Shown piece after piece: positions 1 to 64,000 of a stretch of DNA of 64,000 bases. Source of the DNA: an uncultured Acidobacteriota bacterium (GTDB lineage: Bacteria > Acidobacteriota > Vicinamibacteria > Vicinamibacterales > CAVVIG01). Under the pieces are notes generated by a model. That model saw only the letters and a list, made by a program, of their open reading frames with translations, was not told the DNA's origin and made no database searches. How positions within the stretch are numbered: the first letter of the stretch is position 1; every line of letters starts with the position of its first letter. A program made the position numbers and the translations under genes. The stretch lies in assembly GCA_963745495.1 (NCBI GenBank), contig CAVUXJ010000005.1:198847-262846 (forward strand). The letters are read 5' to 3'.

Positions 1-137
1 TTGATGCCCGGCGCGGGAGTTTCCTGCCCGCCGTTCAGTGTTGCCGTCAAGGTATACGTTTGGGCCGACGCCGGGACTGCGGTCAATCCGATCGTCACCA
101 GCGCGGCAAGTAGCGGAGTCATCCAGCGCGTGTTCAT
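1..137 (-). CDS. Secreted CHRD-domain-like protein, N-terminal part (runs off window start)
   Basis: Manual translation MNTRWMTPLLAALVTIGLTAVPASAQTYTLTATLNGGQETP: signal peptide ending ASA, then a CHRD-like ATLNGGQE motif; GGAGGAG RBS at 144-150. Confidence 0.6.
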   Translation of the reverse strand, partial: MNTRWMTPLLAALVTIGLTAVPASAQTYTLTATLNGGQETPAPGI

Positions 138-353
138 GGGCATCTCCTCCGAAAGGCATTGAAGACAGTGAATGAGGCGAGCGCGAGGCTCGGAGTCGTG
201 ACGATAGGCAGAATGTACGCCAAGTTGATGTCGTCTGTAAATTACTTGCCGTTAAGAGGTTAGCGGAAACACGCGAATCGCGGTCTCGGGTCCCGCTTAC
301 CATTCCAGAAAGTGGCGGCGGGCGACGTAAACTCGTGGTGGCGTTCAACGTTT

Positions 354-1094
354 GTGGACATCCTGGACAAGGTCGCATTGATCACCGGCGGAAAGCGGAT
401 CGGCCTCGTGGTCGCCGAAACGCTCGCCAAACACGGGGTGGACATCGCCCTGTCCTACATGCATTCGCGCACCGAGGCCGAGGACGCAGCCGCGCGGGTC
501 AAGGCGGCCGGCCGGCGTGCGGCGGTCCTCCAGGCGGATCTCCAGGTGCCCGAAGCCTGTTCGGCCCTCGTCAAGGACGTTGCGCGGACGCTGGGCCGGC
601 TCGACATCCTGATCAACATGGCGTCGGTCTACGTCGAGCGGCCGTTCGAAGAGGTGCGTGTCGCCGACTGGAACGCCGGGCTCGATGTCGATCTTCGGGC
701 GTGCTTTTTTTGCGCACAGGCAGCCGTACCCTTCATGCGCACGCAGGGGGGCGGCCGCATCGTCAATTTCACCGATTGGACCGCCAAGAGTGGGCGGCCG
801 CGCTATCGCGGCTTCGTGCCCTATTACGTCGCAAAGGCTGGTGTGATCGCACTCACCGAGGCGCTCGCGCTGGAACTGGCGGCTGACAATATTCTCGTGA
901 ACGCCATCGCACCCGGTCCCATCCTGCCCCCTGCGTCATCGAGCGATGAGGAGATTCGTGCGGTGGAGCGGGCCACGCCGCTCGGCCGATGGGGGAGTGA
1001 AATCGAGATTGCCAAGGCGGTCCTGGCGCTGCTCGACGGCAATTTCACTACGGGTGAAACCATCCGCGTCGATGGCGGCCGTCACCTGAAGTAG
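354..1094 (+). CDS. SDR oxidoreductase, pteridine reductase/FolM-like
   Basis: TGGKRIG Rossmann motif, YYVAK catalytic YxxxK, VNAIAPG, TGETIRVDGG; GTG at 354 preferred over 312. Confidence 0.75.
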   Translation: MDILDKVALITGGKRIGLVVAETLAKHGVDIALSYMHSRTEAEDAAARVKAAGRRAAVLQADLQVPEACSALVKDVARTLGRLDILINMASVYVERPFEEVRVADWNAGLDVDLRACFFCAQAAVPFMRTQGGGRIVNFTDWTAKSGRPRYRGFVPYYVAKAGVIALTEALALELAADNILVNAIAPGPILPPASSSDEEIRAVERATPLGRWGSEIEIAKAVLALLDGNFTTGETIRVDGGRHLK

Positions 1095-1184
1095 GCGGAA
1101 CCCGAGCCACGAAATATCGACATTCCAAGTCTGACATCCGATCAAGACTCCAGACCTCGTACTTCAGGTTGGGTCGTTTCTGTT

Positions 1185-2069
1185 TCAGCGGTCCTTGGAT
1201 GGACTGGCGGCGGGCTCGATGCCTGCGCGCTCGAGGATGGACGCGAGAACGGCCGGCGCGCGCCGGATGGGCAGATTGCTGATGTAAAAGTGGCGGGCGC
1301 CGACATCGAGCAGCGTCCGCAGGGTCCGGGCGCAAGCCTCCTCGGCGCTGGCGCCCGCCGCGAACTCGCGCGTGAGCCCTTCGACCGGCACGGGCAGAAA
1401 GCTCTGGAGCGCGGCAAGGGTACGAGGGTTCGCGCTCCGGTAGAAAAACACGCCGAATACGGCTGGTAATGTCATTGCGCGCCGTCTGGCGGCGTTGAGA
1501 AACCGTTCGACGGTCCTGACGTCGTGATGACTGACAACCTGTGTGAGGTAGAACTCTGCGTGAAAGCTCGGCGACGCAAGGTAGTCAATCTGCGTGTCGG
1601 CATCGCCGTGCGGGTTCGCCCATCCGCCGAGCGTGATCGCGTGGTCGCGGGCGTGAAGCAGCTGCCGCAATTGCCATGCATGTTCAACCGATCGCGGCAT
1701 GCCCACCGACTTGTCGCCGCCGAGCACGACCAGCGCGGGAAAGCCGGCTTGGTGCGCTCTGTCGGCGTATGACAGGCAGTACTCGAGCGAGTGCTTCGCC
1801 GTGAGAAACGGCACGATTCGCTGGCGGGGAACGTCCTTGCCGAGGTTCGTGACGAGATGCCGCAGGTTGTCCTCTTCCTCGGCGCCCACTGCGCTGTCGG
1901 TCAGGAAGACGAAGGTGCCCTCCCGGGTGAACCGCCGCACCGCGTGGTACGTGTCGATCCAGGCGTCCATCCCTTCGCCCGGAGTGAGCTCCGTCCGCGG
2001 GGGCCGCAATTCGGCGCCGAACACGGACGCGCCGGCGCGCAGGGCGGACAAGAGATCGGGAACTGCCAT
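1185..2069 (-). CDS. Divergent methylenetetrahydrofolate reductase (MetF)-like flavoprotein
   Basis: AELRPPR (cf. FEFFPPK), VVLGGD (cf. ALRGD) and YLTQ (cf. FITQ) in MetF order, 294 aa. Confidence 0.55.
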   Translation of the reverse strand: MAVPDLLSALRAGASVFGAELRPPRTELTPGEGMDAWIDTYHAVRRFTREGTFVFLTDSAVGAEEEDNLRHLVTNLGKDVPRQRIVPFLTAKHSLEYCLSYADRAHQAGFPALVVLGGDKSVGMPRSVEHAWQLRQLLHARDHAITLGGWANPHGDADTQIDYLASPSFHAEFYLTQVVSHHDVRTVERFLNAARRRAMTLPAVFGVFFYRSANPRTLAALQSFLPVPVEGLTREFAAGASAEEACARTLRTLLDVGARHFYISNLPIRRAPAVLASILERAGIEPAASPSKDR

Positions 2070-2070
2070 G

Positions 2071-2148
2071 GGCAGGACGGGCGGGAGGGGCAGGAACGGC
2101 AGGAGCGGACGCCTTCCAGCCCCTCCTGCCTCTCCTGCCTATCCGGCC
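2071..2148. repeat. Palindromic array of 9-bp units (GGCAGGAnn x4, inverted x4)
   Basis: ggcaggacg/ggcgggagg/ggcaggaac/ggcaggagc then cttccagcc/cctcctgcc/tctcctgcc/tatccggcc. Confidence 0.8.
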
Positions 2149-2564
2149 CTTCTATAGGTCTTGAGGGCTTCGTCGATGAGAAACAAGTCTGTCAGCAGCG
2201 CCCGCAGGTGAATGGAGGCATTGAGGTTGTCGACCAGCTGGGAGCTGATGGCCGGCTGGGCCAGCACCAGCCGTACGGCTGCCTGGGCATCGCGCGCGTC
2301 GCGGTCGAGCACCGTCATGAACGCCGTGAAAGGCGCCGCCGACTCGACACCGATCTGCTCAACGAATCTGTTCAGAAATCCGGCCAGATCCGTGAGCGCC
2401 TCGTCAGACCTGCGGAGGAACGTCCGAATCTGGCTTCCGCTGCCGGTGCCCACGTCGCTATCAAGTCCTTGTGCCGCGTACGCGAGCATGAACTCATAGC
2501 ACTCTTCGATCGCGTTGCAGCGGCTGTTCAGCTCGGCCCGCGCGGCTTCGAGTACGGCGCTCAC
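2139..2564 (-). CDS. Hypothetical helical protein (141 aa)
   Basis: GTG start overlaps the cytochrome b stop (GTGA); protein-like sequence IEECYEFMLAYAAQG...DNLNASIHLRALLTDLFLIDE. Confidence 0.7.
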   Translation of the reverse strand: MSAVLEAARAELNSRCNAIEECYEFMLAYAAQGLDSDVGTGSGSQIRTFLRRSDEALTDLAGFLNRFVEQIGVESAAPFTAFMTVLDRDARDAQAAVRLVLAQPAISSQLVDNLNASIHLRALLTDLFLIDEALKTYRRAG

Positions 2565-3406
2565 GCCCTGCCCGCCGGCTGTGTCTTCCTGCCCTTCACG
2601 TTCCAACGACCGCGATCGTGATGCTCGAGGTACTGGCGGCGCGTGATCCAGCCGAAGATCATCCCTCTCGTGATCCAGAACAGGTCGGGGCGAAGCGCGA
2701 AGTACACGTGCGCCATCACGAGGCCGACGAGCCCGACACCGGCAAAGCCGTGCAGCAGGTACGTCCACCCCCACGTCGTGTCGCTCATGAAGTAGGGATT
2801 GCGGGTGAGGATAGGCGTGCGGACGCGCTGGATCATCAGCAGCCCCGTCAGGACCGCCGCGAAGCCGACGACGACGATCGCGAGGTGGTACAGGCGGTTG
2901 CCGAGGGGATATTTGCCCGGTTTCGGTCCTGGCACATCGTGACCGAGCTCGCGCAGGATCTCGGACTTGAATTCTGGAATGTCTTTCGGACCCACCCAGA
3001 TGGACCAGAAGTCCAGCCAGAAGGTGGCGTGGAAGATATGGAAAATGATCGATCCTGTCAGAACGAGCCCGGCCATCCAGTGCCACTGCACCCAGGGGAA
3101 CCTGATCCCGGAGATGGGCAGGAACGCCGTGAACAGCAGCGTGAACATGGAGGCGGCCATCACCCAGTGGAACATGCGGGCCATGAACGAGTGCCGCGGG
3201 ATGCGCTCGGGGAGATCCTTGTTGGTGGCTTCGAGCGCGTCAACTTCGGCCGTGTTCCGTTTCCGATGCGCGGACAGCACCATGTAGCTCGCGTGCGCGA
3301 CAAGGAACATGAGGCCCGCGATCAAGGACGCCCACAGCAGGTCCCACGAAATGTGCGTCAGGATGTCTTGTCCCCAAGGATTGCGTCCCCACGACAGGAA
3401 GTTCAT
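2561..3406 (-). CDS. Membrane cytochrome b, formate dehydrogenase gamma subunit (FdnI)/Ni-hydrogenase cyt b family
   Basis: RHSFMARMFHW, QWHW, GKYPLGNRLYH, LLHG and MAHVYFA heme-ligand histidines; EHH tail; five hydrophobic segments. Confidence 0.8.
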   Translation of the reverse strand: MNFLSWGRNPWGQDILTHISWDLLWASLIAGLMFLVAHASYMVLSAHRKRNTAEVDALEATNKDLPERIPRHSFMARMFHWVMAASMFTLLFTAFLPISGIRFPWVQWHWMAGLVLTGSIIFHIFHATFWLDFWSIWVGPKDIPEFKSEILRELGHDVPGPKPGKYPLGNRLYHLAIVVVGFAAVLTGLLMIQRVRTPILTRNPYFMSDTTWGWTYLLHGFAGVGLVGLVMAHVYFALRPDLFWITRGMIFGWITRRQYLEHHDRGRWNVKGRKTQPAGRA

Positions 3407-3523
3407 GTTGTCCCCTTTGCCCTATATAAGACCTGCGCTGCCGTGCGGGCCACGGCAGCGAGGCGTCAGCGTAAATGTAAAGGGCGCCGGACCGGGACAC
3501 GCCGGCGCCGATGAAACGCAGTA

Positions 3524-4540
3524 CTAGGTGGTCGCCGTCGGCCCGGTCCCGCGGATGGCGCGTTTGACGAGGTTGCGCATCAGGGGAATCTTGTAGCCGT
3601 TGTAGCGGAGCGGCACGGCGCCCTCGACGGCCAGCCGGCCGGCCAGGTCCGCCGTCGCGTCATTGCGCGGCTGCCCGGCCACCGCCGTCTCGACCGCCCG
3701 CAGCCGCACCGGCGTCGCCGCGACGGCGCCCACCGCCAGGCGCAGGGCCTGGATCGTGCCGCCCGAGGCTTTCATCGCCGAGGCGACGTTGACGAGCGGA
3801 AAGTCCCAGACCTGCCGGTCGCGCACCTTCTCGAAGTAGAACTGGGCCCCGGCCCAGGTCGCCGGAAGCCGGATGGCCGTCAGCAGTTCGCCCGGCCGCA
3901 GCACCGTCATCCGCATGATGTCGATCCCCGGGCCCACAAAGTAGGCTTCCGCGTCCACCACCCGTTCCCCGCCCCCCGCGCGGCGCAGCACCATCTGCGC
4001 GTCGAGCGCGATCAGCGCCGGCGCCGTGTCCGACGGGCTCACCGCCACGCAGCGGTCGGCATTGAGGATCGCGTGCTCGCGGTTGATCGCCGTCGGCGTA
4101 TCCGCATAGCAGATGTTGCCGCCCGCCCGATAGCACGTCCAGCCGCTGCGGTAATACCAGCAGCGCGTGTCCTGCGAGACGTTGCCGCCGAGCGTCCCCT
4201 GGTTGCGGATCTGCGGCGAGGCCACCAGGTCGGCCGCTTCCCGCAGCAGCCCGAACTGCTCGCGCACCACCGGGTGCCGCCCGACCTCGGTCAGCGTGGT
4301 CAGCGCCCCGATCTCGAGGCCGCCGTTGACCTCCTTGATCCCGCGCAGCTCCGCCACCTGGCTCAGGTCGATGACGAGGCTGGTCCGCTTCGCCCGGTCC
4401 TTGAGCCAGTCAAACGTATCGAGGCCGCCCGCCATGATCCAGGCCTCGGCTCCGTAGCGATCCAGCAGGCTCAGGGTATCGGCCACCGTCGCCGGCTGAA
4501 ACAGCTCGAAGACCGGCATCACGTCGCGAATGACTGCCAT
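3524..4540 (-). CDS. Xanthine dehydrogenase family FAD-binding medium subunit, PaoB/YagS-like (copy 1)
   Basis: ASPQIRNQGTLGGN, Cys-rich insert RCWYYR...CYRAGGNIC...C typical of the 4Fe-4S-bearing PaoB/HcrB type, NGYKIPL. Confidence 0.9.
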   Translation of the reverse strand: MAVIRDVMPVFELFQPATVADTLSLLDRYGAEAWIMAGGLDTFDWLKDRAKRTSLVIDLSQVAELRGIKEVNGGLEIGALTTLTEVGRHPVVREQFGLLREAADLVASPQIRNQGTLGGNVSQDTRCWYYRSGWTCYRAGGNICYADTPTAINREHAILNADRCVAVSPSDTAPALIALDAQMVLRRAGGGERVVDAEAYFVGPGIDIMRMTVLRPGELLTAIRLPATWAGAQFYFEKVRDRQVWDFPLVNVASAMKASGGTIQALRLAVGAVAATPVRLRAVETAVAGQPRNDATADLAGRLAVEGAVPLRYNGYKIPLMRNLVKRAIRGTGPTATT

Positions 4541-4556
4541 ATCAGTTGCTCCTGAA

Positions 4557-4690
4557 ATCTGGAGATCGGGTCATCGGGTGATCTGGTCACGGCTGGAGTC
4601 AGGTGACTGACCCATCCCCCAAATCACTAACTCGTAAATCACTGAATCGCCAAACCACCAAGTCGCCAAATCACTCCTGATCACTAAATG
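4557..4690. repeat. Palindromic array of 8-bp units (ATCTGGTC type)
   Basis: atctggag/atcgggtc/atcgggtg/atctggtc then inverted cactaact/cactgaat/cgccaaac/caccaagt/cgccaaat/cactaaat; near-identical copy at 14068-14200. Confidence 0.75.
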
Positions 4691-7191
4691 TTTGCCGTCA
4701 ACGTGTCATGCATCGGCCGGCCGTGTTCGAGCGCCATCAGGATCATGTCCGGCGTCACCGGCGCGCGACGGAAAACCTCGTCGCTATTGAGCGCCGCCGA
4801 GATTGCATTCACGATGGCGCCGAAGCCCGCACCGACCGGCGCTTCGCCCACGCCGCGCGAACCCACCGGGGTCTCCGGATCGGCGATATCGACCGCCGCC
4901 CATTGCATCTTCGCCGGCGCATCGAGAATTGACGGGGGCTTGCTGTAATGGAAGCGCTTGGCGAGCGGCACGCCGTAGTGCTGGTCGTACACCCACTTCT
5001 GACCGATCGCATGGCCGATCCCGAGCATCACCCCGCCGAGAATCTGACCGCCCAGATTGCGCGGATGCAGCACGGTCCCGCAGTCGGCCACCGCCAGGTA
5101 ATCGAGGATCTTGTACGCTCCGGTTTCGGTGTCGATCTCCACCTCGGCAAACCCGGCGACGTACGATTTCGAAATGCCGTCGCGGCCGTAATTGTCCTTC
5201 GCAACGCCCATCAGGCCTTGCCCGGCGAGCGCGGTCGCCGACGTTCTGGTGACGGGGTTGATATCGGCCGGCAGTTCATGGCCGTCGTACGTCCCGCCGA
5301 GTTCGATCGCCTTCTGCGCCGCCTGGGCCAGCGTCATGCTGCGTCCGCCTCCAGACACCCGCTCGTTCGCGACCTGATACGAGGCGGGAGCGCCGCCGAG
5401 CGTCTTGGCCGCGATCTCCTGCAGCTTCTTCTTGGCGTCGGATGCGGCTGCGTGGGCCGCGCGCGGCATGGCGTGCGCCGTCTGGCTGCCGCCCTGGTTG
5501 CATGTGTTCGGCAGGTTCTTGGCCGTGTTGCCCCAAGCGATATCGACTTTGTCCCACGGCACACCGAGGATGTCCGCCGCCACGCGATGGGAGTCGAACA
5601 CCGATTCGGTGCCCAGGTTGCCAATGCCCGACTGGATGGCGAGCCGGCCGTCCGGCTTGATCACCATGAGCCCGTCGAACCCGATCGAGCCGGCGGAATA
5701 CGTGCTCACTGCGACGCCGACGCCGCTCACCTTGGATCCCACGCGCTGCCCGCTTCGCGCTTTCCGCTCTTCCCAGTTGAAGAGCGCGGCCCCTTTGTCC
5801 AGGGCGTCCTTCAGGAACGCGCTCGTCACATGATTCCGCTGTCCGCGCGCGTTGGGGGCGCCAAAGTCCGCCTTCCCCTCAGGGGCGTTGATCCGCCGGA
5901 TGGCGACCTGATCGATGCCGAGCTGACGAGCCGCCTTCGCGAGGATCGGCTCCATCAGCGAGTTACCCTGCATCCCACCCGGCGCGCGCTGAGCGCCGCG
6001 CGGCGGGGTGTTCGTCAGCACGGTGACCATGCGCCACCGCATCGCGAGCGGCTGACAGGCCAGCGAGATATGGTCACCGGCCGACCGCGAATCGTTCACG
6101 ACGTCGTACGGCCCGTTGTCGATGATGGCGAACCCGTCGAGCGCCGTGATGCGGCCATCCTTCCGGAAGCCGATCTTCACGCGCGAATGCAGCGCCGGGC
6201 GGGCGCGGCCGATGGCATGCTCGTCGTCGCGCGTGATCCGCATCATGACCGGCGCGTTGGCTTTCTTCGACAAGAGCGCCGCCACAGCCACGAACACCGA
6301 CGAGGAGCCCTTGCTGCCGAAACCGCCGCCGGTGTACTCGCTGATGATGACGACGTTCTCGGGCGGGATGCCGACCCATCGCGCGACCGAGCCGACGGTG
6401 CGCATGGTGCTCTGGGTCGAGCAGTGCATATACAGCTTGCCGTTCTGCCAGTACGCCATCGCGGTGCGCGTCTCGAGCGGCTGATGGCTCGTGTTGTTCC
6501 CGACGAACGTCTCGTCGAGAATGAGGTCGGCCTGCTTGAAGCCCGCCTCGACATCGCCGGCCTGCCACTCGTCCGTGTGCTTGCCGAGCGGAAGTTGTCC
6601 GGGTCCGGCCGCGGCGAAATCCTCGTCCGTCCACTTCAGTTCCTGCACCTGAGGCCGCGCGGGCGCGGCCGCCGGGCCTGCCCCTGGTCCTGCCTGTGGG
6701 GCGCCCGGCGCCGGCAGCGGGCGAACCCAGGCGTTGCCCTGCGTGCGCGCGTTGGGACTGTTGGGTCGCAGCGTCTCAATCGGATCCACCGCGAAGGGCA
6801 GCGGCTCGTACTCGACCTGGATCCGCTCGATCGCTTCGGTCGCGGTCAGCTCGTCCACCGCCGCCACCGCCAGAATCGGCTCGCCATGGTACAGCGGCTC
6901 CATCGTCAGGCCGCGCTCGCTCAGCGTGCTCGCGATGATGCCTTCGCCGAGGTTCGCGCCCTCGACGACGGCCGGCAGATCGTCGACCGTCAGGATCGCT
7001 TTGACGCCCGGCATCGCGAGCGCCGCGCTCGTGTCGATGCGTATCACTCGGGCGTGCGGCATCGGGCTGCACAGCAGCTTCGCGAACAGCATGCCCTCCG
7101 CGCGGAAGTCTTCGGCGTACTTCGCCTTGCCCGTGACTTTCGCGACGAGGTCGGGGGTCGAATAATTCTGGCCGACTAATTTATCTGCCAT
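4684..7191 (-). CDS. Xanthine dehydrogenase family molybdopterin-binding large subunit (copy 1)
   Basis: KVTGKAKYAED, GGGFGSK, QRAPG, RGVGEAP with catalytic Glu, 835 aa. Confidence 0.92.
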   Translation of the reverse strand: MADKLVGQNYSTPDLVAKVTGKAKYAEDFRAEGMLFAKLLCSPMPHARVIRIDTSAALAMPGVKAILTVDDLPAVVEGANLGEGIIASTLSERGLTMEPLYHGEPILAVAAVDELTATEAIERIQVEYEPLPFAVDPIETLRPNSPNARTQGNAWVRPLPAPGAPQAGPGAGPAAAPARPQVQELKWTDEDFAAAGPGQLPLGKHTDEWQAGDVEAGFKQADLILDETFVGNNTSHQPLETRTAMAYWQNGKLYMHCSTQSTMRTVGSVARWVGIPPENVVIISEYTGGGFGSKGSSSVFVAVAALLSKKANAPVMMRITRDDEHAIGRARPALHSRVKIGFRKDGRITALDGFAIIDNGPYDVVNDSRSAGDHISLACQPLAMRWRMVTVLTNTPPRGAQRAPGGMQGNSLMEPILAKAARQLGIDQVAIRRINAPEGKADFGAPNARGQRNHVTSAFLKDALDKGAALFNWEERKARSGQRVGSKVSGVGVAVSTYSAGSIGFDGLMVIKPDGRLAIQSGIGNLGTESVFDSHRVAADILGVPWDKVDIAWGNTAKNLPNTCNQGGSQTAHAMPRAAHAAASDAKKKLQEIAAKTLGGAPASYQVANERVSGGGRSMTLAQAAQKAIELGGTYDGHELPADINPVTRTSATALAGQGLMGVAKDNYGRDGISKSYVAGFAEVEIDTETGAYKILDYLAVADCGTVLHPRNLGGQILGGVMLGIGHAIGQKWVYDQHYGVPLAKRFHYSKPPSILDAPAKMQWAAVDIADPETPVGSRGVGEAPVGAGFGAIVNAISAALNSDEVFRRAPVTPDMILMALEHGRPMHDTLTANI

Positions 7192-7193
7192 TG

Positions 7194-7811
7194 TCAGGCC
7201 CTCCGCATGTTCTCAGCGCCCTTCATCAGGGCGGTGAGGATCTTGTCGTAGTCCTGGCACCGGCACAGATTGCCGGACACCCCATGCGCCAGCTCGGCCC
7301 GGGTCGGGTTCGGATTCGTCTTGAGGAAGCCGGCCGCCGCCATCACGAAGCCCGGCATGCAGAAGGCGCACTGGAACCCCTGCTCGCTCACCACGCCCTG
7401 CTGGATCGGATGCAGCGTCCCGTCGGCGCTGGCCAGCCCTTCGATCGTCACGATCTTCGCGCCGCGCACCGAATGCGTCAGCACCGAGCACGAATACCGG
7501 GGCACATCGTCCACCAGGACGGTGCAGGCGCCGCATTCCGAGCGGTCGCAGCCCAGCTTGGTGCCGGTCAGCCCGAGCTTGTAGCGCAACGTCATGGCCA
7601 GCGTTTCCTGCTTCATCACGTCGACGCGGCGATCCTGCCCGTTGACGTTCAGCGTCAGGAGCCGCTCGACGCTGCCCGGCAGCGACGGCTGCTGCCCGAG
7701 CAGCGCGCTCCCGCGGAACACATAGGCCGCCGACGAGACCGCGGCGCCCGCCGCAATCACTCCCTTGATGAAGTTCCGTCTGGAGACATCTCGTTGAGTG
7801 TCCTCAGTCAT
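7194..7811 (-). CDS. Tat-exported (2Fe-2S) small subunit, PaoA/YagT-like (copy 1)
   Basis: SRRNFIK twin-arginine signal; GCDRSECGACTV, QCAFCMPG, NLCRC. Confidence 0.92.
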   Translation of the reverse strand: MTEDTQRDVSRRNFIKGVIAAGAAVSSAAYVFRGSALLGQQPSLPGSVERLLTLNVNGQDRRVDVMKQETLAMTLRYKLGLTGTKLGCDRSECGACTVLVDDVPRYSCSVLTHSVRGAKIVTIEGLASADGTLHPIQQGVVSEQGFQCAFCMPGFVMAAAGFLKTNPNPTRAELAHGVSGNLCRCQDYDKILTALMKGAENMRRA

Positions 7812-7879
7812 CGTTCTATCTCCCATAGCTGAAGCGCCTAGGCTCGTTTGGACCGGGCTGGACAAGAGGAAATGAAGGA

Positions 7880-7908
7880 AACATACGCTGAATCGGGCCA
7901 GGTTTCAA
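7880..7908 (-). promoter_or_regulatory. Putative sigma70 promoter of unit 1
   Basis: TTGAAA-17 bp-TATGTT on the minus strand; equivalent motifs precede units 2 and 3. Confidence 0.55.
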
Positions 7909-8345
7909 GGTCTGACTGGATCGGTGGTCGTGGCGGGGATCGCCTCATCCACGGAAATGGACCATTCCAGCGCCGCTGATTCGATGCCAAGGTAGAACGG
8001 ACGGGGATCCTCGTTGACGTACACCGTATTGCTACCGGTGCCTCGATGGTCGACAGCCAGGACGAGCGGCCGTCCGCTGACGTCGCTGTAAACGGTGATC
8101 TGAAAGACTCCCTTCCCGGGAGCCGCCTCGTTGCGGGTTTCCCATTGCAGCCGCAGCGTGCCGGTATCGCTGATGAACGGTTCGGTCGATATTGGACCGC
8201 GGCCAGTCCAGGACCCGAGCTTCCGCCAGGCTTGCACGTCCCTTGTGACAGGCTTCGGTTTGTCTCCGCACGCGTCGAACAGGAAGCCGAACGTCGCTAC
8301 GACAACGACCTGGGAGCCGAGTAACCGGAGCGCTCGATAGTTCAA
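7905..8345 (-). CDS. Hypothetical exported/lipoprotein, paralog 1
   Basis: Hydrophobic N-terminus then ACG; aligns by eye with 12468-12902 (LGSWTGRG, WETRNE, SGRPL, NEDPR, LEWS); start codon uncertain. Confidence 0.7.
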   Translation of the reverse strand: MNYRALRLLGSQVVVVATFGFLFDACGDKPKPVTRDVQAWRKLGSWTGRGPISTEPFISDTGTLRLQWETRNEAAPGKGVFQITVYSDVSGRPLVLAVDHRGTGSNTVYVNEDPRPFYLGIESAALEWSISVDEAIPATTTDPVRP

Positions 8346-8377
8346 TGACCCGAGTACCCCGTGACTCGTGCCGAAGC

Positions 8378-8400
8378 GAAAGGGGGTACGACCCCTTTTT
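8378..8400. terminator. Hairpin with A/T flanks; possible bidirectional terminator or REP-like palindrome
   Basis: gaaagggggtacgaccccttttt downstream of FAD subunit copy 2. Confidence 0.45.
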
Positions 8401-8443
8401 GATGACGGATCGAGCAAAAAAGCGTCACAAGCGCCTTCCGCGA

Positions 8444-9459
8444 TCAGGTGGTCGCCGTCGGCCCGGTCCCGCGGATGGCGCGTTTGACGAGGTTGCGCAT
8501 CAGGGGAATCTTGTAGCCGTTGTAGCGGAGCGGCACGGCGCCCTCGACGGCCAGCCGGCCGGCCAGGTCCGCCGTCGCGTCGTTGCGCGGCTGCCCGGCC
8601 ACCGCCGTCTCGACCGCCCGCAGCCGCACCGGCGTCGCCGCGACGGCGCCCACCGCCAGGCGCAGGGCCTGGATCGTGCCGCCCGAGGCTTTCATCGCCG
8701 AGGCGACGTTGACGAGCGGAAAGTCCCAGACCTGCCGGTCGCGCACCTTCTCGAAGTAGAACTGGGCCCCGGCCCAGGTCGCCGGAAGCCGGATGGCCGT
8801 CAGCAGTTCGCCCGGCCGCAGCACCGTCATCCGCATGATGTCGATCCCCGGGCCCACAAAGTAGGCTTCCGCGTCCACCACCCGTTCCCCGCCCCCGCGC
8901 GGCGCAGCACCATCTGCGCGTCGAGCGCGATCAGCGCCGGCGCCGTGTCCGACGGGCTCACCGCCACGCAGCGGTCGGCATTGAGGATCGCGTGCTCGCG
9001 GTTGATCGCCGTCGGCGTATCCGCATAGCAGATGTTGCCGCCCGCCCGATAGCACGTCCAGCCGCTGCGGTAATACCAGCAGCGCGTGTCCTGCGAGACG
9101 TTGCCGCCGAGCGTCCCCTGGTTGCGGATCTGCGGCGAGGCCACCAGGTCGGCCGCTTCCCGCAGCAGCCCGAACTGCTCGCGCACCACCGGGTGCCGCC
9201 CGACCTCGGTCAGCGTGGTCAGCGCCCCGATCTCGAGGCCGCCGTTGACCTCCTTGATCCCGCGCAGCTCCGCCACCTGGCTCAGGTCGATGACGAGGCT
9301 GGTCCGCTTCGCCCGGTCCTTGAGCCAGTCAAACGTATCGAGGCCGCCCGCCATGATCCAGGCCTCGGCCCCGTAGCGATCCAGCAGGCTCAGGGTATCG
9401 GCCACCGTCGCCGGCTGAAACAGCTCGAAGACCGGCATCACGTCGCGAATGACTGCCAT
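8444..9459 (-). CDS. FAD-binding medium subunit (copy 2), apparent 1-bp frameshift near 8895
   Basis: Near-identical DNA to 3524-4540; one C missing in a C-run. Confidence 0.88.
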
Positions 9460-9473
9460 AGGCTGACTCCTGA

Positions 9474-9536
9474 ATCTGGTCATCGGGTCATCTAGTCATC
9501 TGGTCATTGATTGACCAAATAACCAGATAACTAGAT
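9474..9536. repeat. Palindromic array of 8-bp units
   Basis: atctggtc/atcgggtc/atctagtc/atctggtc then gaccaaat/aaccagat/aactagat. Confidence 0.8.
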
Positions 9537-12062
9537 GTTCGCAGCGTCAACGGCTCCTGCATCGGCCGGCCGTGCTCCAGCGCCATCAGGATCATATCCG
9601 GCGTCACCGGCGCGCGGCGGAAGATGTCGTCGCTGCCAAGCGCCGCTGAAATCGCGTTGACCACGGCACCGAACCCGGCACCCACCGGCGCCTCGCCGAT
9701 GCCGCGGGCCCCGACCGGCGTTTCCGGATCCGGAAGGCCCAGCGCGACTGCGTCCATCTTGAGCGGCGCATCGAGGATCGAGGGCGGCTTGTTGTGGTAG
9801 AAGCGTTTGGCGAGCGGCACGCCGTAGTGCTGGTCGTACGCCCACTTCTGGCCGAGGGCATGTCCCAGCCCGAGCATGATGCCGCCCAGCACCTGCGCCT
9901 TCAGGTTGCGCGGGTGGATCACGGTGCCGCAATCGGCGACCGCGAGCAGATCGAGCACCTGATACTGCCCGGTCTCGACGTCCACTTCGACTTCGGCGAA
10001 CGCCACCGTGTACGCCTTCGTGATGCCGTCGCGCCCGTAATTATCTCTGGCGACCCCCATCAACCCCTGACCCGCGAGATTAGTCGCCGATGTCTTGGTG
10101 AAGGCCGCGATATCCTCCGGGAGCTCGTGACCGTCGTACGTGCCGCCGAGCTCGATCGCCTTCTGCGCCGCCTGCGCCAGCGTCATGCTGCGCCCGCCGC
10201 TCGACACTCGCTCGTTCGCCACACGGTAGGACTCGGGACGTCCGCCGAGCGTCTGGGCCGCGATCTCCTGCAGCTTCTTGACGAGATCGCTGGCGGCGGC
10301 GTGTGCGGCGCGCGTCATCGCGTGCGTCGTCGAGCTGCCGCTCTGGCTGCAGGTGTTCGGCAGGTGCTTCGACGTGTTGCCCCACGTCACGTCGACTTTG
10401 TCCCACGGGATGTCGATCAGTTCAGCGGCGACGCGGTGCACATCGAACGTGGACTCGGTGCCGAGGTTGCCGATGCCCGACTGGACGGTCAATCGCCCGT
10501 CGGGTTTCAGAATCAGCAACCCATCGAAGCCGACGGGTCCGCCGGAATAGGCGCTGACCGCGACGCCGACGCCGCGAACCTTCGAGCCATTGCGTTCGCC
10601 ATTGTGCGCCTTCCGTGCCTCCCACCGGAACAATTCGGCGCCCTTGTCCAACGCCTCTTTCACGAACGCGCTCGTCACATGATTCCGGACGCCGCGTGCG
10701 TTCGGCCCGCCGAACTCCGCCTTGCCGGACGGGGCGTTGATCCGGTGAATCTCGACTTCGTCGATGCCAAGCCTGCGCGCCGCCTTCGCAAGAATCGGCT
10801 CCATCAATGCGCTGGCCTGGTAGCCACCCGGGGAGCGCTGCGCGCCGCGCGGCGGCGTGTTCGTCAGCACGTTCAGTGCGCGCCACCGCATGGCCAGAGG
10901 CTGATGCGACAGGGATCCGTGGTCCCCCAGGGATCGCGAGTCGCCGACCACGTCGTACGGTCCGTTGTCGACCACGAACAACCCGTCGAGCGCCGTAATG
11001 CGGCCGTCCTTCCGGAAGCCGATCTTGACGCGTGAATGAATGGCGGGGCGGGCACGGCCGATGGCGTGCTCGTCGTCACGGCTGATCCGCATCATGACCG
11101 GCGCGTTGGCCTTCTTCGACAGCAGCGCGGCGACGGCGATGAAGACCGACGACGAGCTCTTGCTGCCGAACCCGCCGCCCGTGTATTCGCTGATCACGAC
11201 CACATCCGCCGGCTTGATGCCAACCCATCGCGCCACCGCCGCCACCGTGCGGACCGTGCTCTGCGTCGAATTGATCATGTAGAGCTTGCCGTTCTGCCAG
11301 TACGCCATCGCCGAGCGCGTCTCGAGCGGCTGGTGACTCGTGTTGTTCCCGACAAACGTCTCGTCGAGAATGAGAGCGGCGTCCTTGAACCCTGCCTCCA
11401 CATCGCCGTACGACCACTCGTCGGTGTGCTGGCCGAGGGGCAGCTGTCCGTCGTGCGCCGCGGCAAAATCCTCCGCGGTCCACTTCAGCTCTTTGACCTG
11501 CGGCCGGGCGGGCGCCGCGGCGGGCGTGGCGGTACCGCTCGTAATCGGCTGCCCCGCCGCCGCCTGCGGCGCGGGTGGCGTCGCAGGCGGCCGGATCCAC
11601 ACGTTGCCCTGCACCCGCGCGTTCGGACCGCCGGGGCGCAAGCTGACGAGCGGATCGACCGCGAAGGGCAGCGGCTCGTACTCGACCTGAATCCGCTCGA
11701 TCGCTTCGGTCGCGGTCAGCTCGTCCACCGCCGCCACCGCCAGAATCGGCTCGCCGTGATACAGCGGCTCCATCGTGAGGCCGCGCTCGCTGAGCGTGCT
11801 CGCGATGATGCCCTCGCCCGAGGTTCGCGCCCTCGACCACGGCCGGCAGATCGTCGACCGTCAGGATCGCTTTGACGCCCGGCATCGCGAGCGCCGCGCT
11901 CGTGTCGATGCGTGTCACTCGCGCGTGCGGCATCGGGCTGCACAGCAGCTTCGCGAACAGCATGCCCTCGGCGCGCAAGTCCTCGGCATACTTCGCCTTG
12001 CCCGTGACCTTCGCCACAAGGTCGGGCGTGAGGTAGTCCTGCCCGACCAATTTGTCAGCCAC
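9531..12062 (-). CDS. Molybdopterin-binding large subunit (copy 2), apparent frameshifts near 11815 and 9543
   Basis: ORFs 11076-12062 (N-terminus) and 9488-11773 join into one paralog; GGGFGSK, QRSPG, RGIGEAP; homologous ANI-stop at 9531. Confidence 0.88.
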
Positions 12063-12063
12063 G

Positions 12064-12341
12064 TTACGCCCTCCGCATGTTCTCAGCGCCCTTCATCAGG
12101 GCGGTGAGGATCTTGTCGTAGTCCTGGCACCGCGCTCCTGCTTCATCACGTCGACACGGCGATCCTGCCCGTTGACGTTCAGCGTCAGGAGCCGCTCGAC
12201 GCTGCCCGGCAGCGACGGCTGCTGCCCGAGCAGCGCGCTCCCGCGGAACACATAGGCCGCCGACGAGACCGCGGCGCCCGCCGCAATCACTCCCTTGATG
12301 AAGTTGCGTCGTGACACGTTCGGCTGCGTCGCTTCGATCAT
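12064..12341 (-). pseudogene. (2Fe-2S) small subunit copy 2 with ~340-bp internal deletion
   Basis: Tat signal and C-terminal QDYDKILTALMKGAENMRRA DNA are present, but 350 bp of copy 1 (7261-7610) correspond to only 10 bp (12131-12140); may be an assembly artefact. Confidence 0.7.
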
Positions 12342-12422
12342 CTGAACGTCTCCCTGTCGCTGGAATCGGCCGGGCTCGGCGACTGCGTCGGCGGGCGTTT
12401 GTCGATGTCTGTGATCGCGACC

Positions 12423-12451
12423 ACGATAAGCTGAATCAGGCCAATGTTCAA
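12423..12451 (-). promoter_or_regulatory. Putative sigma70 promoter of unit 2
   Basis: TTGAAC-17 bp-TATCGT. Confidence 0.5.
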
Positions 12452-12467
12452 GCTCAAGGAGCGCTGA

Positions 12468-12902
12468 TCACCGACCCGTTTGATGGGGCTTGTCTTGGAC
12501 TTTTGACGCGGTGACGGCAAGGCCCTCCTCGACCGTCACGGACCACTCGAGGTTGGCCGAGTCCACGACCAGGTAGAACACCCGGGGATCTTCGTTGATG
12601 TAGGAAATGTCGTGACCCACGCCCCGTGATTCGCCGGCAAGTGCGAGGGGCCGCCCGCTGATCGCGCTGTGAACGGTCACCTGAAACCTTCCGCGTCCGC
12701 GCGCGGTCTCGTTGCGCGTTTCCCACCTCACGCGCAGGGAACCGGTCTCGCCGATGAAGGATTCTGTCTGTTGCGATCCCCGGCCCGTCCATGAGCCCAG
12801 CTGCTGCCAGATGAAGGCGTCCTCGGTGGCGGGCTTCGACTCGACGCCACAGCCGGCAGCAAACAGAACGCCTGCCGCGACGAGCAGAGTATGTAGGTTC
12901 AA
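12468..12902 (-). CDS. Hypothetical lipoprotein, paralog 2
   Basis: LLVAAGVLFAAGC lipobox; homologous to 7905-8345; start codon uncertain. Confidence 0.72.
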   Translation of the reverse strand: MNLHTLLVAAGVLFAAGCGVESKPATEDAFIWQQLGSWTGRGSQQTESFIGETGSLRVRWETRNETARGRGRFQVTVHSAISGRPLALAGESRGVGHDISYINEDPRVFYLVVDSANLEWSVTVEEGLAVTASKVQDKPHQTGR

Positions 12903-12929
12903 CTGTGAGGTCTCACGTCTGAAGTCTGA

Positions 12930-12973
12930 GAGCCTGTGAAGAAATCGCCAAACAGCGATTTCTTCACAGGCTC
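12930..12973. mobile_element. 44-bp MITE-like element with 19-bp perfect terminal inverted repeats
   Basis: GAGCCTGTGAAGAAATCGC-caaaca-GCGATTTCTTCACAGGCTC flanked by TGA on both sides; an 18/19 match to the arm occurs at 44125-44143. Confidence 0.55.
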
Positions 12974-13033
12974 TGAGGCGTGCCTGAGCACGTCGGACGT
13001 CAACGTCCAAGAGACGATCCGAGCCGCGACCAA

Positions 13034-14051
13034 TCAGGTGGTCGCCGTCGGCCCGGTCCCGCGGATGGCGCGTTTGACGAGGTTGCGCATCAGAGGAATC
13101 TTGTAGCCGTTGTAGCGGAGCGGCACGGCGCCCTCGACGGCCAGCCGGCCGGCCAGGTCCGCCGTCGCTTCGTTGCGCGGCTGCCCGGCCACCGCCGTCT
13201 CGACCGCCCGCAGCCGCAGCGGCGTCGCCGCGACGGCGCCCACCGCCAGGCGCAGGTGCCTGGATCGTGCCGCCCGAGGCTTTCATCGCCGAGGCGACGT
13301 TGACGAGCGGAAAGTCCCAGACCTGCCGGTCGCGCACCTTCTCGAAGTAGAACTGGGCCCCGGCCCAGGTCGCCGGAAGCCGGATCGCCGTCAGCAGTTC
13401 GCCCGGCCGCAGCACCGTCATCCGCATGATGTCGATCCCCGGGCCCACAAAGTAGGCTTCCGCGTCCACCACCCGTTCCCCGCCGCCCGCGCGGCGCAGC
13501 ACCATCTGCGCGTCGAGCGCGATCAGCGCCGGCGCCGTGTCCGACGGGCTCACCGCCACGCAGCGGTCGGCATTGAGGATCGCGTGCTCGCGGTTGATCG
13601 CCGTCGGCGTATCCGCATAGCAGATGTTGCCGCCCGCCCGATAGCACGTCCAGCCGCTGCGGTAATACCAGCAGCGCGTGTCCTGCGAGACGTTGCCGCC
13701 GAGCGTCCCCTGGTTGCGGATCTGCGGCGAGGCCACCAGGTCGGCCGCTTCCCGCAGCAGCCCGAACTGCTCGCGCACCACCGGGTGCCGCCCGACCTCG
13801 GTCAGCGTGGTCAGCGCCCCGATCTCGAGGCCGCCGTTGACCTCCTTGATCCCGCGCAGCTCCGCCACCTGGCTCAGGTCGATGACGAGGCTGGTCCGCT
13901 TCGCCCGGTCCTTGAGCCAGTCGAACGTATCGAGGCCGCCCGCCATGATCCAGGCCTCGGCCCCGTAGCGATCCAGCAGGCTCAGGGTATCGGCCACCGT
14001 CGCCGGCTGAAACAGCTCGAAGACCGGCATCACGTCGCGAATGACTGCCAT
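13034..14051 (-). CDS. FAD-binding medium subunit (copy 3), apparent 1-bp frameshift near 13257
   Basis: Near-identical to copy 1; extra T in cgcaggtgcc. Confidence 0.88.
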
Positions 14052-14067
14052 ATCAGTTGCTCCTGAA

Positions 14068-14200
14068 ATCTGGAGATCGGGTCATCGGGTGATCTGGTCA
14101 CGGCTGGAGTCAGGTGACTGACCCATCCCCCAAATCACTAACTCGCTAAATCACTGAATCGCCCAATCACCAAGTCGCCAAATCACCCGATCACTAAATG
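14068..14200. repeat. Palindromic array of 8-bp units, duplicate of 4557-4690
   Basis: Same spacer sequence as unit 1 with few differences. Confidence 0.75.
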
Positions 14201-16698
14201 TTTGCCGTCAACGCCTCGTGCATCGGACGCCCGGCCTCGAGCGCCATCAGGATCATGTCCGCTGTCACCGGTATGCGCCGGAACACGTCGTCACCCACCG
14301 CTGCCGCAATTGCATTCAGCACAGCCGTGCAGCCGGCGCCGACCGGCGGCTCGCCGATCCCCCGCGCGCCGACCGGGGTCTCCGGATCCGGCAGGTTCAC
14401 GGCCGCAAACTGGAAATTGGCCGGCGCATCGAGAATTGACGGCGGCTTGTTGTAGTGGAAGCGCTTGGCGAGCGGCACGCCGTAGTGCTGGTCGTACACC
14501 CACTTCTGACCGATCGCATGGCCAATGCCCAGCATCAACCCGCCGAAGGTCTGGCCCTGCAGGCTGCGGGGATTGATGACGGTGCCGACGTCGGCGACAG
14601 CCGTGAAATCGAGAATGGCGACGTGGCCCGTCTCGACGTCCACTTCGACCTCGGCGAAGCCGACGACGTACGAACGCGACTGGCCGTCTCGCGGATACGT
14701 GTCGCGTGCGGCCACCACCAGACCTTGCCCGGCCAGCGCCTTGATCGACGTCTTCGTGTAGTTGTTGACGTTCTCGGGCGGCTCATGACCGTCGAACTTC
14801 CCGCCGAGCTCGATCGCCTTCTGCGCCGCCTGTGCCAGCGTCATGCTGCGCCCGCCGCCGAACACGCGGCCATCGGCCACCTGATAGCTCGCCGGCGCGC
14901 CGCCGAGCGTCTGGGCGGCGATCTCCTGCAGCATCTTCTTGGCCTGGGTGCCGACAGCGTGCGATGCACGTGTCATGGCATGCAGCGTCTGGCTGCCGCC
15001 AGACGCGCAGGTCCAGGGCAGGTTTTTCGACGTGTTGCCCCAGACGACCTCGCATTGCTCCCACGACACGCCGAGAATCTCGGCCGCCACGCGGTGCACG
15101 TCGATCACGGCGTGCGTGCCGAGGTTGCCGATACCGGATTGCAGCTGCACCTTCCCGTCGGGTCTGATGACCAACAGGCCGTCGAAGCCAATCGAACCGG
15201 CCGCATACGTGCTGATGCCGACGCCAGAGCCACGCACCTTCGACCCGATCCGCTGTCCGCTCCGCGCCTTTTTTTCTTCCCAGTTGAACAGCTCGGCGCC
15301 CTTGTCGAGCGCTTCCTTGACGAAGGCGCTCGTCACGTAGAGCTGCTGGCCGCGCGCCGCGGGCGCTCCGAATTTCGCCTTCCCTGCCGGAGCGTTGATC
15401 TTCCGGATGGCCACCTGATCGACCCCCAGCTTGCGCGCCGCCTGGGAGATGATGGGCTCCATGATCGCGACGCCCTGCATCCCGCCGGGCGCGCGTTGCG
15501 GGCCTCGCGGTGGCGTGTTGGTCAGCACGTTCAGCATGCGGGCGCGCATCGCCTTCGGCTGGTACGCCAGAGAGATCACGTCCGCCGCCGACCGCGCATC
15601 GCCCACGGCGTCGTAGGGGCCGTTTTCCACGAGGGCGAACAGATCGAGGGCCGTGATACGGCCTTCCTTGTCGAAGCCGACCTTGGCTCGCGCGTGAAGC
15701 GCGGGGCGGGCGCGGCCGATGTAGTGATCTTCTTCGCGCGTGATGCGCATCATCACCGGAGCGTTGGCCTTCTTCGACAGCAGCGCCGGGATGGCCATGG
15801 CGATGTTGCCCGGGATCCGGCTGCCGAAGCCGCCGCCCGTGTACTCGCTGATCAGCACGACGTTCTCGGCGGGAATGCCGACCCAGCGCGCGATCGAGGC
15901 AACGGTCTGGACCGTACTCTGCGTGCCACCGTGCAGATACAGTTTGCCGTTCTGCCAGTACGCCATCGCAGAGCGTGGCTCCAGGGCCTGGTGGCTCGTG
16001 TTCTGGCCCACAAAGGTCTGGTCGATCACGAGGGCTGCGTCTTTGAACCCGGCCTCGATGTCGCCGTATGTCCACTCGTCACCGGTGTGCTTGCCCAGGG
16101 GGAGCTGCCCCTCACCGGCTGCGGCGAAGTCCTCGGCCGTCCATTTCAGCTCTTTGATTTCGGGACGCGCGGGTGCTGCGGCAGGCTGGCCCGGCGCTGC
16201 CGGCGGCGGTGCGGCCGTCACCGGAGGGCGGACCCAGACGTTGCCCTGCGTCCGCGCGTTCGGCCCGCCCGGGCGCAGGCTGGCGATCGGATCGACGACG
16301 AAGGGCAGCGGCTCGTACTCGATCTGAATCCGCTCGATCGCCTCGGTCGCGGTGAGCTCGTCCACCGCCGCCACCGCGAGGATCGGCTCACCGTGATACA
16401 GCGGCTCCATCGTCAGGCCGCGCTCGGTCTGGATCGAGGCCGTGATGTTCTCGCCGAGGCTCGCCCCGGCGGCAGCACCAGGCAGGTCCTCAACCGTGAG
16501 AATGGCTTTCACCCCGGGCATCGCGAGCGCCGCGCTCGTGTCGATGCTCACCACGCGCGCATGCGGCATCGGGCTGAGCAGCAGCTTCGCGAACAGCATC
16601 CCGTCGGCGCGGAAGTCTTCGGCGTACTTCGCCATGCCCGTGACTTTCGCGACGAGGTCCGGGGTGGTGTAGTTCTGTCCGATTAGTTTGTCAGCCAC
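14194..16698 (-). CDS. Molybdopterin-binding large subunit (copy 3)
   Basis: GGGFGSRIPG, QRAPG, RGIGEPP, 834 aa. Confidence 0.92.
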   Translation of the reverse strand: MADKLIGQNYTTPDLVAKVTGMAKYAEDFRADGMLFAKLLLSPMPHARVVSIDTSAALAMPGVKAILTVEDLPGAAAGASLGENITASIQTERGLTMEPLYHGEPILAVAAVDELTATEAIERIQIEYEPLPFVVDPIASLRPGGPNARTQGNVWVRPPVTAAPPPAAPGQPAAAPARPEIKELKWTAEDFAAAGEGQLPLGKHTGDEWTYGDIEAGFKDAALVIDQTFVGQNTSHQALEPRSAMAYWQNGKLYLHGGTQSTVQTVASIARWVGIPAENVVLISEYTGGGFGSRIPGNIAMAIPALLSKKANAPVMMRITREEDHYIGRARPALHARAKVGFDKEGRITALDLFALVENGPYDAVGDARSAADVISLAYQPKAMRARMLNVLTNTPPRGPQRAPGGMQGVAIMEPIISQAARKLGVDQVAIRKINAPAGKAKFGAPAARGQQLYVTSAFVKEALDKGAELFNWEEKKARSGQRIGSKVRGSGVGISTYAAGSIGFDGLLVIRPDGKVQLQSGIGNLGTHAVIDVHRVAAEILGVSWEQCEVVWGNTSKNLPWTCASGGSQTLHAMTRASHAVGTQAKKMLQEIAAQTLGGAPASYQVADGRVFGGGRSMTLAQAAQKAIELGGKFDGHEPPENVNNYTKTSIKALAGQGLVVAARDTYPRDGQSRSYVVGFAEVEVDVETGHVAILDFTAVADVGTVINPRSLQGQTFGGLMLGIGHAIGQKWVYDQHYGVPLAKRFHYNKPPSILDAPANFQFAAVNLPDPETPVGARGIGEPPVGAGCTAVLNAIAAAVGDDVFRRIPVTADMILMALEAGRPMHEALTANI

Positions 16699-16699
16699 G

Positions 16700-17317
16700 T
16701 TACGCCCTCCGCATGTTCTCAGCGCCCTTCATCAGGGCGGTGAGGATCTTGTCGTAGTCCTGGCACCGGCACAGATTGCCGGACACCCCATGCGCCAGCT
16801 CGGCCCGGGTCGGGTTCGGATTCGTCTTGAGGAAGCCGGCCGCCGCCATCACGAAGCCCGGCATGCAGAAGGCGCACTGGAACCCCTGCTCGCTCACCAC
16901 GCCCTGCTGGATCGGATGCAGCGTCCCGTCGGCGCTGGCCAGCCCTTCGATCGTCACGATCTTCGCGCCGCGCACCGAATGCGTCAGCACCGAGCACGAA
17001 TACCGGGGCACATCGTCCACCAGGACGGTGCAGGCGCCGCATTCCGAGCGGTCGCAGCCCAGCTTGGTGCCGGTCAGCCCGAGCTTGTAGCGCAACGTCA
17101 TGGCCAGCGTTTCCTGCTTCATCACGTCGACGCGGCGATCCTGCCCGTTGACGTTCAGCGTCAGGAGCCGCTCGACGCTGCCCGGCAGCGACGGCTGCTG
17201 CCCGAGCAGCGCGCTCCCGCGGAACACATAGGCCGCCGACGAGACCGCGGCGCCCGCCGCAATCACTCCCTTGATGAAGTTCCGTCTGGAGACGTCTCGT
17301 TGAGTGTCTTCGGTCAT
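16700..17317 (-). CDS. Tat-exported (2Fe-2S) small subunit (copy 3)
   Basis: Protein identical to copy 1 from MTEDTQRDVSRRNFIK onward. Confidence 0.92.
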   Translation of the reverse strand: MTEDTQRDVSRRNFIKGVIAAGAAVSSAAYVFRGSALLGQQPSLPGSVERLLTLNVNGQDRRVDVMKQETLAMTLRYKLGLTGTKLGCDRSECGACTVLVDDVPRYSCSVLTHSVRGAKIVTIEGLASADGTLHPIQQGVVSEQGFQCAFCMPGFVMAAAGFLKTNPNPTRAELAHGVSGNLCRCQDYDKILTALMKGAENMRRA

Positions 17318-17381
17318 TCGTGAAATCTCCCGTGGCTGAAGCAGCGAGGCTCCCGACGGATCGGGAAAAGAAACCGAGCTC

Positions 17382-17409
17382 ACAATACGCGGAAATCGCC
17401 GGAAATCAA
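17382..17409 (-). promoter_or_regulatory. Putative sigma70 promoter of unit 3
   Basis: TTGATT-16 bp-TATTGT; an additional extended -10 TGcTATAGT at 17475-17483. Confidence 0.5.
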
Positions 17410-17556
17410 AGACTCAAGATCGAATCGAACGCGGCACACCACCCGAGTCGCGACGGCGTGCGGAGCAGCTCTAAACTATAGCACGCGCATGTTTTACGTG
17501 GAAGATCTAACCGCTGGCCTCCGGTTGTCAGAAGTCCGGTCCGCTATAGTCAATCG

Positions 17557-18933
17557 ATGCCTTCACTGACGTTTCTCGGTGCAGCCGGCACGGTCACTGG
17601 CTCCAAGCACCTGCTTGACATCGGCACCCATCGGATCCTCATCGACTGCGGCCTGTTCCAGGGACTCAAGGAACTGCGCGACCGCAACTGGCAGCCGCTC
17701 CCGATTGCGCCGACGGCCATCGACGCGCTGATCCTGACGCACGCACACCTCGATCACTGCGGGTATCTTCCGCGACTGGTCGCTGGAGGCTTCCGAGGAC
17801 GCGTGTTCTGCACTCCAGGCACGAAGGACTTGTGCTCTCTCGTGCTCCCCGATTCGGCGAAGATTCAGGAAGAGGACGCGCGCGAAGCGAATCAACAGGG
17901 TTTCACCCGACACCATCCGGCACTCCCCCTGTATACGGCGGCGGACGCCGCCCGTGCGCTCACGTTGCTGCAGCCGGTCGGGTACAACCGGCTGATTCCG
18001 GTGGCGCCGGAGATCGAAGTGGAATTTCTCCCAGCCGGCCATTTGCTCGGCTCCGCCTATGCCCGGGTGCGGCTTGCGGACGGCAAGACGATCCTGTTCG
18101 GCGGCGATCTGGGACGTTACGGCCGTCCTATCCTGCCGGATCCAGCGAACGTGGAGTCGGCTGACGTGCTGCTCGTCGAATCGACCTACGGAGATCGGCT
18201 CCACCCGGAAGACGACGACGGGGCGCAACTGGCGGCGATCGTCAACGACACGGTCTCGCGCGGAGGCAAGCTCATCGTGCCGGCGTTCGCCATCGGCCGC
18301 GTCGAGGAAGTCATTTTTTGGCTCAAGCGGCTGGAAGAGGCAAACCGTGTCCCGGTCCTGCCCGTGTATGTCGACAGTCCGATGGCCGCCCGGGCGCTGC
18401 GCTTCTACAGCGAACGTCTCGACGAGCTCGACACCGATTTGAAGCCTGCGGCGCGCGGGTTGAGCGTCTTCGCGACGCAGCGGATGACCACGGTCGCCTC
18501 GGTTCAGCAGTCGATCGAGCTCGTTCAGTCACACAGGCCCGCGATTGTCATCGCCTCGAGCGGGATGGCGACAGGCGGCCGGGTGCTGCACCACCTCGCC
18601 GCGACCCTGCCCAGCTCGAAGAACACGGTGTTATTTGTCGGGTTCCAGGCGGCAGGCACGCGTGGCCGGCAGCTCGTCGACGGCGCGAAGCAGGTACGCA
18701 TCAAGGGACGCGACATCCTGGTCGCCGCGAAAATTGCAAAGATCGATTCGATGTCGGCGCATGCCGACGCCGGCGAGATTCTGCGGTGGTTGTCCGGCTT
18801 CTCGAAGCCGCCTTCGATGACCTATCTCGTGCACGGCGAGAAGGTCGCGCTCGACGCGCTGTCTGCACGGATTCAGCAGGAGCGCCAGTGGCCCACGCAC
18901 GTGGCGGCGTATCTGGAGCGGGTAGAGCTATAG
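17557..18933 (+). CDS. MBL-fold beta-CASP ribonuclease
   Basis: GAAGTVTGSKH, THAHLDH, AGHLLGS, ESTYGDR, SAHAD, VHGE. Confidence 0.9.
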   Translation: MPSLTFLGAAGTVTGSKHLLDIGTHRILIDCGLFQGLKELRDRNWQPLPIAPTAIDALILTHAHLDHCGYLPRLVAGGFRGRVFCTPGTKDLCSLVLPDSAKIQEEDAREANQQGFTRHHPALPLYTAADAARALTLLQPVGYNRLIPVAPEIEVEFLPAGHLLGSAYARVRLADGKTILFGGDLGRYGRPILPDPANVESADVLLVESTYGDRLHPEDDDGAQLAAIVNDTVSRGGKLIVPAFAIGRVEEVIFWLKRLEEANRVPVLPVYVDSPMAARALRFYSERLDELDTDLKPAARGLSVFATQRMTTVASVQQSIELVQSHRPAIVIASSGMATGGRVLHHLAATLPSSKNTVLFVGFQAAGTRGRQLVDGAKQVRIKGRDILVAAKIAKIDSMSAHADAGEILRWLSGFSKPPSMTYLVHGEKVALDALSARIQQERQWPTHVAAYLERVEL

Positions 18934-18941
18934 ACTACTTC

Positions 18942-19063
18942 TCAGACAGCTTACAGTTATCAGTTGACAGCTTTCAGCAGATCGGGAAGTGAGACGCTCA
19001 TCCTGGCTGCGCGTGAACTGTCGCTGATGTGACTGACTGATAGCTGTGAGCTGTCAAGCTAAC
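18942..19063. repeat. Palindromic array of 7-bp units (WCAGCTn type)
   Basis: acagctt/acagtta/tcagttg/acagctt/tcagcag ... ctgatag/ctgtgag/ctgtcaag/ctaac. Confidence 0.7.
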
Positions 19064-19077
19064 GAGGATCGTTCAAG

Positions 19078-21097
19078 ATGCCGATCGCTGTGATGTCCAA
19101 CCTCGGAGCCGCCGCGTCCGGTGGTCGGCCTTCGACTGCTGCCGGGGCGCCGGTTCCTGATACGGCGTCCGAGCGGAAGTACCTCCTCGAGCGCGTCGGC
19201 GACGCGGCCGTCGTGCAGTTGTACGCCGATGGCTTTCGCGATCTGCCGCTTGCCGAGAAAACGCTCATCTGGCATCTCTATCAGGCGGCGCTAGCGGGCC
19301 GGGACATCTTCTACGATCAGAAGCACGCGCGGAGTCTGGAAATGCGCGACGTGCTCGAGGCGATCATCACCGCGCCGGGCATCGAGCCCAGGACGTACGC
19401 CGAGATCCTCAGGTACACGAAACTGTTCTGGATCAACAGCGGTCCCTACAACAACAAGAGCGCGCGCAAGTTCGTGTTGGCCTGCACCGCGGAAGCGTTC
19501 GCGGCCGCGGCGCACACCGCCGCAAAGGCCGGCGCGAGGTTCGCGACGGCTGCCGGTGAGACGCTCGATCAGCTGCTCGCCCGGTTGAACCCGATGTTCT
19601 TCGATCCGGCCGTCGACCCGCTGGTGACGGCCAAGACGCCCGAGCGCGGGTATCGATATTCTTTCGGCGAGCGCCAACAACCTGTACGAGGACGTCTCGA
19701 TGGAGGACCTCGCAGGCTTTCGCGAGGAGTTCCCGCTGAACTCAAGGCTCGTGAAGAGAGATGGCTTGGTGATCGAGGAGGTGTATCGCGCCGACGGGCG
19801 CTACGGCAGCCAGATCTCGGCTGTCATCCGGCATCTCGAAGCGGCGATCCCCTTGGCAACCGGACCGATGGCCGAGGCCCTCCGCGCTCAGGTCCGGTAT
19901 TACCAGACCGGCACGGACAGCGATCGTGAGGCGTACGACATCGCGTGGGTCGAGGACAAATCGTCACCGGTCGACACGATCAACGGCTTCGTCGAAGTGT
20001 ACCTCGACGCGCGCGGCATCAAAGGCGCGTGGGAAGGCATTGTGTTCTACGTCAACCGCGACAAGACCGAGGGCATGCAGAAGCTTGCCGCCGCCGCGCC
20101 GTGGTTCGAGGAACGGATGCCGTGGGACCCGAGGTATCGCAACCAGGGCGTCCGCGGCATCACGGCGAACGCGATCGACGTCGTCGTCGAGACCGGCGAC
20201 GCCGGACCGGTGACCGCCATCGGGATCAACCTGCCGAACGATCAGCGCGTGCGCGAGCGGTACGGCAGCAAGTCGGTCTCGCTCGCGAATGTCCGCGACG
20301 CGAACGACAAGTCCATGCTGCCGGAATTCCGGACGGAGTTTTCATGGAGCAGCGAGGAGGCGGAGCGATCCGAGCGCTGGAGCGCTCTTGGCGGCGAGTT
20401 GACGACGAACATGCATGAAGTGATCGGCCACGGATCGGGCAAGGTGGAGGAGCGGCTGAAGGGGAGCCCCCAGACCGTCTTGAAGGAACAGTACTCGGCG
20501 CTCGAGGAGGCCCGCGCCGAGCTCGTCGCGTTGTATTTTCTGCCCGATCGCAAGCTCGCCGAGCTCGGGCTGGTGAACCCCGACGAGCAGGCGGAACTCG
20601 TGCGGGCCGAGTACGAGGCGTACGCGCGCAACGCGCTCGTGCAGCTGCGGCGCGTACGCGAGGGCACCCAGCTCGAAGAAGACCACATGCGGGCCATCCA
20701 GCTCATCGTCGGCTGGCTGATCGGCCACGCGAAGGCGATCGACGTGCGAACGCGCGACGCGAAAACCTATTTCGTCATGACCGATCCCGAGGCGTTTCAT
20801 GAAGGCGTCGGCCGTTTGCTCCGTGAAGTACAGCGCATCAAATCCGAAGGCGACTACCCGGCCGCCCGCTCGCTCTTCGAGACGTACGGCGTGCATTTCG
20901 ATCCGAAGCTTCGGGACGAAGTGGTCGCCCGTGTCGATCGGCTGAACCTGCCGTCGTACAGCGCGTTCGTCATGCCGAAGCTCGAGACCGTCGTGGACGA
21001 GGCCGGGCGGATCAGCGACGTGGCCATTTCTTATCCGCAGGATCTGGCCGTCCAGATGCTCGAGTACTCCGCGGCCACGCGCGACCTGCGGCGGTGA
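19078..21097 (+). CDS. Peptidase M49 (dipeptidyl peptidase III), apparent frameshift near 19650
   Basis: HEVIGH hexapeptide zinc motif, EEARAE, GINLPN. Confidence 0.88.
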
Positions 21098-21164
21098 ACA
21101 GCGATGCAAAGAGGCGAAATCGATGCGACACCATTGAACGCATCGAGATCGGTTCCACGCGCTG

Positions 21165-22349
21165 ATGTTCTCCAGCCGCGTGCAAGCCGACCTGACGCCC
21201 AATCGACTGACGCATGCGCTCGAGCGAAGGCGTGCGGAGGGCCGTCCCTACATCGACCTGACCGAATCCAATCCCACCCGCGCTGGACTGGATTATCCGG
21301 CCGATCTTCTCGTGCCGCTCGGCGATCGCCGCGGGCTGACGTATTCGCCGCAGCCGTTCGGCGCGCTGGAGGCGCGGCAGGCCGTCGCGGACGACTATGC
21401 ACGCCGCGGGATCGCGGTCGCCCCTGAGCGAATCATCCTCACGGTCAGCAGCAGCGACGCCTATTCGTTGTTGTTTCGCGTGCTCTGCGACCCGGGAGAT
21501 CGGATTCTCGCGCCGCGCCCGAGTTATCCGCTGTTCGAGCATCTGGGCCGTCTCGACGCCGTGACGATCACCCCGTACGACCTCGACTACCACGGCGTCT
21601 GGAGCGTCGATATCGCAAGTGTCGAGCACGCCCTCTCCGACAGGACGCGCGCGCTGCTGATCGTGACTCCCAACAACCCGACGGGGTCGTACGTGAAATC
21701 GCACGAGCTGGATCGCCTGGCGGCGATCTGCGCCGCGCGCGACATCGCCCTGATCGCGGATGAGGTGTTCGCTGACTACGAAATCGTTGCCGGCGCCTCG
21801 CGGTCGAGCGGCCGCGTGCTCGAACGCCAGGACGTCCTGGCGTTCAGCCTCGGGGGGCTTTCCAAATCCATCGGCCTGCCGCAGGTGAAGCTGGGCTGGA
21901 TCGGCGTCGGCGGCCCGGCGAATGCCGTCGAGCACGCGCTGGCGCGGCTGGAGTTCGCGTGCGATACCTATTTGTCGGTGTCGACGCCGGTGCAGCTTGC
22001 CGCGCCGGAACTGCTGCATCGCGGCACGTTGCTGCGCCGGCAGATTCAGGCGCGCGTGACCGCGAACTACAATCATCTGGCCGCCACGGGCGCGGCGATA
22101 CCGACCTGCGAGGTGCTCCACGCGGAAGGCGGATGGTACGCCATCGTCCGCGTTCCCTCGCTCTGCCCGGAAGAGGAGCTCGTGCTCAACCTTCTTGCGG
22201 ATGCAGACGTGCTGACACATCCAGGTTATTTCTTCGACTTCGCGCGCGAGTCGCACCTCGTGGTCAGCCTGATTGGCTCCGAGACTCGCTTCCGCGAGGG
22301 CGTTTCGCGCACGTTCCGGTACCTCGAGTCGCGCGGCGGCCAGGCGTGA
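21165..22349 (+). CDS. PLP-dependent aminotransferase class I/II
   Basis: PNNPTG, IADEVF, GLSKSIGLPQVKLGW. Confidence 0.88.
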   Translation: MFSSRVQADLTPNRLTHALERRRAEGRPYIDLTESNPTRAGLDYPADLLVPLGDRRGLTYSPQPFGALEARQAVADDYARRGIAVAPERIILTVSSSDAYSLLFRVLCDPGDRILAPRPSYPLFEHLGRLDAVTITPYDLDYHGVWSVDIASVEHALSDRTRALLIVTPNNPTGSYVKSHELDRLAAICAARDIALIADEVFADYEIVAGASRSSGRVLERQDVLAFSLGGLSKSIGLPQVKLGWIGVGGPANAVEHALARLEFACDTYLSVSTPVQLAAPELLHRGTLLRRQIQARVTANYNHLAATGAAIPTCEVLHAEGGWYAIVRVPSLCPEEELVLNLLADADVLTHPGYFFDFARESHLVVSLIGSETRFREGVSRTFRYLESRGGQA

Positions 22350-23926
22350 GCGCGTCTTCCGGCCGCCGTGCCGGCGTCCTCATCCCGTTGTTTTCGTGTC
22401 CGTCGACCGCGAGCTGGGGCATCGGCGATATCAGCGATGTCGCGCCGATAACCGCGTGGCTCGCCGGCGCCGGCCTGCGCGTCCTGCAGCTGCTGCCGCT
22501 CAACGAAATGGCGCGTGGCGGGACATCGCCATACTCGGCGACGAGCGCGATGGCCATCGATCCGATCTTCATCCGCGTCACCGCGGTGCCGGAGTTTGCC
22601 GCGATCGGCGGCGAGGTCACGCTCCCGTCGGCCGATCGGGCACGTCTCGCCGAGGCGCGGCGTTCCCCCCGGGTGGAGTATCAGCCGATCCGGCGCTTGA
22701 AGGATGCGGCGTTTGCCGTGTCATTCGAGCGTTTCAGCGAAGAGGAATGGCGCCGCGACACGGCGCGCGCCCTCTCGCTGCGAGCGTACATCGCCAGCCA
22801 GGCGTGGTGGCTCGACGACTACGCCCTGTTTCGGGCGATTCATCGTCGAGAACAGGACCGGCCGTGGACCGAATGGCCCGAGCCGCTCCGTCGCCGCGAT
22901 CCAGACGCTCTTGAGCGCGCGCGCCAGGAGATCTGGGCCGACGTGCTATACCACCAATACCTGCAGTGGCTGGCCGACTCGCAGTGGCGAGAGGCGCGCG
23001 CCGCTGCCGCGGCAAACGGCGTCGGGCTGTTCGGCGATCTCCCGTTCATGGTGGATGGCGACAGCGCCGACGTATGGGCCCGGCAGGACCAGTTCCATCT
23101 CGACGTGTCGATCGGCGCACCGCCCGATGCGTTCACCGCAACCGGCCAGGACTGGGGCATGCCGGCCTATCGATGGGCCGCGGCCGCAGCCGACGATTTC
23201 GGCTGGCTGCGCGATCGCGCGCGGCGAACCAGCGACCTATACGACGGGTACCGCGTCGACCATGTCGTCGGTTTCTACCGGACGTATGCCCGGCCGCACG
23301 ACGGCCGCGAGCCGTTCTTCACGCCCGCCGAAGAGGAGCGGCAGCTCGCGCTCGGCGAACGCGTGCTGGCCGTGCTTCGCGAACCAGGCGCGGAGATCAT
23401 CGCCGAGGATCTCGGCACGGTGCCCGATTTCGTCCGGGCTTCCCTGATGCGGCTCGGTGTGCCGGGCTTCTGCGTGTTCCGGTGGGAGCGCTATTGGCAT
23501 TGGGAGGGTCAGCCCTTCCGCGATCCTTTCGAATACCCTGCGCTCTCGGTTGCGGCGTCCGGCACCCACGACACCGAGCCGATGGCGACGTGGTGGGAGC
23601 ATGCATCGCCGGACGAACGGTCGAAGGTGAACGATCTTCGGACGATTCAGTGGCTCACCGGCGGAGCGGGGCTGACGATCGGTCCGTACGATCCCATCAT
23701 CCGGGATGTCTTGCTCGAAGCGCTCTTTGCGTCCCGATCGGACCTTTTCTTGACCGTCGTGCAGGACGTGTTCGGGTGGCACGACCGGATCAACGAGCCG
23801 GCCACGGTCAATGACAGGAACTGGACCTTCCGCCTGCCCTGGCCATCCGATCGGCTGAACGAGGTGCCTGTCGCCGTGGAGCGGCAGTCAACGCTGCGGG
23901 CGTGGGCGAGCCGGCACGGTCGTTAG
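22346..23926 (+). CDS. malQ: 4-alpha-glucanotransferase (GH77)
   Basis: RRAGVLIPLFS, SPYS, GAPPDAF..GQDWG, RVDH, AEDLG, GTHD; GTG overlaps the upstream stop. Confidence 0.9.
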   Translation: MSASSGRRAGVLIPLFSCPSTASWGIGDISDVAPITAWLAGAGLRVLQLLPLNEMARGGTSPYSATSAMAIDPIFIRVTAVPEFAAIGGEVTLPSADRARLAEARRSPRVEYQPIRRLKDAAFAVSFERFSEEEWRRDTARALSLRAYIASQAWWLDDYALFRAIHRREQDRPWTEWPEPLRRRDPDALERARQEIWADVLYHQYLQWLADSQWREARAAAAANGVGLFGDLPFMVDGDSADVWARQDQFHLDVSIGAPPDAFTATGQDWGMPAYRWAAAAADDFGWLRDRARRTSDLYDGYRVDHVVGFYRTYARPHDGREPFFTPAEEERQLALGERVLAVLREPGAEIIAEDLGTVPDFVRASLMRLGVPGFCVFRWERYWHWEGQPFRDPFEYPALSVAASGTHDTEPMATWWEHASPDERSKVNDLRTIQWLTGGAGLTIGPYDPIIRDVLLEALFASRSDLFLTVVQDVFGWHDRINEPATVNDRNWTFRLPWPSDRLNEVPVAVERQSTLRAWASRHGR

Positions 23927-23932
23927 CACTAA

Positions 23933-23963
23933 TCCCGGAAGGCGACCCAAGCGCCTTCCGGGA
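23933..23963. terminator. 12-bp stem hairpin after malQ
   Basis: tcccggaaggcg-acccaag-cgccttccggga, no U-tract. Confidence 0.45.
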
Positions 23964-23995
23964 CGCCCAGCACCTCATGACATAATTTGATCCCC

Positions 23996-25228
23996 ATGGC
24001 GTCCCTGCACCCGTTTCGCGCGCTGCGTCCAAGGCCGGCAGACGCCTGGCGGATCGCGGCGGTCCCCTACGACGTCGTCAGCACCGATGAAGCGCGGGCG
24101 CTGGCGGAAGGCAACCCGCTGAGTTTTCTGCGCGTCTCTCGCGCGGAGATCGAGCTGGCGGCTTCGACCGATCCGTACTCGGAGGCCGTCTATCGCCGCG
24201 CGGCCGAGAACTTCTCCAGACTGAAGACCGAATCGCTCGTCTTCGAATCCGAGCCCTGCGTGTACTGCTATCGCCTGCGAATGGGATCGCACGAGCAGAT
24301 CGGCGTGGCCGCCTGCTACTCGATCGACGAGTACGACCGCGACCTCATCAAGAAGCACGAACGGACCCGGCGGGACAAGGAGGACGATCGCACCCGGCAC
24401 ATGCTGACCCTTGGGGCGCAGACCGGTCCCGTGTTTCTGACCTACCGCGCCACCGACGGGATCGATGCCGTGTCCCGACGCGTCGCGAAGGGCGATCCGC
24501 TCTTCGACTTCGAGGCAGACGACCACGTGCAGCACACCCTGTGGGCCGTCCACGGGACCGATCGCGACACGCTCGTCGCGGAGTTCGGCCGCCTGCCGGC
24601 GCTGTACATCGCCGACGGGCACCACCGTGCGGCGAGCGCCGCGCGCGCGCGCGACGGGATGGCCGCGCGCGGTGCAACGGGCACGTCGATCGGTGACGGC
24701 GCCGATGCCACGACGATGCTGGCCGTCGCGTTTCCGCACGACCAGGTGCAGATTCTCGCGTACAACCGAATCGTGAGGGACCTCGGCGGGCTGTCTGCCG
24801 ATCAGTTCCTCGCTGCGCTACGCGAGCGTTTCACGCTGACCGAAGGGCCCGCGCCCCCAATCTCGCGCGGCGACCTCGCCCTCTACTTCGAGCGCCAATG
24901 GCGGACCCTCCGGCCGCGCCAGGCGCCGGACCGCTCCGATCCGATTGCGTCGCTCGACGTGAGCGTGCTGCAGGATCAGTTGCTCGCGCCCGTGCTGAAC
25001 ATCGTGGACGTCCGCACGGACAAACGCATCGATTTCATCGGCGGCGCTCGAGGAACCGGGTCGCTCGAGACGCTCGTCGACTCGGGCCAGGCGGCGGCGG
25101 CCTTCTCGCTGTTTCCTGTCAGCGTCGCCGATCTGATGGCAGCCTCCGACGCCGGCGCCATCATGCCGCCCAAGAGCACCTGGTTCGAGCCCAAGCTTCG
25201 AGACGGTCTCCTCATACACGTCATCTAG
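23996..25228 (+). CDS. DUF1015 family protein
   Basis: PYDVV, IKKHERT, LYIADGHHR, MPPKSTWFEPKLRDGL. Confidence 0.88.
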   Translation: MASLHPFRALRPRPADAWRIAAVPYDVVSTDEARALAEGNPLSFLRVSRAEIELAASTDPYSEAVYRRAAENFSRLKTESLVFESEPCVYCYRLRMGSHEQIGVAACYSIDEYDRDLIKKHERTRRDKEDDRTRHMLTLGAQTGPVFLTYRATDGIDAVSRRVAKGDPLFDFEADDHVQHTLWAVHGTDRDTLVAEFGRLPALYIADGHHRAASAARARDGMAARGATGTSIGDGADATTMLAVAFPHDQVQILAYNRIVRDLGGLSADQFLAALRERFTLTEGPAPPISRGDLALYFERQWRTLRPRQAPDRSDPIASLDVSVLQDQLLAPVLNIVDVRTDKRIDFIGGARGTGSLETLVDSGQAAAAFSLFPVSVADLMAASDAGAIMPPKSTWFEPKLRDGLLIHVI

Positions 25229-25234
25229 CCACCA

Positions 25235-25325
25235 GCGGGAGGGCGGGAAAGGGCAGGAGGGGGCTGGAGGGGCGGGAAGGGCAGGAGGGGCGGGAAGGGT
25301 TGGCCGCCGCAGCCCTTCCTGTCGC
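25235..25325. repeat. Array of 9-bp GGCRGGARG units with short inverted arm
   Basis: About seven units (ggcgggaaa/ggcaggagg/ggctggagg/ggcgggaag...) then cccttcctgtc. Confidence 0.75.
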
Positions 25326-25359
25326 CTCTTCGGGCGGACGGTCGATCGCGGAGGAGAAC

Positions 25360-26338
25360 ATGAACGTCCTCGTCGCCGACAGGTTCGAGCAGAGCGGCCT
25401 CGACGGCCTCAGGAAGGCCGGATGCGACGTTTCCTATCAACCCGACCTGAAGGATGCGGCGCTCGCAGAGGCGATTCTCGAGAGACGGCCGAGGTGCTGG
25501 TCGTCCGCGGGACTCCGGTCACGCCGGCAATGCTCGAAGGCAGTGCGCTGTCGCTGATCGTCCGTGCCGGCGCCGGCTACAACACGATCGACGTGGCGGC
25601 GGCCTCTCGGCAGTGTATCTACGTGTCGAACTGTCCCGCTCAAAACGCCATTGTCGTCGCCGAGTGGACCCGTGCAGATCGCCGCGTCGCCCCAGACGAT
25701 GGCCGAACGCGCGGATATCCTGAGCGTGCACCTGGCGCTGACGGCTGCCACACGCGACTTCGTCGACAGCTCGATCCTCGAGAGGCTGAGGCCGGGCGCC
25801 TACGTGATCAACACCGCGCGCGGAGCTCATCGACTCCACGGCCCTCGAACGATCCGTGCGCGAGCGTAGCGTTCGCGTCGGCGTCGACGTGTTCGCGAAC
25901 GAGCCGACCGCAGCGACGGGCGCCTTTGCCGACCGAATCGTGCAGTGGCCGAACGTCTACGGGACGCATCATATCGGCGGATCGACCGATCAGGCGCAGG
26001 ACGCCATTGCGGACGAGACCGTCCGGGTCATCGTCACCTACAAGAACACCGGCAAGGTTCCGAACGTCGTGAACCTGGCGACCAAGACGCCGGCCACGCA
26101 CATGCTCGTCGTCCGGCACCGCGATCGTCCCGGAGTGCTCGCTCACGTCTTCGACCGCTTGCGGAGCGGCCTGATCAACGTGCAGGAGACCGAGAACGTC
26201 GTGTTCGAAGGCGCGGAAGCCGCTGTGGCCCGCATCAATCTGGACCAGGCGCCGTCCGACGCGCTCCTTCAGGCGATCCGTGCCGGCTGCGGTGACATCC
26301 TCGACGTGCATGTTATTGCCATCGGAGTTGACAGTTGA
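25360..26338 (+). CDS. serA: D-3-phosphoglycerate dehydrogenase with ACT domain; frameshifted and apparently missing the NAD-binding segment
   Basis: RAGAGYNTID, INTARG, DVFANEP, HHIGGST, HRDRPGVL spread over several frames; adjacent to serC. Confidence 0.75.
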
Positions 26339-26361
26339 CAGTTAACTGACGACCCTAGACC

Positions 26362-27471
26362 ATGACCTCCAAGACCACTGTCCATCGCATCTTCAACTTT
26401 TCCGCCGGACCCGCAGCGATGCCGGTGTCCGTTCTGGAGGAAGCGCAGCGCGATCTGCTGGCGCTGCCAGGCGCCGGCATGTCGATTCTCGAGATCAGCC
26501 ATCGATCGAAACGGTTCGAGGCGATTCTCGCGCAGGCCGAAGCCGACATTCGCACGCTGGCGGCGGTTCCCGCCAACTATCGGGTGCTGTTCCTGCAGGG
26601 CGGAGCCAGCCTGCAATTCTCGATGGTCCCCATGAACCTGCTCGGCGCCGGGGCCACGGCCGACTACATCGACAGTGGATCGTGGGCCGAGAAGGCGATT
26701 CAGGAGGCGAAGAAGGTCGGGACCGTGCACGTGGCGGCCACGACGAAAGGCGACCAATATACGCGCGTGCCGGATCAGAGGGAACTGACGCTTACCAGCG
26801 GCGCGGCCTACGTGCACATGACATCGAACAACACGATCGAAGGCACGCAGTTCCAGCAAATCCCGGACGTTGGCGACGCGCCGCTCGTGAGCGACACGTC
26901 CTCGGAGATGTTCAGCCGACCCATCGACGTCTCGCGCCATGCCCTCATCTACGCCGGGGCGCAGAAAAATATGGGACCGGCAGGCCTGACGATCGTCATC
27001 ATCCGCGACGATCTGGTCGCGCGCTCGCTGAGCCGCAAGGCCACGCTGTCCACGATGCTGAACTACGCCGTCCACGCGGAACACGGATCGTTGTACAACA
27101 CGCCCCCCGCCTTCGCGGTCTACCTGCTGGGGCTTGTCATGAAATGGCTCATCGCCCGAGGTGGCCTCAGCGCGACTGCTGAGATCAACGAACGGAAGGC
27201 GGCGAAGCTGTACGCGGAAATCGATCGGACCGGGTTCTATCGCGGCACGGCGCACGCCAGCAGCCGATCGTTGATGAACGTGACGTTCCGGCTGCTCACT
27301 GAAGAGCTTGAGAAGCGGTTCATCAAAGACTCAGAAGCGGCAGAGTTGGACGGCCTGAAAGGACACCGAGCGGTCGGCGGCATGCGCGCATCCATTTACA
27401 ATGCGTTTCCGGAGGAAGGCGTCGATGCGCTCGTGGCGTTCATGCGCGAGTTCGAGCGAAAATACGGCTAA
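26362..27471 (+). CDS. serC: Phosphoserine aminotransferase
   Basis: FNFSAGPA, LQGGAS, YAGAQKNMGPAG, GHRAVGGMRASIYNA. Confidence 0.95.
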   Translation: MTSKTTVHRIFNFSAGPAAMPVSVLEEAQRDLLALPGAGMSILEISHRSKRFEAILAQAEADIRTLAAVPANYRVLFLQGGASLQFSMVPMNLLGAGATADYIDSGSWAEKAIQEAKKVGTVHVAATTKGDQYTRVPDQRELTLTSGAAYVHMTSNNTIEGTQFQQIPDVGDAPLVSDTSSEMFSRPIDVSRHALIYAGAQKNMGPAGLTIVIIRDDLVARSLSRKATLSTMLNYAVHAEHGSLYNTPPAFAVYLLGLVMKWLIARGGLSATAEINERKAAKLYAEIDRTGFYRGTAHASSRSLMNVTFRLLTEELEKRFIKDSEAAELDGLKGHRAVGGMRASIYNAFPEEGVDALVAFMREFERKYG

Positions 27472-27520
27472 AAGCGTGATAGAATAGGATGTTCCCCCTA
27501 GCGACACGCCTTCAGAGGAG

Positions 27521-28261
27521 TTGTCCGTGCTTGCTTCGCTCCTGTTGTGTCTCCTCGTCGCCGCGGTCCTCATCCAGGTGGCCGTGTTCAGCACGACCAT
27601 TTTCCTCCACCGCACCGCGACCCACCGTGCGCTGACGCTGCACCCGGCTGTTGCCTGGCTCTTCCGTCTGTCCCTGTGGCTCACGACTGGCATCGCGACA
27701 CGAGAATGGGTCGCCGTTCACCGCAAGCATCACGCGTTTACCGATCAGGAAGGCGACCCGCACAGCCCGATGTTGATGGGCTTCTGGTCCGTTCAGCTTG
27801 GCAACGTGTTTCACTACGTCAAGGAAGCCAAGAACAAGGAGGTCGTCGAGCGCTACGCGCGCGACATCCATGAAGACATCTGGGATCGGCTGTTCTTCAA
27901 TCACGGCGTTGCCGGGCTCTTCGTGGGGATCGCGGCGCTGTGCGCCGTGCTCGGCCTCGGCTGGGGCTTGCTGGCGGCCAGCGTTCATGCGGTGATGTAC
28001 GTCTTCGTGCTGTCCTCCTCGATCAATGGTCTGTGCCACCACGTCGGCTACAAGAACTTCGACAACACGGCGACCAATCTGCGGCTGCTCGCACTGGTCA
28101 CCGGCGGCGAGGGTCTTCACAACAACCACCACGGATACCCGCGCAGCCCGAAATTCAGCTTCCGCACCAGCGAGATCGATCCCGCCTGGCCGCTCATCAA
28201 GCTGCTGATCGCACTCCGACTCGCCAAGCCGTACAAGACGATCGAGGAAGTGGCCGCGTAG
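27521..28261 (+). CDS. Membrane fatty acid desaturase (delta-9 type)
   Basis: His boxes HRTATH, HRKHH, HNNHH. Confidence 0.9.
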   Translation: MSVLASLLLCLLVAAVLIQVAVFSTTIFLHRTATHRALTLHPAVAWLFRLSLWLTTGIATREWVAVHRKHHAFTDQEGDPHSPMLMGFWSVQLGNVFHYVKEAKNKEVVERYARDIHEDIWDRLFFNHGVAGLFVGIAALCAVLGLGWGLLAASVHAVMYVFVLSSSINGLCHHVGYKNFDNTATNLRLLALVTGGEGLHNNHHGYPRSPKFSFRTSEIDPAWPLIKLLIALRLAKPYKTIEEVAA

Positions 28262-28359
28262 CGTCGCCGCACGCTCCGCGAGTGACTGGTTGACACGAAG
28301 ACCGGTCCACTGCGGGTTGCCTCTCCGCACGGCATTCAACGGCGTCGAGCTCTGAGTCG

Positions 28360-29652
28360 CTACTGACGGTACTGGCCGGGCGCGGCGCCGGCGTCGCCGA
28401 CGCCGCCGGCGGAATGGCGGGGGTTCGCTCTCAACCTCGCCCGCGGCCGGCAGATCCGCCCCGCGCTCGGCCAGAACGGTCTTCCAGTGGGCGACGACCT
28501 CGGGCGCGTTCCCGTGGACCTCGAGCCACGTGAGCGCTTCGCGAAAGACAGCGCGATGGGTGAGGGTCCGCTGCGCCCGCAGGTTCGCTTCACGATCGCG
28601 AATCCGCCGCTGCAGCCCGAGGACCTGCTTCAAACGCTCGACGTCGCGCCGGGCCAGCGGGAGGTCGCCCAGTCGTGGTCCCATCGCCGCCTCGTCGTCG
28701 GAGGACACCGATGAGGGGTGGGCCGATGTCGGGGGAAAGCCAAGCGGAACGAGCAGGCTGCCGAGGAGCAGCGTGTTCGTGAACGTGTCGGGCGTCGACT
28801 CGAACCTGCGGCGGTAGGCGTCCACGGCCGCAAGCGATCGCCAGAGCGGCTCGTCGGCTCCCTGATGGAGCTCGGCGGAAATCGGTTCCAGCAACCCCGC
28901 GTGGGCAAGGCCCCGAAACGTCTTCTCCGCGTAACCCGAGCGCAGGATCTTGTAGTACTCCTCGAGGAGGCGTGGCGGTGAACTGCGCGCGATCTCGTGG
29001 CGATGCAGCCGAATCGCTTCGAGCACCGGCGGATCCAGCGTGAAGTCGAGGCGCGCCGCGAGCGCGACCGCACGCAGCATCCGTACCGGATCCTCGACGA
29101 ACCGCACTTCCGGATCGCCGATCGAGCGCACGATGCCGGCCCGCAGATCCTCCATGCCGTTGACGTAGTCGATGATCGAGAAGGTCGCGATATCGTAGAC
29201 GAGCGCGTTGATCGTGAAGTCGCGCCGGAACGCGTCCTCTTCGGGCGTGCCGAAGGTGTTGTCGCGGTGGATCAGCTGCTGGCCCGCATACGTCGACGGG
29301 TCGTGAACCGGAACGCCCTCCTGCGACGATTTCTTCGCCGGCCTGCACCTGGCGGCGGAACGTCGCCACCTCGATCACCTTCGAGCCGAACTTGACGTGG
29401 GCCAGACGGAAGCGGCGTCCGATGATCCAGCAGTTACGAAATAGCTTCTTGACCTGGTACGGGATGGGCCGACGTGCCGATGTCAAAATCCTTGGGACGG
29501 CGGCCGAGCAGCAGATCGCGCACGCTTCCGCCAACGAGGTAGGCCACGTAATTGAACTGCCGGAGTCGATAGAGAACCTTGAGCGCGTCGGGGTCGATAT
29601 CGCGGCGCGAGATTGGATGCTCTGCGCGCGGGATCTGCCTCGGTTCGACCAC
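28360..29652 (-). CDS. pcnB: Poly(A) polymerase I, frameshifted; 3' end approximate
   Basis: [19 protein letters not shown] signature [20 protein letters not shown], Arg-rich C-terminus. Confidence 0.85.
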
Positions 29653-29745
29653 GGCGGCATTGTACCAAAACCGTCGCGACGGCGGACTAACTGCTGTTGT
29701 CTCAGTGACTTATCGGCCGATATGGTCTGTGGTACCATCGCCAGC

Positions 29746-30542
29746 ATGCGCACGTGCTCTGCGGGGTGATCGCCCTGCTGATCCTTGCCGTGATGCCCCT
29801 GCGGGCGGCCGATCCGAAGGATCCGCTCGATCGCGCGCGGGCTCTCTACAACGAGCGTCAATTCGAGGCGGCACTCGCGGCGGCTGAAGAAGGAGGCCGC
29901 GTGCCGGCGCGCCAGGACAGCGCCGACCTGATCGCGGCGCGCGCGTATCTCGAACGGTTTCGGGAGAGCGCAGCGCCGGAAGACCTGGCCAGCGCGCGCG
30001 ATCGCCTGCGCCGCCTGAACCCCGAACGGCTCAGCGCCCGAGAGCGGGTCGAGTTCCTGGTCGGGCTTGGCGAAGCGCTGTTTTTCGGAGAGTCCGCGGG
30101 GGCAGCCGCCCAGGTGTTCGAATCAGTGCTCGCGCGGCGCGACGATCTTCCGCCGGACGCCCGGGAACGCGTGCTCGACTGGTGGGCAAGTGCGGTCGAC
30201 CGCGATGTCAGGCCGCGCCCCGATATCGAGCGCCAGGAGGTATACCGGGAGATTCGCAAGCGGATGCAGTCCGAGCTCGGCGCCAATCCCGCGAGCACTG
30301 TCGCGTCGTACTGGCTCGCGGCGGCGGCGTGGGCGCAGGGCGATCAGCAAGCCGCATGGGACGCTGCCCAGGCGGGATGGGTTCGCGCGCCGCTCGCGGC
30401 CGATCACGGCGTCGCGCTTCGCGGCGAGCTCGATCGTCTGGTGCAGCGGGGGATTGCGCCCGCCCGCGCCAAGGCGCTGGCGCAGCCGCCCGACGCCGTG
30501 CGCCTCGACTGGGAGGGTTTCAAGGAGAGATGGAACAGATAG
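29746..30542 (+). CDS. Secreted helical (TPR-like) hypothetical protein
   Basis: Signal peptide and Ala-rich helices; ATG 29746 follows a -10 box but needs a 1-bp correction; the open frame begins at 29754. Confidence 0.65.
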
Positions 30543-30555
30543 AAATACTTACACT

Positions 30556-33294
30556 CTAGCCCTTCGCTTCTTTCCAGTTCGCTCCGATACCTACATCGAC
30601 CGTCAGCGGCACGTCGAGGGCCGCAGCCGACTCCATCGTCTGGCGCACCAGCGCGGCGATCGTCTCGGCCCGCCGGGCCGGGACCTCGAACAACAGCTCA
30701 TCATGCACGGTCAGGATCATCCGCGCATCCGGTGATCCTTCGAGCGCGGCGTGTACGTGAATCATCGCCCGCTTCATGATGTCCGCGGCCGTGCCCTGAA
30801 TCGGCATGTTCACGGCGGCTCGTTCGGCGGCCGCCCGGATCTGACCGTTGCGGCTCGTGAGCTCCGGCACGAGCCGCCTTCGCCCGTACAAGGTCTTCAC
30901 CACGCCGGTGACGCGCGCCTCCTCGAGCGTGCGCTCGATGAAGCTCCGCACGCGGGGAAAGCCCGCGAAGTACGCGTCGATGAAGTGCTGAGCGGCCTGC
31001 GGCGTCACGCCGATATCCTTGGCGAGGGTGAACGCGGTCTTCCCGTAGAGGAGGGCGTAGTTGATGATCTTCGCCCGTCCGCCGCAATTCGTGCGGATCC
31101 AGGCCGCTCTCCGGGCCGAAGACCTTGAGGGCCGTCTGGTCGTGGATGTCGGTCCCGGCCTGGAAGGCCTCCCTCAACGTCTCGTCGCCGGCCAGGTGCG
31201 CCAGCACGCGGAGCTCGATCTGCGAGTAATCGGCCGAGATGAGGACGTGTCCGGGATCGGCGGTGAAGGCGCGCCGGATCTCGCGCCCGAGCTCGGTGCG
31301 GATCGGGATGTTCTGCAGGTTCGGATCGCTGCTGCTCAAACGCCCCGTCGCCGCCACGGCCTGGTTGAAGCACGTGTGGACCCGCCCGGTCTCCGGGTTG
31401 ACGAGCTCGGGAAGCGCGTCGATGTAGGTCCCCTTCAGCTTCTGCAGCGCCCTCCACTCGAGGATGAGGCGCGGCAGGTCGTGGACGAGCGCCAGTTCCT
31501 CGAGCACGTCGACGGAGGTCGACGCGGTCCTGGTCTTGACGTTCCGCTTGAGCGCCGGCAGTTGCAGCTTGTCGAACAGGATCTTCGAGAGTTGCTGCGG
31601 TGAATTGATGTTGAACGACTCGCCCGCGATCTCGAAAATCTGCGCCGTCAGCCGCGTCATCGTCCTCTCGATGTCGTGCGACTGCCCGGCGAGCGCCACC
31701 CCGTCGATGCGCACCCCGGCTCGTTCCATCGCCGCCAGCACGGGGATGAGCGGACGCTCCAGATCGCGATACACCTGATCGAGCCCGTCGGTGACCAGCA
31801 TGGGCGCCAGTCGATCGGCGAGCTGCAGGGCGAGATCCGCCCGCTCCCCCGCGTAGTTCAGGGCGGCGTCGGGGCTCGTCGCCTCAAACCCGATCGCCTT
31901 CGCGCCCCGGCCGCAGACGTCTTCCTCGGTGAGCGCCTTGTAGCCGAGATGCTCGAGCGTCGTGCCCTCGAGCGGGTGGTTGGACCTGGTGGCGTCGAGC
32001 AGATAGCTGGCCAGCATCGTGTCGAGGCCGAGGCCCTCGAGCCGAACGCCGTGTCGCGCGAGCACGACGGTGTCGAACTTCAGGTCGTGCCCGACCTTCT
32101 CTATCGCGGGATCCTCGAGGACGGCCCGCAGTACTCGAAGCACCTCCTCCGGGTGCGGCCAGGAGCCAGCCGGCGCCGGCGGTGGCGCGGGAGTCAGGAG
32201 GCCGTGCTCGACGCGCGGCTGGCCGATGCCCGATCGGGACGTACCTCGCCGACCGCGGCCCCATGGAAAATGCCAGTCCGACGATGCCGGCTCGAACGGC
32301 GGCGAGGCCGTCCGACAGCACGCGCAGCCCGAAGCGGCGCGCCGCGCGTAGTTCGGCCGCCAGCGCCTCGAGCTCCTCCGGCCGCGTCACCAGGCGGTAG
32401 TCCTTGCTCGTCGTTTCCGCGGTTGGCGCGAACTCCATGACGATCGAGCGGAACCCGAGCTCCGAGAACAGCTCGTAACAGGCTTCACGGGACGGTCCGC
32501 GGTAGCGGAAGGCGCCGATGTCGAAGTCGACCGGGACGTCGGTGTGGATTCGAAGCAGCTCGCGGCTGCTCCGGGCCTCCGCCGCGTGAGCCATCAGCGC
32601 CTCGCGATACTTCTTCTGCGGGACCTCGGCGGCGCGCTCGAGCAGCGCGTCGAGCGTGCCGTAGCTGGAGATCAGATCGCGCGCACCCTTCTCCCCGATG
32701 CCGGGCACTCCCTTGACGTTGTCGATGGTGTCGCCCATCAGCGCCAGGACGTCGACCACCTGATCGGGCCGGACGCCGAACTTCTCCTTGACCCCGGCCG
32801 CGTCGTACCAGCGTCCCTTCCTCGCGCGGGTTGAAGACCCTGACCGTATCGTCCACGAGCTGATAGAAATCCTTGTCGCCGGTGACGATCGCGACGCCGT
32901 AGCCTTCCGCCGCCGCCCGCGCCGTCATCGTCCCGATCACGTCGTCGGCCTCGTACCGATCGTAGGTGATGATGGGTACGCCGAGCGCTTCGCACGCGCG
33001 ATGCACGAGCGGGATCTGGCCGGCGAGCTCGTCGGGCATCGGCTTGCGGTTCGCCTTGTAGTCGTCGGCGAGATCGTCGCGAAAGGTCGGGCCCGGGAGA
33101 TCGAATGACGCCGCGATGAACTCGGGCGCGTGATCCTTCAGAAGCTTGCGGAGCATCGTCACGAAGATGTAGACCGCGTTGGTCGGAATTCCCTGCGCGT
33201 TGCGCAGCAGCGTGCCCTCCAGGGTGCGGATCGGCGCGTGGTACGCGCGGTACATCTGCGAGCTGCCGTCGATGAGGTACAGGAGTGGCTTCAC
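30556..33294 (-). CDS. polA: DNA polymerase I, split by several apparent frameshifts
   Basis: LIDGSS..YRAYHA, EADDVIGT, GVPGIGEK, TGRLSSSDPNLQNIP, ADYSQIELR, VHDEL. Confidence 0.93.
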
Positions 33295-33369
33295 GAATAA
33301 GACTTCCTGATGTCCGCGGAGCGATTGAGGAGACAGGACGGCGAAATTTTTACTATATCATTGGCTCAC

Positions 33370-34144
33370 GTGCGGATCGCTCTTGCCGTCCTGCTTCTGG
33401 CCGCGGCCATCGGCTGCGGCCGCGGACTGTTCCGACAGTACGAGTACGAGGAAGAGATGTATCTGTCGCTCGACGGATCGGCCACGATCTACGTCAACAG
33501 TTCAGTGCCCGTGCTGAATGCCTTGCGCGGTGCGTCGTTCGACGTCCGACCGAACGCGCCGCTGGATCGGGCGGCCGTGCGTGAATATTTCACGACGCCC
33601 GTGACGCGGGTGACGCGCGTGAGCACGTCGCGACGCAACAACAGGCGCTTCGTCCACGTGCGGGTCGACGTCGACGACGTTCGGCGGCTCGGCGCAGGCG
33701 CCGCCATTCGCTTGGTCTTCCTACCAGTTCTCGAACGGCGGCGATGTGGTCACCTACCGTCAGACGGTCGGCGCGGCCGCGGGGAAGCCGGTGGAGGAAG
33801 GGCGCTGGACGGGACAGGAAGTCGTGGCCTTCCGGCTGCACATTCCAAGCCGGATCGTCTTCCACAATGCCGGTCCGGGCAACCCGCAGCGCGGCAATAT
33901 TCTGGCGTGGGAGCAGCCGCTGATCGAGCGGCTGCGAAGCACGCCGTTGGCGCTGGACGCTCGAATGGAACCGCAGTCGATTCTGTACAGCACCCTGTTG
34001 CTGTTCGCCGGCACCGTCGTGGCCGTCGCGATGATGTTTGCAGTCGTTGTCTGGCGAATTCTGCGGACCGGCCGTCGCCGCGGGCTCACGCCGGGGCAGG
34101 AAAGGCAGGAAAGGCTGGAACGGCAGGAAAGGCTGGAAGGGTAG
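33370..34144 (+). CDS. Hypothetical lipoprotein with C-terminal TM helix, apparent frameshift near 33700
   Basis: LLLAAAIGC lipobox; YEYEEEMYLSLDGSAT; TM segment TLLLFAGTVVAVAMMFAVVVW. Confidence 0.65.
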
Positions 34145-34192
34145 GAAGGGCTCTTTCCTGTCCGCCTCCTGCCCTTCCCTCCTATCCTGCCC
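34095..34192. repeat. Palindromic array of 9-bp GGCWGGAAR units between convergent genes
   Basis: Six forward units 34095-34148, then four inverted units. Confidence 0.8.
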
Positions 34193-34194
34193 TA

Positions 34195-37142
34195 TTAGAA
34201 CCGGAACCCTACGGCCGCCCGGTAGGTTCGGCCGCCGGTGAAGGGAGCGTTGCCGTCTCCCGTGAACGGGTTCGGGAAGTGTTGATTCGAGGTCGCCTTC
34301 CCGAAGCTGCCGCCCTGGTGTACCCGGTCGGCAGCCCCAATGCATCCGTGGCGCTGGACGGATCCGGATTCACCGTCGTGTTCCACTGAATCTGCTTCTG
34401 ATTGTTCAACGCATTGTACATGTCGAACCTGATGTACGGCCGGAGCTTCTTGAAGACCGGCACGTTATAACCCAGGCCGACGTCGACGACGCCGTAGCCC
34501 TTGAACTGCTCCGATCCACGTTCGCCGAAGTAGATCGTCTGCTCCGACGGCGCATCCGGGTAACCCGCGGCCGTGAGCAGCGCTGTTTGGATATCGCTGA
34601 GTGGCTGACCGGTGGCGCGGAGGCTATACGTTTCCCCCGAATTGACACGCCACAGGCCGGACACCATCACATCACCGAGCTTGCCCAGCCCGAGGTTGTA
34701 GATGCTCCACAGGGCCAGCTTGTGCCGCTGGAACCCCAACAGTCGTCCATCGGGGAACAGCCGGTCCGCGGTGAAGATCTCCGGGTAGTCGCCCATGCTG
34801 CTCGGCACACCAGGCTGATTCGCCTCCTCACCCTCGTTGTTGCCGTTGTTCTTGATCTGCAGGGTGTAGTGGCCGTTCACGGTCCAACGCGGCCTGATGT
34901 TGTAGCGGCCCTGGAAGAGAAGACCCTCGTACTCCCGCCTGGCAAGGTCGAGGTTCCGGTAGATGATGTTGGTGAACGTGCCGACGTCGAGCCCGTTCTT
35001 GACGACATCCGTCACACCGTTGGCGAGCGTGATCGTGTCGTCGATGATGTGGGAAGTCCGTCGCACGATGTAACTGACCTCTCCGTAGCCCTTGCCTTTC
35101 ATGAGCTCCGCCCCGTACGACAGCGTGAACTCCTTGACGATCGGCGAGGTCAGGCCGTCCTCGAGGAAGATGTTGGCGGTGGGGAACTGTCCCAGGACGG
35201 TCTCGTAGTTCGCCGGGTCGAATCCGGGAGCAAAGCTTCGGCCTTGTCCGGCGGGACCGATATAGCTGCCGATCAGCAGGTCGGGATTGCCGACGTTGTT
35301 GTTGGCGCCGATTTGCGCCTCGTTGTACCGGCCCGAGTAGTGCCCGTACGTCGCGTGAAACACGTTCCGGCCGTTCCCGCCCGGGTCGAACGCGACGGCC
35401 AGACGCGGCACGAATCCATTGGTATCGACGCCGATGAAGCCTCCAGTGGCTTCGCTCTTCACGTGCTCATAGCGAAAACCCAGATCGGCCGACCAGTGGG
35501 TGTTCATCACCCAGTGATCCTGGACGTAGATCGACTGGTTATCGACGTTGAGCACCGCGCCTCTGCTCGGCAGCCAGTTCTCGAGTTGCGTTTCCCCTGG
35601 GACGAAGACCGGGATGAAACGTCCCTCCGAGTCGAGCACGGGCGCCCCGCCCGCGTCCTCCGCCCAGTCGGCGTCGAACACATAGCCCGTGGACGATTGC
35701 GAGTTGCCGCCCGTGTTCTGACTCCGGAAGAACTCGTAGCCGCTCTTGAACTCGTGCCGTCCGGCGCGTTGAACGAAATAGGTGATGTTGCCGGTAAATT
35801 GGCCGTTATTGCGGTTCTCAGGATCGGTGGCGTCGAAGTACTGCGCGTTGTAGTGCCAATTCCCCTGATTCAGATCGATGAACGGCGAATCGACGATGTT
35901 CGTGCTCGTGCCACCGGATCCCCTGAACCCGAACTTCCTCTGTGAGTACTGGGCCTCGGCCAGCAGGTTGTTGCGGAGCACGCCGCGGTAGTTGGCGAAG
36001 GTGTACCAATTCGGCAGGGTGCGTTCGCCGACGGCGGCCTTGTCGATGGTGAACGAGAAGGTGGGCCGGCTGGCCTGCGTCCGCGAGTTGTTCAAGTAGC
36101 CGCCCTGAATCGTGTGATTCTGGACGAGCGTGTTGGTGAGCTTGATCTCGCCGCGTTTGTTGGTGTCGGTCTGGGTGTTGGCGAGATTCGAAATCGGCAG
36201 CGAGCCCGACGTCGAGGTCTCGGCATAGCGGGTGGCGCCGAAAAACCACAGCCGATCCCTGACGATGGGACCGCCCAGCGTGCCTTCGTAGGTCGGTTGC
36301 AGCGTGTCCAGGCGGGGGGCCGCCTTCCCGCAGCTCGCCGTCGTGACCGCCGGGTCGCAGGTCTCGAAGGGCGTCGGCTTGGTCCAGCTCGGGTTCGAGA
36401 AACCGGTGCGGAAACTGCCGGAGAAGGTGTTTCCGCCGCTCTTGGTCACGGCGTTGACGACGCCACCGGTGAACCGGCCGTATTCGGCGGTAATGCCGGA
36501 GGTGATGACCTGGGTTTCCTCGATCGCGTCCTCGATGAACAGGTTCTGCGGTGACCCGAAGAGATTGTCGTTCACGTCCACGCCGTTCAACATGAACACG
36601 TTGTCGAACGCGTACGCGCCGTTGATCGTGATCTGGCCCGCGTTCGGCGTGTTCTCCGTCAGCCCCGGCGCGAGTTGCGCGATGCCGGCAAGAGTCCGTG
36701 GAGTGGCCAGCGCGTCGATCTCGTCGTGCTTGTAATTGGCGCCCAGCGTCGCGGTTGCAATCGGGGCCGGCGCCGTGGCGGTCACCTGGACCTGTTCGCT
36801 CAGGCCGGCGGTCTGAAGCTGCACGTTCTGCTCGACGGTCAGGCCGAGAAGAATCGCGGTCGTCCGCGTCGTGGGTGCGAATGCCGTCGTTTCGAAGGTC
36901 AGGTCGTAGGTGCCGGAGGGGAGCTGGAGAAGGGAATAGGTGCCATCGGGGCCGGTGGCCGTGGTTCGCGGGCCCTGCATGCTTGGGGACGTCGCCGTCA
37001 CCGTGACGCCCGGAATCGGCAACCCTTGCGGGTCGGTCACCGAGCCACGAATGATGCCGTATTGGACACCTTGGGCTGCGGCGTCGCCGACGCCAAGGAT
37101 GCCGGCGAGCATGATCGCCACCAGCGCTGTACTTCGTCTCAT
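34195..37142 (-). CDS. Oar-type TonB-dependent receptor with carboxypeptidase regulatory-like N-domain, apparent frameshift near 34300
   Basis: GSVTDPQGLPIPGVTV, AEYGRFTGGVVNAVTKSG, GGPIVRDRLWFF; terminal GFRF lies in an alternate frame. Confidence 0.9.
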
Positions 37143-37176
37143 TACTTGCGGTCTCCTTTTGCGTGAACGTTTTCAC

Positions 37177-37213
37177 TTGAACGCTCGTTCAATATGTTTG
37201 AACAAGCGTTCAG
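37177..37213. promoter_or_regulatory. Tandem palindromic operator TTGAAC-N4-GTTCA x2
   Basis: ttgaacgctcgttcaa (37177-37192) and ttgaacaagcgttcag (37198-37213), 21 bp apart, just downstream of an extended -10. Confidence 0.6.
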
Positions 37214-37336
37214 CAAAACTATATTAGAACACGCCCTCTCACCTCCGATCATCATCAAAATGCAGACAGAGTTCGGTTCTCTAACTCAGATTCCCTCAGG
37301 AGTGAGGCTACTATCCAAACAATTGGATAACTGCGA

Positions 37337-38176
37337 CTAGGCGCGGGCGCGCTTCCGTGGGCTCACTCGCGCGGGGCCGGCTGCGCGGAGGGGCTTCTTG
37401 GTGGCGATCGTATCGAGACTTTTCCGGAGCGCGTCCATCAGGTTGACCACTTTCGGCGGCGCTTCAACCTCCGCGGCGACGACCTCGCGGCCGCTGACCT
37501 TCGCGTCGATGATCTCGCGCAACCCTTCCTGGTACTCGTCGCGATACGCCGCGAAATCGAGCTCGCCTTCGAAGGTGCCAATCACCTGGCGCGCCAGCTT
37601 CACCTCGTCGGGTTTGACCGCTTCCGGCACGTCCGCCAGCTCGTCGATCGCCTTCATGCTCCGGATCTCGTTCGCGTGCCGCAGCGTGTACATGATCAGG
37701 CCACGCTCGCGCGGCTCCACCTTCACCAGGTACTCGCGGCCGTACAGGGCGACCTTGCCAATCCCCGCCTTGCCTTTCATACCTTCACGGATGACGGCGA
37801 ACGCCTCCTTGGCGACCGGACCATCCGGCGCGAGGTAATACGGACGCTCGAGATAGATCGGGTCGATGGCGTTCCCGTCCGTGAACCGCTCGAGATTGAT
37901 CACGCGGGTCGACTCGACGCGCACTTTCTCGACGTCCTCATCGCCGACCACGACGTAACGGCCCTTCTCGAACTCGTAGCCTTTGACGATGTCGGTGTTC
38001 GGGACCTCGCGCTCGCAGCGCGGGCACCAGCGCTTCTGCTGGATGCGCGTCTGGCACTCGGCATGGAGCTGGTTGAAGCTCAGCGTTGCGCCCGTATCGG
38101 TCGCCGGGAACACCTTGATCGGGATATTGACCAAACTGATTTTCAGGTAGCCTTTCCAGGTCGGTCGCGCGGCCAT
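37337..38176 (-). CDS. ku: Non-homologous end joining protein Ku
   Basis: RPTWKGYLKISLVNIPIK, IVKGYE, PYYLAP, VVNLMDALRKSL, basic tail. Confidence 0.95.
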   Translation of the reverse strand: MAARPTWKGYLKISLVNIPIKVFPATDTGATLSFNQLHAECQTRIQQKRWCPRCEREVPNTDIVKGYEFEKGRYVVVGDEDVEKVRVESTRVINLERFTDGNAIDPIYLERPYYLAPDGPVAKEAFAVIREGMKGKAGIGKVALYGREYLVKVEPRERGLIMYTLRHANEIRSMKAIDELADVPEAVKPDEVKLARQVIGTFEGELDFAAYRDEYQEGLREIIDAKVSGREVVAAEVEAPPKVVNLMDALRKSLDTIATKKPLRAAGPARVSPRKRARA

Positions 38177-38360
38177 ATGCGGTCTATTAGAACACGCCTC
38201 GAAAACACGAACGCACGAAAACCTTCACCAGGCGCGAAAACACCGGCCGCGACGCCCACGAAACGATCGTGAAGGTCGCGCGCGGTCAAGGCTTCTTGGC
38301 CCGCGGCTCCGCGCCGCCGGTGGCCTCCGCTCAGACCCCAGTCACGGTAGAATGGGGCCC

Positions 38361-39479
38361 ATGCGCGCGGCTCTTCACGCGACACTCATCGAAAGGACCC
38401 GATCGATGCGGATATGCCGGTCGCCCCGTTTTCTGCTCGCAGCGGCATTGCTGCTGGCATGCCTCGGCGTCGTCCGCGGCGCCGACAAGTCGGCGACGGA
38501 GATGGGCGGTGCCGCCGCGAAATTCCTCGCCGGGCTGTCGGCGGAACAGCGGCGACAAGCGGCGTTCCCGTTCGAAGGCCCCGAACGGCTTCACTGGCAT
38601 TTCATCCCGACGGAAATGTTCCCTCGCAAAGGGCTTCCGATCGCCGCGATGAGCCCATCGCAGCGGCAGCTCGCGCATGCCCTGCTCCGAGCCGGGCTGA
38701 GCCAGCGGGGTTACCTGACCGCGACGGCGATCATGGATCTCGAGACCATCCTCGGGGCGCTCGAAGCGGCAGACGGATCTTCGGGCATCCCCGGGCGCCC
38801 CGGCGAGCTGCTGGTCCGCAATCCCGAGGGCTATCTCTTCTCGGTGTTCGGCACACCGTCGCCGAGCGGTGCCTGGGGCTGGCGCGTGGAAGGGCATCAC
38901 GTCTCGTTGAATTTCACCGTCGTCAACGGCGCCTTTGTCGCCGCCACGCCGTCGTTCTTCGGGAGCAACCCCGCGGAGGTTCGAGCGGGGCCGAAGAAGG
39001 GGTTGCGCATTCTCGCTGCCGAAGAGGACTCGGCCCGCGCCCTGGTCGCGGCGCTCGACGCGTCCCAACGCGCGAAGGCCATCACCGCGGCGGCGGCGCC
39101 GGACGACATCCAGACGATGAGCGCGTTGAAGGTCGATCCGCTATCAGCGGCCGGCATCGCCGCGGGAGAACTGACGCCGATCCAGCGCGAGCTCCTGCTC
39201 AAGGTCATCGATGCGTATGCGTCCGCGATGGCCCCCGATCTCGCAGCGGATCGACTGGCCAGGATCACGAAAGCCGGCCTCGAGAAGGTCACGTTTGCGT
39301 GGGCGGGAGAGACCGCGCGGGGCCGGCGGCACTACTACAGGGTGCAAGGCCCCACGTTCCTGATCGAATACGACAACACCCAGAACGACGCGAATCACAT
39401 CCACTCGGTCTGGCGAGACTTCGAGGGTGACTTCGGGCGAGACCTGCTGCGGGAACATCTGAAGTCCGTCGCGCACTGA
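38361..39479 (+). CDS. DUF3500 domain secreted protein
   Basis: WGWRVEGHHVSLN, YYRVQGPTFLIEYDNTQ, NHIHSVWRD. Confidence 0.85.
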   Translation: MRAALHATLIERTRSMRICRSPRFLLAAALLLACLGVVRGADKSATEMGGAAAKFLAGLSAEQRRQAAFPFEGPERLHWHFIPTEMFPRKGLPIAAMSPSQRQLAHALLRAGLSQRGYLTATAIMDLETILGALEAADGSSGIPGRPGELLVRNPEGYLFSVFGTPSPSGAWGWRVEGHHVSLNFTVVNGAFVAATPSFFGSNPAEVRAGPKKGLRILAAEEDSARALVAALDASQRAKAITAAAAPDDIQTMSALKVDPLSAAGIAAGELTPIQRELLLKVIDAYASAMAPDLAADRLARITKAGLEKVTFAWAGETARGRRHYYRVQGPTFLIEYDNTQNDANHIHSVWRDFEGDFGRDLLREHLKSVAH

Positions 39480-39493
39480 AACACACGCTGCAC

Positions 39494-39571
39494 GTCTCAA
39501 GGCTCAAGTGTCAAGTCTCATTCGGCACAGACTTGAGACTTCGAAACTTGAGACTTACGCCTTGCAGCCTA
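39494..39571. repeat. Palindromic array of 7-bp units (TCAAGTC/GACTTGA type)
   Basis: tcaaggc/tcaagtg/tcaagtc ... gacttga/gacttcg/aacttga/gacttac between convergent genes. Confidence 0.7.
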
Positions 39572-40636
39572 GATCTCGCCGCGGATGGCGTCCGCCAGAT
39601 CCTTCGTCTTTCCCTGGCCGCCGAGGTCCGGCGTGCGGTTCTTGCCGGACGCGATCACCCGCTCGATGGCCCCCACAATGCGGTCGTGCAAGTCGCGGTG
39701 GCCGAGATGGTCGAGCATCATCGCGGCGGCCCAGATGGCCCCGATAGGATTGGCCACGCCCTTCCCCATGATGTCGGGTGCCGAGCCGTGGATCGGCTCG
39801 AACATCGACGGATACTGCCGCTCCGGATTGATGTTCGCCCCGGGCGCGATACCCAGACTGCCGGAGATGGCCGAGCCGATGTCGGTGAGGATGTCGCCGA
39901 ACAGGTTCGACGCCACGATGACATCGAGAGAGCCCGGGTGCGTGACCATCCGGGCGGCGATTGCGTCAACGTGGTACTTCCGGTACTCGACCGCCGGGTA
40001 ATCCTGGCGCACACGCTCGGCGATCTCGTCCCACAGGACCATTGAGTGCCGCATCGCGTTCGACTTGGTCGCGCTGGCCAGCATCCGGCGGGGCCGTTTC
40101 ATCGCGACCTCGAAGCTGTAGCGCAGGATGCGCTCGATGCCGTGACGGGTGAACAACCCGGTTTGCTCCGCGACCTCGTGCGGCGTGCCCACATGGACAC
40201 GTCCCCCCAGCCCGGCGTACTCGCCCTCCGTGTTTTCTCGAACGCAGACCATGTCGATGTCGGCGGGGCCGCGGTTCGCCAGCGGCGAGGCGAGGCCGGG
40301 CAGCAGCCGCATCGGGCGGAGGTTCACGTACTGCTGAAATCTCTGCCGCAGCGGGAGCAGTAGGTCCCAGACGGCAATGTGATCGGGCACGGTCGGCGCG
40401 CCGATGGCGCCGAGATAGATTGCGTCGAATTTCGCCAGCCGCTCGAAGCCGTCGGCATCCATCATGCGTCCGTGGCGCGTGTAGTAGTCGCAGCCCCACG
40501 GCAACGGCGTGAACGTGAAGGAGACGTTTGAACCCCGCGCTGCGGCCTCAATTGCCGCGATTCCTGCCGGTATGACTTCCTGGCCGATTCCGTCACCGGG
40601 AATGACGGCAATAGTGTGTGCGAGTGTGTTGGTCAT
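39569..40636 (-). CDS. Tartrate/D-malate dehydrogenase (isocitrate-isopropylmalate dehydrogenase family)
   Basis: IPGDGIG, RENTEGEY, SATKSN, SNLFGDILTD, FEPIHGSAPDI. Confidence 0.85.
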   Translation of the reverse strand: MTNTLAHTIAVIPGDGIGQEVIPAGIAAIEAAARGSNVSFTFTPLPWGCDYYTRHGRMMDADGFERLAKFDAIYLGAIGAPTVPDHIAVWDLLLPLRQRFQQYVNLRPMRLLPGLASPLANRGPADIDMVCVRENTEGEYAGLGGRVHVGTPHEVAEQTGLFTRHGIERILRYSFEVAMKRPRRMLASATKSNAMRHSMVLWDEIAERVRQDYPAVEYRKYHVDAIAARMVTHPGSLDVIVASNLFGDILTDIGSAISGSLGIAPGANINPERQYPSMFEPIHGSAPDIMGKGVANPIGAIWAAAMMLDHLGHRDLHDRIVGAIERVIASGKNRTPDLGGQGKTKDLADAIRGEI

Positions 40637-41625
40637 GTGATGGTGGAGAAATCGCGGACGGCTGGCAGCCCAGGCAGACCATCCGCCTGGGTGGCCGCCC
40701 GCACGATTGCGTCGGCGACAACCTCCGCCGCCAACGCGCCGATGATGCCTGCCGTCGCCGCACCCGGCCGCTCGCCGGTGGCGAGCGTGAAGATTACGTC
40801 GCCGTCCACCGGGGTATGGCTCGGCGTGATCGCGCGGGCGAACCCGTCGTGTGCCATCTGCGAGACGCGCGTCGCTTCCGTCTTGGTCAATGCGGCATTG
40901 GTGGCGACAACACCGAGCGTCGTGCTGCCGGGCTGGAAGCGGAGCAACCCGGCGCGCAGCAGCTTTCGTGCATCGGCGAGCACCCGGCCGTCAGCCCCCC
41001 GCACCCCGGCGACGATCCGGCCCGTGGCCGGATCGACCACATCGCCAAATGCGTTCAAGACGACCAGGGCGGCGACGATCAACCCGCCCGTCATGGTCAC
41101 GGCTGCGGTACCGACGCCCGCCTTCATGGCGCCATCCATCCCCAGGGCTTTACCAATCGTCGCGCCGGCCCCCGCGCCGACGTTGCCTTCGGGTGCCGGG
41201 TCAGACGTCGCGGATTGAGCGGCCAGATAACCGCACGCCGCTGTCGGGCGAACCAGCGGATCTCCAACGCCGAGGTCGAAAAGCGCGGCACCGGGGACGA
41301 TCGGGACTCGCGCCGGACCGAACGGGAATCCAATTTCACGCTCCTCAAGATAACGCATAACGCCCGCACCGCTGTCGAGCCCGAAGGCGCTGCCACCGGC
41401 GAGCACGATGGCGTGCACCTGCTGAACGCTATTGACCGGATTGAGCACGTCGGTCTCTCGAGTCGCCGGCGCCGCTCCCCTGACGTCGATACCTGCCGTG
41501 GCGCCCGCCTCCGCGAGAATCACCGTGCATCCGGTCGGCCGCTCGTTCAACGTGTGGTGGCCGACCTTGATGCCGGGCACCAGCGTCAGCGTGGTGTTCC
41601 GCATTGTTTGAGCCGCCGGGGTCAC
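40633..41625 (-). CDS. P1/S58 family peptidase (DmpA-like)
   Basis: GIKVGH, GAAPATRETD, GGSAFGL, GNVGAGAG, TTLGVVATN, HTPVDGD; start uncertain. Confidence 0.85.
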   Translation of the reverse strand: MTPAAQTMRNTTLTLVPGIKVGHHTLNERPTGCTVILAEAGATAGIDVRGAAPATRETDVLNPVNSVQQVHAIVLAGGSAFGLDSGAGVMRYLEEREIGFPFGPARVPIVPGAALFDLGVGDPLVRPTAACGYLAAQSATSDPAPEGNVGAGAGATIGKALGMDGAMKAGVGTAAVTMTGGLIVAALVVLNAFGDVVDPATGRIVAGVRGADGRVLADARKLLRAGLLRFQPGSTTLGVVATNAALTKTEATRVSQMAHDGFARAITPSHTPVDGDVIFTLATGERPGAATAGIIGALAAEVVADAIVRAATQADGLPGLPAVRDFSTIT

Positions 41626-41676
41626 GACTTCGGCGCGCGCTCAGCATGGCGCCCCGAGCGGCAGAAGGGCGCCGGC

Positions 41677-42585
41677 TCAATTGTCTTCATCGGCGGACGC
41701 GGACATCAGTTCCGCTTCGAACGAGTCCAGCTCGTTTTCCAGCATGGTGTAGGTATGCCGATCCTCGGGGAATCGGCCGGCGCGCACGTCGCTGGCGTAG
41801 GCTTCCAGCGCGGCGAGCATGGCGGCGCCGATGTCGGCGTACTGCTTGACGAACCTGGGCAGCTGCCCGTTCGAGAGCCCCATCAAATCGTGCCAGACGA
41901 GCACCTGGCCGTCGCACGCGGCGCCGGCGCCGATGCCGATCGTCGGGATGCTGAGCGTCTTGGTGATGAATGCGGCGACCTGCGGCGGGATGGCCTCCAG
42001 CACGAGGGCGAAACAGCCCGCCCGCTCGAGCGCACGCGCAGCATCGACAAGGCGGCGCGCCTTGACGGCGGTACGGCCTTGCGGTTTGTATCCGCCCAGG
42101 AGCTTCACCGACTGCGGAGTCAAACCGATGTGACCGATGACCGGAATCGCGGCATCGACGATCGCCTCCGCCCGCCTGAGCATCGGGCCGGCGCCTTCCA
42201 GCTTCACCGCATCGGCCCCTCCGTCCTTCAGAAAGCGAATGGCGTTCTGCACGGCGACCTCGTCCGATGGCTGAAACGAGCCGAACGGCATGTCGGCCAC
42301 GATGAGCGGCCGCGTGGCGCCCCGCGCAACCGCGCGGGTCAGCAAGAGCATTTCGTCCATGGTGACGGGCAGCGTCGAGTCGTGCCCGAGCATCGTCATG
42401 GCTGCCGAATCGCCGACGAGCGCGACATCGATGCCGGCGGCATCGGCGAGCCGAGCGCTCGGCGCGTCGTACACCGTCACCATCGTGATGCGCTTGCCGC
42501 TGCGCTTCATCGCGCCGAGCTCGGGGACCGACACCTTGCCGCCCGCGACCCTTTCAGGTCCGGTGGGCGGCGGCTGGTTGCTCAT
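41677..42585 (-). CDS. panB: 3-methyl-2-oxobutanoate hydroxymethyltransferase
   Basis: LVGDS, ADMPFGS, AVKLEG, GHIGLTPQ, IGIGAG..CDGQVLV. Confidence 0.95.
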   Translation of the reverse strand: MSNQPPPTGPERVAGGKVSVPELGAMKRSGKRITMVTVYDAPSARLADAAGIDVALVGDSAAMTMLGHDSTLPVTMDEMLLLTRAVARGATRPLIVADMPFGSFQPSDEVAVQNAIRFLKDGGADAVKLEGAGPMLRRAEAIVDAAIPVIGHIGLTPQSVKLLGGYKPQGRTAVKARRLVDAARALERAGCFALVLEAIPPQVAAFITKTLSIPTIGIGAGAACDGQVLVWHDLMGLSNGQLPRFVKQYADIGAAMLAALEAYASDVRAGRFPEDRHTYTMLENELDSFEAELMSASADEDN

Positions 42586-43429
42586 TGTCAGGCTCCTTCA
42601 GCGACTGACCGCTCGTCCCAATCCCGGGGGACGCGTTCGAGATGTCGAGGACGACGTTGTCGATCAAGCGGATGCCGCCGACGCGGGCGGCCACCGCCAG
42701 TGTCGGGTGTCCGTTGAGATCGGCCACCGCCACGTAGTCGGGCTCGAGGCCGGACAGCAGCGCGCGGGCGGCGGCGATCGGATCCCGCCCTTCGCGAAAC
42801 GCCGCCAGACCGGCCGCGAGCGCCCGCGGGATCGCCAGCGCCCGTGTCCTCTCCTCCGGCGACAAGCGGACGTTTCGCGACGAGAGCGCCAGCCCGTCGC
42901 TGTCGCGGACGGTCGGGACAATCTGAATCTGCAGATCGAGGTTCAAGTCGCGAACCAGCTGCGTGACGACCGCTACCTGCTGCGCGTCCTTCTGTCCAAA
43001 GCATGCCACGTCCGGCGCCACAATCGTGAACAGCTTCAGGCAGACCGTGGCGACGCCTCGGAAGTGCCCCGGACGAAAGTCGCCTTCGAGCCCGCGCGCC
43101 GGGCCTCCGACCTCGATCCAGGTGGCGTAGTCGGCGGGATACATTTCGGCGACCTCGGGGACAAACAGCAGGTCGATGCCCTCCTGGGCCGCGATATGCG
43201 CGTCGCGAGCTTCGTCGCGGGGATAGGCGACAAGATCGCCCGGATCGCCGAACTGGGCCGGGTTCACGAACGAGCTGACCACGACGAGGTCCGACGATCG
43301 GCGCGCGGCTCGAAACAGCGCGACGTGGCCGTCATGAAACGCGCCCATGGTGGGTACGAGTCCAATCCGCGACGTCCGAAGGTGAGCCAGCGTTCGCCTG
43401 AGCTCGACGGCGGTGCGGACAGTGTTCAC
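42554..43429 (-). CDS. panC: Pantoate--beta-alanine ligase
   Basis: VPTMGAFHDGH, RPGHFRGV, FGQKDAQQ, GLALSSRN, RLIDN. Confidence 0.95.
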   Translation of the reverse strand: MNTVRTAVELRRTLAHLRTSRIGLVPTMGAFHDGHVALFRAARRSSDLVVVSSFVNPAQFGDPGDLVAYPRDEARDAHIAAQEGIDLLFVPEVAEMYPADYATWIEVGGPARGLEGDFRPGHFRGVATVCLKLFTIVAPDVACFGQKDAQQVAVVTQLVRDLNLDLQIQIVPTVRDSDGLALSSRNVRLSPEERTRALAIPRALAAGLAAFREGRDPIAAARALLSGLEPDYVAVADLNGHPTLAVAARVGGIRLIDNVVLDISNASPGIGTSGQSLKEPDNEQPAAAHRT

Positions 43430-44103
43430 GGCGCGGTCACCTCCGCGAGCGCTCGATACATCCGCTCGAGGTCCGGCGCGGTGTCGTGAATCGCCGCCAG
43501 ATGGGCGTCGATGGTCGCCCAGTCGCCACGCGCGATTGGTCCCGTCAGCTGGAAGCCGTTGTCGATGGTCCGGCGCATCAACGGGACGAGCGCTTCCTTC
43601 GGTGCTCCGGCCGATTCGAGCAGCCTGCTGGCGGATCGATACAGCGTGACCAGGTAGTTGGACGCGATCGCGGCCCCCGCGTGATACAGCATCCGGGCCT
43701 CGTCGCGGATCTCGAAGGGCGTCACGCCCAGACGCTCGGCCAGCCAGAAGCCGCGCGCACGGCCGGCGGGCGTGTCAGCCGTGACCGCGGCCCACGCGCC
43801 GTCGAGCTGATCGCCAGACCCCGAGCGATCGAACGTCTGGAGTGGATGGAGTCCGAAGCGGTGAATGTGCGGCGCGAGGGCGGCCAGCGGCGTCGCGCCG
43901 CTGATGTGCGCGATCCAGGGGCCAGGCTCGATGGTGCTTGCCACCTCGCGGATCGCCGAGTCGGGGACACACAGCAGCACGAGGTCCGGCGCGCCCTCCC
44001 GCCAGTCCAGATCCCGCTCGCGCAGCCGCGCGTTCACGGCCGACCCTGCGCGGCCGTGTCCGATGACCCTGACGCTCCTGAACATCTGCTCGGGCTCTTC
44101 CAT
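43426..44103 (-). CDS. Rossmann-like + DUF2520 protein, PanG-type ketopantoate reductase candidate
   Basis: IGHGRAG, HPLQTF, YHAGAAIASNY, LTGPIARGD; translationally coupled to panC. Confidence 0.8.
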   Translation of the reverse strand: MEEPEQMFRSVRVIGHGRAGSAVNARLRERDLDWREGAPDLVLLCVPDSAIREVASTIEPGPWIAHISGATPLAALAPHIHRFGLHPLQTFDRSGSGDQLDGAWAAVTADTPAGRARGFWLAERLGVTPFEIRDEARMLYHAGAAIASNYLVTLYRSASRLLESAGAPKEALVPLMRRTIDNGFQLTGPIARGDWATIDAHLAAIHDTAPDLERMYRALAEVTAP

Positions 44104-44124
44104 AGAGATGTCAATCCGGCTAAC

Positions 44125-44393
44125 GAGCCTGTGAAGAGATCGCTGCAGTGCAGGCCTTGGGCGCGCCTGCCGCTTCCGCGCCTTCGGCGCTTCAGCGAGC
44201 CACGCCGAAGCTTGCCTGAAGGTCGTGCGAGCGAAGGCGGGAAGCTCCGCACGACATCAGGAGCGATGTCTTCGCCACCACTAGAGCCGGACCACTACGC
44301 GTCGACGCTTTCGGCTATCAGCCGTCAGCTGCTCCCAGCTGAAAGCCGCTGAAGGCTGACAGCTACGAGCTGATAGCTCCTAAGGCTGACGGG
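44125..44393. repeat. Composite repeat region: MITE arm, REP-like hairpins and 7-bp inverted array
   Basis: gagcctgtgaagagatcgc; ccgcttccgcgccttcggcgc...gcgaaggcgg; tcggcta/tcagccg/tcagctg ... gctgaaa/gctgaag/gctgaca/gctgata. Confidence 0.6.
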
Positions 44394-44421
44394 TCGGGCG
44401 CAAAAATGCAAGAATGCCCGA

Positions 44422-46158
44422 ATGCGCATGACAGCTGCTCTGAATGCCGCGCTGCTTGCTGCGGGGGTCCTGGCCGGCGCGTGCTCGGCCCCCGAATCGC
44501 AGCCCGCCAGCGACGCCAGGCCCGGCCCGACCCCGACCGTCGAGCGGATCCCCATGGGCGAGCTGCCGCAGGTCGACGTCGATACGGTGCTCGCGCACAC
44601 GAAGGTGCTCTCGTCGGATCAGTTCGAGGGACGCGCTCCCGGCGGCAAAGGCGAGGAGCTCACGGTCGGGTATCTCGTGAACCAGTTCAAGAAGATCGGC
44701 CTGAAGCCTGGCAATCCCGACGGCACCTACGTCCAGAAGGTGCCGCTTGTCGGGATTACGGCTTCGCCCGCGCCCCTCGTGTTGCGGAAAGGCTCGCAGC
44801 TGGTCACGCTCAAATGGAGGGACGACCTGGTTGCTGGAACGAAGCGGGTCGTGGAAACGGTCGCCCTGGCCGATTCCGATCTCGTCTTCGTCGGTTACGG
44901 CGTCGTCGCACCCGAGCACGACTGGGACGACTACAAAGGACTGGACGTCAGGGGCAAGACGCTCGTGATGCTGGTCAACGATCCGCCGGTGCCCGACCCT
45001 TCGAATCCAGCGGAGCTCGATCCGAAAATGTTTGGCGGCCGTGCCATGACCTACTATGGGCGCTGGACGTACAAGTTCGAGATCGCGTCCGAGAAGGGAG
45101 CCGCAGGCGTCTTCATCATCCATGAGACGGGTCCCGCCGGCTATCCGTTCGAGGTCGTCCAGGGGAGCTGGACGGGCGAACAGTTCGACCTCGTGGCCCC
45201 GGACAAGAATATGAGCCGGGTGCCCATTCAGGGATGGGTCAGCCTCGAGCAGGGCACGAACCTGCTGAAGATGGGCGGCCAGGATTTCCAGACGCTCAAG
45301 CGGAGGGCGGCATCGCGCGATTTCGAGCCGGTTCCGCTGGGGGTCACGGCGTCGATGACGCTCAAGAACACGCTGCGGACGATCAACTCGCAGAACGTCA
45401 TCGCAAGACTCGAAGGGCGCGATCCGAACCTGAAGACGGAACACGTCCTTTACACCGCCCACTGGGACCACCTCGGGACAGGCGAGCCGGTGAACGGCGA
45501 TCGGATCTACAACGGGGCGGTGGACAATGCCGTCGGCGTCGCCGGTATCCTCGAGATCGCGCGGGCGTATGCGGCACTCCAGTCGCCGCCGAAGCGGTCC
45601 GTGCTGTTCATGGCCGTCACGGCCGAGGAGCAGGGACTGCTGGGGTCGGCGTACTACACCGTGAGCCCCCTTTATCCGCTCGCGAAAACGGCGGCAGTCA
45701 TCAACATCGACACGCTGAACGTCCACGGCCGCACCAGGGATCTGACGCTCGTCGGGTACGGCGCGTCCGAGCTCGACGACTATGCGCGCGACGCGACGGG
45801 CGAGCAAGGTCGGATCCTGCGATCCGATCCCGAGCCGGAAAAAGGCTTCTATTACCGCTCGGATCACTTCAACTTCGCCAAGCAGGGTGTGCCGGCCCTC
45901 GACCCGGACGAGGGTGTGGAATTCGTGGGCAAGCCGGCTGACTACGGCACCCAGGTGCGCGCGCAGTACAACGAGCACGACTACCATAAGCCGTCCGACA
46001 CCGTGAAGCCCGACTGGGATCTCGCCGGTGCCCGTGAGGATCTGATGGTGTTCTTGGCGGTGGGGTACCGCGTGGCGGAGGCTGTCAGGCTTCCAGAATG
46101 GACAGCCGGGAACGAGTTCAAAGCGAAACGCGACGCGATGCTCAAGACCGCGCAATGA
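44422..46158 (+). CDS. M28 family peptidase with PA domain, lipoprotein
   Basis: LAGAC lipobox, [46 protein letters not shown]. Confidence 0.9.
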
Positions 46159-47462
46159 CCGGGGACGAGATGATCGCGCTCTCGAAGAAGCACACGCTCT
46201 TCGAGTGGTCGGCCCAGTCGCAGGTCGATCCCATTCCAATTGCGCGCGCCAAGGGGATCTATTTCTGGACGCCCGAAGGCAAGCGGTTCATCGACTTCAA
46301 CAGCCAGTTGATGTGCGTGAACATCGGCCACGGCGACGCGCGGGTGGTTCGAGCGATTCAGGAGCAGGCGGCCACCCTCGTCTACGCTGGAGCCTCGATG
46401 GCGACCGAGCCGCGCGCCCGCCTCGGCGCGAAGCTGGCAGAAATCACTCCGGGCGACATCGACGTGTTTTTCTTCACCAACGGCGGCGCCGAGGCGAACG
46501 AGAACGCGATCAGGATTGCTCGCCGGGCCACGGGACGCCACAAGATCCTGGCGAGATACCGATCGTTCCACGGTGCGACGGCCGGGAGCGCCACGCTGAC
46601 AGGCGATCCGCGGCGCTGGGCAGTCGAGCCGGGGCTGCCCGGCGTCGTGCACGTCCTCGACCCTTATCACGGTATCGAGCGCGGTTGGGACACGACCGCG
46701 CAGGCGCTCTCCGCGCTCGAGGAGGTCATTCAGCTCGAAGGCCCACATACGATTGCAGCCTTCATCCTGGAAACGGTGACCGGCACCAACGGAGTACTGG
46801 TGCCGCCGGACGGATACCTGCAGGGCGTACGCGAGCTGTGTACCCGATACGGTATCCTGTTGATCTGCGACGAAGTCATGTGCGGCTTCGGTCGCACCGG
46901 CGAATGGTTTGCCGTCAATCACTGGAACGTCGTCCCAGACATCCTGACGATGGCCAAGGGGCTGACGAGCGCATACGTGCCGCTCGGAGCGGTGGGCATG
47001 CGGAGGAGCATCGCCGAGCAGTTCAAGGACAACGTGTTCCCTGGCGGCCTCACGTACAACAGCCATCCGCTCGCTTGCGCGGCGGCGCTCGCCACCATTC
47101 GCGTGTACGAGGAGGACAAGCTGGTCGACAATGCCCGGCGGATGGGAATCGTGATGAAGGAGGTGACGGCCGCTCTTCAGGAGCGACATCCGTCCATCGG
47201 GGTCGCCCGTTCGATCGGGTTGTTCGGAGTCCTGGAGCTCGTTCGCGATCGCGCCAAGCGTCAGCCGCTGGCGCCCTTCAACGGGACATCGGACGCGATG
47301 AAGGCCCTGACGAGGTTCTTCCGCGAGGAAGGACTGTATACGTTCGTGCGCTGGAATACGTTCTTCACGAATCCCCCGCTGTGCGTAACCGAGCCTGAGT
47401 TGCGTGAAGCGTTCAGCATCATCGATCGCGGCCTCGAGCTCACCGACCAGGCGGTCGTTTAA
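46155..47462 (+). CDS. Class III PLP aminotransferase
   Basis: [34 protein letters not shown]. Confidence 0.9.
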
Positions 47463-47573
47463 TCTGGTCATCTAATCATCTGGTCATCTGGTTATTTCAA
47501 TTCAATAACCAGATTACAAATCACCAAATCACCAAAGATCACCAGATCAGCCAGATCACCAGATCACCAAATA
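47462..47573. repeat. Palindromic array of 8-bp units between convergent genes
   Basis: atctggtc/atctaatc/atctggtc/atctggtt ... aaccagat/caccaaat/caccagat (repeated)/caccaaat. Confidence 0.8.
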
Positions 47574-47578
47574 GAGGA

Positions 47579-47992
47579 TCAGTACGTATTGCGGACGCGA
47601 CGCGACACCGTCAGGTACGTGAGCCACCCGCCGTAGTAGGCGAGCGTAGCCGCGATGTAGAGCGGCGTGTCGCCGGGCATCCGGTTGTTTGGGAAGTACG
47701 GCGTCGCGTACACGAAGACCGTGGTTGCGGCCGAAAGCGCGAGGGAGGCCTTGGCGATCGTCACGGCACCGTGGTGCCGGCCGGCGAGCGCGCGCCCGGC
47801 GGCGATCGCCAGGGCTGCCACCGAGAGTCGGAGGAGCAGAATCAAGGCCAGCGGCGTGCCGCGGATCGGCAGGGCCGTGAGGGCCGCGGGCGCCATGACA
47901 GCAATCGTGATCGGTTCCCCGAACAGCAGCAGCCCGCTGAGCAGCAGCAACCAGCCGCCGACGCCTCGCGGGCTGTCGTTGACGCGTTCCAT
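47579..47992 (-). CDS. Small membrane protein, DUF2569-like
   Basis: GVGGWLLL start, four hydrophobic segments, YLTVSRRVRNTY end. Confidence 0.65.
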   Translation of the reverse strand: MERVNDSPRGVGGWLLLLSGLLLFGEPITIAVMAPAALTALPIRGTPLALILLLRLSVAALAIAAGRALAGRHHGAVTIAKASLALSAATTVFVYATPYFPNNRMPGDTPLYIAATLAYYGGWLTYLTVSRRVRNTY

Positions 47993-48175
47993 GCCTACCG
48001 CTAGGATGCCACCAGAAGCCGCGCGAGGTACCGCCGCCACCTTCGGCCGGGTGCGCCTTCCGGCTGATCTCAGGACCGTGCTGCCAACGGAGGAGACCGG
48101 ATGAGCGGGGTCACGCCGAGCCGGAAAGAAGAAATGGGAACGACGTCCCGGCGTCATCTCCGGTAGTCCACGAGG

Positions 48176-48628
48176 TTGCACCTGTTTCTCGTTCATCACG
48201 GCGACGCTGTCGGGCCGGAGGTCGATCCGCGGCGCCCGCTCTCGTCCGAGGGCCGCAAGGCCGTGGAGCGAGCGGCGGAGGACGCCGCGGCCCGGGGCGC
48301 GCGGCCCGCGGTCGTCTGGCACAGCGGCAAGCTGCGCGCACGTCAGACGGCTGAAGCGTTCTGGCGCGCTTGCAACGCGCTCGCTGAGTTTTCCGGGACG
48401 CGCGACCTGCAGCCGGACGACCCGCCCGGATGGATGCGCGATCGGCTGCGCGACGAGCGTCGGGACATTCTGATTGCGGGACATTTTCCCCACCTGCCCA
48501 GACTCCTGGCCCTGCTGTTGACGGGAACTGATGAGGCTCCCGCCTCATTTCCACCCCATGGCGTCGTCGCTCTGGAAACGGTCGACGATGGCGAGACGTG
48601 GCGGGAAGCTTGGCGGATTCGGGCGTAG
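48176..48628 (+). CDS. SixA-like histidine phosphatase family protein
   Basis: LVHHGDA, RPLSSEG, HSGKLRARQTAE, AGHFP. Confidence 0.75.
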   Translation: MHLFLVHHGDAVGPEVDPRRPLSSEGRKAVERAAEDAAARGARPAVVWHSGKLRARQTAEAFWRACNALAEFSGTRDLQPDDPPGWMRDRLRDERRDILIAGHFPHLPRLLALLLTGTDEAPASFPPHGVVALETVDDGETWREAWRIRA

Positions 48629-48673
48629 GCGCCGCGGCGAGGCGCTCCCTGAACCTCAGGATCTCACGAGACA

Positions 48674-49111
48674 CTAGGCTACGACGGTGAGGTGACGGCC
48701 AGGATCGCGTCCGCTCAACGTGTCGATGCGGCCGTGCAGGTCGGCGCCCTCAGCCATCGCGACGCGCGGCGCGGTGATGTTGCCGTCCACCTTTCCAGTG
48801 TCCCTGATGTCGACCTTCTCGCTGGCCTTGATGGAGCCGGTGACCGCACCGTGGATGGTGATGGTCTTGGCACTGATGTTGGCGTGGATCTCGGCGTCCG
48901 GACCGATGGTGAGGGCGTGATCGCGAACGTCAACCGTTCCCTCGACCCGGCCGTCGATGCTCATGTCTTCGGAACTCACCAGCTCGCCCTTGAAAACGAC
49001 CGATTTTCCGACCCAGACCATGACACGTCGCTCCTCAGCCGGGCGGCCAGGGGGGACCGAGTCAGAGCTCTGTCCGGCTTGTGTTCTGTCCGTCGACTCG
49101 CGCGTCTGCAT
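48674..49111 (-). CDS. Bactofilin (polymer-forming cytoskeletal protein)
   Basis: VGKSVVFKGEL..EDMSIDGRVEG...GKVDGNITAPRVAMAEGA; start uncertain. Confidence 0.85.
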   Translation of the reverse strand: MQTRESTDRTQAGQSSDSVPPGRPAEERRVMVWVGKSVVFKGELVSSEDMSIDGRVEGTVDVRDHALTIGPDAEIHANISAKTITIHGAVTGSIKASEKVDIRDTGKVDGNITAPRVAMAEGADLHGRIDTLSGRDPGRHLTVVA

Positions 49112-49202
49112 AGGCAGCCCCTTCATGAACTCAGCGGAGCGCCCCAAGTATGTCAGAGAGGGGGGAGGGAGGACAGAGGGGACCGAGTGGAGGCCAATTC
49201 GT

Positions 49203-49418
49203 TCAATGACTTCGGGCCCAGATTCCCCGCTCGACCTCGACAAGCAATCCGGTTGACGTCAGACAGGCGAGAATCCGGTGGGCGGCCTCGTCCGGCACCC
49301 CAAGCATGGCCCGAAAACGCCCGAAAGTGAACCGGGCACTCGGGTTCCGCACGACACGGGACACGATGCGGGCAATGACTTCGCCCCGTCTTGCATAATT
49401 GCGCCGATCAACAGTCAC
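49203..49418 (-). CDS. Small hypothetical, possible winged-helix protein
   Basis: GGGAG RBS before GTG; LGVPDEAAHRILACLTSTGLL..GIW pattern. Confidence 0.45.
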   Translation of the reverse strand: MTVDRRNYARRGEVIARIVSRVVRNPSARFTFGRFRAMLGVPDEAAHRILACLTSTGLLVEVERGIWARSH

Positions 49419-49576
49419 GAAATAGGCTCCCGCGGTCATCTCCTGCAATATCAACGACGTGAGCAGGACGCACGTGGCTTCCTGGCCGTTCTGGGGCACC
49501 TGGTGACCGCTCAGGTCGGCGGGGAGGGACGCGTGACGCCCGCCTGCAGATCGAGCCACCCGCCATACAATGCTGT

Positions 49577-49927
49577 ATGCCCAAGCTGATCGTCGAAGGA
49601 TATGGAGCGTTTGAAGTCCCGCAGGAGAAACGTCTCGTGCTCGCGATCGAGCAGGACGCCGGAGTTGACATCATGCACGCGTGCGGCGGGTTCGCGCGAT
49701 GCACCACCTGCCGCGTTGAGTTTGTCGAGGGAGAGCCGGCAAGCTGGACCGTCGCAGAAAGGGAGCGGCTCGCCGCGCGCGGTCTGACCGGCATCCGTCT
49801 GTCATGCCAGATTCTCTGCGACCACGACATGGTGGTGCGCGCGATCAGCCGCCTCGAGGGCACTGGTCGGCCCGACCCGGGGCCTGTGCCGCAGGAGACG
49901 ATCACACCGCCGCCCCAATGGGTCTGA
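49577..49927 (+). CDS. 2Fe-2S ferredoxin
   Basis: HACGGFARCTTC and RLSCQ. Confidence 0.9.
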   Translation: MPKLIVEGYGAFEVPQEKRLVLAIEQDAGVDIMHACGGFARCTTCRVEFVEGEPASWTVAERERLAARGLTGIRLSCQILCDHDMVVRAISRLEGTGRPDPGPVPQETITPPPQWV

Positions 49928-50093
49928 CCATTTGATCGGAATGCCGGTGTCTCTCTTGATACGCATCCGAAGGCGACGAAACACGGCGAGCCACGCGTTC
50001 GTATGACAAGTGGGCGGCACGAGGCCTGAGGACGCGACGGCCCTGGCTTGACTCAAACACATTCAGCTGGAGCGACGTATGAAGGGCGAACAC

Positions 50094-51107
50094 ATGAAAG
50101 CCATGGCCTCGATGAGCGTCCTCGTCATCGTGACGATTCTTCTGGGACTCGTCCCCGCTCCTATCCGATCGGTCCAAGGTCAGGAGCGCCAGACGGCAAT
50201 CGACCGGCTGCATTTTCATCACGTTCACCTGAATTCGGTGAATCCGTCGGCTGCCGCGGCGTACTATCCCAAGGCGTTTGCGACCTCGTCTACCAAGACG
50301 ACGTTCAACGGCTACGAGGCGGTCAAGACGGGCAACGTCTACGTGCTCTTTACGAAGGTCAACACCCCTCCCCAGAACGAGCTGACCGGACCTCAGACCT
50401 CGGTGTGGCATTTCGGCTGGAACACGCCCGACTCGCGCAAGTACAACGAGCGGTTCCGCGCCATGGGCCTGAAGATCGCTCAGATGTGGGACGCTGCCGA
50501 TGGCAAGCTCGTGGACATGTCGAGCGATACGCTGCCGGGCTTGCCGACGCAGGAGCAGATTCTCGACATGCGCGAGAAGGGCGTGGAGCCGGCCAGGCAG
50601 GGCGGCTTCGGCTACCTGCGCGGCCCGGACGGGGCGATGATCGAGAACGCGCAGGCCGGCACGGTGGAGCGGTTCAACCACGTGCACATGTACCACGAGC
50701 ACCCGCTGTGCGCGATGCAGTGGTATGTCACACATCTCGGAGCGACGCTGCCGCAGGGTCGCGGCGCTGCGCCGGCGCCGCCGGGCGGCGAATGTAAACA
50801 GTTGTACGCGCCGCCCACATGGCCTTCCTTCGCCAAGACGGGATTTGTCCGCGAGCCGTCAGGCGCCGTGTTCTTCGACGACATCTCCATCTCTATCCGG
50901 CCGTGGCCGGGCGGGGGGCTCGTCAGCCCCCGCGGAAAGATCGTCGATCACTGGGCGCTTCAGGTCGCCGATCTCGCGCCGACCCTCGCCCGGTTGAAGC
51001 GTGAAGGCGTCAAGGTCCTCGAAGAGGTTCACCCCTGGGGGAACACCCGCGCGGCCATGATCGAGGGACCCGATCGAATTGCGATCGAGCTCGTGGAGCT
51101 GAAATAG
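50094..51107 (+). CDS. Secreted VOC/glyoxalase family protein
   Basis: Signal peptide; FHHVHLN, WHFGW, GPDGAMIE, FNHVHM, DHWAL, GPDRIAIELVE. Confidence 0.75.
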   Translation: MKAMASMSVLVIVTILLGLVPAPIRSVQGQERQTAIDRLHFHHVHLNSVNPSAAAAYYPKAFATSSTKTTFNGYEAVKTGNVYVLFTKVNTPPQNELTGPQTSVWHFGWNTPDSRKYNERFRAMGLKIAQMWDAADGKLVDMSSDTLPGLPTQEQILDMREKGVEPARQGGFGYLRGPDGAMIENAQAGTVERFNHVHMYHEHPLCAMQWYVTHLGATLPQGRGAAPAPPGGECKQLYAPPTWPSFAKTGFVREPSGAVFFDDISISIRPWPGGGLVSPRGKIVDHWALQVADLAPTLARLKREGVKVLEEVHPWGNTRAAMIEGPDRIAIELVELK

Positions 51108-51135
51108 TCGTTTGTCAACCCAATCCGGAGAAGTG

Positions 51136-52470
<1,335 letters not shown>

Positions 52471-52522
52471 CTCTCCCATTTGTCTTTCCTGCACGGCCCG
52501 GTCTAGCATCGCGGCCAGAAAC

Positions 52523-53983
52523 GTGCTTTTGACCCAGCCGGCGTTTCTCTTCCTCTTTCTTCCGGCGCTGCTCGCTCTGTACTTTCTCGTCGTGGCGATG
52601 GCCACCAAGGGGACCGGCGACGCCGATCTGAACGCCGCCAACGCGCTCCTGGTGGCGGCGAGCTTGGTCTTCTACACACAAGGCGCCGGTCGATACGTCT
52701 GGTTGCTGTGCGGGTCGATCGCCTTTAACTGGTGGGTGGCCGGTGCCATCGATCGGGCGCATGCGGGGGCTGCCGGACCGTCGGCCCGCATCGCGAAGAC
52801 GCTTCTGGTGTGGGGCGTAACGGTAAACGTTCTGGTGCTCGGGGTATCCAGGTACGTGAACTTTTACGCCGGAAACTTCGGTACCCTGTCCCTGGCGCTC
52901 GGCAGGCAGCCGATCGGGACAGGCGTGGTGCTTCCGCTTGGCATGTCGTTCCTGACCCTGCACGCGATCTCCTATCTGGTCGATGTGTACCGGCGCGACG
53001 ACCGTTCGCGGCGCCGACTCGTGGACGCGGCGCTGTACCTTGCGTTTTTTCCGCCCCTCATAGCAGGACCAATCGTCCGTTACCGGGATTTCGCTCATCA
53101 GATCTCCGAACGGGTGGTCGGCGTCGGCAACTTCGTGTACGGCGTCCGGCGTGTCGTCATCGGTCTCTGCAAGAAGCTCCTGATCGCGGACGTCGTGGGC
53201 GTCATGGCCGATCGGGCCTTCGACATGCCGGTCGATCGCCTCGGCGCCGGCACGGCGTGGTTCGGTCTCACCTGCTTCACGTTGCAGATCTACTTCGCGC
53301 TGTCGGGGTATTCGGACATGGCGATCGGGCTCGGACGCATGTTCGGGTTCCGTCTGCCCGAGAACTTCCGCTGGCCGTATGTCGCGGAGACGGTGCAGGA
53401 GTTCTGGCGCCGCTGGATGATTTCCCTCTCCGCCTGGTCGCGCGACTATCTGTATCTCCCGCTCGGCAGCGACAACCCGGCGGCGGACCGGATGTTCCGC
53501 CCCCAGGCAGCGATCGCCGTGTTCGTGTTGTGCGGCCTGTGGCACGGGACGAGCTGGACTTTTGTCATCTGGGGTCTCTATCACGGCGCCTTCATCGTTC
53601 TCGAGCGCGCGGGACTCGCGTTGACGGTCGGGAGGTTGCCGACCCCGCTGCGCCACGTGTACCTGGTCGTTGTCGTGATGATCGGGTGGGTGTTCTTCCG
53701 GGCCGAGAGTGTCCTCGCGGCGCTGACGTTCTTGAACGCGCTCGCCGGACTCCAGACCTCGGGGGCCCCTGTGTTTGCCCTGAAGCCCGCTCCGAGCCTC
53801 TACTTCTGGATGGCGCTGCTCGCGGGCCTGACTGCGTCGGCGCCGCTCGTGGGTTCGGTGAGCCGATGGCGGGTGACGATCGACGCCGTCACTGTTTCAG
53901 CGCTGGCGATGCTGTTTGCCACGGGAATCTTCATCTGGTCCAGCATCCGCTCGTTGTGGTCGGCGTTCGAGGCGAAACGGTAG
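52523..53983 (+). CDS. MBOAT O-acyltransferase, AlgI/PatA-like
   Basis: LPLGMSF, FFPPLIAGPIVR, SGYSDMAIG, ENFRWPY, GLWHG. Confidence 0.9.
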   Translation: MLLTQPAFLFLFLPALLALYFLVVAMATKGTGDADLNAANALLVAASLVFYTQGAGRYVWLLCGSIAFNWWVAGAIDRAHAGAAGPSARIAKTLLVWGVTVNVLVLGVSRYVNFYAGNFGTLSLALGRQPIGTGVVLPLGMSFLTLHAISYLVDVYRRDDRSRRRLVDAALYLAFFPPLIAGPIVRYRDFAHQISERVVGVGNFVYGVRRVVIGLCKKLLIADVVGVMADRAFDMPVDRLGAGTAWFGLTCFTLQIYFALSGYSDMAIGLGRMFGFRLPENFRWPYVAETVQEFWRRWMISLSAWSRDYLYLPLGSDNPAADRMFRPQAAIAVFVLCGLWHGTSWTFVIWGLYHGAFIVLERAGLALTVGRLPTPLRHVYLVVVVMIGWVFFRAESVLAALTFLNALAGLQTSGAPVFALKPAPSLYFWMALLAGLTASAPLVGSVSRWRVTIDAVTVSALAMLFATGIFIWSSIRSLWSAFEAKR

Positions 53984-53996
53984 GGCATCAAGGAAA

Positions 53997-54125
53997 ATCT
54001 GAAACCTGAAGACTGAGACTTCAGACGTGAGACTTTCCCGTTTCTAAGAGCGTCTTCGTTCAGTCACCACGAAGGCCCGAAGCCTAGAGCCCAATCAGAC
54101 TTCAGATTTCAGACTTCAGATTTTG
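53997..54125. repeat. Degenerate array of 7-bp units (TCAGACT type) between convergent genes
   Basis: tctgaaa/cctgaag/actgag ... tcagact/tcagatt/tcagact/tcagatt running into the stop codon at 54116. Confidence 0.65.
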
Positions 54126-54559
54126 AAAAGATCATCGAACGCCTGCCGGGCGCTCGGTGGCCCGGCCGTGCCAGTCTGGCGCTCGATGGTCGTCCGGGCC
54201 GAGAAGAAGCTGCACTCGTTCCGCCCGTCTTTCGGCGTCACGCGCGCCGTCAACGTCTGCGTGCACTCCCAACGCGCGCCGGTGTCGAACGACATGCAGT
54301 GGATGCAGCTGTGCAGATCGGCGCCGCAGCGGGAGCAGCGGCCGTCCGACGGCACCGGCAGCGCCAGGCGGTTGCCGCAGCGCGCGCAACGGAAGACTTC
54401 GTGGGAGCCCATCAGGTTCGGCGTCTTCGGCCCCGACGCGTGCTGCAGCGGTCTGCCGGGGGCTCGCGGTTCCTGGGGGGCAGCGGGCTTCCCGCGCGCA
54501 CCCTGGCGGTCCCGCGGTTCGTCCTGATAGCCGCGCTGGCGGTACTTGCGATCGCTCAT
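54116..54559 (-). CDS. Hypothetical Cys-rich putative zinc-binding protein
   Basis: CARC, CSRC, HSCIHC, WEC, NEC; ends AFDDLFKI. Confidence 0.7.
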   Translation of the reverse strand: MSDRKYRQRGYQDEPRDRQGARGKPAAPQEPRAPGRPLQHASGPKTPNLMGSHEVFRCARCGNRLALPVPSDGRCSRCGADLHSCIHCMSFDTGARWECTQTLTARVTPKDGRNECSFFSARTTIERQTGTAGPPSARQAFDDLFKI

Positions 54560-54697
54560 CGCTTCTCACCCAATCCTGACGCAGAGAGCCCCACCTGATC
54601 AAGCGGCTGGTCCGGGAACGCGGCCCGACCGACATATAGGCCAGGTGATACTCTTTTTCGAGCGTCCCGAACCCCGGGGTCTGGACCAGGAAGGTGT

Positions 54698-56767
54698 GTG
54701 ATGCGCTCGTGTCTTAGCGTCATAGGGCTGCTGCTGGCCCTGGCCGTGGCGACGCGGATCCGGGACACGCGCGTCGATGCCCAGGGCCGGCGGCCGCTGA
54801 CCCTGGTCGATCTCGCCGAGATGCCTCGACTTCTCGACCCGCAGCTGTCACCCGATGGCCGGTTCGTCGTCTACACGCTGGCGAGGGCCGACTGGAAGGC
54901 CAATCGTCCCGTTGGTCAGATCTGGCGCCAGGCGGTTGCCGGTGGACGGCCCGAGCAGCTCACGCGCCTCGAGACGGGCGTGGTGCCCTCGGTGCGATGG
55001 TCGCCTGACGGGAAATCGATGCTGTTTCTTGCGAGCGGCGGCGAGGCCGGCATCCAGGTCTACCGTCTGCCCGCGGAGGGTGGCGAGGTAAAGCAGCTCA
55101 CGCGGCACGCCACTGGCGTGTCGCAGGCCGCGTGGGCGCCCGATGGCTCGTCCATCTACTTTGTGGCCTCCGATGCGAGAACGGCCGCTGAGCGTGAGCG
55201 CGATCGATTGAGAGACGATGTGTACGCGTTCGAGGAGAACTTCAAGCAGCGGCACCTCTGGAAAGTGAGCGTGGCGGACGGCGAAGAAACAAAGGTCACC
55301 GACGGCGCCTGGTCCGTGCTGGCGTATCGGCTGTCGCAGGATGGCCGGCAGATCGTCGTCCACCGTGCGCCGACACCACTCGTGGACGACAGCGCGCGGA
55401 GCGAAATCTGGATGATGGATGCCGGCGGTGAAAGCGCCCGGGCGCTCACGGCCAACGTCGTCGAAGAGAACGAGGGCGAGCTCTCCCCGGACGGCACGCA
55501 GCTGCTATTTCTCGCGGAGGCCAACGAGCGGCTGGAGCCGTTCCACGCCTCGAGGCTCTTCCTGGTTCCCGCTCGCGGCGGCACGCCAAAGGCCTTGCTG
55601 CAGAACTTTCCGTACGCAATCGAGCGCGCGGCATGGCGACCGGACGGCCGCGCGATTCTCGCCGTGGTCAACATGGGCCTCCATAGCGAGATCTACAGCA
55701 TCGATCTCGCGACGAGACGAGCGCGGGCGCTCACCGACGGTGCTCATGCGGTGATGTTCTGGAGCGTCGTGCCGGCGGCCGGCCGGATGGTCTTCCAGTT
55801 CGACGAGCCCGCGCGCCTGGGCGACGCCTGGACGCTCCCGTTTGAAGGGGAAAACCTGACCCGCGTGAGCGGAGTCTACGATGGGCTCGAAGGTGGCTTT
55901 CAACTCCCGCGGCAGGAAAGGGTCGCGTGGAAGGGCGCCGACGGGGTCACCGTGGAAGGGCTCCTCTTTTATCCGATTGGCTACGAGCGCGGCCGGCGCT
56001 CCCCCCTGGTCGTTCAACTCCACGGCGGGCCGCACGAGTCCGACAAGTTCGGCTACGGGCCGTATTTCATCATGAACTATGTGCCGGTGTTGACAGCCAA
56101 GGGCTACGCCGTCCTTCGCCCCAACTACCGTGGCAGCACGGGCTATGGGGACGGGTTTCTTCGGGATGTGATGGGCACCTACTTCAAGAACATGCACACG
56201 GATGTGCTCGCCGGTGTCGACGCCCTCGTTCGGCAGGGCGTTGCCGATCCCGACCGGCTTGCCGTGATGGGCGTCAGCGCTGGAGGGCACCTCACCAACA
56301 AGCTCATCACGATCACGACTCGGTTCAAAGCCGCCTCAGCCACCGCCGGGGCGGCGAACTGGGTTTCGATGTTCGCGCAGACCGACACGCGCATGAGCCG
56401 GTCGGGGTGGTTCGGCGGTACGCCGTGGCAGCCGAACGCCCCCATCGACGTCTTCTGGAACAACTCGCCGCTGAAGGACGCCGCCCGGGTCAAGACGCCC
56501 ACTCTTCTCATCGTCGGCGAGCAGGACATGCGCGTACCCATGATGCAGTCGGTGGAGATGTACCGTGCACTCAGGGCCAGCGGGGTGCCGTCGCGGCTGA
56601 TCGTCGCGCCGAGAGAGCCGCACCAGTGGGGTGAGCTGCGGCACCAGCTGTACAAGGCCAACGTCGAACTCGAGTGGTTCGAGCGCTACGTCAACGGCCG
56701 GATGTATTCGTGGGAGCGCGTGCCTGGTGATGCGCTCGACACGGCAAGGGCACCGATCTTGCCATGA
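54698..56767 (+). CDS. S9 family peptidase (prolyl oligopeptidase/acylaminoacyl peptidase-like)
   Basis: WSPDG beta-propeller repeats, HGGP, PNYRGSTGYG, GVSAGG, GEQDMRV, EPH. Confidence 0.9.
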   Translation: MMRSCLSVIGLLLALAVATRIRDTRVDAQGRRPLTLVDLAEMPRLLDPQLSPDGRFVVYTLARADWKANRPVGQIWRQAVAGGRPEQLTRLETGVVPSVRWSPDGKSMLFLASGGEAGIQVYRLPAEGGEVKQLTRHATGVSQAAWAPDGSSIYFVASDARTAAERERDRLRDDVYAFEENFKQRHLWKVSVADGEETKVTDGAWSVLAYRLSQDGRQIVVHRAPTPLVDDSARSEIWMMDAGGESARALTANVVEENEGELSPDGTQLLFLAEANERLEPFHASRLFLVPARGGTPKALLQNFPYAIERAAWRPDGRAILAVVNMGLHSEIYSIDLATRRARALTDGAHAVMFWSVVPAAGRMVFQFDEPARLGDAWTLPFEGENLTRVSGVYDGLEGGFQLPRQERVAWKGADGVTVEGLLFYPIGYERGRRSPLVVQLHGGPHESDKFGYGPYFIMNYVPVLTAKGYAVLRPNYRGSTGYGDGFLRDVMGTYFKNMHTDVLAGVDALVRQGVADPDRLAVMGVSAGGHLTNKLITITTRFKAASATAGAANWVSMFAQTDTRMSRSGWFGGTPWQPNAPIDVFWNNSPLKDAARVKTPTLLIVGEQDMRVPMMQSVEMYRALRASGVPSRLIVAPREPHQWGELRHQLYKANVELEWFERYVNGRMYSWERVPGDALDTARAPILP

Positions 56768-56865
56768 CCTGAAAAAGCGGGGTAAGCTCCAAAAGGAAAC
56801 CGGGCTAGCTCCCGGTGGCGCAACGGGTTCTTTCCGGTCTCCATCCTCGCGCAGCCCCGGAATCA

Positions 56866-57516
56866 ATGGCCCAGATCTTTCACCGCAGTACCAACACCAT
56901 CGCACGCGTCAGTCTCTTCGGCGCAGTCTTCCTTGTCGCGGCCTTCCTCCTCGTGCTCACACAGGTGAACCGGTCGCCCTGGGTCACCCAGGTCCATGTC
57001 GCGCGCGAGCAGCCCATTCAGTTCAGCCACGAACGCCATGTCGGCAGCAACGGCACCGACTGCCGCTACTGCCACACCTCGGTCGAGGAATCGTCGTTTG
57101 CCGGCATTCCGCCGACCAAGACGTGCATGAACTGTCATTCGCAGATCTTTGCCAACAACCCGCTCCTGCAGCCGGTGCGCGACAGCTTCGAGAACGGGCG
57201 TGCCATCCAGTGGACGCGTGTTCACGATCTGCCCGACTTCGTGTTCTTCGACCACAGCATCCATGTGAACAAGGGCGTCGGATGTACCACCTGCCACGGC
57301 CAGGTGGACCGCATGCCGCTCATGTCTCAGGCACAGTCCCTGCAGATGGAATGGTGCCTCGACTGCCACCGGAATCCAGAGCGATATGTGAGGCCGCGAA
57401 GCGCCGTGTTTGCCGTCGACTATCAAGCGCCGCCGAACCAGGCTGAGCTCGGCGCGCGCCTGGTCGCCGATTATCACATCCAGAAGCTCACCAGTTGCTC
57501 GACGTGCCATCAATGA
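56866..57516 (+). CDS. actA: Alternative complex III pentaheme cytochrome c subunit
   Basis: Five CxxCH motifs, QPIQFSH, first gene of the act operon. Confidence 0.9.
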   Translation: MAQIFHRSTNTIARVSLFGAVFLVAAFLLVLTQVNRSPWVTQVHVAREQPIQFSHERHVGSNGTDCRYCHTSVEESSFAGIPPTKTCMNCHSQIFANNPLLQPVRDSFENGRAIQWTRVHDLPDFVFFDHSIHVNKGVGCTTCHGQVDRMPLMSQAQSLQMEWCLDCHRNPERYVRPRSAVFAVDYQAPPNQAELGARLVADYHIQKLTSCSTCHQ

Positions 57517-60500
57517 GGAAGGATTCGCGGAAGCGCGCGGAACATCGCGTCGTCGCGACCGCCCAGCCCCGCATCGACGATCGCAATCGCGATAGCTGGT
57601 GGCGCACGCTCGACGAGCAGGCCGACGATCCCGCCTTTCAGGAGCGGCTGTACAACGAGTTCCCTTCCCAGGTTGAGGCCGTGTCCGATCCGGTCGCCCG
57701 GCGTACGTTCTTGAAGCTGATGGGCGCGTCGCTGGGGCTCGCCGGCATCACGGCCTGCACCCGCCAACCCACGGAAAAGATCGTCCCTTACGTCCGGCAG
57801 CCTGAGGAGGTCATTCCGGGCCGGCCGCTGTTCTACGCAACCTCGATGACGCTCGGCGGGACGGCCACCGGACTCCTCGTCGAGAGCCATGAAGGCCGGC
57901 CAACCAAAGTCGAGGGCAACCCGCTTCACCCCGCCAGTCTCGGCGCCACGGACATTTTTGCGCAGGCGGCGATCCTGAATCTGTACGATCCTGACCGGTC
58001 GCGCGCGCTGACTCATCTAGGGGAGATTCGGCCGTGGCCCGATTTTCTGTCGGCGCTCGCGTCGGTACTGACTGCACAGCAGCCCGTCCAGGGACGCGGG
58101 CTCCGCATCCTCACCGAATCGATCTCGTCGCCTACGCTTGGAGGGCAGTTGCAGGAGCTTCTGTCCCGCTTTCCGTCTGCACGCTGGCACCAGTGGGATC
58201 CCGTCAGCCGCGAGAACGCGCGAGCGGGCGCCCGCCTGGCATTCGGCGAGTTCGTCGACGCGCAGCTCCACCTCGATCGAGCCGACGTCATTCTCACGCT
58301 CGACGCCGATTTGCTCGGCGCCGGCGCGGGAAGCCTGGCATACGCGCGCGCCTTCGCCGCCCGGCGCCGGCCGGAGCAGGGGGCGCGCATGAACCGGTTG
58401 TATGCGCTCGAAAGCATGCCCACATCGACCGGTGCACGAGCCGACCACCGCTTGTCGCTGCGCCCGAGCGAGGTCGAAACCCTCGCGAGGCAGATTGCGG
58501 CGGCGGTTGGCGTCGGTGGCGCCGCCGCTGGTGGGCCGCCGCTGTCTGGCCGTGTCGCCGAGCTTGCCCCGGCTTGGATCGCGGCCGTCGCCAGAGATCT
58601 CCAGGCACACAAAGGTACGAGCCTCGTGGTGGCGGGCGACAACCAGCCGCCAGTGGTGCATGCCCTCGCCCATGCCATGAACGGTGCGCTCGCCAATACC
58701 GGCCGCAGCATCGTGTTTACCGATCCCGTCGAAGTCGTGCCAATCGAACAGGTGCAGTCGCTTCGCGATCTCGCACGCGATATGAGCGCCGGACAAGTGG
58801 ACGTCCTGATCGTCGTCGGCGGCAACCCCGCCTACACCGCGCCGGCCGACCTGAACTTCAAGGAAGCGATGGTCACGGTGCCGTTCCGTGCGCACCTCAG
58901 CCAGCATGTCGACGAAACGTCCGAGCTGTGCCACTGGCAGATCCCTGAGGCCCATTTTCTCGAGACCTGGAGCGACGCGCGTGCGTTCGATGGGACTGCG
59001 TCGATCGTGCAGCCGCTGATCGCGCCGTTATACGACGGACGCTCGGCCCACGAGCTCATCGCCGCGATGAGCGCGACGCCGGAAAAGCCGGCATACGATC
59101 TGGTCCGCGAGCACTGGATCGCGTCGTTTGGATCGCAAGACGCCCAGGAATCCCAGGCCGCGATGTCGGGCGGCAAGACCGATACCGCTGTATCTGACGC
59201 CAGGAACCCGAGCGCCGCCCCTGCCGTGAGCACCCAGACGGCCGGTGGCGTTGCCAAGACGCAAAGCGCTTCTCCTGGCGCGAGGACCGCTGCGGCTGAC
59301 GCGAAGACCCAGACGGCGGCGCCGGCTTCAGAAGCCAGCCCGCTGTTCGAGGCAGCATGGCGCCGCTGGCTGCATGACGGCTTCATTCCGAATACGGCGT
59401 TCGCGCCGCGCACCGTCACGCTCCGACCCGAGTCCCTCGCACCGGCGCCGCGCGCCGGCAACGGGACGACCGGGCTGGAACTGACGTTTCGCAACGATCC
59501 GTGCGTGCTCGACGGCCGGTTCGCCAATAACGGCTGGTTGCAGGAGCTGCCGAAACCCCTCAGCAAGTTGACGTGGGACAACGCGGTGCTGGTGAGCCCG
59601 GCGACGTTCGCCAGGCTGCAGGGCGTCGCGGCGCCGGCCTTTCGCGGCGGCGAACACGGCCAGATCGTGACCGACCTCGTCGAGCTCCGTTCTCGCGGGC
59701 GCTCCGTCCGCGGCCCTCTCTTTCCGGTCGCCGGTCATCCTGACGATTGCGTCACGATACATCTGGGTTACGGCCGAACGCGTGGCGGGCAGCTCGGTAC
59801 CGGGGCCGGATTCAACGCCAGTGCGCTGCGGACGTCAGAGGCGCCCTGGTTCGAACGAGGTCTCGACGTCGCGAAGACCGGCGAACGCTATTCCCTGGCG
59901 TGCACGCAGTATCACCACCTCATGGAAGGCCGCGGGCTGATCCGCGCCATCACCCGCGATCAGTTCGAGCGCGATCCGAAGATCGTGCATGAAGGCCACG
60001 AGGCCCCGCCGCGCACGCTGACGCTGATCCCCGAGTATCCGTACGACGGGTACAAATGGGGCATGGCGATCGACGTCTCCGCCTGCATCGGCTGCAACGC
60101 CTGCATCGTCGGATGCCAGGCCGAGAACAATATTCCCGTGGTCGGCAAGGACCAGGTCCTGCGCGGCCGTGAAATGCACTGGCTGCGCGTCGACACGTAC
60201 TATCGCGGCCGCGAGGACAACCCGGAAACCTACTTCCAGCCGCTGCCGTGCATGCACTGCGAGAACGCCCCGTGCGAGGTCGTCTGTCCCGTCAATGCCA
60301 CCGTTCACAGCCACGAAGGTCTGAACGACATGGTCTACAACCGGTGTGTCGGCACCCGGTACTGCTCCAACAACTGCCCGTACAAGGTGCGGCGCTTCAA
60401 CTATCTGCTGTATCAGGACTGGGAGACGCCGAGCTTGAAGCTCGGTCGCAACCCCGACGTCACCGTTCGCAGCCGCGGGGTCATGGAGAAGTGCACGTAC

Positions 60501-60761
60501 TGCGTGCAGCGGATCAACGCCGCGAAGATCGACGCGGAGAAGGCCGACCGCCTTGTCCGTGACGGTGACATCAAGACGGCCTGCGAGGCGGTCTGCCCGG
60601 CCGAGGCGATCGTCTTCGGGAACCTGAACGATCCGGAGAGCCGGGTGGCGAAGCTCCGGTCCGAACAGCGCAATTACTCGCTGCTCGCCGAGCTCAATAC
60701 CCGGCCGAGGACGACGTATCTCGCGGCGATTCGGAATCCGAATCCGGAGCTCGGCGAATGA
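57513..60761 (+). CDS. actB: Alternative complex III ActB (molybdopterin oxidoreductase-like plus Fe-S domain)
   Basis: RRTFLK Tat motif, [48 protein letters not shown]. Confidence 0.93.
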
Positions 60762-62139
60762 TGGAGAGCGTGCAGCCGAGCGACGACCCGCCCCTGCTCG
60801 CGCCCGGCCATACCTTTTCGTCCATCACCGACCAGATCAGCGCCGCCGTCCTGTCCCCACGGACGCCGCTGTGGTGGTACTTCGGCTTCATGGTGGTGTC
60901 GGGGTTTGCCCTGTTGCTCTTCGTGTCGCTGACGTACCTCGTCATACGCGGCATCGGCATCTGGGGCAATAACCAGCCGGTCGGGTGGGCGTTCGACATC
61001 ACGAACTTTGTCTGGTGGATCGGTATCGGTCACGCCGGCACGCTGATCTCGGCGATTCTGCTCTTGTTCAGGCAGAAATGGCGGACCTCCATCAACCGCT
61101 TCGCCGAGGCGATGACGCTTTGTGCGGTCGCCTGCGCGGCCATCTTTCCTCTGATGCACACCGGGCGCCCCTGGTTGGCGTACTGGCTGCTGCCATTTCC
61201 GAACACGATGACGTTGTGGCCGCAATTCAAGAGCCCGCTCATCTGGGACGTCTTCGCGGTCTCGACCTACGGCTTGGTGTCGCTGTTGTTCTGGTATGTC
61301 GGGTTGATTCCCGACGTCGCCACGCTGCGCGATCGCGCGACGACGCGGACCGGCCGCGTGGCGTACGGGATGATGGCGATGGGGTGGCGCGGGTCGGCCC
61401 GGCACTGGCACCGGTACGATACCGCCTACCTCCTGCTGGCGGGTCTCGCGACGCCTCTCGTCGTCTCGGTGCATTCCGTCGTCAGCCTGGACTTCGCCGT
61501 CTCGGTCATCCCCGGCTGGCACACGACCATTTTCCCCCCTACTTCGTCGCGGGCGCCATCTACTCGGGCTTCGCGATGGTGCTGACCCTCGTGATCCCGA
61601 TCCGCGTCCTCTATGGGTTGGAGGATTTCATCACGATGCGTCATTTGCAGAACATGGCGAAGGTGATGCTCGTCACCGGGCTGATCGTCGCCTACGGTTA
61701 CACGATCGAAGCGTTCATGGCGTGGTTCAGCCAGAACCAGTACGAGAGCTTCATGATGTGGAACCGCATGACCGGGCCGTACTGGTGGGCTTACGCGACG
61801 CTGATCGCCTGCAACGTGATCACCCCGCAGGCCCTCTGGTTCAGGCGCGTCCGCATGAGTGCGCCGATCCTGTTCGTCATCGCGCTGATCGTGAATGTCG
61901 GGATGTGGCTCGAGCGGTTCGTGATCGTGGTGACGAGCTTGCACCGCGATTTCCTGCCCTCGTCGTGGGGGCGGTTCAGCCCGACGTTCTGGGACTTGAG
62001 CACCTTCCTCGGGACCATCGGTCTTTTCTTGACGCTGCTGTTGCTGTTTCTCCGCTTGCTGCCGATGATCTCGATGTTCGAGATGCGCACACTGCTGCCG
62101 GCGGCGAAGGTGGAACTGGAACCCGACCGGGGAATGTGA
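60758..62139 (+). CDS. actC: Alternative complex III ActC (NrfD/PsrC family), apparent frameshift near 61535
   Basis: [41 protein letters not shown] across a C-run. Confidence 0.9.
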
Positions 62140-62142
62140 GCG

Positions 62143-62685
62143 ATGGCGATACGTTCACCTTCGATTTACGGCTTGATGGCGGAGTTCCAGGACCCCAATG
62201 CGCTCGTCGCGGCGACCTACCGCGCTCATTACGAGGGGTATCGTTCGATGGACGCGTACTCGCCGTTCCCCATCGAGGAACTGCACGACGCGCTCGGAGA
62301 GTCGCACACCCGGCTCCCGCTGATCGTGCTCGTCGGGGGACTCTGCGGCGCGCTCGGCGGATACGCCCTTCAGTACTGGGCCGCTGGGATCGTGTACCCG
62401 CTGAATATCGCCGGCAAGCCTTTCAACAGCTGGCCGATGTTCATTCCGGTCACCTTCGAGTGCACCATCCTGGTCGCCGCGCTGTCGGCCGTGCTGGGCA
62501 TGCTGGCGCTGAATGGCCTTCCCATGCCCTATCACCCGGTGTTCAACGTGGCGCGCTTCGCGCTGGCCAGCCGCAACCGCTTCTTCCTGTGCATCGAATC
62601 GCGAGATTCGAAGTTCGAGCTCGAGAAGACGCGCCGTTTTCTCGAAACACTCGGGGCTCTCGAGGTATCGACCGTTGCGCGCTAG
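62143..62685 (+). CDS. actD: Alternative complex III ActD (DUF3341)
   Basis: DAYSPFP, YPLNIAGKP, FIPVTFE. Confidence 0.9.
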   Translation: MAIRSPSIYGLMAEFQDPNALVAATYRAHYEGYRSMDAYSPFPIEELHDALGESHTRLPLIVLVGGLCGALGGYALQYWAAGIVYPLNIAGKPFNSWPMFIPVTFECTILVAALSAVLGMLALNGLPMPYHPVFNVARFALASRNRFFLCIESRDSKFELEKTRRFLETLGALEVSTVAR

Positions 62686-62689
62686 GCCA

Positions 62690-63262
62690 ATGGCGATCGT
62701 GCGCATGGGGGCCGCGGCGCTGATCGCCCTCGGCTCCCTGGCCTGCCGCCAGGACATGCACGATCAGCCGAAGTATTCCGCGCTCGAAGCCGCGCCATTT
62801 TTTGCTGACAGCAGCTCGGCGCGGCCGCCGCTGCCAGGCACCGTTCCGCGCGGCCAGCTGAGGGACGATCGGTCGCTCTTCACGGGCAAGATCAACGAAC
62901 AGGATGTCACGGCCTTCCCGTTTCCAATCACCGAGGCCGTCCTGGCGCGTGGACAGGAGCGCTTCAACATCTACTGCTCGCCCTGCCACGCCCGGACCGG
63001 TGCGGGCGATGGCATCGTCGTCCAGCGCGGGTACACCCCGCCGCCGCCGCTCGATGCTCCCTACCTCCGTGAGGCGGCGCCGGGGCATTTCTTCGACGTG
63101 ATCACGAACGGCTTCGGCTCGATGCCCGACTACGCCGCTCAGATCAAGGTGACGGATCGATGGGCCATTGCGGCTTATGTCCGCGTCCTGCAGGCTGCTT
63201 CTTCCGCCACGCTGAACGACGTCCCGCCTGCCGAGCGCAGCCGGCTCGAGAGTCAGCGGTGA
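62690..63262 (+). CDS. actE: Alternative complex III ActE monoheme cytochrome c lipoprotein
   Basis: SLAC lipobox, RQDMHDQPK, CSPCH, MPDY. Confidence 0.9.
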   Translation: MAIVRMGAAALIALGSLACRQDMHDQPKYSALEAAPFFADSSSARPPLPGTVPRGQLRDDRSLFTGKINEQDVTAFPFPITEAVLARGQERFNIYCSPCHARTGAGDGIVVQRGYTPPPPLDAPYLREAAPGHFFDVITNGFGSMPDYAAQIKVTDRWAIAAYVRVLQAASSATLNDVPPAERSRLESQR

Positions 63263-64000
63263 CCTCCAAGCCGCTGCGTCAACCGGCCGATCAGCTGATT
63301 CCCGAGCTTGCGGGCTACCAGCGCCGGTTCTTGATTGCCGGCGGCGCTGCGGGCGCGGTATCGCTCGTCGGGCTGTTCACCAATCCGGCGCAGTTCTTCC
63401 AATCGTATCTGACGGCGTACATGTTCGTGCTGGGTGCGACGCTCGGCTGTCTCGCGCTCGGCATGATTCACCAGCTGTCGGGGGGCGCGTGGGGAATCGT
63501 CACCCGCCGGCTGATCGGGGCCGCCTCTCGCGTCCTGCCGGTCCTGACGCTGCTCTTCCTGCCGATCGCCTTCGGCATCGGCCATCTGTACGAATGGAGT
63601 CACGCCGACATCGTGGCGGCCGACGTGATTCTGCGCGGCAAGCAGGTCTACCTGAACACGCCGTTCTTTCTCGCGCGGGCCGCGGTCTACTTCCTCGCGT
63701 GGAACGCGCTGACGTACTTCCTCAACAGGTGGTCGCTCGAGCAGGATCGCAACCCCGATCCCCGCATCGCCCGTCGCATGCAGCGTCTGAGCGGCGGCGG
63801 GTTGCTCGTCTACGGGTTCACTGTCACGTTTGCGTCGTTCGACTGGCTCATGTCACTCGACCCGCACTGGTACTCGACGATCTACGGCGTGCTTCTCATG
63901 GGCGGTCAGGGCTTGACCGCGCTCGCCTTCCTCATCGTCGCGCTTGCATGGCTCAGCCGCCGCCAGCCGCTCGACGCCATCGTCGTACCCGGGCATTTCC
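63259..64000 (+). CDS. actF: Alternative complex III ActF membrane subunit (truncated by window end)
   Basis: Manual translation QFFQSYL...IHQLSGGAWG...YLN.PFF..R...DWLMSLDPHWYSTIYG. Confidence 0.88.
   Translation, partial: MTSKPLRQPADQLIPELAGYQRRFLIAGGAAGAVSLVGLFTNPAQFFQSYLTAYMFVLGATLGCLALGMIHQLSGGAWGIVTRRLIGAASRVLPVLTLLFLPIAFGIGHLYEWSHADIVAADVILRGKQVYLNTPFFLARAAVYFLAWNALTYFLNRWSLEQDRNPDPRIARRMQRLSGGGLLVYGFTVTFASFDWLMSLDPHWYSTIYGVLLMGGQGLTALAFLIVALAWLSRRQPLDAIVVPGHF

Follow-up and report, generated by a model that had tools for sequence, protein, structure and literature searches.

The word-array hairpins in the 64,000-nucleotide window (the whole stretch of DNA analysed here, from a soil bacterium) are probably gene-less shells of a class of small-gene cassettes, reshaped in place and carrying stems that may be cut by RNase III. 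In a full cassette, inverted arrays of a single 7-9-nt word would stand on both sides of a small gene, which encodes either a GxxExxY PD-(D/E)XK-like protein (PF13366) or a four-helix-bundle 'S23p/IVS' protein (TIGR02436). Shells would arise from such cassettes through cargo loss, and replication slippage within each arm would then reshape the arrays. When transcribed, the imperfect stems of 20-35 bp may be cut by RNase III, as in the ORF-bearing 23S rRNA intervening sequences (IVSs), and this cleavage would make the elements tolerable inside operons. The RNase III gene (rnc) is present in the same genome, and a role of the elements in RNA processing is suggested by this analogy. Cassettes and shells are alike in word length, degeneracy, arm length and polarity.

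The original prediction had named 14 intergenic sites in the window. Using TRF and direct reading of the sequence, we found degenerate 7-9-nt tandem arrays at 12 of them, 11 of which have inverted arms. Folding of each site as RNA against 200 dinucleotide shuffles gave z-scores of -1.6 to -6.2 at the 11 word-array sites, with a long stem formed by the terminal inverted repeats. The features are as follows.

2070..2149, unstranded: 9-mer GGCAGGARR hairpin with 4+4 units (TRF, reading; z -6.2).
4557..4680, unstranded: 8-mer ATCTGGTC-type element with degenerate arms (TRF, reading; z -1.6).
9474..9537, unstranded: 8-mer ATCTGGTC hairpin (TRF; z -3.6).
12905..12990, unstranded: composite of a few GTCTGAA-type heptamers and a plain 20-bp hairpin at 12926-12977 (z -7.0).
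14068..14199, unstranded: paralogous copy of the 4557 element, 8-mer ATCTGGTC (TRF, reading; z -2.4).
18942..19060, unstranded: 7-mer [AT]CAG[CT]Tn arms (CAGCTnn/ACAGTTG family), 21-bp stem and interior of about 70 nt (z -4.3).
25235..25320, unstranded: long G-rich 9-mer GGCAGGARR left array (about 7 units), right arm short (TRF, reading; z -2.3).
26326..26343, unstranded: left-arm remnant of a shell, GTTGACA x2.6 (TRF).
34095..34193, unstranded: 9-mer GGCAGGAAA hairpin (GGCAGGARR family), left arm of 6 units (TRF; z -3.3).
39494..39556, unstranded: 7-mer GTCTCAA hairpin (TRF; z -3.9).
44159..44240, unstranded: variable segment absent from the earlier list, 82 nt here and 25 nt in the same-genus genome G001.
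44308..44380, unstranded: 7-mer CAGCTnn hairpin (direct reading; z -3.4).
47462..47571, unstranded: 8-mer ATCTGGTC hairpin, right arm mixing two word variants (TRF; z -5.6).
53994..54124, unstranded: 7-mer AAATCTG/TCAGACT arms with an 84-nt interior (TRF; z -2.4).

At four sites, the arrays proper were delimited as 2070-2148, 4557-4672, 9474-9536 and 25235-25303. Sites 39494 and 53994 belong to one 7-mer family, GTCTCAA/TCAGACT, and sites 18942, 26326 and 44308 to the other, CAGCTnn/ACAGTTG. Three of the named sites departed from the predicted design. The first, at 1124..1185, showed no TRF periodicity and a fold z-score of +0.5, and the array claimed there was not confirmed. Site 26327 kept its periodic array of 2.6 units as a single arm, with no second arm, and site 12905 had no word-array arms, only a few heptamers around its plain hairpin. 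The elements at 4557, 9474 and 14068 are not independent: each separates the large-subunit gene from the FAD-subunit gene in one of three paralogous molybdo-dehydrogenase operons. The arms of the 9474 hairpin, in the second of these operons, are 20 nt long and 90% complementary. The hairpin at 2070..2149 occupies all of the DNA that separates the stop codon of one minus-strand gene from the start of the gene after it, that at 39494..39556 is located between the convergent DUF3500 and Iso_dh genes, and that at 47462..47571 begins at the TAA stop of an aminotransferase gene. No S23p/four-helix ORF was found inside any window element, and no four-helix remnant was detected in the interiors of 18942, 53997 and 44100-44400 or of the site orthologous to 26327 in G001. 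In the window, Rfam at gathering scores and ARAGORN gave no matches and no tRNA genes, respectively.

The same design, two inverted arrays of one 7-9-nt word with 2-15 units each, was found at no fewer than 226 hairpin loci genome-wide and is shared by at least 64 different words. TRF detected 1411 arrays in the genome (period 6-10, at least 2.5 copies), and 350 of them had a reverse-complement periodic partner within 150 nt, compared with 10.7 when words were permuted. In intergenic DNA, 719 arrays were found, 235 with an inverted partner, versus 69-91 arrays and 0-3 partners in three dinucleotide shuffles. A test of 150-nt flanks that allowed one mismatch per word was too permissive, and a maximal-segment score was used instead. 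Far arm pairs, 150-1600 nt apart, were also considered and rejected: most proved to be pairs of distinct elements that flank ordinary genes (S13, L16, S17, L1/L10, IF3, LysRS, GvpL/K), and ORFs within the remaining pairs had no Pfam or NCBIfam match. By eye, several loops seemed to contain a hairpin of another word; a strict scan returned 0 nested pairs among 225 hairpins.

Four-helix-bundle and GxxExxY genes had been said, in the original prediction, to be flanked by similar arrays in other genomes, and this association was borne out in the same genome, in its bacterial family and across phyla. Of the five PF05635 matches in this genome, three are enclosed by inverted arrays and two retain one arm; four-helix ORFs between arms are found at C7:163399 and C11:193330. 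Within the family, arrays occur on both sides at 27 of 30 four-helix (TIGR02436) loci and 16 of 20 GxxExxY (PF13366) loci, both being raw counts. Across phyla, 60 of 73 loci of one narrower four-helix clade have arrays on both sides, versus 8 with permuted words. Two degraded genes also remain next to arrays in this genome, in keeping with a loss of cargo: a four-helix fragment that scores 24 bits, under the cut-off of its family, and a pseudogene interrupted by an in-frame TGA. PF13366 was not found in this assembly, which is 74.5% complete, nor in G001. The commonest words (AAGTCTG/AAATCTG/AAACCTG, 48 loci) had no filled copy in the assembly or among the 30 four-helix loci of the family, and these hairpins may represent a separate hairpin class.

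Every protein clade has a word of its own, which it retains across genera and phyla. Word distance was 0.13 at protein identities of at least 70%, 0.29 at 60-70% and about 0.45 at 50% or less (Mantel, 24 of 2000), and words differ by no more than about one position per 7-mer at 70-79% protein identity. These observations would also be expected if the arrays were iteron-like binding sites, at which the cargo protein of a clade binds, in DNA or RNA, the word belonging to that clade, with the shells serving as extra sites in trans. Such binding is a rather unlikely explanation, albeit one compatible with the cassettes. It would fit the fixed polarity of the filled cassettes, in which the G-rich arm comes first in 70 of 88 and the C-rich arm in 5, and the homologues that crystallise with five chains (2gsc, 2rld). 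It would also fit the way in which the arms agree. As had been predicted, the arms match at the level of units rather than base for base: in 58 testable elements, the best-register arm identity was 0.854 and remained 0.852 after the unit order was shuffled, with p<=0.05 in 0 of 58. On the other hand, linkage alone yields some co-variation of word and protein, word recognition would be needed separately in two unrelated folds, and the assembly contains no cognate gene for the commonest words of this genome. Two ways of making the arms were rejected on the same data. There is no support for one arm having been copied from the other as its mirror image, as shuffling of unit order leaves the identity unchanged, and the order of the arms, G-rich first on either strand, is the opposite of the polarity expected from telomere-like end addition.

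Comparison of orthologous sites supported the earlier suggestion that the hairpins are empty cassettes. At the 3' end of the Iso_dh gene, where alleles were compared by eye together with TIGR02436 matches, four other genera (G013, G002, G011 and G015) carry a four-helix gene flanked by 8-mer arms at the site orthologous to 39494. G021 has a shell with an interior of about 150 nt there, and the genome studied here (G000), G001, G014 and G020 have empty hairpins. The word at this site in G014 and G020, CACGAAG, is the word that flanks GxxExxY genes, and two genera have plain short hairpins instead. At C9:353028, a left arm and gene in G000 correspond to a 113-nt empty hairpin of a related 8-mer in G001. 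The sites at which an empty shell could be matched to a homologous filled cassette are 39494 and C9:353028. At C11:193330, a 1.48-kb cassette in G000 corresponds to 140 unrelated nt in G001 with identical boundaries. The arrays far exceeded those of shuffled DNA, were polymorphic between relatives and had gene families associated with them, and the original prediction stood on all three counts.

Within the genus, the changes comprise gain or loss of units, loss of an arm or the interior, and replacement of the word family at fixed boundaries, and 7 of the 10 collinearity breaks between the window and G001 fall in the named elements. In G001, the hairpin at 2071 has 2+2 rather than 4+4 units, the element at 4557 is replaced by one of the 7-mer GGCTKCR, and that at 14068 is replaced likewise. 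Site 25235 is occupied there by an unrelated plain hairpin with identical boundaries, which resembles the plain hairpin of 12905..12990. At site 26327, where the window retains a single arm, G001 has a complete shell in which 4 units are followed by an interior of 120 nt and then by a right arm, and at site 53997 the same arms enclose a loop of 5 nt.

A bolder extension of the cassette reading, taken as a whole, is doubtful. In it, the elements would be non-autonomous remains of a mobile system without a recombinase, in which each clade of GxxExxY or of pentameric four-helix proteins recognises its own word and the arrays are cassette ends. Insertion would be directed to that side of strongly transcribed genes on which the stop codon lies, and the rRNA IVSs, the Xanthomonas GGGAATC repeats and the cyanobacterial heptamers would be local forms of a single element class. 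For the cassettes, no target-site duplication, defined end or mobilising enzyme was found.

The placement of the elements could instead be explained if the hairpins arose by slippage at their present positions and were retained by the host for a role in RNA, such as 3'-end protectors, processing sites or terminators, with the small genes only settling nearby; we consider this improbable. Based on gene calls from a crude ORF model with 77% coding coverage, a stop codon lies within 30 nt of an arm at 134 of 154 gene 3' ends. The outermost unit had been said to contain the stop codon often; the stop is inside or abutting the arm at 34 of the 154 ends, so that the statement was borne out in part. 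Elements are depleted between divergent genes (13/131 versus 231/1088 control gaps), the genes upstream of elements have a higher CAI (0.687 vs 0.649, p 1e-6), and a 22-kb ribosomal-protein cluster contains 11 elements where 1.13 were expected, a tenfold excess. Copies of the CTGAAGT type often end in AAAA/TTTT (21 and 17 of 48), and the plain short hairpins at the Iso_dh site in two genera also fit host RNA elements. However, of 184 elements, 18 have TTTT after the right arm, and 17 of these belong to the CTGAAGT-type family, leaving only 1 of 136 elements of other words, so that a stem followed by a U-tract, as in intrinsic terminators, is not the overall pattern. Elements also sit inside operons, including between subunit genes of one enzyme. 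In the 82 elements whose sense strand is known, G.U oppositions numbered 110 and A.C oppositions 88, not a significant excess (p 0.135), which gives no evidence of selection on an RNA stem. Two species of the same genus differ in that elements have been lost, cut to half or exchanged, and other genera lack them at the same sites; the two-sided enclosure of the cargo genes in the family goes beyond chance settling.

That the empty hairpins are non-autonomous transposons of a MITE-like kind, with the transposase that copies them encoded at another locus, is very unlikely, although they form multi-copy word families (24, 18, 16 and 14 loci in the top four) and the same site can be occupied by different word families in relatives. 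The 72 copies of these four families have no common loop, unit order or unit number, which gives no sign of copy-and-paste amplification. Only the word is common to the copies; they are not alike at full length, no target-site duplication was seen, and a single enzyme is unlikely to serve 64 different words. Like REP/BIME and MITEs, the elements are abundant intergenic palindromes at gene ends; unlike them, they have no conserved full-length consensus and no common loop, and their arms are tandem words.

Intergenic heptamer arrays are also familiar as the STRRs, named heptamers of heterocystous cyanobacteria. The units described here, 7-9 nt long, contiguous and inverted, are not those of CRISPRs, with their 23-50-nt direct repeats and unique spacers, as had been predicted. 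The system had also been called undescribed, and this is partly true: the rRNA form and inverted heptamer pairs of Xanthomonas are in print, and we found no paper in Creative Commons PMC or bioRxiv that links the arrays to four-helix or GxxExxY genes outside rRNA. One of the two closest counterparts, as far as the excerpted text of PMC4990558 goes, is the 23S IVS of Coxiella burnetii, which has a decaying S23p ORF and a 28-bp stem of inverted repeats, the arm containing 2-3 tandem GACAGAT heptamers whose number varies between strains, and in which RNase III cuts within the stem; ORF-bearing 23S IVSs of Leptospira and Brucella are cited there. Both systems can place a small four-helix gene in the loop of a long inverted-repeat stem with tandem-heptamer arms. 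The window elements differ in that they lie between protein genes and not in helix 25 or 45 of 23S rRNA. The 23S rRNA of this genome has no large insert (2991 nt vs 2925 model positions), its elements are mostly gene-less and number hundreds, with at least 64 words, and GxxExxY is a second cargo family in word-armed cassettes.

The GGGAATC repeats of Xanthomonas (Rehm et al. 2015; PMC4692102, in excerpt) are heptamer arrays in convergent pairs, of which Xcc has 70 and Xac 75, with a preference for about four units, near stop codons and rarely between divergent genes, and the unit number differs between species while the repeat type is kept. Inverted arrays near stops, few between divergent genes and varying in unit number, are common to both. 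One G-rich word is treated there as a G-quadruplex element and no enclosed gene is named in the excerpted text, whereas here many words without G-tracts share the design. The TAACTGA heptamers of Beggiatoaceae, Cyanobacteria and Bacteroidetes (MacGregor 2015; PMC4679880, likewise in excerpt) resemble our elements in forming intergenic arrays of 2-6 units, also within ribosomal-protein operons, and in a patchy spread across phyla without a known vehicle. Unlike our elements, one word dominates there, and the repeats are nearly all direct and upstream of start codons (169 direct sets vs 1 inverted). G-quadruplex-forming regulatory repeats, as proposed for GGGAATC, are highly improbable as a general account: the 9-mer GGCAGGARR and several words of relatives are G-rich, and our cross-phylum scan found an X. 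arboricola four-helix gene flanked by CGGGAAT arrays, which ties that repeat to the present class, but most words lack a G-tract (AAGTCTG, ACAGTTG, ATCTGGTC, AAGTCTC), and G-tracts of three or more per unit are not the pattern, the 9-mers having GG or GGG only in part.

Three puzzles, the dispersed heptamer repeats, the origin of rRNA IVSs and the two protein families, may have one answer. These families are very large and consist of tiny proteins of no known function. The comparative evidence added here includes an orthologous site at which filled, half-empty and empty alleles all occur, word-family swaps at fixed boundaries within a genus, and the excess in the ribosomal-protein cluster. For annotation, word hairpins explain most of the length differences between close genomes over the 64 kb.

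Site 47462 is occupied in G021 by a hairpin of the 7-mer GTCTCAA, and G003 and G005 have nothing there. A metagenome scan for alleles of this site returned three loci, one of them a true allele and two an unrelated gene. Among the short assembled contigs of public sequencing runs, one DNA contig of X1 joins 47460 to 47582 through 12 other letters, a weak hint of an allele without the element.

The best interpretation of the window arrays is that they are shells, empty or decaying, of cassettes in which a small four-helix-bundle (TIGR02436/PF05635) or GxxExxY (PF13366) gene lies between two inverted arms built from a 7-9-nt tandem word. Short-period arrays were found by TRF and direct reading at 12 of the 14 sites named in the original prediction. 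The inverted second arm it claimed was present at 11 named sites, with fold-energy z-scores of -1.6 to -6.2 against shuffles, and absent at two: site 1124 showed neither periodicity nor a hairpin (fold z +0.5) and is not an array, and site 26327 is a single arm only. The window (G+C 65%) belongs to a genome, G000, of 4.41 Mb in 16 contigs, 74.5% complete, and the public runs with the most similar DNA were soil metagenomes.

Genome-wide, G000 contained 1411 arrays (period 6-10, at least 2.5 copies). A periodic partner in reverse complement lay no more than 150 nt away for 350 of them, compared with 10.7 when words were permuted. Merging the partnered arrays left 226 loci and 64 canonical words; the locus count is a floor, since only five window sites passed the strict filter. 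Real intergenic DNA held 719 arrays, 235 with a partner, whereas three dinucleotide shuffles of it gave 69-91 arrays and 0-3 partners. By locus, the words were 7-mers (133), 8-mers (33) or 9-mers (16), and loops were short (0-50 nt in 105 pairs and 50-150 nt in 24, at a score of at least 14). As predicted, the arms matched at the level of the unit: shuffling the unit order left best-register identity unchanged (0.854 before, 0.852 after; mean z 0.11, 0/58 significant) in the 58 elements whose arms each had four or more variable units. Within a word family, copies varied in unit number and order and had no common loop. Polarity was non-random, with the G-rich arm first in 70 of 88 filled cassettes and in 96 vs 45 empty hairpins of G000. 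Comparison of G.U with A.C oppositions did not support selection on an RNA stem.

The suggestion that such arrays flank four-helix-bundle and GxxExxY genes was borne out. Of 41 genomes from the bacterial family, 37 had TIGR02436, and inverted arrays lay on both sides at 27 of the best 30 loci (a raw count, without permuted-word control); of the others, one was just under threshold and one was cut by a contig end. PF13366, found in 28 of the 41 genomes but not in the 74.5%-complete G000, was enclosed at 16 of 20 loci by CACRGAGN-like 8-9-mers (also a raw count without that control). In one four-helix clade sampled across phyla (80 loci, 73 with both flanks), 60 of the 73 were enclosed vs 8 with permuted words, including Xanthomonas arboricola with the word CGGGAAT, the repeat of Rehm et al. 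G000 itself had five PF05635 matches: inverted 7-mer or 9-mer arrays enclosed the intact genes at C7:163399 and C11:193330 as well as a fragment at C9:226931 (24 bits, under the cut-off), and one arm remained at a pseudogene and at a further intact gene. The main gap in the cassette argument is the commonest G000 word family (AAGTCTG/AAATCTG/AAACCTG), for which no filled copy was found in the assembly or the 30 family loci. Just past the C11:193330 cassette lay a 245-aa group II intron reverse transcriptase/maturase fragment (locus L003:1989-2723; TIGR04416, 110.8 bits, cut-off 300), with the cassette's right arm on one side and another right-arm array on the other; the whole 1.48-kb block was absent from G001, a genome of the same genus.

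Filled and empty alleles, expected if the arrays were empty cassettes, exist at the Iso_dh 3' end (window 39480-39568), where 20 orthologous stretches from family genomes were compared by eye:

G013, G002, G011, G015: four-helix gene (TIGR02436 match) between 8-mer arms
G021: empty hairpin, and a shell with an interior of ~150 nt
G014, G020: empty CACGAAG hairpins
G000, G001: 7-mer GTCTCAA hairpin
G024, G025: no clear array, plain short hairpins
G010, G022: no clear array, ambiguous
G003, G023, G012: no clear array, other gene directly adjoining
Six further stretches: no clear array, different neighbours

In the filled alleles, the word was identical in both arms and different in each genus; 13 of the 20 stretches had no clear array. 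Site 47462, 3' of an aminotransferase gene, carried an 8-mer in G000 and G001, a 7-mer hairpin in G021 and nothing in G003 and G005. A metagenome allele of this site retained the loop and innermost units with another word variant outside, and the G000 right arm contained both variants.

Turnover was also evident between close relatives. G001 is collinear with the entire window at 93-96% identity, and 7 of the 10 alignment breaks fell within named elements:

2071: 4+4 units in G000, 2+2 in G001
4557 and 14068: 8-mer element in G000; 7-mer element in G001 with the same boundaries and one old unit at the edge
25235: array in G000, plain hairpin instead in G001
26327: one arm in G000, complete shell in G001
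53997: 84-nt interior in G000, 5-nt loop in G001

Beyond the window, one G000 cassette was empty in G001 and another was replaced by unrelated DNA. Separately, the collinear G001 contig lacked any equivalent of ~660 nt of a 2-hydroxyacid-dehydrogenase-like gene region (25538-26197).

The 8-mer sites 4557, 9474 and 14068 are paralogues, one in each of three duplicated molybdo-dehydrogenase operons (Fer2/MoCoBD/FAD_binding_5):

3527-7865: first operon
8830-11773: second operon
12471-17383: third operon

Each site separates the molybdopterin-binding from the FAD-binding subunit gene, which shows that an element of this kind can lie between co-transcribed genes of a single enzyme. The FAD-subunit end and element were 96-97% alike among the paralogues, and the large-subunit genes 75-81%. 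In G001 the word family was switched jointly in both copies (4557, 14068), which suggests gene conversion between the operons. A 220-nt segment (12133-12352), replaced by 17 nt at the corresponding place in G001, is a displaced duplicate fragment, given its 91-98% identity to paralogous-operon DNA.

Across the 88 cassettes, word distance grew with falling protein identity (0.13 at ≥70%, 0.29 at 60-70%, ~0.45 at ≤50%; Mantel r -0.10, with 24 of 2000 permutations equally low). One protein clade per word was seen by eye for the 9-mer GGGCAGGNN, nnGGCTn, GGGATTn, GTTGACA, CAGCTST and AGTCGGG. Part of this co-variation is due to linkage; words that differ by no more than one change between proteins of 70-79% identity suggest that the word is constrained.

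Placement, based on our own crude gene model, gave 82 same-strand, 36 convergent and 13 divergent gaps for 131 classifiable elements, and 646, 211 and 231 for control gaps. The predicted stop codon in the outermost unit held for a part: the stop lay in or against the arm at 34 of 154 gene 3' ends facing an element, and farther off at the rest (1-7 nt, 36; 8-30 nt, 64; beyond, 20). TAG was the stop at 59 of these 154 ends, compared with 477 of all 1886 confident genes. CAI was higher in genes lying upstream of an element (0.687 vs 0.649 in the median, p 1e-6); a 22-kb ribosomal-protein cluster held 11 elements vs 1.13 expected, and the S13, L16, S17, L1/L10 and IF3 genes were also element-flanked. 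Intrinsic terminators were ruled out as the identity of the class, as a TTTT after the right arm was seen in 17 of 48 CTGAAGT-type copies and 1 of 136 others.

The known systems nearest to these elements are the ORF-bearing 23S rRNA intervening sequence and the inverted GGGAATC pairs of Xanthomonas (Rehm et al., PMC4692102). The Coxiella intervening sequence has an S23p ORF, a 28-bp stem cut by RNase III and strain-variable GACAGAT heptamers (PMC4990558). The elements here differ in lying outside rRNA, and no large insert was found in the 23S of G000. Among Creative Commons PMC papers and bioRxiv preprints, we found none linking such arrays to four-helix or GxxExxY genes outside rRNA. From the Coxiella analogy, and because an rnc gene is present in the genome, we infer that RNase III would cut the element stems. 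The TIGR02191 match of this gene (G000:C12:156657-157320) is split over adjacent frames (positions 2-130 and 127-219), which is a frameshift or sequencing error.

At site 12905, a few heptamers surround a plain 20-bp hairpin. This hairpin (12926-12977, CTGTGAAGAAATCGC...GCGATTTCTTCACAG) occurred in G000 as only one exact copy, with eight loose motif matches, and a related form occurred at another place, the G001 orthologue of site 25235. The 9-mer hairpin at 2067-2149 occupies the entire gap from stop codon to the next gene's annotated start, with zero space for a ribosome-binding site before gene 1188-2069 (minus strand), whose start may be mis-set or whose translation may be coupled.

Follow-up and report, generated by a model that had tools for sequence, protein, structure and literature searches.

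Concerted evolution of electron-transfer genes beside diverged catalytic genes in a predicted Tat-exported molybdenum hydroxylase array of a soil acidobacterium

Here we ask why an array of three tandem paralogous units in a soil acidobacterium carries nearly identical genes for an iron-sulphur subunit (S) and an FAD subunit (M) next to diverged genes for a molybdenum-cofactor catalytic subunit (L), and whether the different L proteins could share one set of S and M partners. All genes of the array are on the minus strand, with the three units within positions 3524-17383 of the 64,000-nucleotide stretch of DNA that was analysed (hereafter the window; Table 1). The genome carrying the window (G000) was compared with a genome of the same genus (G001) and with the relatives G007, G009, G011 and G015-G018. 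The explanation that we favour overall, with a probability of about three in four, is that of a real array in which S and M undergo gene conversion, the L subunits draw on a common S/M pool, electrons follow a quinone-linked path and the frameshifts present in the assembly are errors.

Table 1. Features of the array, with positions counted from the first letter of the window
Feature	Position	Strand	Remarks
Unit A	17317-12468	minus	S-L-M-lipoprotein
S_A, small subunit	16700..17317	minus	Fer2, Fer2_2, TAT_signal (Pfam); Tat motif SRRNFIKG; two [2Fe-2S] motifs
L_A, Mo-cofactor catalytic subunit	14194..16698	minus	834 aa, intact; Ald_Xan_dh_C, MoCoBD_1, MoCoBD_2 (Pfam)
L-M spacer, unit A	14052..14193	minus	mostly 8-nt repeats (tandem repeat rows 14076-14199)
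M_A, FAD subunit	13033..14051	minus	frameshifted in the assembly (+1 A at 13257), ORF continuing to 12468
Lipoprotein gene, unit A	12468..12890	minus	lipobox FAAGC; homologous to the unit B lipoprotein; start not fixed
Unit B	12340-7905	minus	S relic with 340-bp deletion, then L-M-lipoprotein
S_B relic	12063..12340	minus	own start, Tat signal and about 225 nt, 340-bp deletion, out-of-frame last 72 nt
L_B, catalytic subunit	9488..12062	minus	in the assembly, +1 G at 11819 breaks the frame and +2 (CT) at 9543-9544 alters the C-terminus
Hairpin of 8-nt repeats, L_B-M_B spacer	9474..9536	minus	tandem repeat rows; RNA fold
M_B, FAD subunit	8444..9461	minus	frame shifted by -1 within a run of Gs at about 8894
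Lipoprotein gene, unit B	7905..8417	minus	170-aa ORF, lipobox FDAC
Unit C	7811-2561	minus	S-L-M-cytochrome b
S_C, small subunit	7194..7811	minus	same protein as S_A; ORF as called mechanically reaches 7865
L_C, catalytic subunit	4684..7191	minus	835 aa, intact
L-M spacer, unit C	4541-4683	minus	matches the unit A spacer; tandem repeat rows 4565-4672
M_C, FAD subunit	3524..4540	minus	338 aa, intact; 4-Cys insertion C127, C136, C144, C164
Membrane cytochrome b (PF01292, FdnI/HyaC type)	2561..3406	minus	closes the array; Pfam score 72.2 bits (cut-off 30.1)

The preliminary description of this DNA had read the array as three S-L-M units. Three tandem paralogous units are present, but the second has no S gene, leaving two S genes and a relic, and only unit C is intact throughout as assembled. 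Each unit also has a fourth gene after M that had not been named before, encoding a lipoprotein in units A and B and a b561-type cytochrome in unit C. The ORF of S_A as called mechanically runs out to 17383, and we took the ATG at 17317 as its start. The L-M spacers of units A and C are 98% alike; the hairpin in the spacer of unit B folds at -37.8 kcal/mol (z = -6.7), none of 200 shuffled sequences folding as well or better, and the spacer of unit C folds no better than its shuffles (z = -1.1). Scanning positions 2000-18000 for promoters and terminators gave counts not above those of shuffled sequence (2 promoter-like matches against 1.7 expected, and 11 terminator-like against 7.2), and the top three terminator-like matches are one coding sequence repeated inside the M copies. 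Over the same interval an Rfam scan (E <= 0.1) returned two matches to microRNA models only, both on a repeat hairpin at 2069-2150. The neighbouring genes (SDR, beta-CASP RNase, M49 peptidase, aminotransferase and 4-alpha-glucanotransferase) offered no clue to the substrate.

Judged by its sequence, the array encodes a xanthine-oxidase-family molybdenum hydroxylase in three paralogous units, predicted to be exported by the Tat pathway. L_A and L_C exceed the Pfam cut-offs for PF01315, PF02738 and PF20256, and L_B does so for the latter two; its PF01315 score falls below the cut-off (24.8 against 31.3 bits) because the 761-aa ORF that was scanned lacks the N-terminus. All three L proteins have a GxGE motif (GVGE or GIGE) at residues 780-783 in L_A and L_C and 788-791 in L_B, whose counterparts in the alignment are AVGE in 5y6q_C and ASEG in 1rm6_A, and we take its glutamate near the C-terminus (residue 783 in the GIGE of L_A) to be the catalytic one, after E1261 of bovine XDH. 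The S protein has the cysteine motifs C-x4-C-x2-C-x11-C (residue 106) and C-x2-C-x31-C-x-C (residue 166), and M has the Pfam domains FAD_binding_5 and CO_deh_flav_C, PF00941 and PF03450 being found in M_C. Together the L domains, the GxGE glutamate, the Fe-S motifs of S and the FAD domain of M are those of a three-subunit enzyme of this family. The SRRNFIKG motif of S is followed by a hydrophobic stretch (Pfam TAT_signal 20.9 bits, slightly under the cut-off of 22.7); the N-termini of L and M have no signal, so that the Tat leader is on S only. The four cysteines of the M insertion align to cysteines of 5y6q_B, do not vary among all 31 homologs that were aligned and presumably form a [4Fe-4S] site.

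The preliminary description had likened the array to E. coli PaoABC, a heterotrimer of a Tat-leader subunit with two [2Fe-2S] clusters, an FAD subunit and a molybdenum-cofactor subunit (PDB 5G5G and 5G5H; as described in PMC3958847 and PMC4273604). This comparison holds for the set of subunits, for the Tat signal that S carries and for the insertion of four cysteines in M, and since neither L nor M has its own signal, hitchhiker export would be expected as for PaoABC. The gene order does not agree, being A(S)-B(M)-C(L)-D in paoABCD and S-L-M here; no XdhC/PaoD gene (PF02625) is found in the array, its sole match in the genome lying on contig C3; and the NCBIfam scores fall far short of membership, with 243.4 bits against 1180 for the PaoC model and 135.1 against 322 for the PaoA model. 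Searches with phmmer gave E-values of 1e-48 to PaoC and 1e-31 to PaoB. The array also differs from PaoABC in adding a membrane cytochrome b and a lipoprotein and in being tandemly multiplied, and the likeness is architectural only. Among solved structures the best matches were 1rm6_A (2e-61) and 5y6q_C (5e-53) for L, 5y6q_B (2e-46) for M and 1rm6_C (1.5e-40) for S. The 5Y6Q structure is an aldehyde oxidase of Methylobacillus sp., the one whose cysteines line up with the M insertion, and 1RM6, closest in sequence to L and S, is the Thauera 4-hydroxybenzoyl-CoA reductase HcrCAB. Against the NCBIfam models of the alpha, beta and gamma subunits of HcrCAB, every score was below the cut-off (346.5 against 994.55, 170.1 against 404.55 and 156.7 against 257.8 bits). 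HcrCAB, the title of whose structure paper reportedly names an additional [4Fe-4S] cluster, is a cytoplasmic reductase, whereas the S protein of the array has a Tat signal and the predicted partner of the enzyme is a membrane cytochrome b.

Comparison of the units with one another bore out the uneven divergence that had been noted by eye. Of the 618 nt from the ATG (17317 and 7811) to the stop codon, 5 differ between S_A and S_C, the longest exact match being 590 nt; three of the differences fall within the first 24 nt, one is synonymous at nt 615 and one lies in the stop codon, and both genes encode the same protein of 205 aa. Over about 1017 nt the M genes differ by 8 (A/C), 2 (B/C) and 5 (A/B) substitutions. 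The L paralogs share 73.9-79.4% of their DNA and 71.6-81.2% of their protein sequence, with identities of 58-80% per 100-nt sliding window through the middle of the gene. Synonymous divergence is correspondingly uneven within the same repeat unit, dS being 0.72-0.80 among L paralogs and far lower in M (0-0.023 within a genome) and S (0.026).

The same array, in three units of the same order, was found in G001. There the L genes are 96.1% (A), 96.0% (B) and 93.6% (C) identical in nucleotides to their orthologs in G000 (97% in amino acids for L_C), paralogs being 73-80% identical, with ortholog dN/dS values of 0.071, 0.062 and 0.061, respectively. A quick tree of 30 rows, with SH-aLRT support only, placed L_A with L genes of other genera (98) and L_B and L_C as sisters (99) inside a clade that again includes other genera. 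Each L gene is an old paralog under purifying selection, and all look functional. The M genes behave in the opposite manner, their identity being 99.0-99.6% within G000, 99.8-100% within G001 and 99.8% within G007 against 96.7-97.4% between G000 and G001, and dS between the M_C genes of these two genomes is 0.086. Across 1016 ungapped columns of M, 25 are fixed between G000 and G001 in all three copies of each, 8 vary in G000 only, none in G001 only and 2 in both; at 5 of the 8 sites that vary in G000, M_A of that genome is G001-like, M_B and M_C sharing the derived state. In S, 8 sites are fixed between the two genomes across all copies, and the 5 within-genome differences are common to both genomes and located at the tract ends.

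Blocks of 100% identity with sharp edges also occur in G001 and G007. The tracts were shown to end sharply at the start of S, at the stop codon of S or within the first few hundred nucleotides of L, and at the stop codon of M; in the B/C pair conversion extends about 360 nt into L (94-98% identity). In G009, G016 and G017 different L genes lie on contigs of 2.7-6.3 kb with matching stretches of M or S at their ends, identical at (131/132, 127/127, 135/135 and 119/119 nt). Locus L091 serves as a natural control: between its two full S-L-M-cytochrome b units the S, L, M and cytochrome b genes are 79%, 70.5%, 76% and 74% identical, so that homogenisation is absent. Both sequence marks of concerted evolution are found in the array, paralogs within a genome being closer than orthologs between genomes and dS being low in the converted parts, and the comparisons show the S and M copies to be held 99-100% identical per genome by what the sequences indicate is ongoing gene conversion. 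The earlier claims that S and M are homogenised while L diverges, and that the array is not a simple collapsed repeat, gain from the recurrence of the pattern in G001, G007 and the three short-contig assemblies, the former also from the 25 fixed sites in M and 8 in S.

Concerted evolution of duplicated genes by gene conversion has been described for the mtrA copies of methanogens (PMC4632066; see also PMC6002687). With such known cases, rRNA operons among them, the array shares the closer relationship of paralogs within a genome, mosaic tracts and long duration; unlike them, it homogenises the electron-transfer genes only and spares the catalytic gene between them, and a redundant S has been lost twice. 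The duplicated tufA and tufB genes of bacteria are likewise homogenised by gene conversion. We regard the array as a clear multi-genome example of this known process, subunit-selective and in an enzyme family outside the curated families. Our literature search found neither an Acidobacteriota operon of this type nor homogenised S/M genes in molybdenum hydroxylase arrays.

The idea of interchangeable catalytic heads on a shared S/M chassis, put forward in the preliminary description, is supported indirectly and is unproven. The different substrate ranges that it proposed for these heads are hypothetical; the L proteins still share 72-81% of their residues, and the GxGE glutamate is kept in each. 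S_B has an internal, frame-breaking deletion of 340 bp that removes all Fe-S cysteines (its junction at 12135 is spanned by no listed public contig, the contigs there continuing as S of the A/C type), and in G001 it has a different, non-nested deletion; judging from the two deletions, S_B was lost independently in these genomes. Since unit B is without S in both and L_B nevertheless has a dN/dS of 0.062, L_B must use an S made elsewhere. L genes without S and M of their own are also found in the array of G011 (S-L-M-L-?-L) and in G015 and G018 (S-L-M-lipoprotein-L, with unrelated genes next), and a lone fourth L gene of G000 is on contig C15. Given that all S and M copies encode the same proteins, that unit B is without S and that some L genes stand alone, the sequences support, although they do not prove, that three or four L subunits draw on one common S/M pool. 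Tentatively, and at a little less than even odds, we propose a combinatorial periplasmic oxidase in which four L subunits would compete for one S/M module and one cytochrome b, with selection, beyond neutral recombination, keeping S and M identical so that any L could be fitted.

Homogenisation could also be a neutral by-product, with S and M conserved enough to go on recombining and L too diverged for it, each L normally assembling with its adjacent S and M and no shared chassis being selected, which we consider unlikely. In its favour, gene conversion requires sequence identity alone and reinforces itself, and the tract edges match the loss of flanking homology (lipoprotein versus cytochrome b); in addition, L091 shows the enzyme to work in another lineage with units that are separate and not homogenised. 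This explanation does not account well for the constraint on L_B in two genomes whose unit B has no S, nor for the lone L genes of G011, G015, G018 and contig C15, and with S and M proteins that are identical the mixing of partners is physically unavoidable.

The array might instead be decaying, with real frameshifts in M_A, L_B and M_B and a real deletion in S_B, so that only unit C (and L_A) would still work in this strain. We find this improbable. Four frame-breaking indels and one large deletion do lie within 9 kb, neither the +2 at 9543 nor the +1 A at 13257 is a slip in a homopolymer, and the S_B deletion is real and affects both genomes. The local density is high (6 indels in 4.5 kb of the array), and rpoB and rpoC are intact, which shows that indel errors are not everywhere. 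None of the indels of the array is common to G001, however, where L_B (852-aa frame) and M_B are intact, and each of the three L orthologs has a dN/dS of 0.06-0.07. Single-copy genes are broken as well, by frameshifts that the two genomes do not share: a 931-aa frame of G001 corresponds to four frames at 30559-33357 of the window, the M49 peptidase gene is split at about 19647, and G001 has breaks of its own. A genome completeness of 74.5% at only 16 contigs likewise fits broken marker genes. Public contigs from four runs of three studies are unshifted at 8891/8893, 9543, 11817/11820 and 13257/13258, all four runs having one base fewer at 13257/13258, and public contigs having one more near 8894 in M_B; in run X1 the unshifted depth is 11.1 of 11.1 at 9543 and 18.4 of 18.4 at 11820. 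These contigs are short, where they cover M, S or the 5' end of L they may derive from any near-identical copy, and the run with the best match to the window may be the window's own source. Because single-copy genes are also broken, public contigs are unshifted and the L orthologs have such low dN/dS, it is probable that M_A, L_B and M_B owe their frameshifts to consensus errors of the assembly and not to gene decay. The case also cautions against taking a frameshift in a repeat-rich part of an assembly of this kind for the mark of a pseudogene.

It is very improbable that the S and M copies are merely recent segmental duplicates beside old L genes, young and not converted. Arrays with one S, one M and several L genes, as in G011, G015 and G018, could be ancestral, which would suit this account; but the layout of three M genes, two S genes and a relic is common to G000 and G001, the copies consequently predating their split, and 25 sites in M and 8 in S are nevertheless fixed in each genome across all copies. 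The G001-like state of M_A at 5 of 8 sites, with B and C derived, points to stepwise homogenisation, and the identity spills over into the 5' part of L. Scarcely credible is an artefact of assembly or polishing, through mixed reads or strain chimerism. Indel errors are indeed numerous in the assembly, polishing is difficult in repeats of 0.6-1 kb, public contigs show one M type only at 13095-13300, and an artefact common to G000, G001 and G007, all large-contig assemblies, is conceivable. Yet copy-specific variants are kept and are phylogenetically sensible, G001 and G007 have the same pattern, the contigs of the three short-contig assemblies stop precisely where M or S is identical, beside different L genes, and the divergent units of L091 assemble normally.

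In the favoured reading, that of a real array with converted S and M genes serving several L subunits, S bears the Tat signal together with two [2Fe-2S] clusters, L the molybdenum cofactor, and M the FAD and the 4-Cys insertion. The complexes would be exported together by means of the signal on S and oxidise periplasmic aldehydes or heterocycles, and electrons would pass from molybdenum through the two [2Fe-2S] clusters, FAD and the [4Fe-4S] cluster to cytochrome b and quinone. The cytochrome b gene follows M in 51 of the best 80 related loci, as a four-gene S-L-M-cytochrome b operon. It was assigned by its PF01292 match and by conserved histidines, nine of which are invariant among 31 sequences. 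Its conservation suggests a route from periplasmic molybdenum hydroxylases to the quinone pool. Co-folding of M with cytochrome b scored 0.53 against 0.00 for the best control, classed by the procedure as weak support. Of 80 solved complexes 58 reach that mark, as do 2 of 110 mismatched pairs; a score no higher than 0.60 was given by just 7 of the solved complexes and by both of those mismatched pairs. Between runs at least 88% of the contacts agree, and the pLDDT of the partner is 77 or more. Like the di-haem cytochrome b anchors FdnI and HyaC, the gene ends the operon of a Tat-exported redox enzyme; it differs from them in scoring 41.5 bits against an NCBIfam FdnI cut-off of 115.85 and in having an extra N-terminal segment. 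A cytochrome b of this type paired with a xanthine-oxidase-family enzyme was not found in the literature searched. The lipoprotein of unit B matched no Pfam or NCBIfam family; it belongs to hypothetical clusters confined to Acidobacteriota (Atlas), with weak GOLD/PPC leads at 0.83-0.84, and its AF2 model is a beta-sandwich (pLDDT 92.3) for which Foldseek found only generic beta-sandwich matches in the PDB (best E 1.9e-4, TMq <= 0.54).

Acidobacteriota are among the most abundant bacteria of soils. The search for the S-L-M-cytochrome b family found at least 595 related stretches, and this enzyme family is widespread in the phylum and outside every curated family. The array predicts several catalytic subunits on one electron-transfer module, and if this is true, Vicinamibacterales would broaden their substrate range by duplicating the catalytic gene alone. 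The terminal electron acceptor of PaoABC is described as unidentified in PMC3958847, and the link to cytochrome b bears on this question in E. coli; if that link is true, the cytochrome b would point to the type of acceptor that is missing for PaoABC-type enzymes.

The genes of the array, in which S denotes the small Fe-S subunit, L the Mo-cofactor catalytic subunit and M the FAD subunit, are all on the minus strand and form units A, B and C when read 5' to 3'. The preliminary description had seen three tandem S-L-M units, and three paralogous units are indeed present, but unit B holds only a relic of S, and each unit has a fourth gene, encoding a lipoprotein in A and B and a cytochrome b in C. 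Unit alignment bore out that the S proteins of units A and C are identical (the same 205-aa product, with 5 of 618 nt differing and a longest exact match of 590 nt), and in the three-way unit alignment the FAD genes were near-identical as claimed (2-8 substitutions per 1017 nt among the three M copies) and the L genes divergent, dropping to 58-80% identity per 100-nt window. The S_B relic carries a 340-bp deletion with its junction at 12135, by which every Fe-S cysteine is gone and the frame is shifted, leaving an 81-codon ORF with the Tat signal.

Genes of the three-unit array, with Pfam families
Gene	Position	Strand	Unit	Pfam families
S_A	17317-16700 (ORF from 17383)	-	A	Fer2, Fer2_2, TAT_signal (for S)
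L_A	16698-14194	-	A	Ald_Xan_dh_C, MoCoBD_1, MoCoBD_2 (for L)
M_A	14051-13033	-	A	FAD_binding_5, CO_deh_flav_C (for M)
Small lipoprotein gene	about 12890-12468	-	A	none
S_B relic	12340-12063	-	B	
L_B	12062 to about 9488	-	B	
M_B	9461-8444	-	B	
Lipoprotein gene	8417-7905	-	B	none
S_C	7811-7194	-	C	
L_C	7191-4684	-	C	
M_C	4540-3524	-	C	
Cytochrome b gene	3406-2561	-	C, last gene	PF01292

Homogenisation of S and M by gene conversion, a mechanism of known kind, is well supported. The same array, when sought in relatives, was found in the same-genus genome G001, where a lipoprotein gene again belongs to A and B, an S relic to B and a cytochrome b gene to C. Between G001 and the source genome G000, L orthologs share 96.1, 96.0 and 93.6% nt identity; for L paralogs the figure is 73-80%. 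For M, identity among the copies of one genome is 99.0-99.6% in G000, 99.8-100% in G001 and 99.8% in G007, a related genome of the family; copies of G000 and G001 share 96.7-97.4% with each other, and 83-84% with those of G007. Across all three copies of each genome, 25 of the 1016 ungapped M columns are fixed between G000 and G001; eight vary only within G000 (M_A retaining the G001-like state at five) and none only within G001. S shows eight sites fixed between the two genomes, and its five within-genome differences are the same ones in both and lie at the extreme gene ends. The dS values, computed per subunit as had been proposed, were 0.72-0.80 for L paralogs and 0-0.023 for M copies of one genome, the value for M_C between G000 and G001 being 0.086. 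The identity profile of G001 and G007 is a square wave, with 100% across S and M and 60-80% in L; in G007 the 100% stretch continues 180 nt into L. Within the window, roughly the initial 360 nt of L_B and L_C match at 94-98%. In a tree of 30 L proteins built by a quick method (16 picked from 80 loci, the frameshifted G001_A and G018_1 omitted, and G000_B included as 758 aa only), L_A groups with L of other genera (SH-aLRT 98) and L_B and L_C are sisters (99) nested in a clade with other genera, which implies that the A/(B,C) duplication predates the genus.

A simple collapsed repeat had already been discounted, and this judgement held, the same homogenisation being present in G001 and G007. 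In the fragmented assemblies of three further genomes of the family (G009, G016 and G017), the 2.7-6.3 kb contigs that carry the different L genes end in identical S or M pieces (131/132, 127/127, 135/135 and 119/119 nt), the signature of identical repeats breaking short-read assembly and thus independent support. A natural control is L091:1332-14943, in the Acidobacteria bacterium RIFCSPLOWO2_12_FULL_68_19 MAG, where an un-homogenised counterpart of the array consists of two complete S-L-M-cytochrome b units with 3 kb between them (S 79%, L 70.5%, M 76% and cytochrome b 74% alike).

The assembly shows frameshifts in M_A (+1 at 13257), L_B (+1 at 11819 and +2 at 9543-9544) and M_B (-1 at about 8894). 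Decay of these genes fits poorly with the dN/dS of L_A, L_B and L_C against their G001 orthologs (0.071, 0.062 and 0.061), and the small array indels are very probably consensus errors. In public short contigs from four soil runs of three studies, compared over 8750-13300, the unshifted form occurs at every lesion: one extra base at 8891/8893 (depth 35.7/35.7 in run X1, 12.3/12.3 in X2, 127.3/212.5 in X3 and 5.11/5.11 in X5), two bases fewer at 9543 (11.1/11.1 in X1, the only run covering the site), one base fewer at 11817/11820 (18.4/18.4, 8.8/8.8, 55.1/103 and, at 11817, 5.29/5.29, in the same order of runs) and one base fewer at 13257/13258 (the entire depth in 4/4 runs), with the caveats that contigs in M and the L 5' end can derive from another copy and that the window itself may come from the sample of X1. 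Alignment of window 1-41166 with the syntenic G001 region yielded 109 indels of length not a multiple of three, and no array indel common to both genomes. L_B and M_B are intact in G001, where L_A has five single-base insertions and M_A one. Among single-copy genes, a 931-aa G001 frame is scattered across four frames at 30559-33357, and ORFs 19078-19929 and 19700-21097 are the two parts of an M49 peptidase of 688 aa that is broken at about 19647; such breaks, seen by sequence comparison with G001, point to general indel errors in the G000 assembly, which has a completeness score of only 74.5% in 16 contigs, although rpoB and rpoC are intact. Conversely, a 370-aa window frame occupies four frames in G001. 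The S_B deletion, as judged from the two sequences, is real. G001 also lacks S_B, but through another deletion: it retains 17 nt that the window relic lacks, and the 225 nt kept at the 5' end of the relic are missing from it; none of the public contigs listed bridges the junction.

The spacers differ in form. That between L_B and M_B (9474-9536, minus strand) holds a hairpin (RNA fold z = -6.7) whose 20-bp stem consists of the 8-nt repeat ATCTGGTC and its complement, and those of A and C (14052-14193 and 4541-4683) have direct 8-nt repeats in its place. Past the cytochrome b gene, some 400 nt downstream at 2069-2150, are two inverted 9-nt repeat runs, GGGCAGGAC x3.9 and GCCTCTCCT x4.3, to which microRNA-model matches there are spuriously due; G001 lacks 25 and 17 nt in the matching region, which may be a fast-changing hairpin of the L_B-M_B class or a terminator. 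The lipoproteins belong to a family whose core is about 100 residues long and whose genes adjoin these operons in many Acidobacteriota; its invariant residues include W15, W21, G23, T29, R40, W43, S62 and S65-G66-R67, and a beta-sandwich is predicted (pLDDT 92.3), for which a structure search returned no informative match. At about 52% aa identity, the two array lipoproteins lack the homogenisation of S and M.

Concerning the enzyme itself, the closest solved structures are 4-hydroxybenzoyl-CoA reductase (4-HBCR; 2e-61), Methylobacillus aldehyde oxidase (5e-53) and PaoABC (1e-48) for L, the last two for M (2e-46 and 1e-31), and 4-HBCR (1.5e-40) and PaoABC (3e-33) for S; every score of an NCBIfam equivalog scan was far under cut-off. 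All three L proteins retain the GxGE catalytic glutamate, S carries both [2Fe-2S] motifs and SRRNFIKG, and a 4-Cys insertion of M, invariant in 31/31 homologs, aligns to Cys of the Methylobacillus structure (5y6q_B). The proposed match to PaoABC stood in part: the array shares with it the set of subunits, a Tat leader carried by the Fe-S subunit, and an unidentified or unusual acceptor (PMC3958847; PMC4273604), but membership failed on the different gene order, the XdhC-type gene (absent from the array, with one copy on contig C3 of G000) and the sequence-score cut-offs.

The usual form, in 51 of the best 80 loci in public genomes (records of Vicinamibacterales, Terriglobia, Bryobacterales and other Acidobacteriota), is S-L-M-cytochrome b; five are S-L-M-lipoprotein, five have S-L-M with a contig end or other genes after it, and three have at least two L genes (L041 and L045, with the architecture of G007 and G015, are not treated as independent loci). 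The cytochrome b has an additional N-terminal segment ahead of its PF01292 domain and nine His invariant in 31 homologs (H18, H38, H72, H80, H109, H123, H174, H219 and H233), more than the four that two haems need. Its predicted co-fold with M scored 0.53 against 0.00 for the best control, rated 'weak support' by the tool, whose mark is reached by 58/80 solved complexes and 2/110 mismatches, scores up to 0.60 comprising only seven of the 80 complexes and both passing mismatches; contact agreement between runs was at least 88% and partner pLDDT at least 77. The enzyme would oxidise aldehydes or heterocycles in the periplasm, electrons passing to cytochrome b and on to quinone; for an enzyme of the periplasm that is linked to quinone, the reverse, reductive direction of 4-HBCR would probably not apply.

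That the homogenised subunits serve more than one L is suggested by four observations: every unit encodes the same or almost the same S and M proteins where it has them, the redundant S_B was lost twice, extra L genes occur in three related genomes, and a lone fourth L lies on contig C15 of G000. The order is S-L-M-L-(2.4 kb without Pfam match)-L in G011, and S-L-M-lipoprotein-L, then unrelated genes, in G015 and G018; the 2.4 kb between the second and third L of G011 (L034:9373-11810) contains long open frames. The fourth L (C15:181104-183561, equal to L038:4096-6568) has a GVGE motif and, along most of its length, about 57-60% identity to L_C, and its surroundings lack genes for S, M, the lipoprotein and cytochrome b; in the assembly it is broken, the frame changing at about codon 64 and a stretch of about 60 codons being out of frame, and indels break its G001 ortholog at other places. 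Conversion may, neutrally, just persist wherever sequences remain similar, yet this still leaves L_B needing an S made elsewhere. The enzyme family is uncharacterised and widespread, and for this array it is plausible, from these gene arrangements, that several L subunits use one S/M module.
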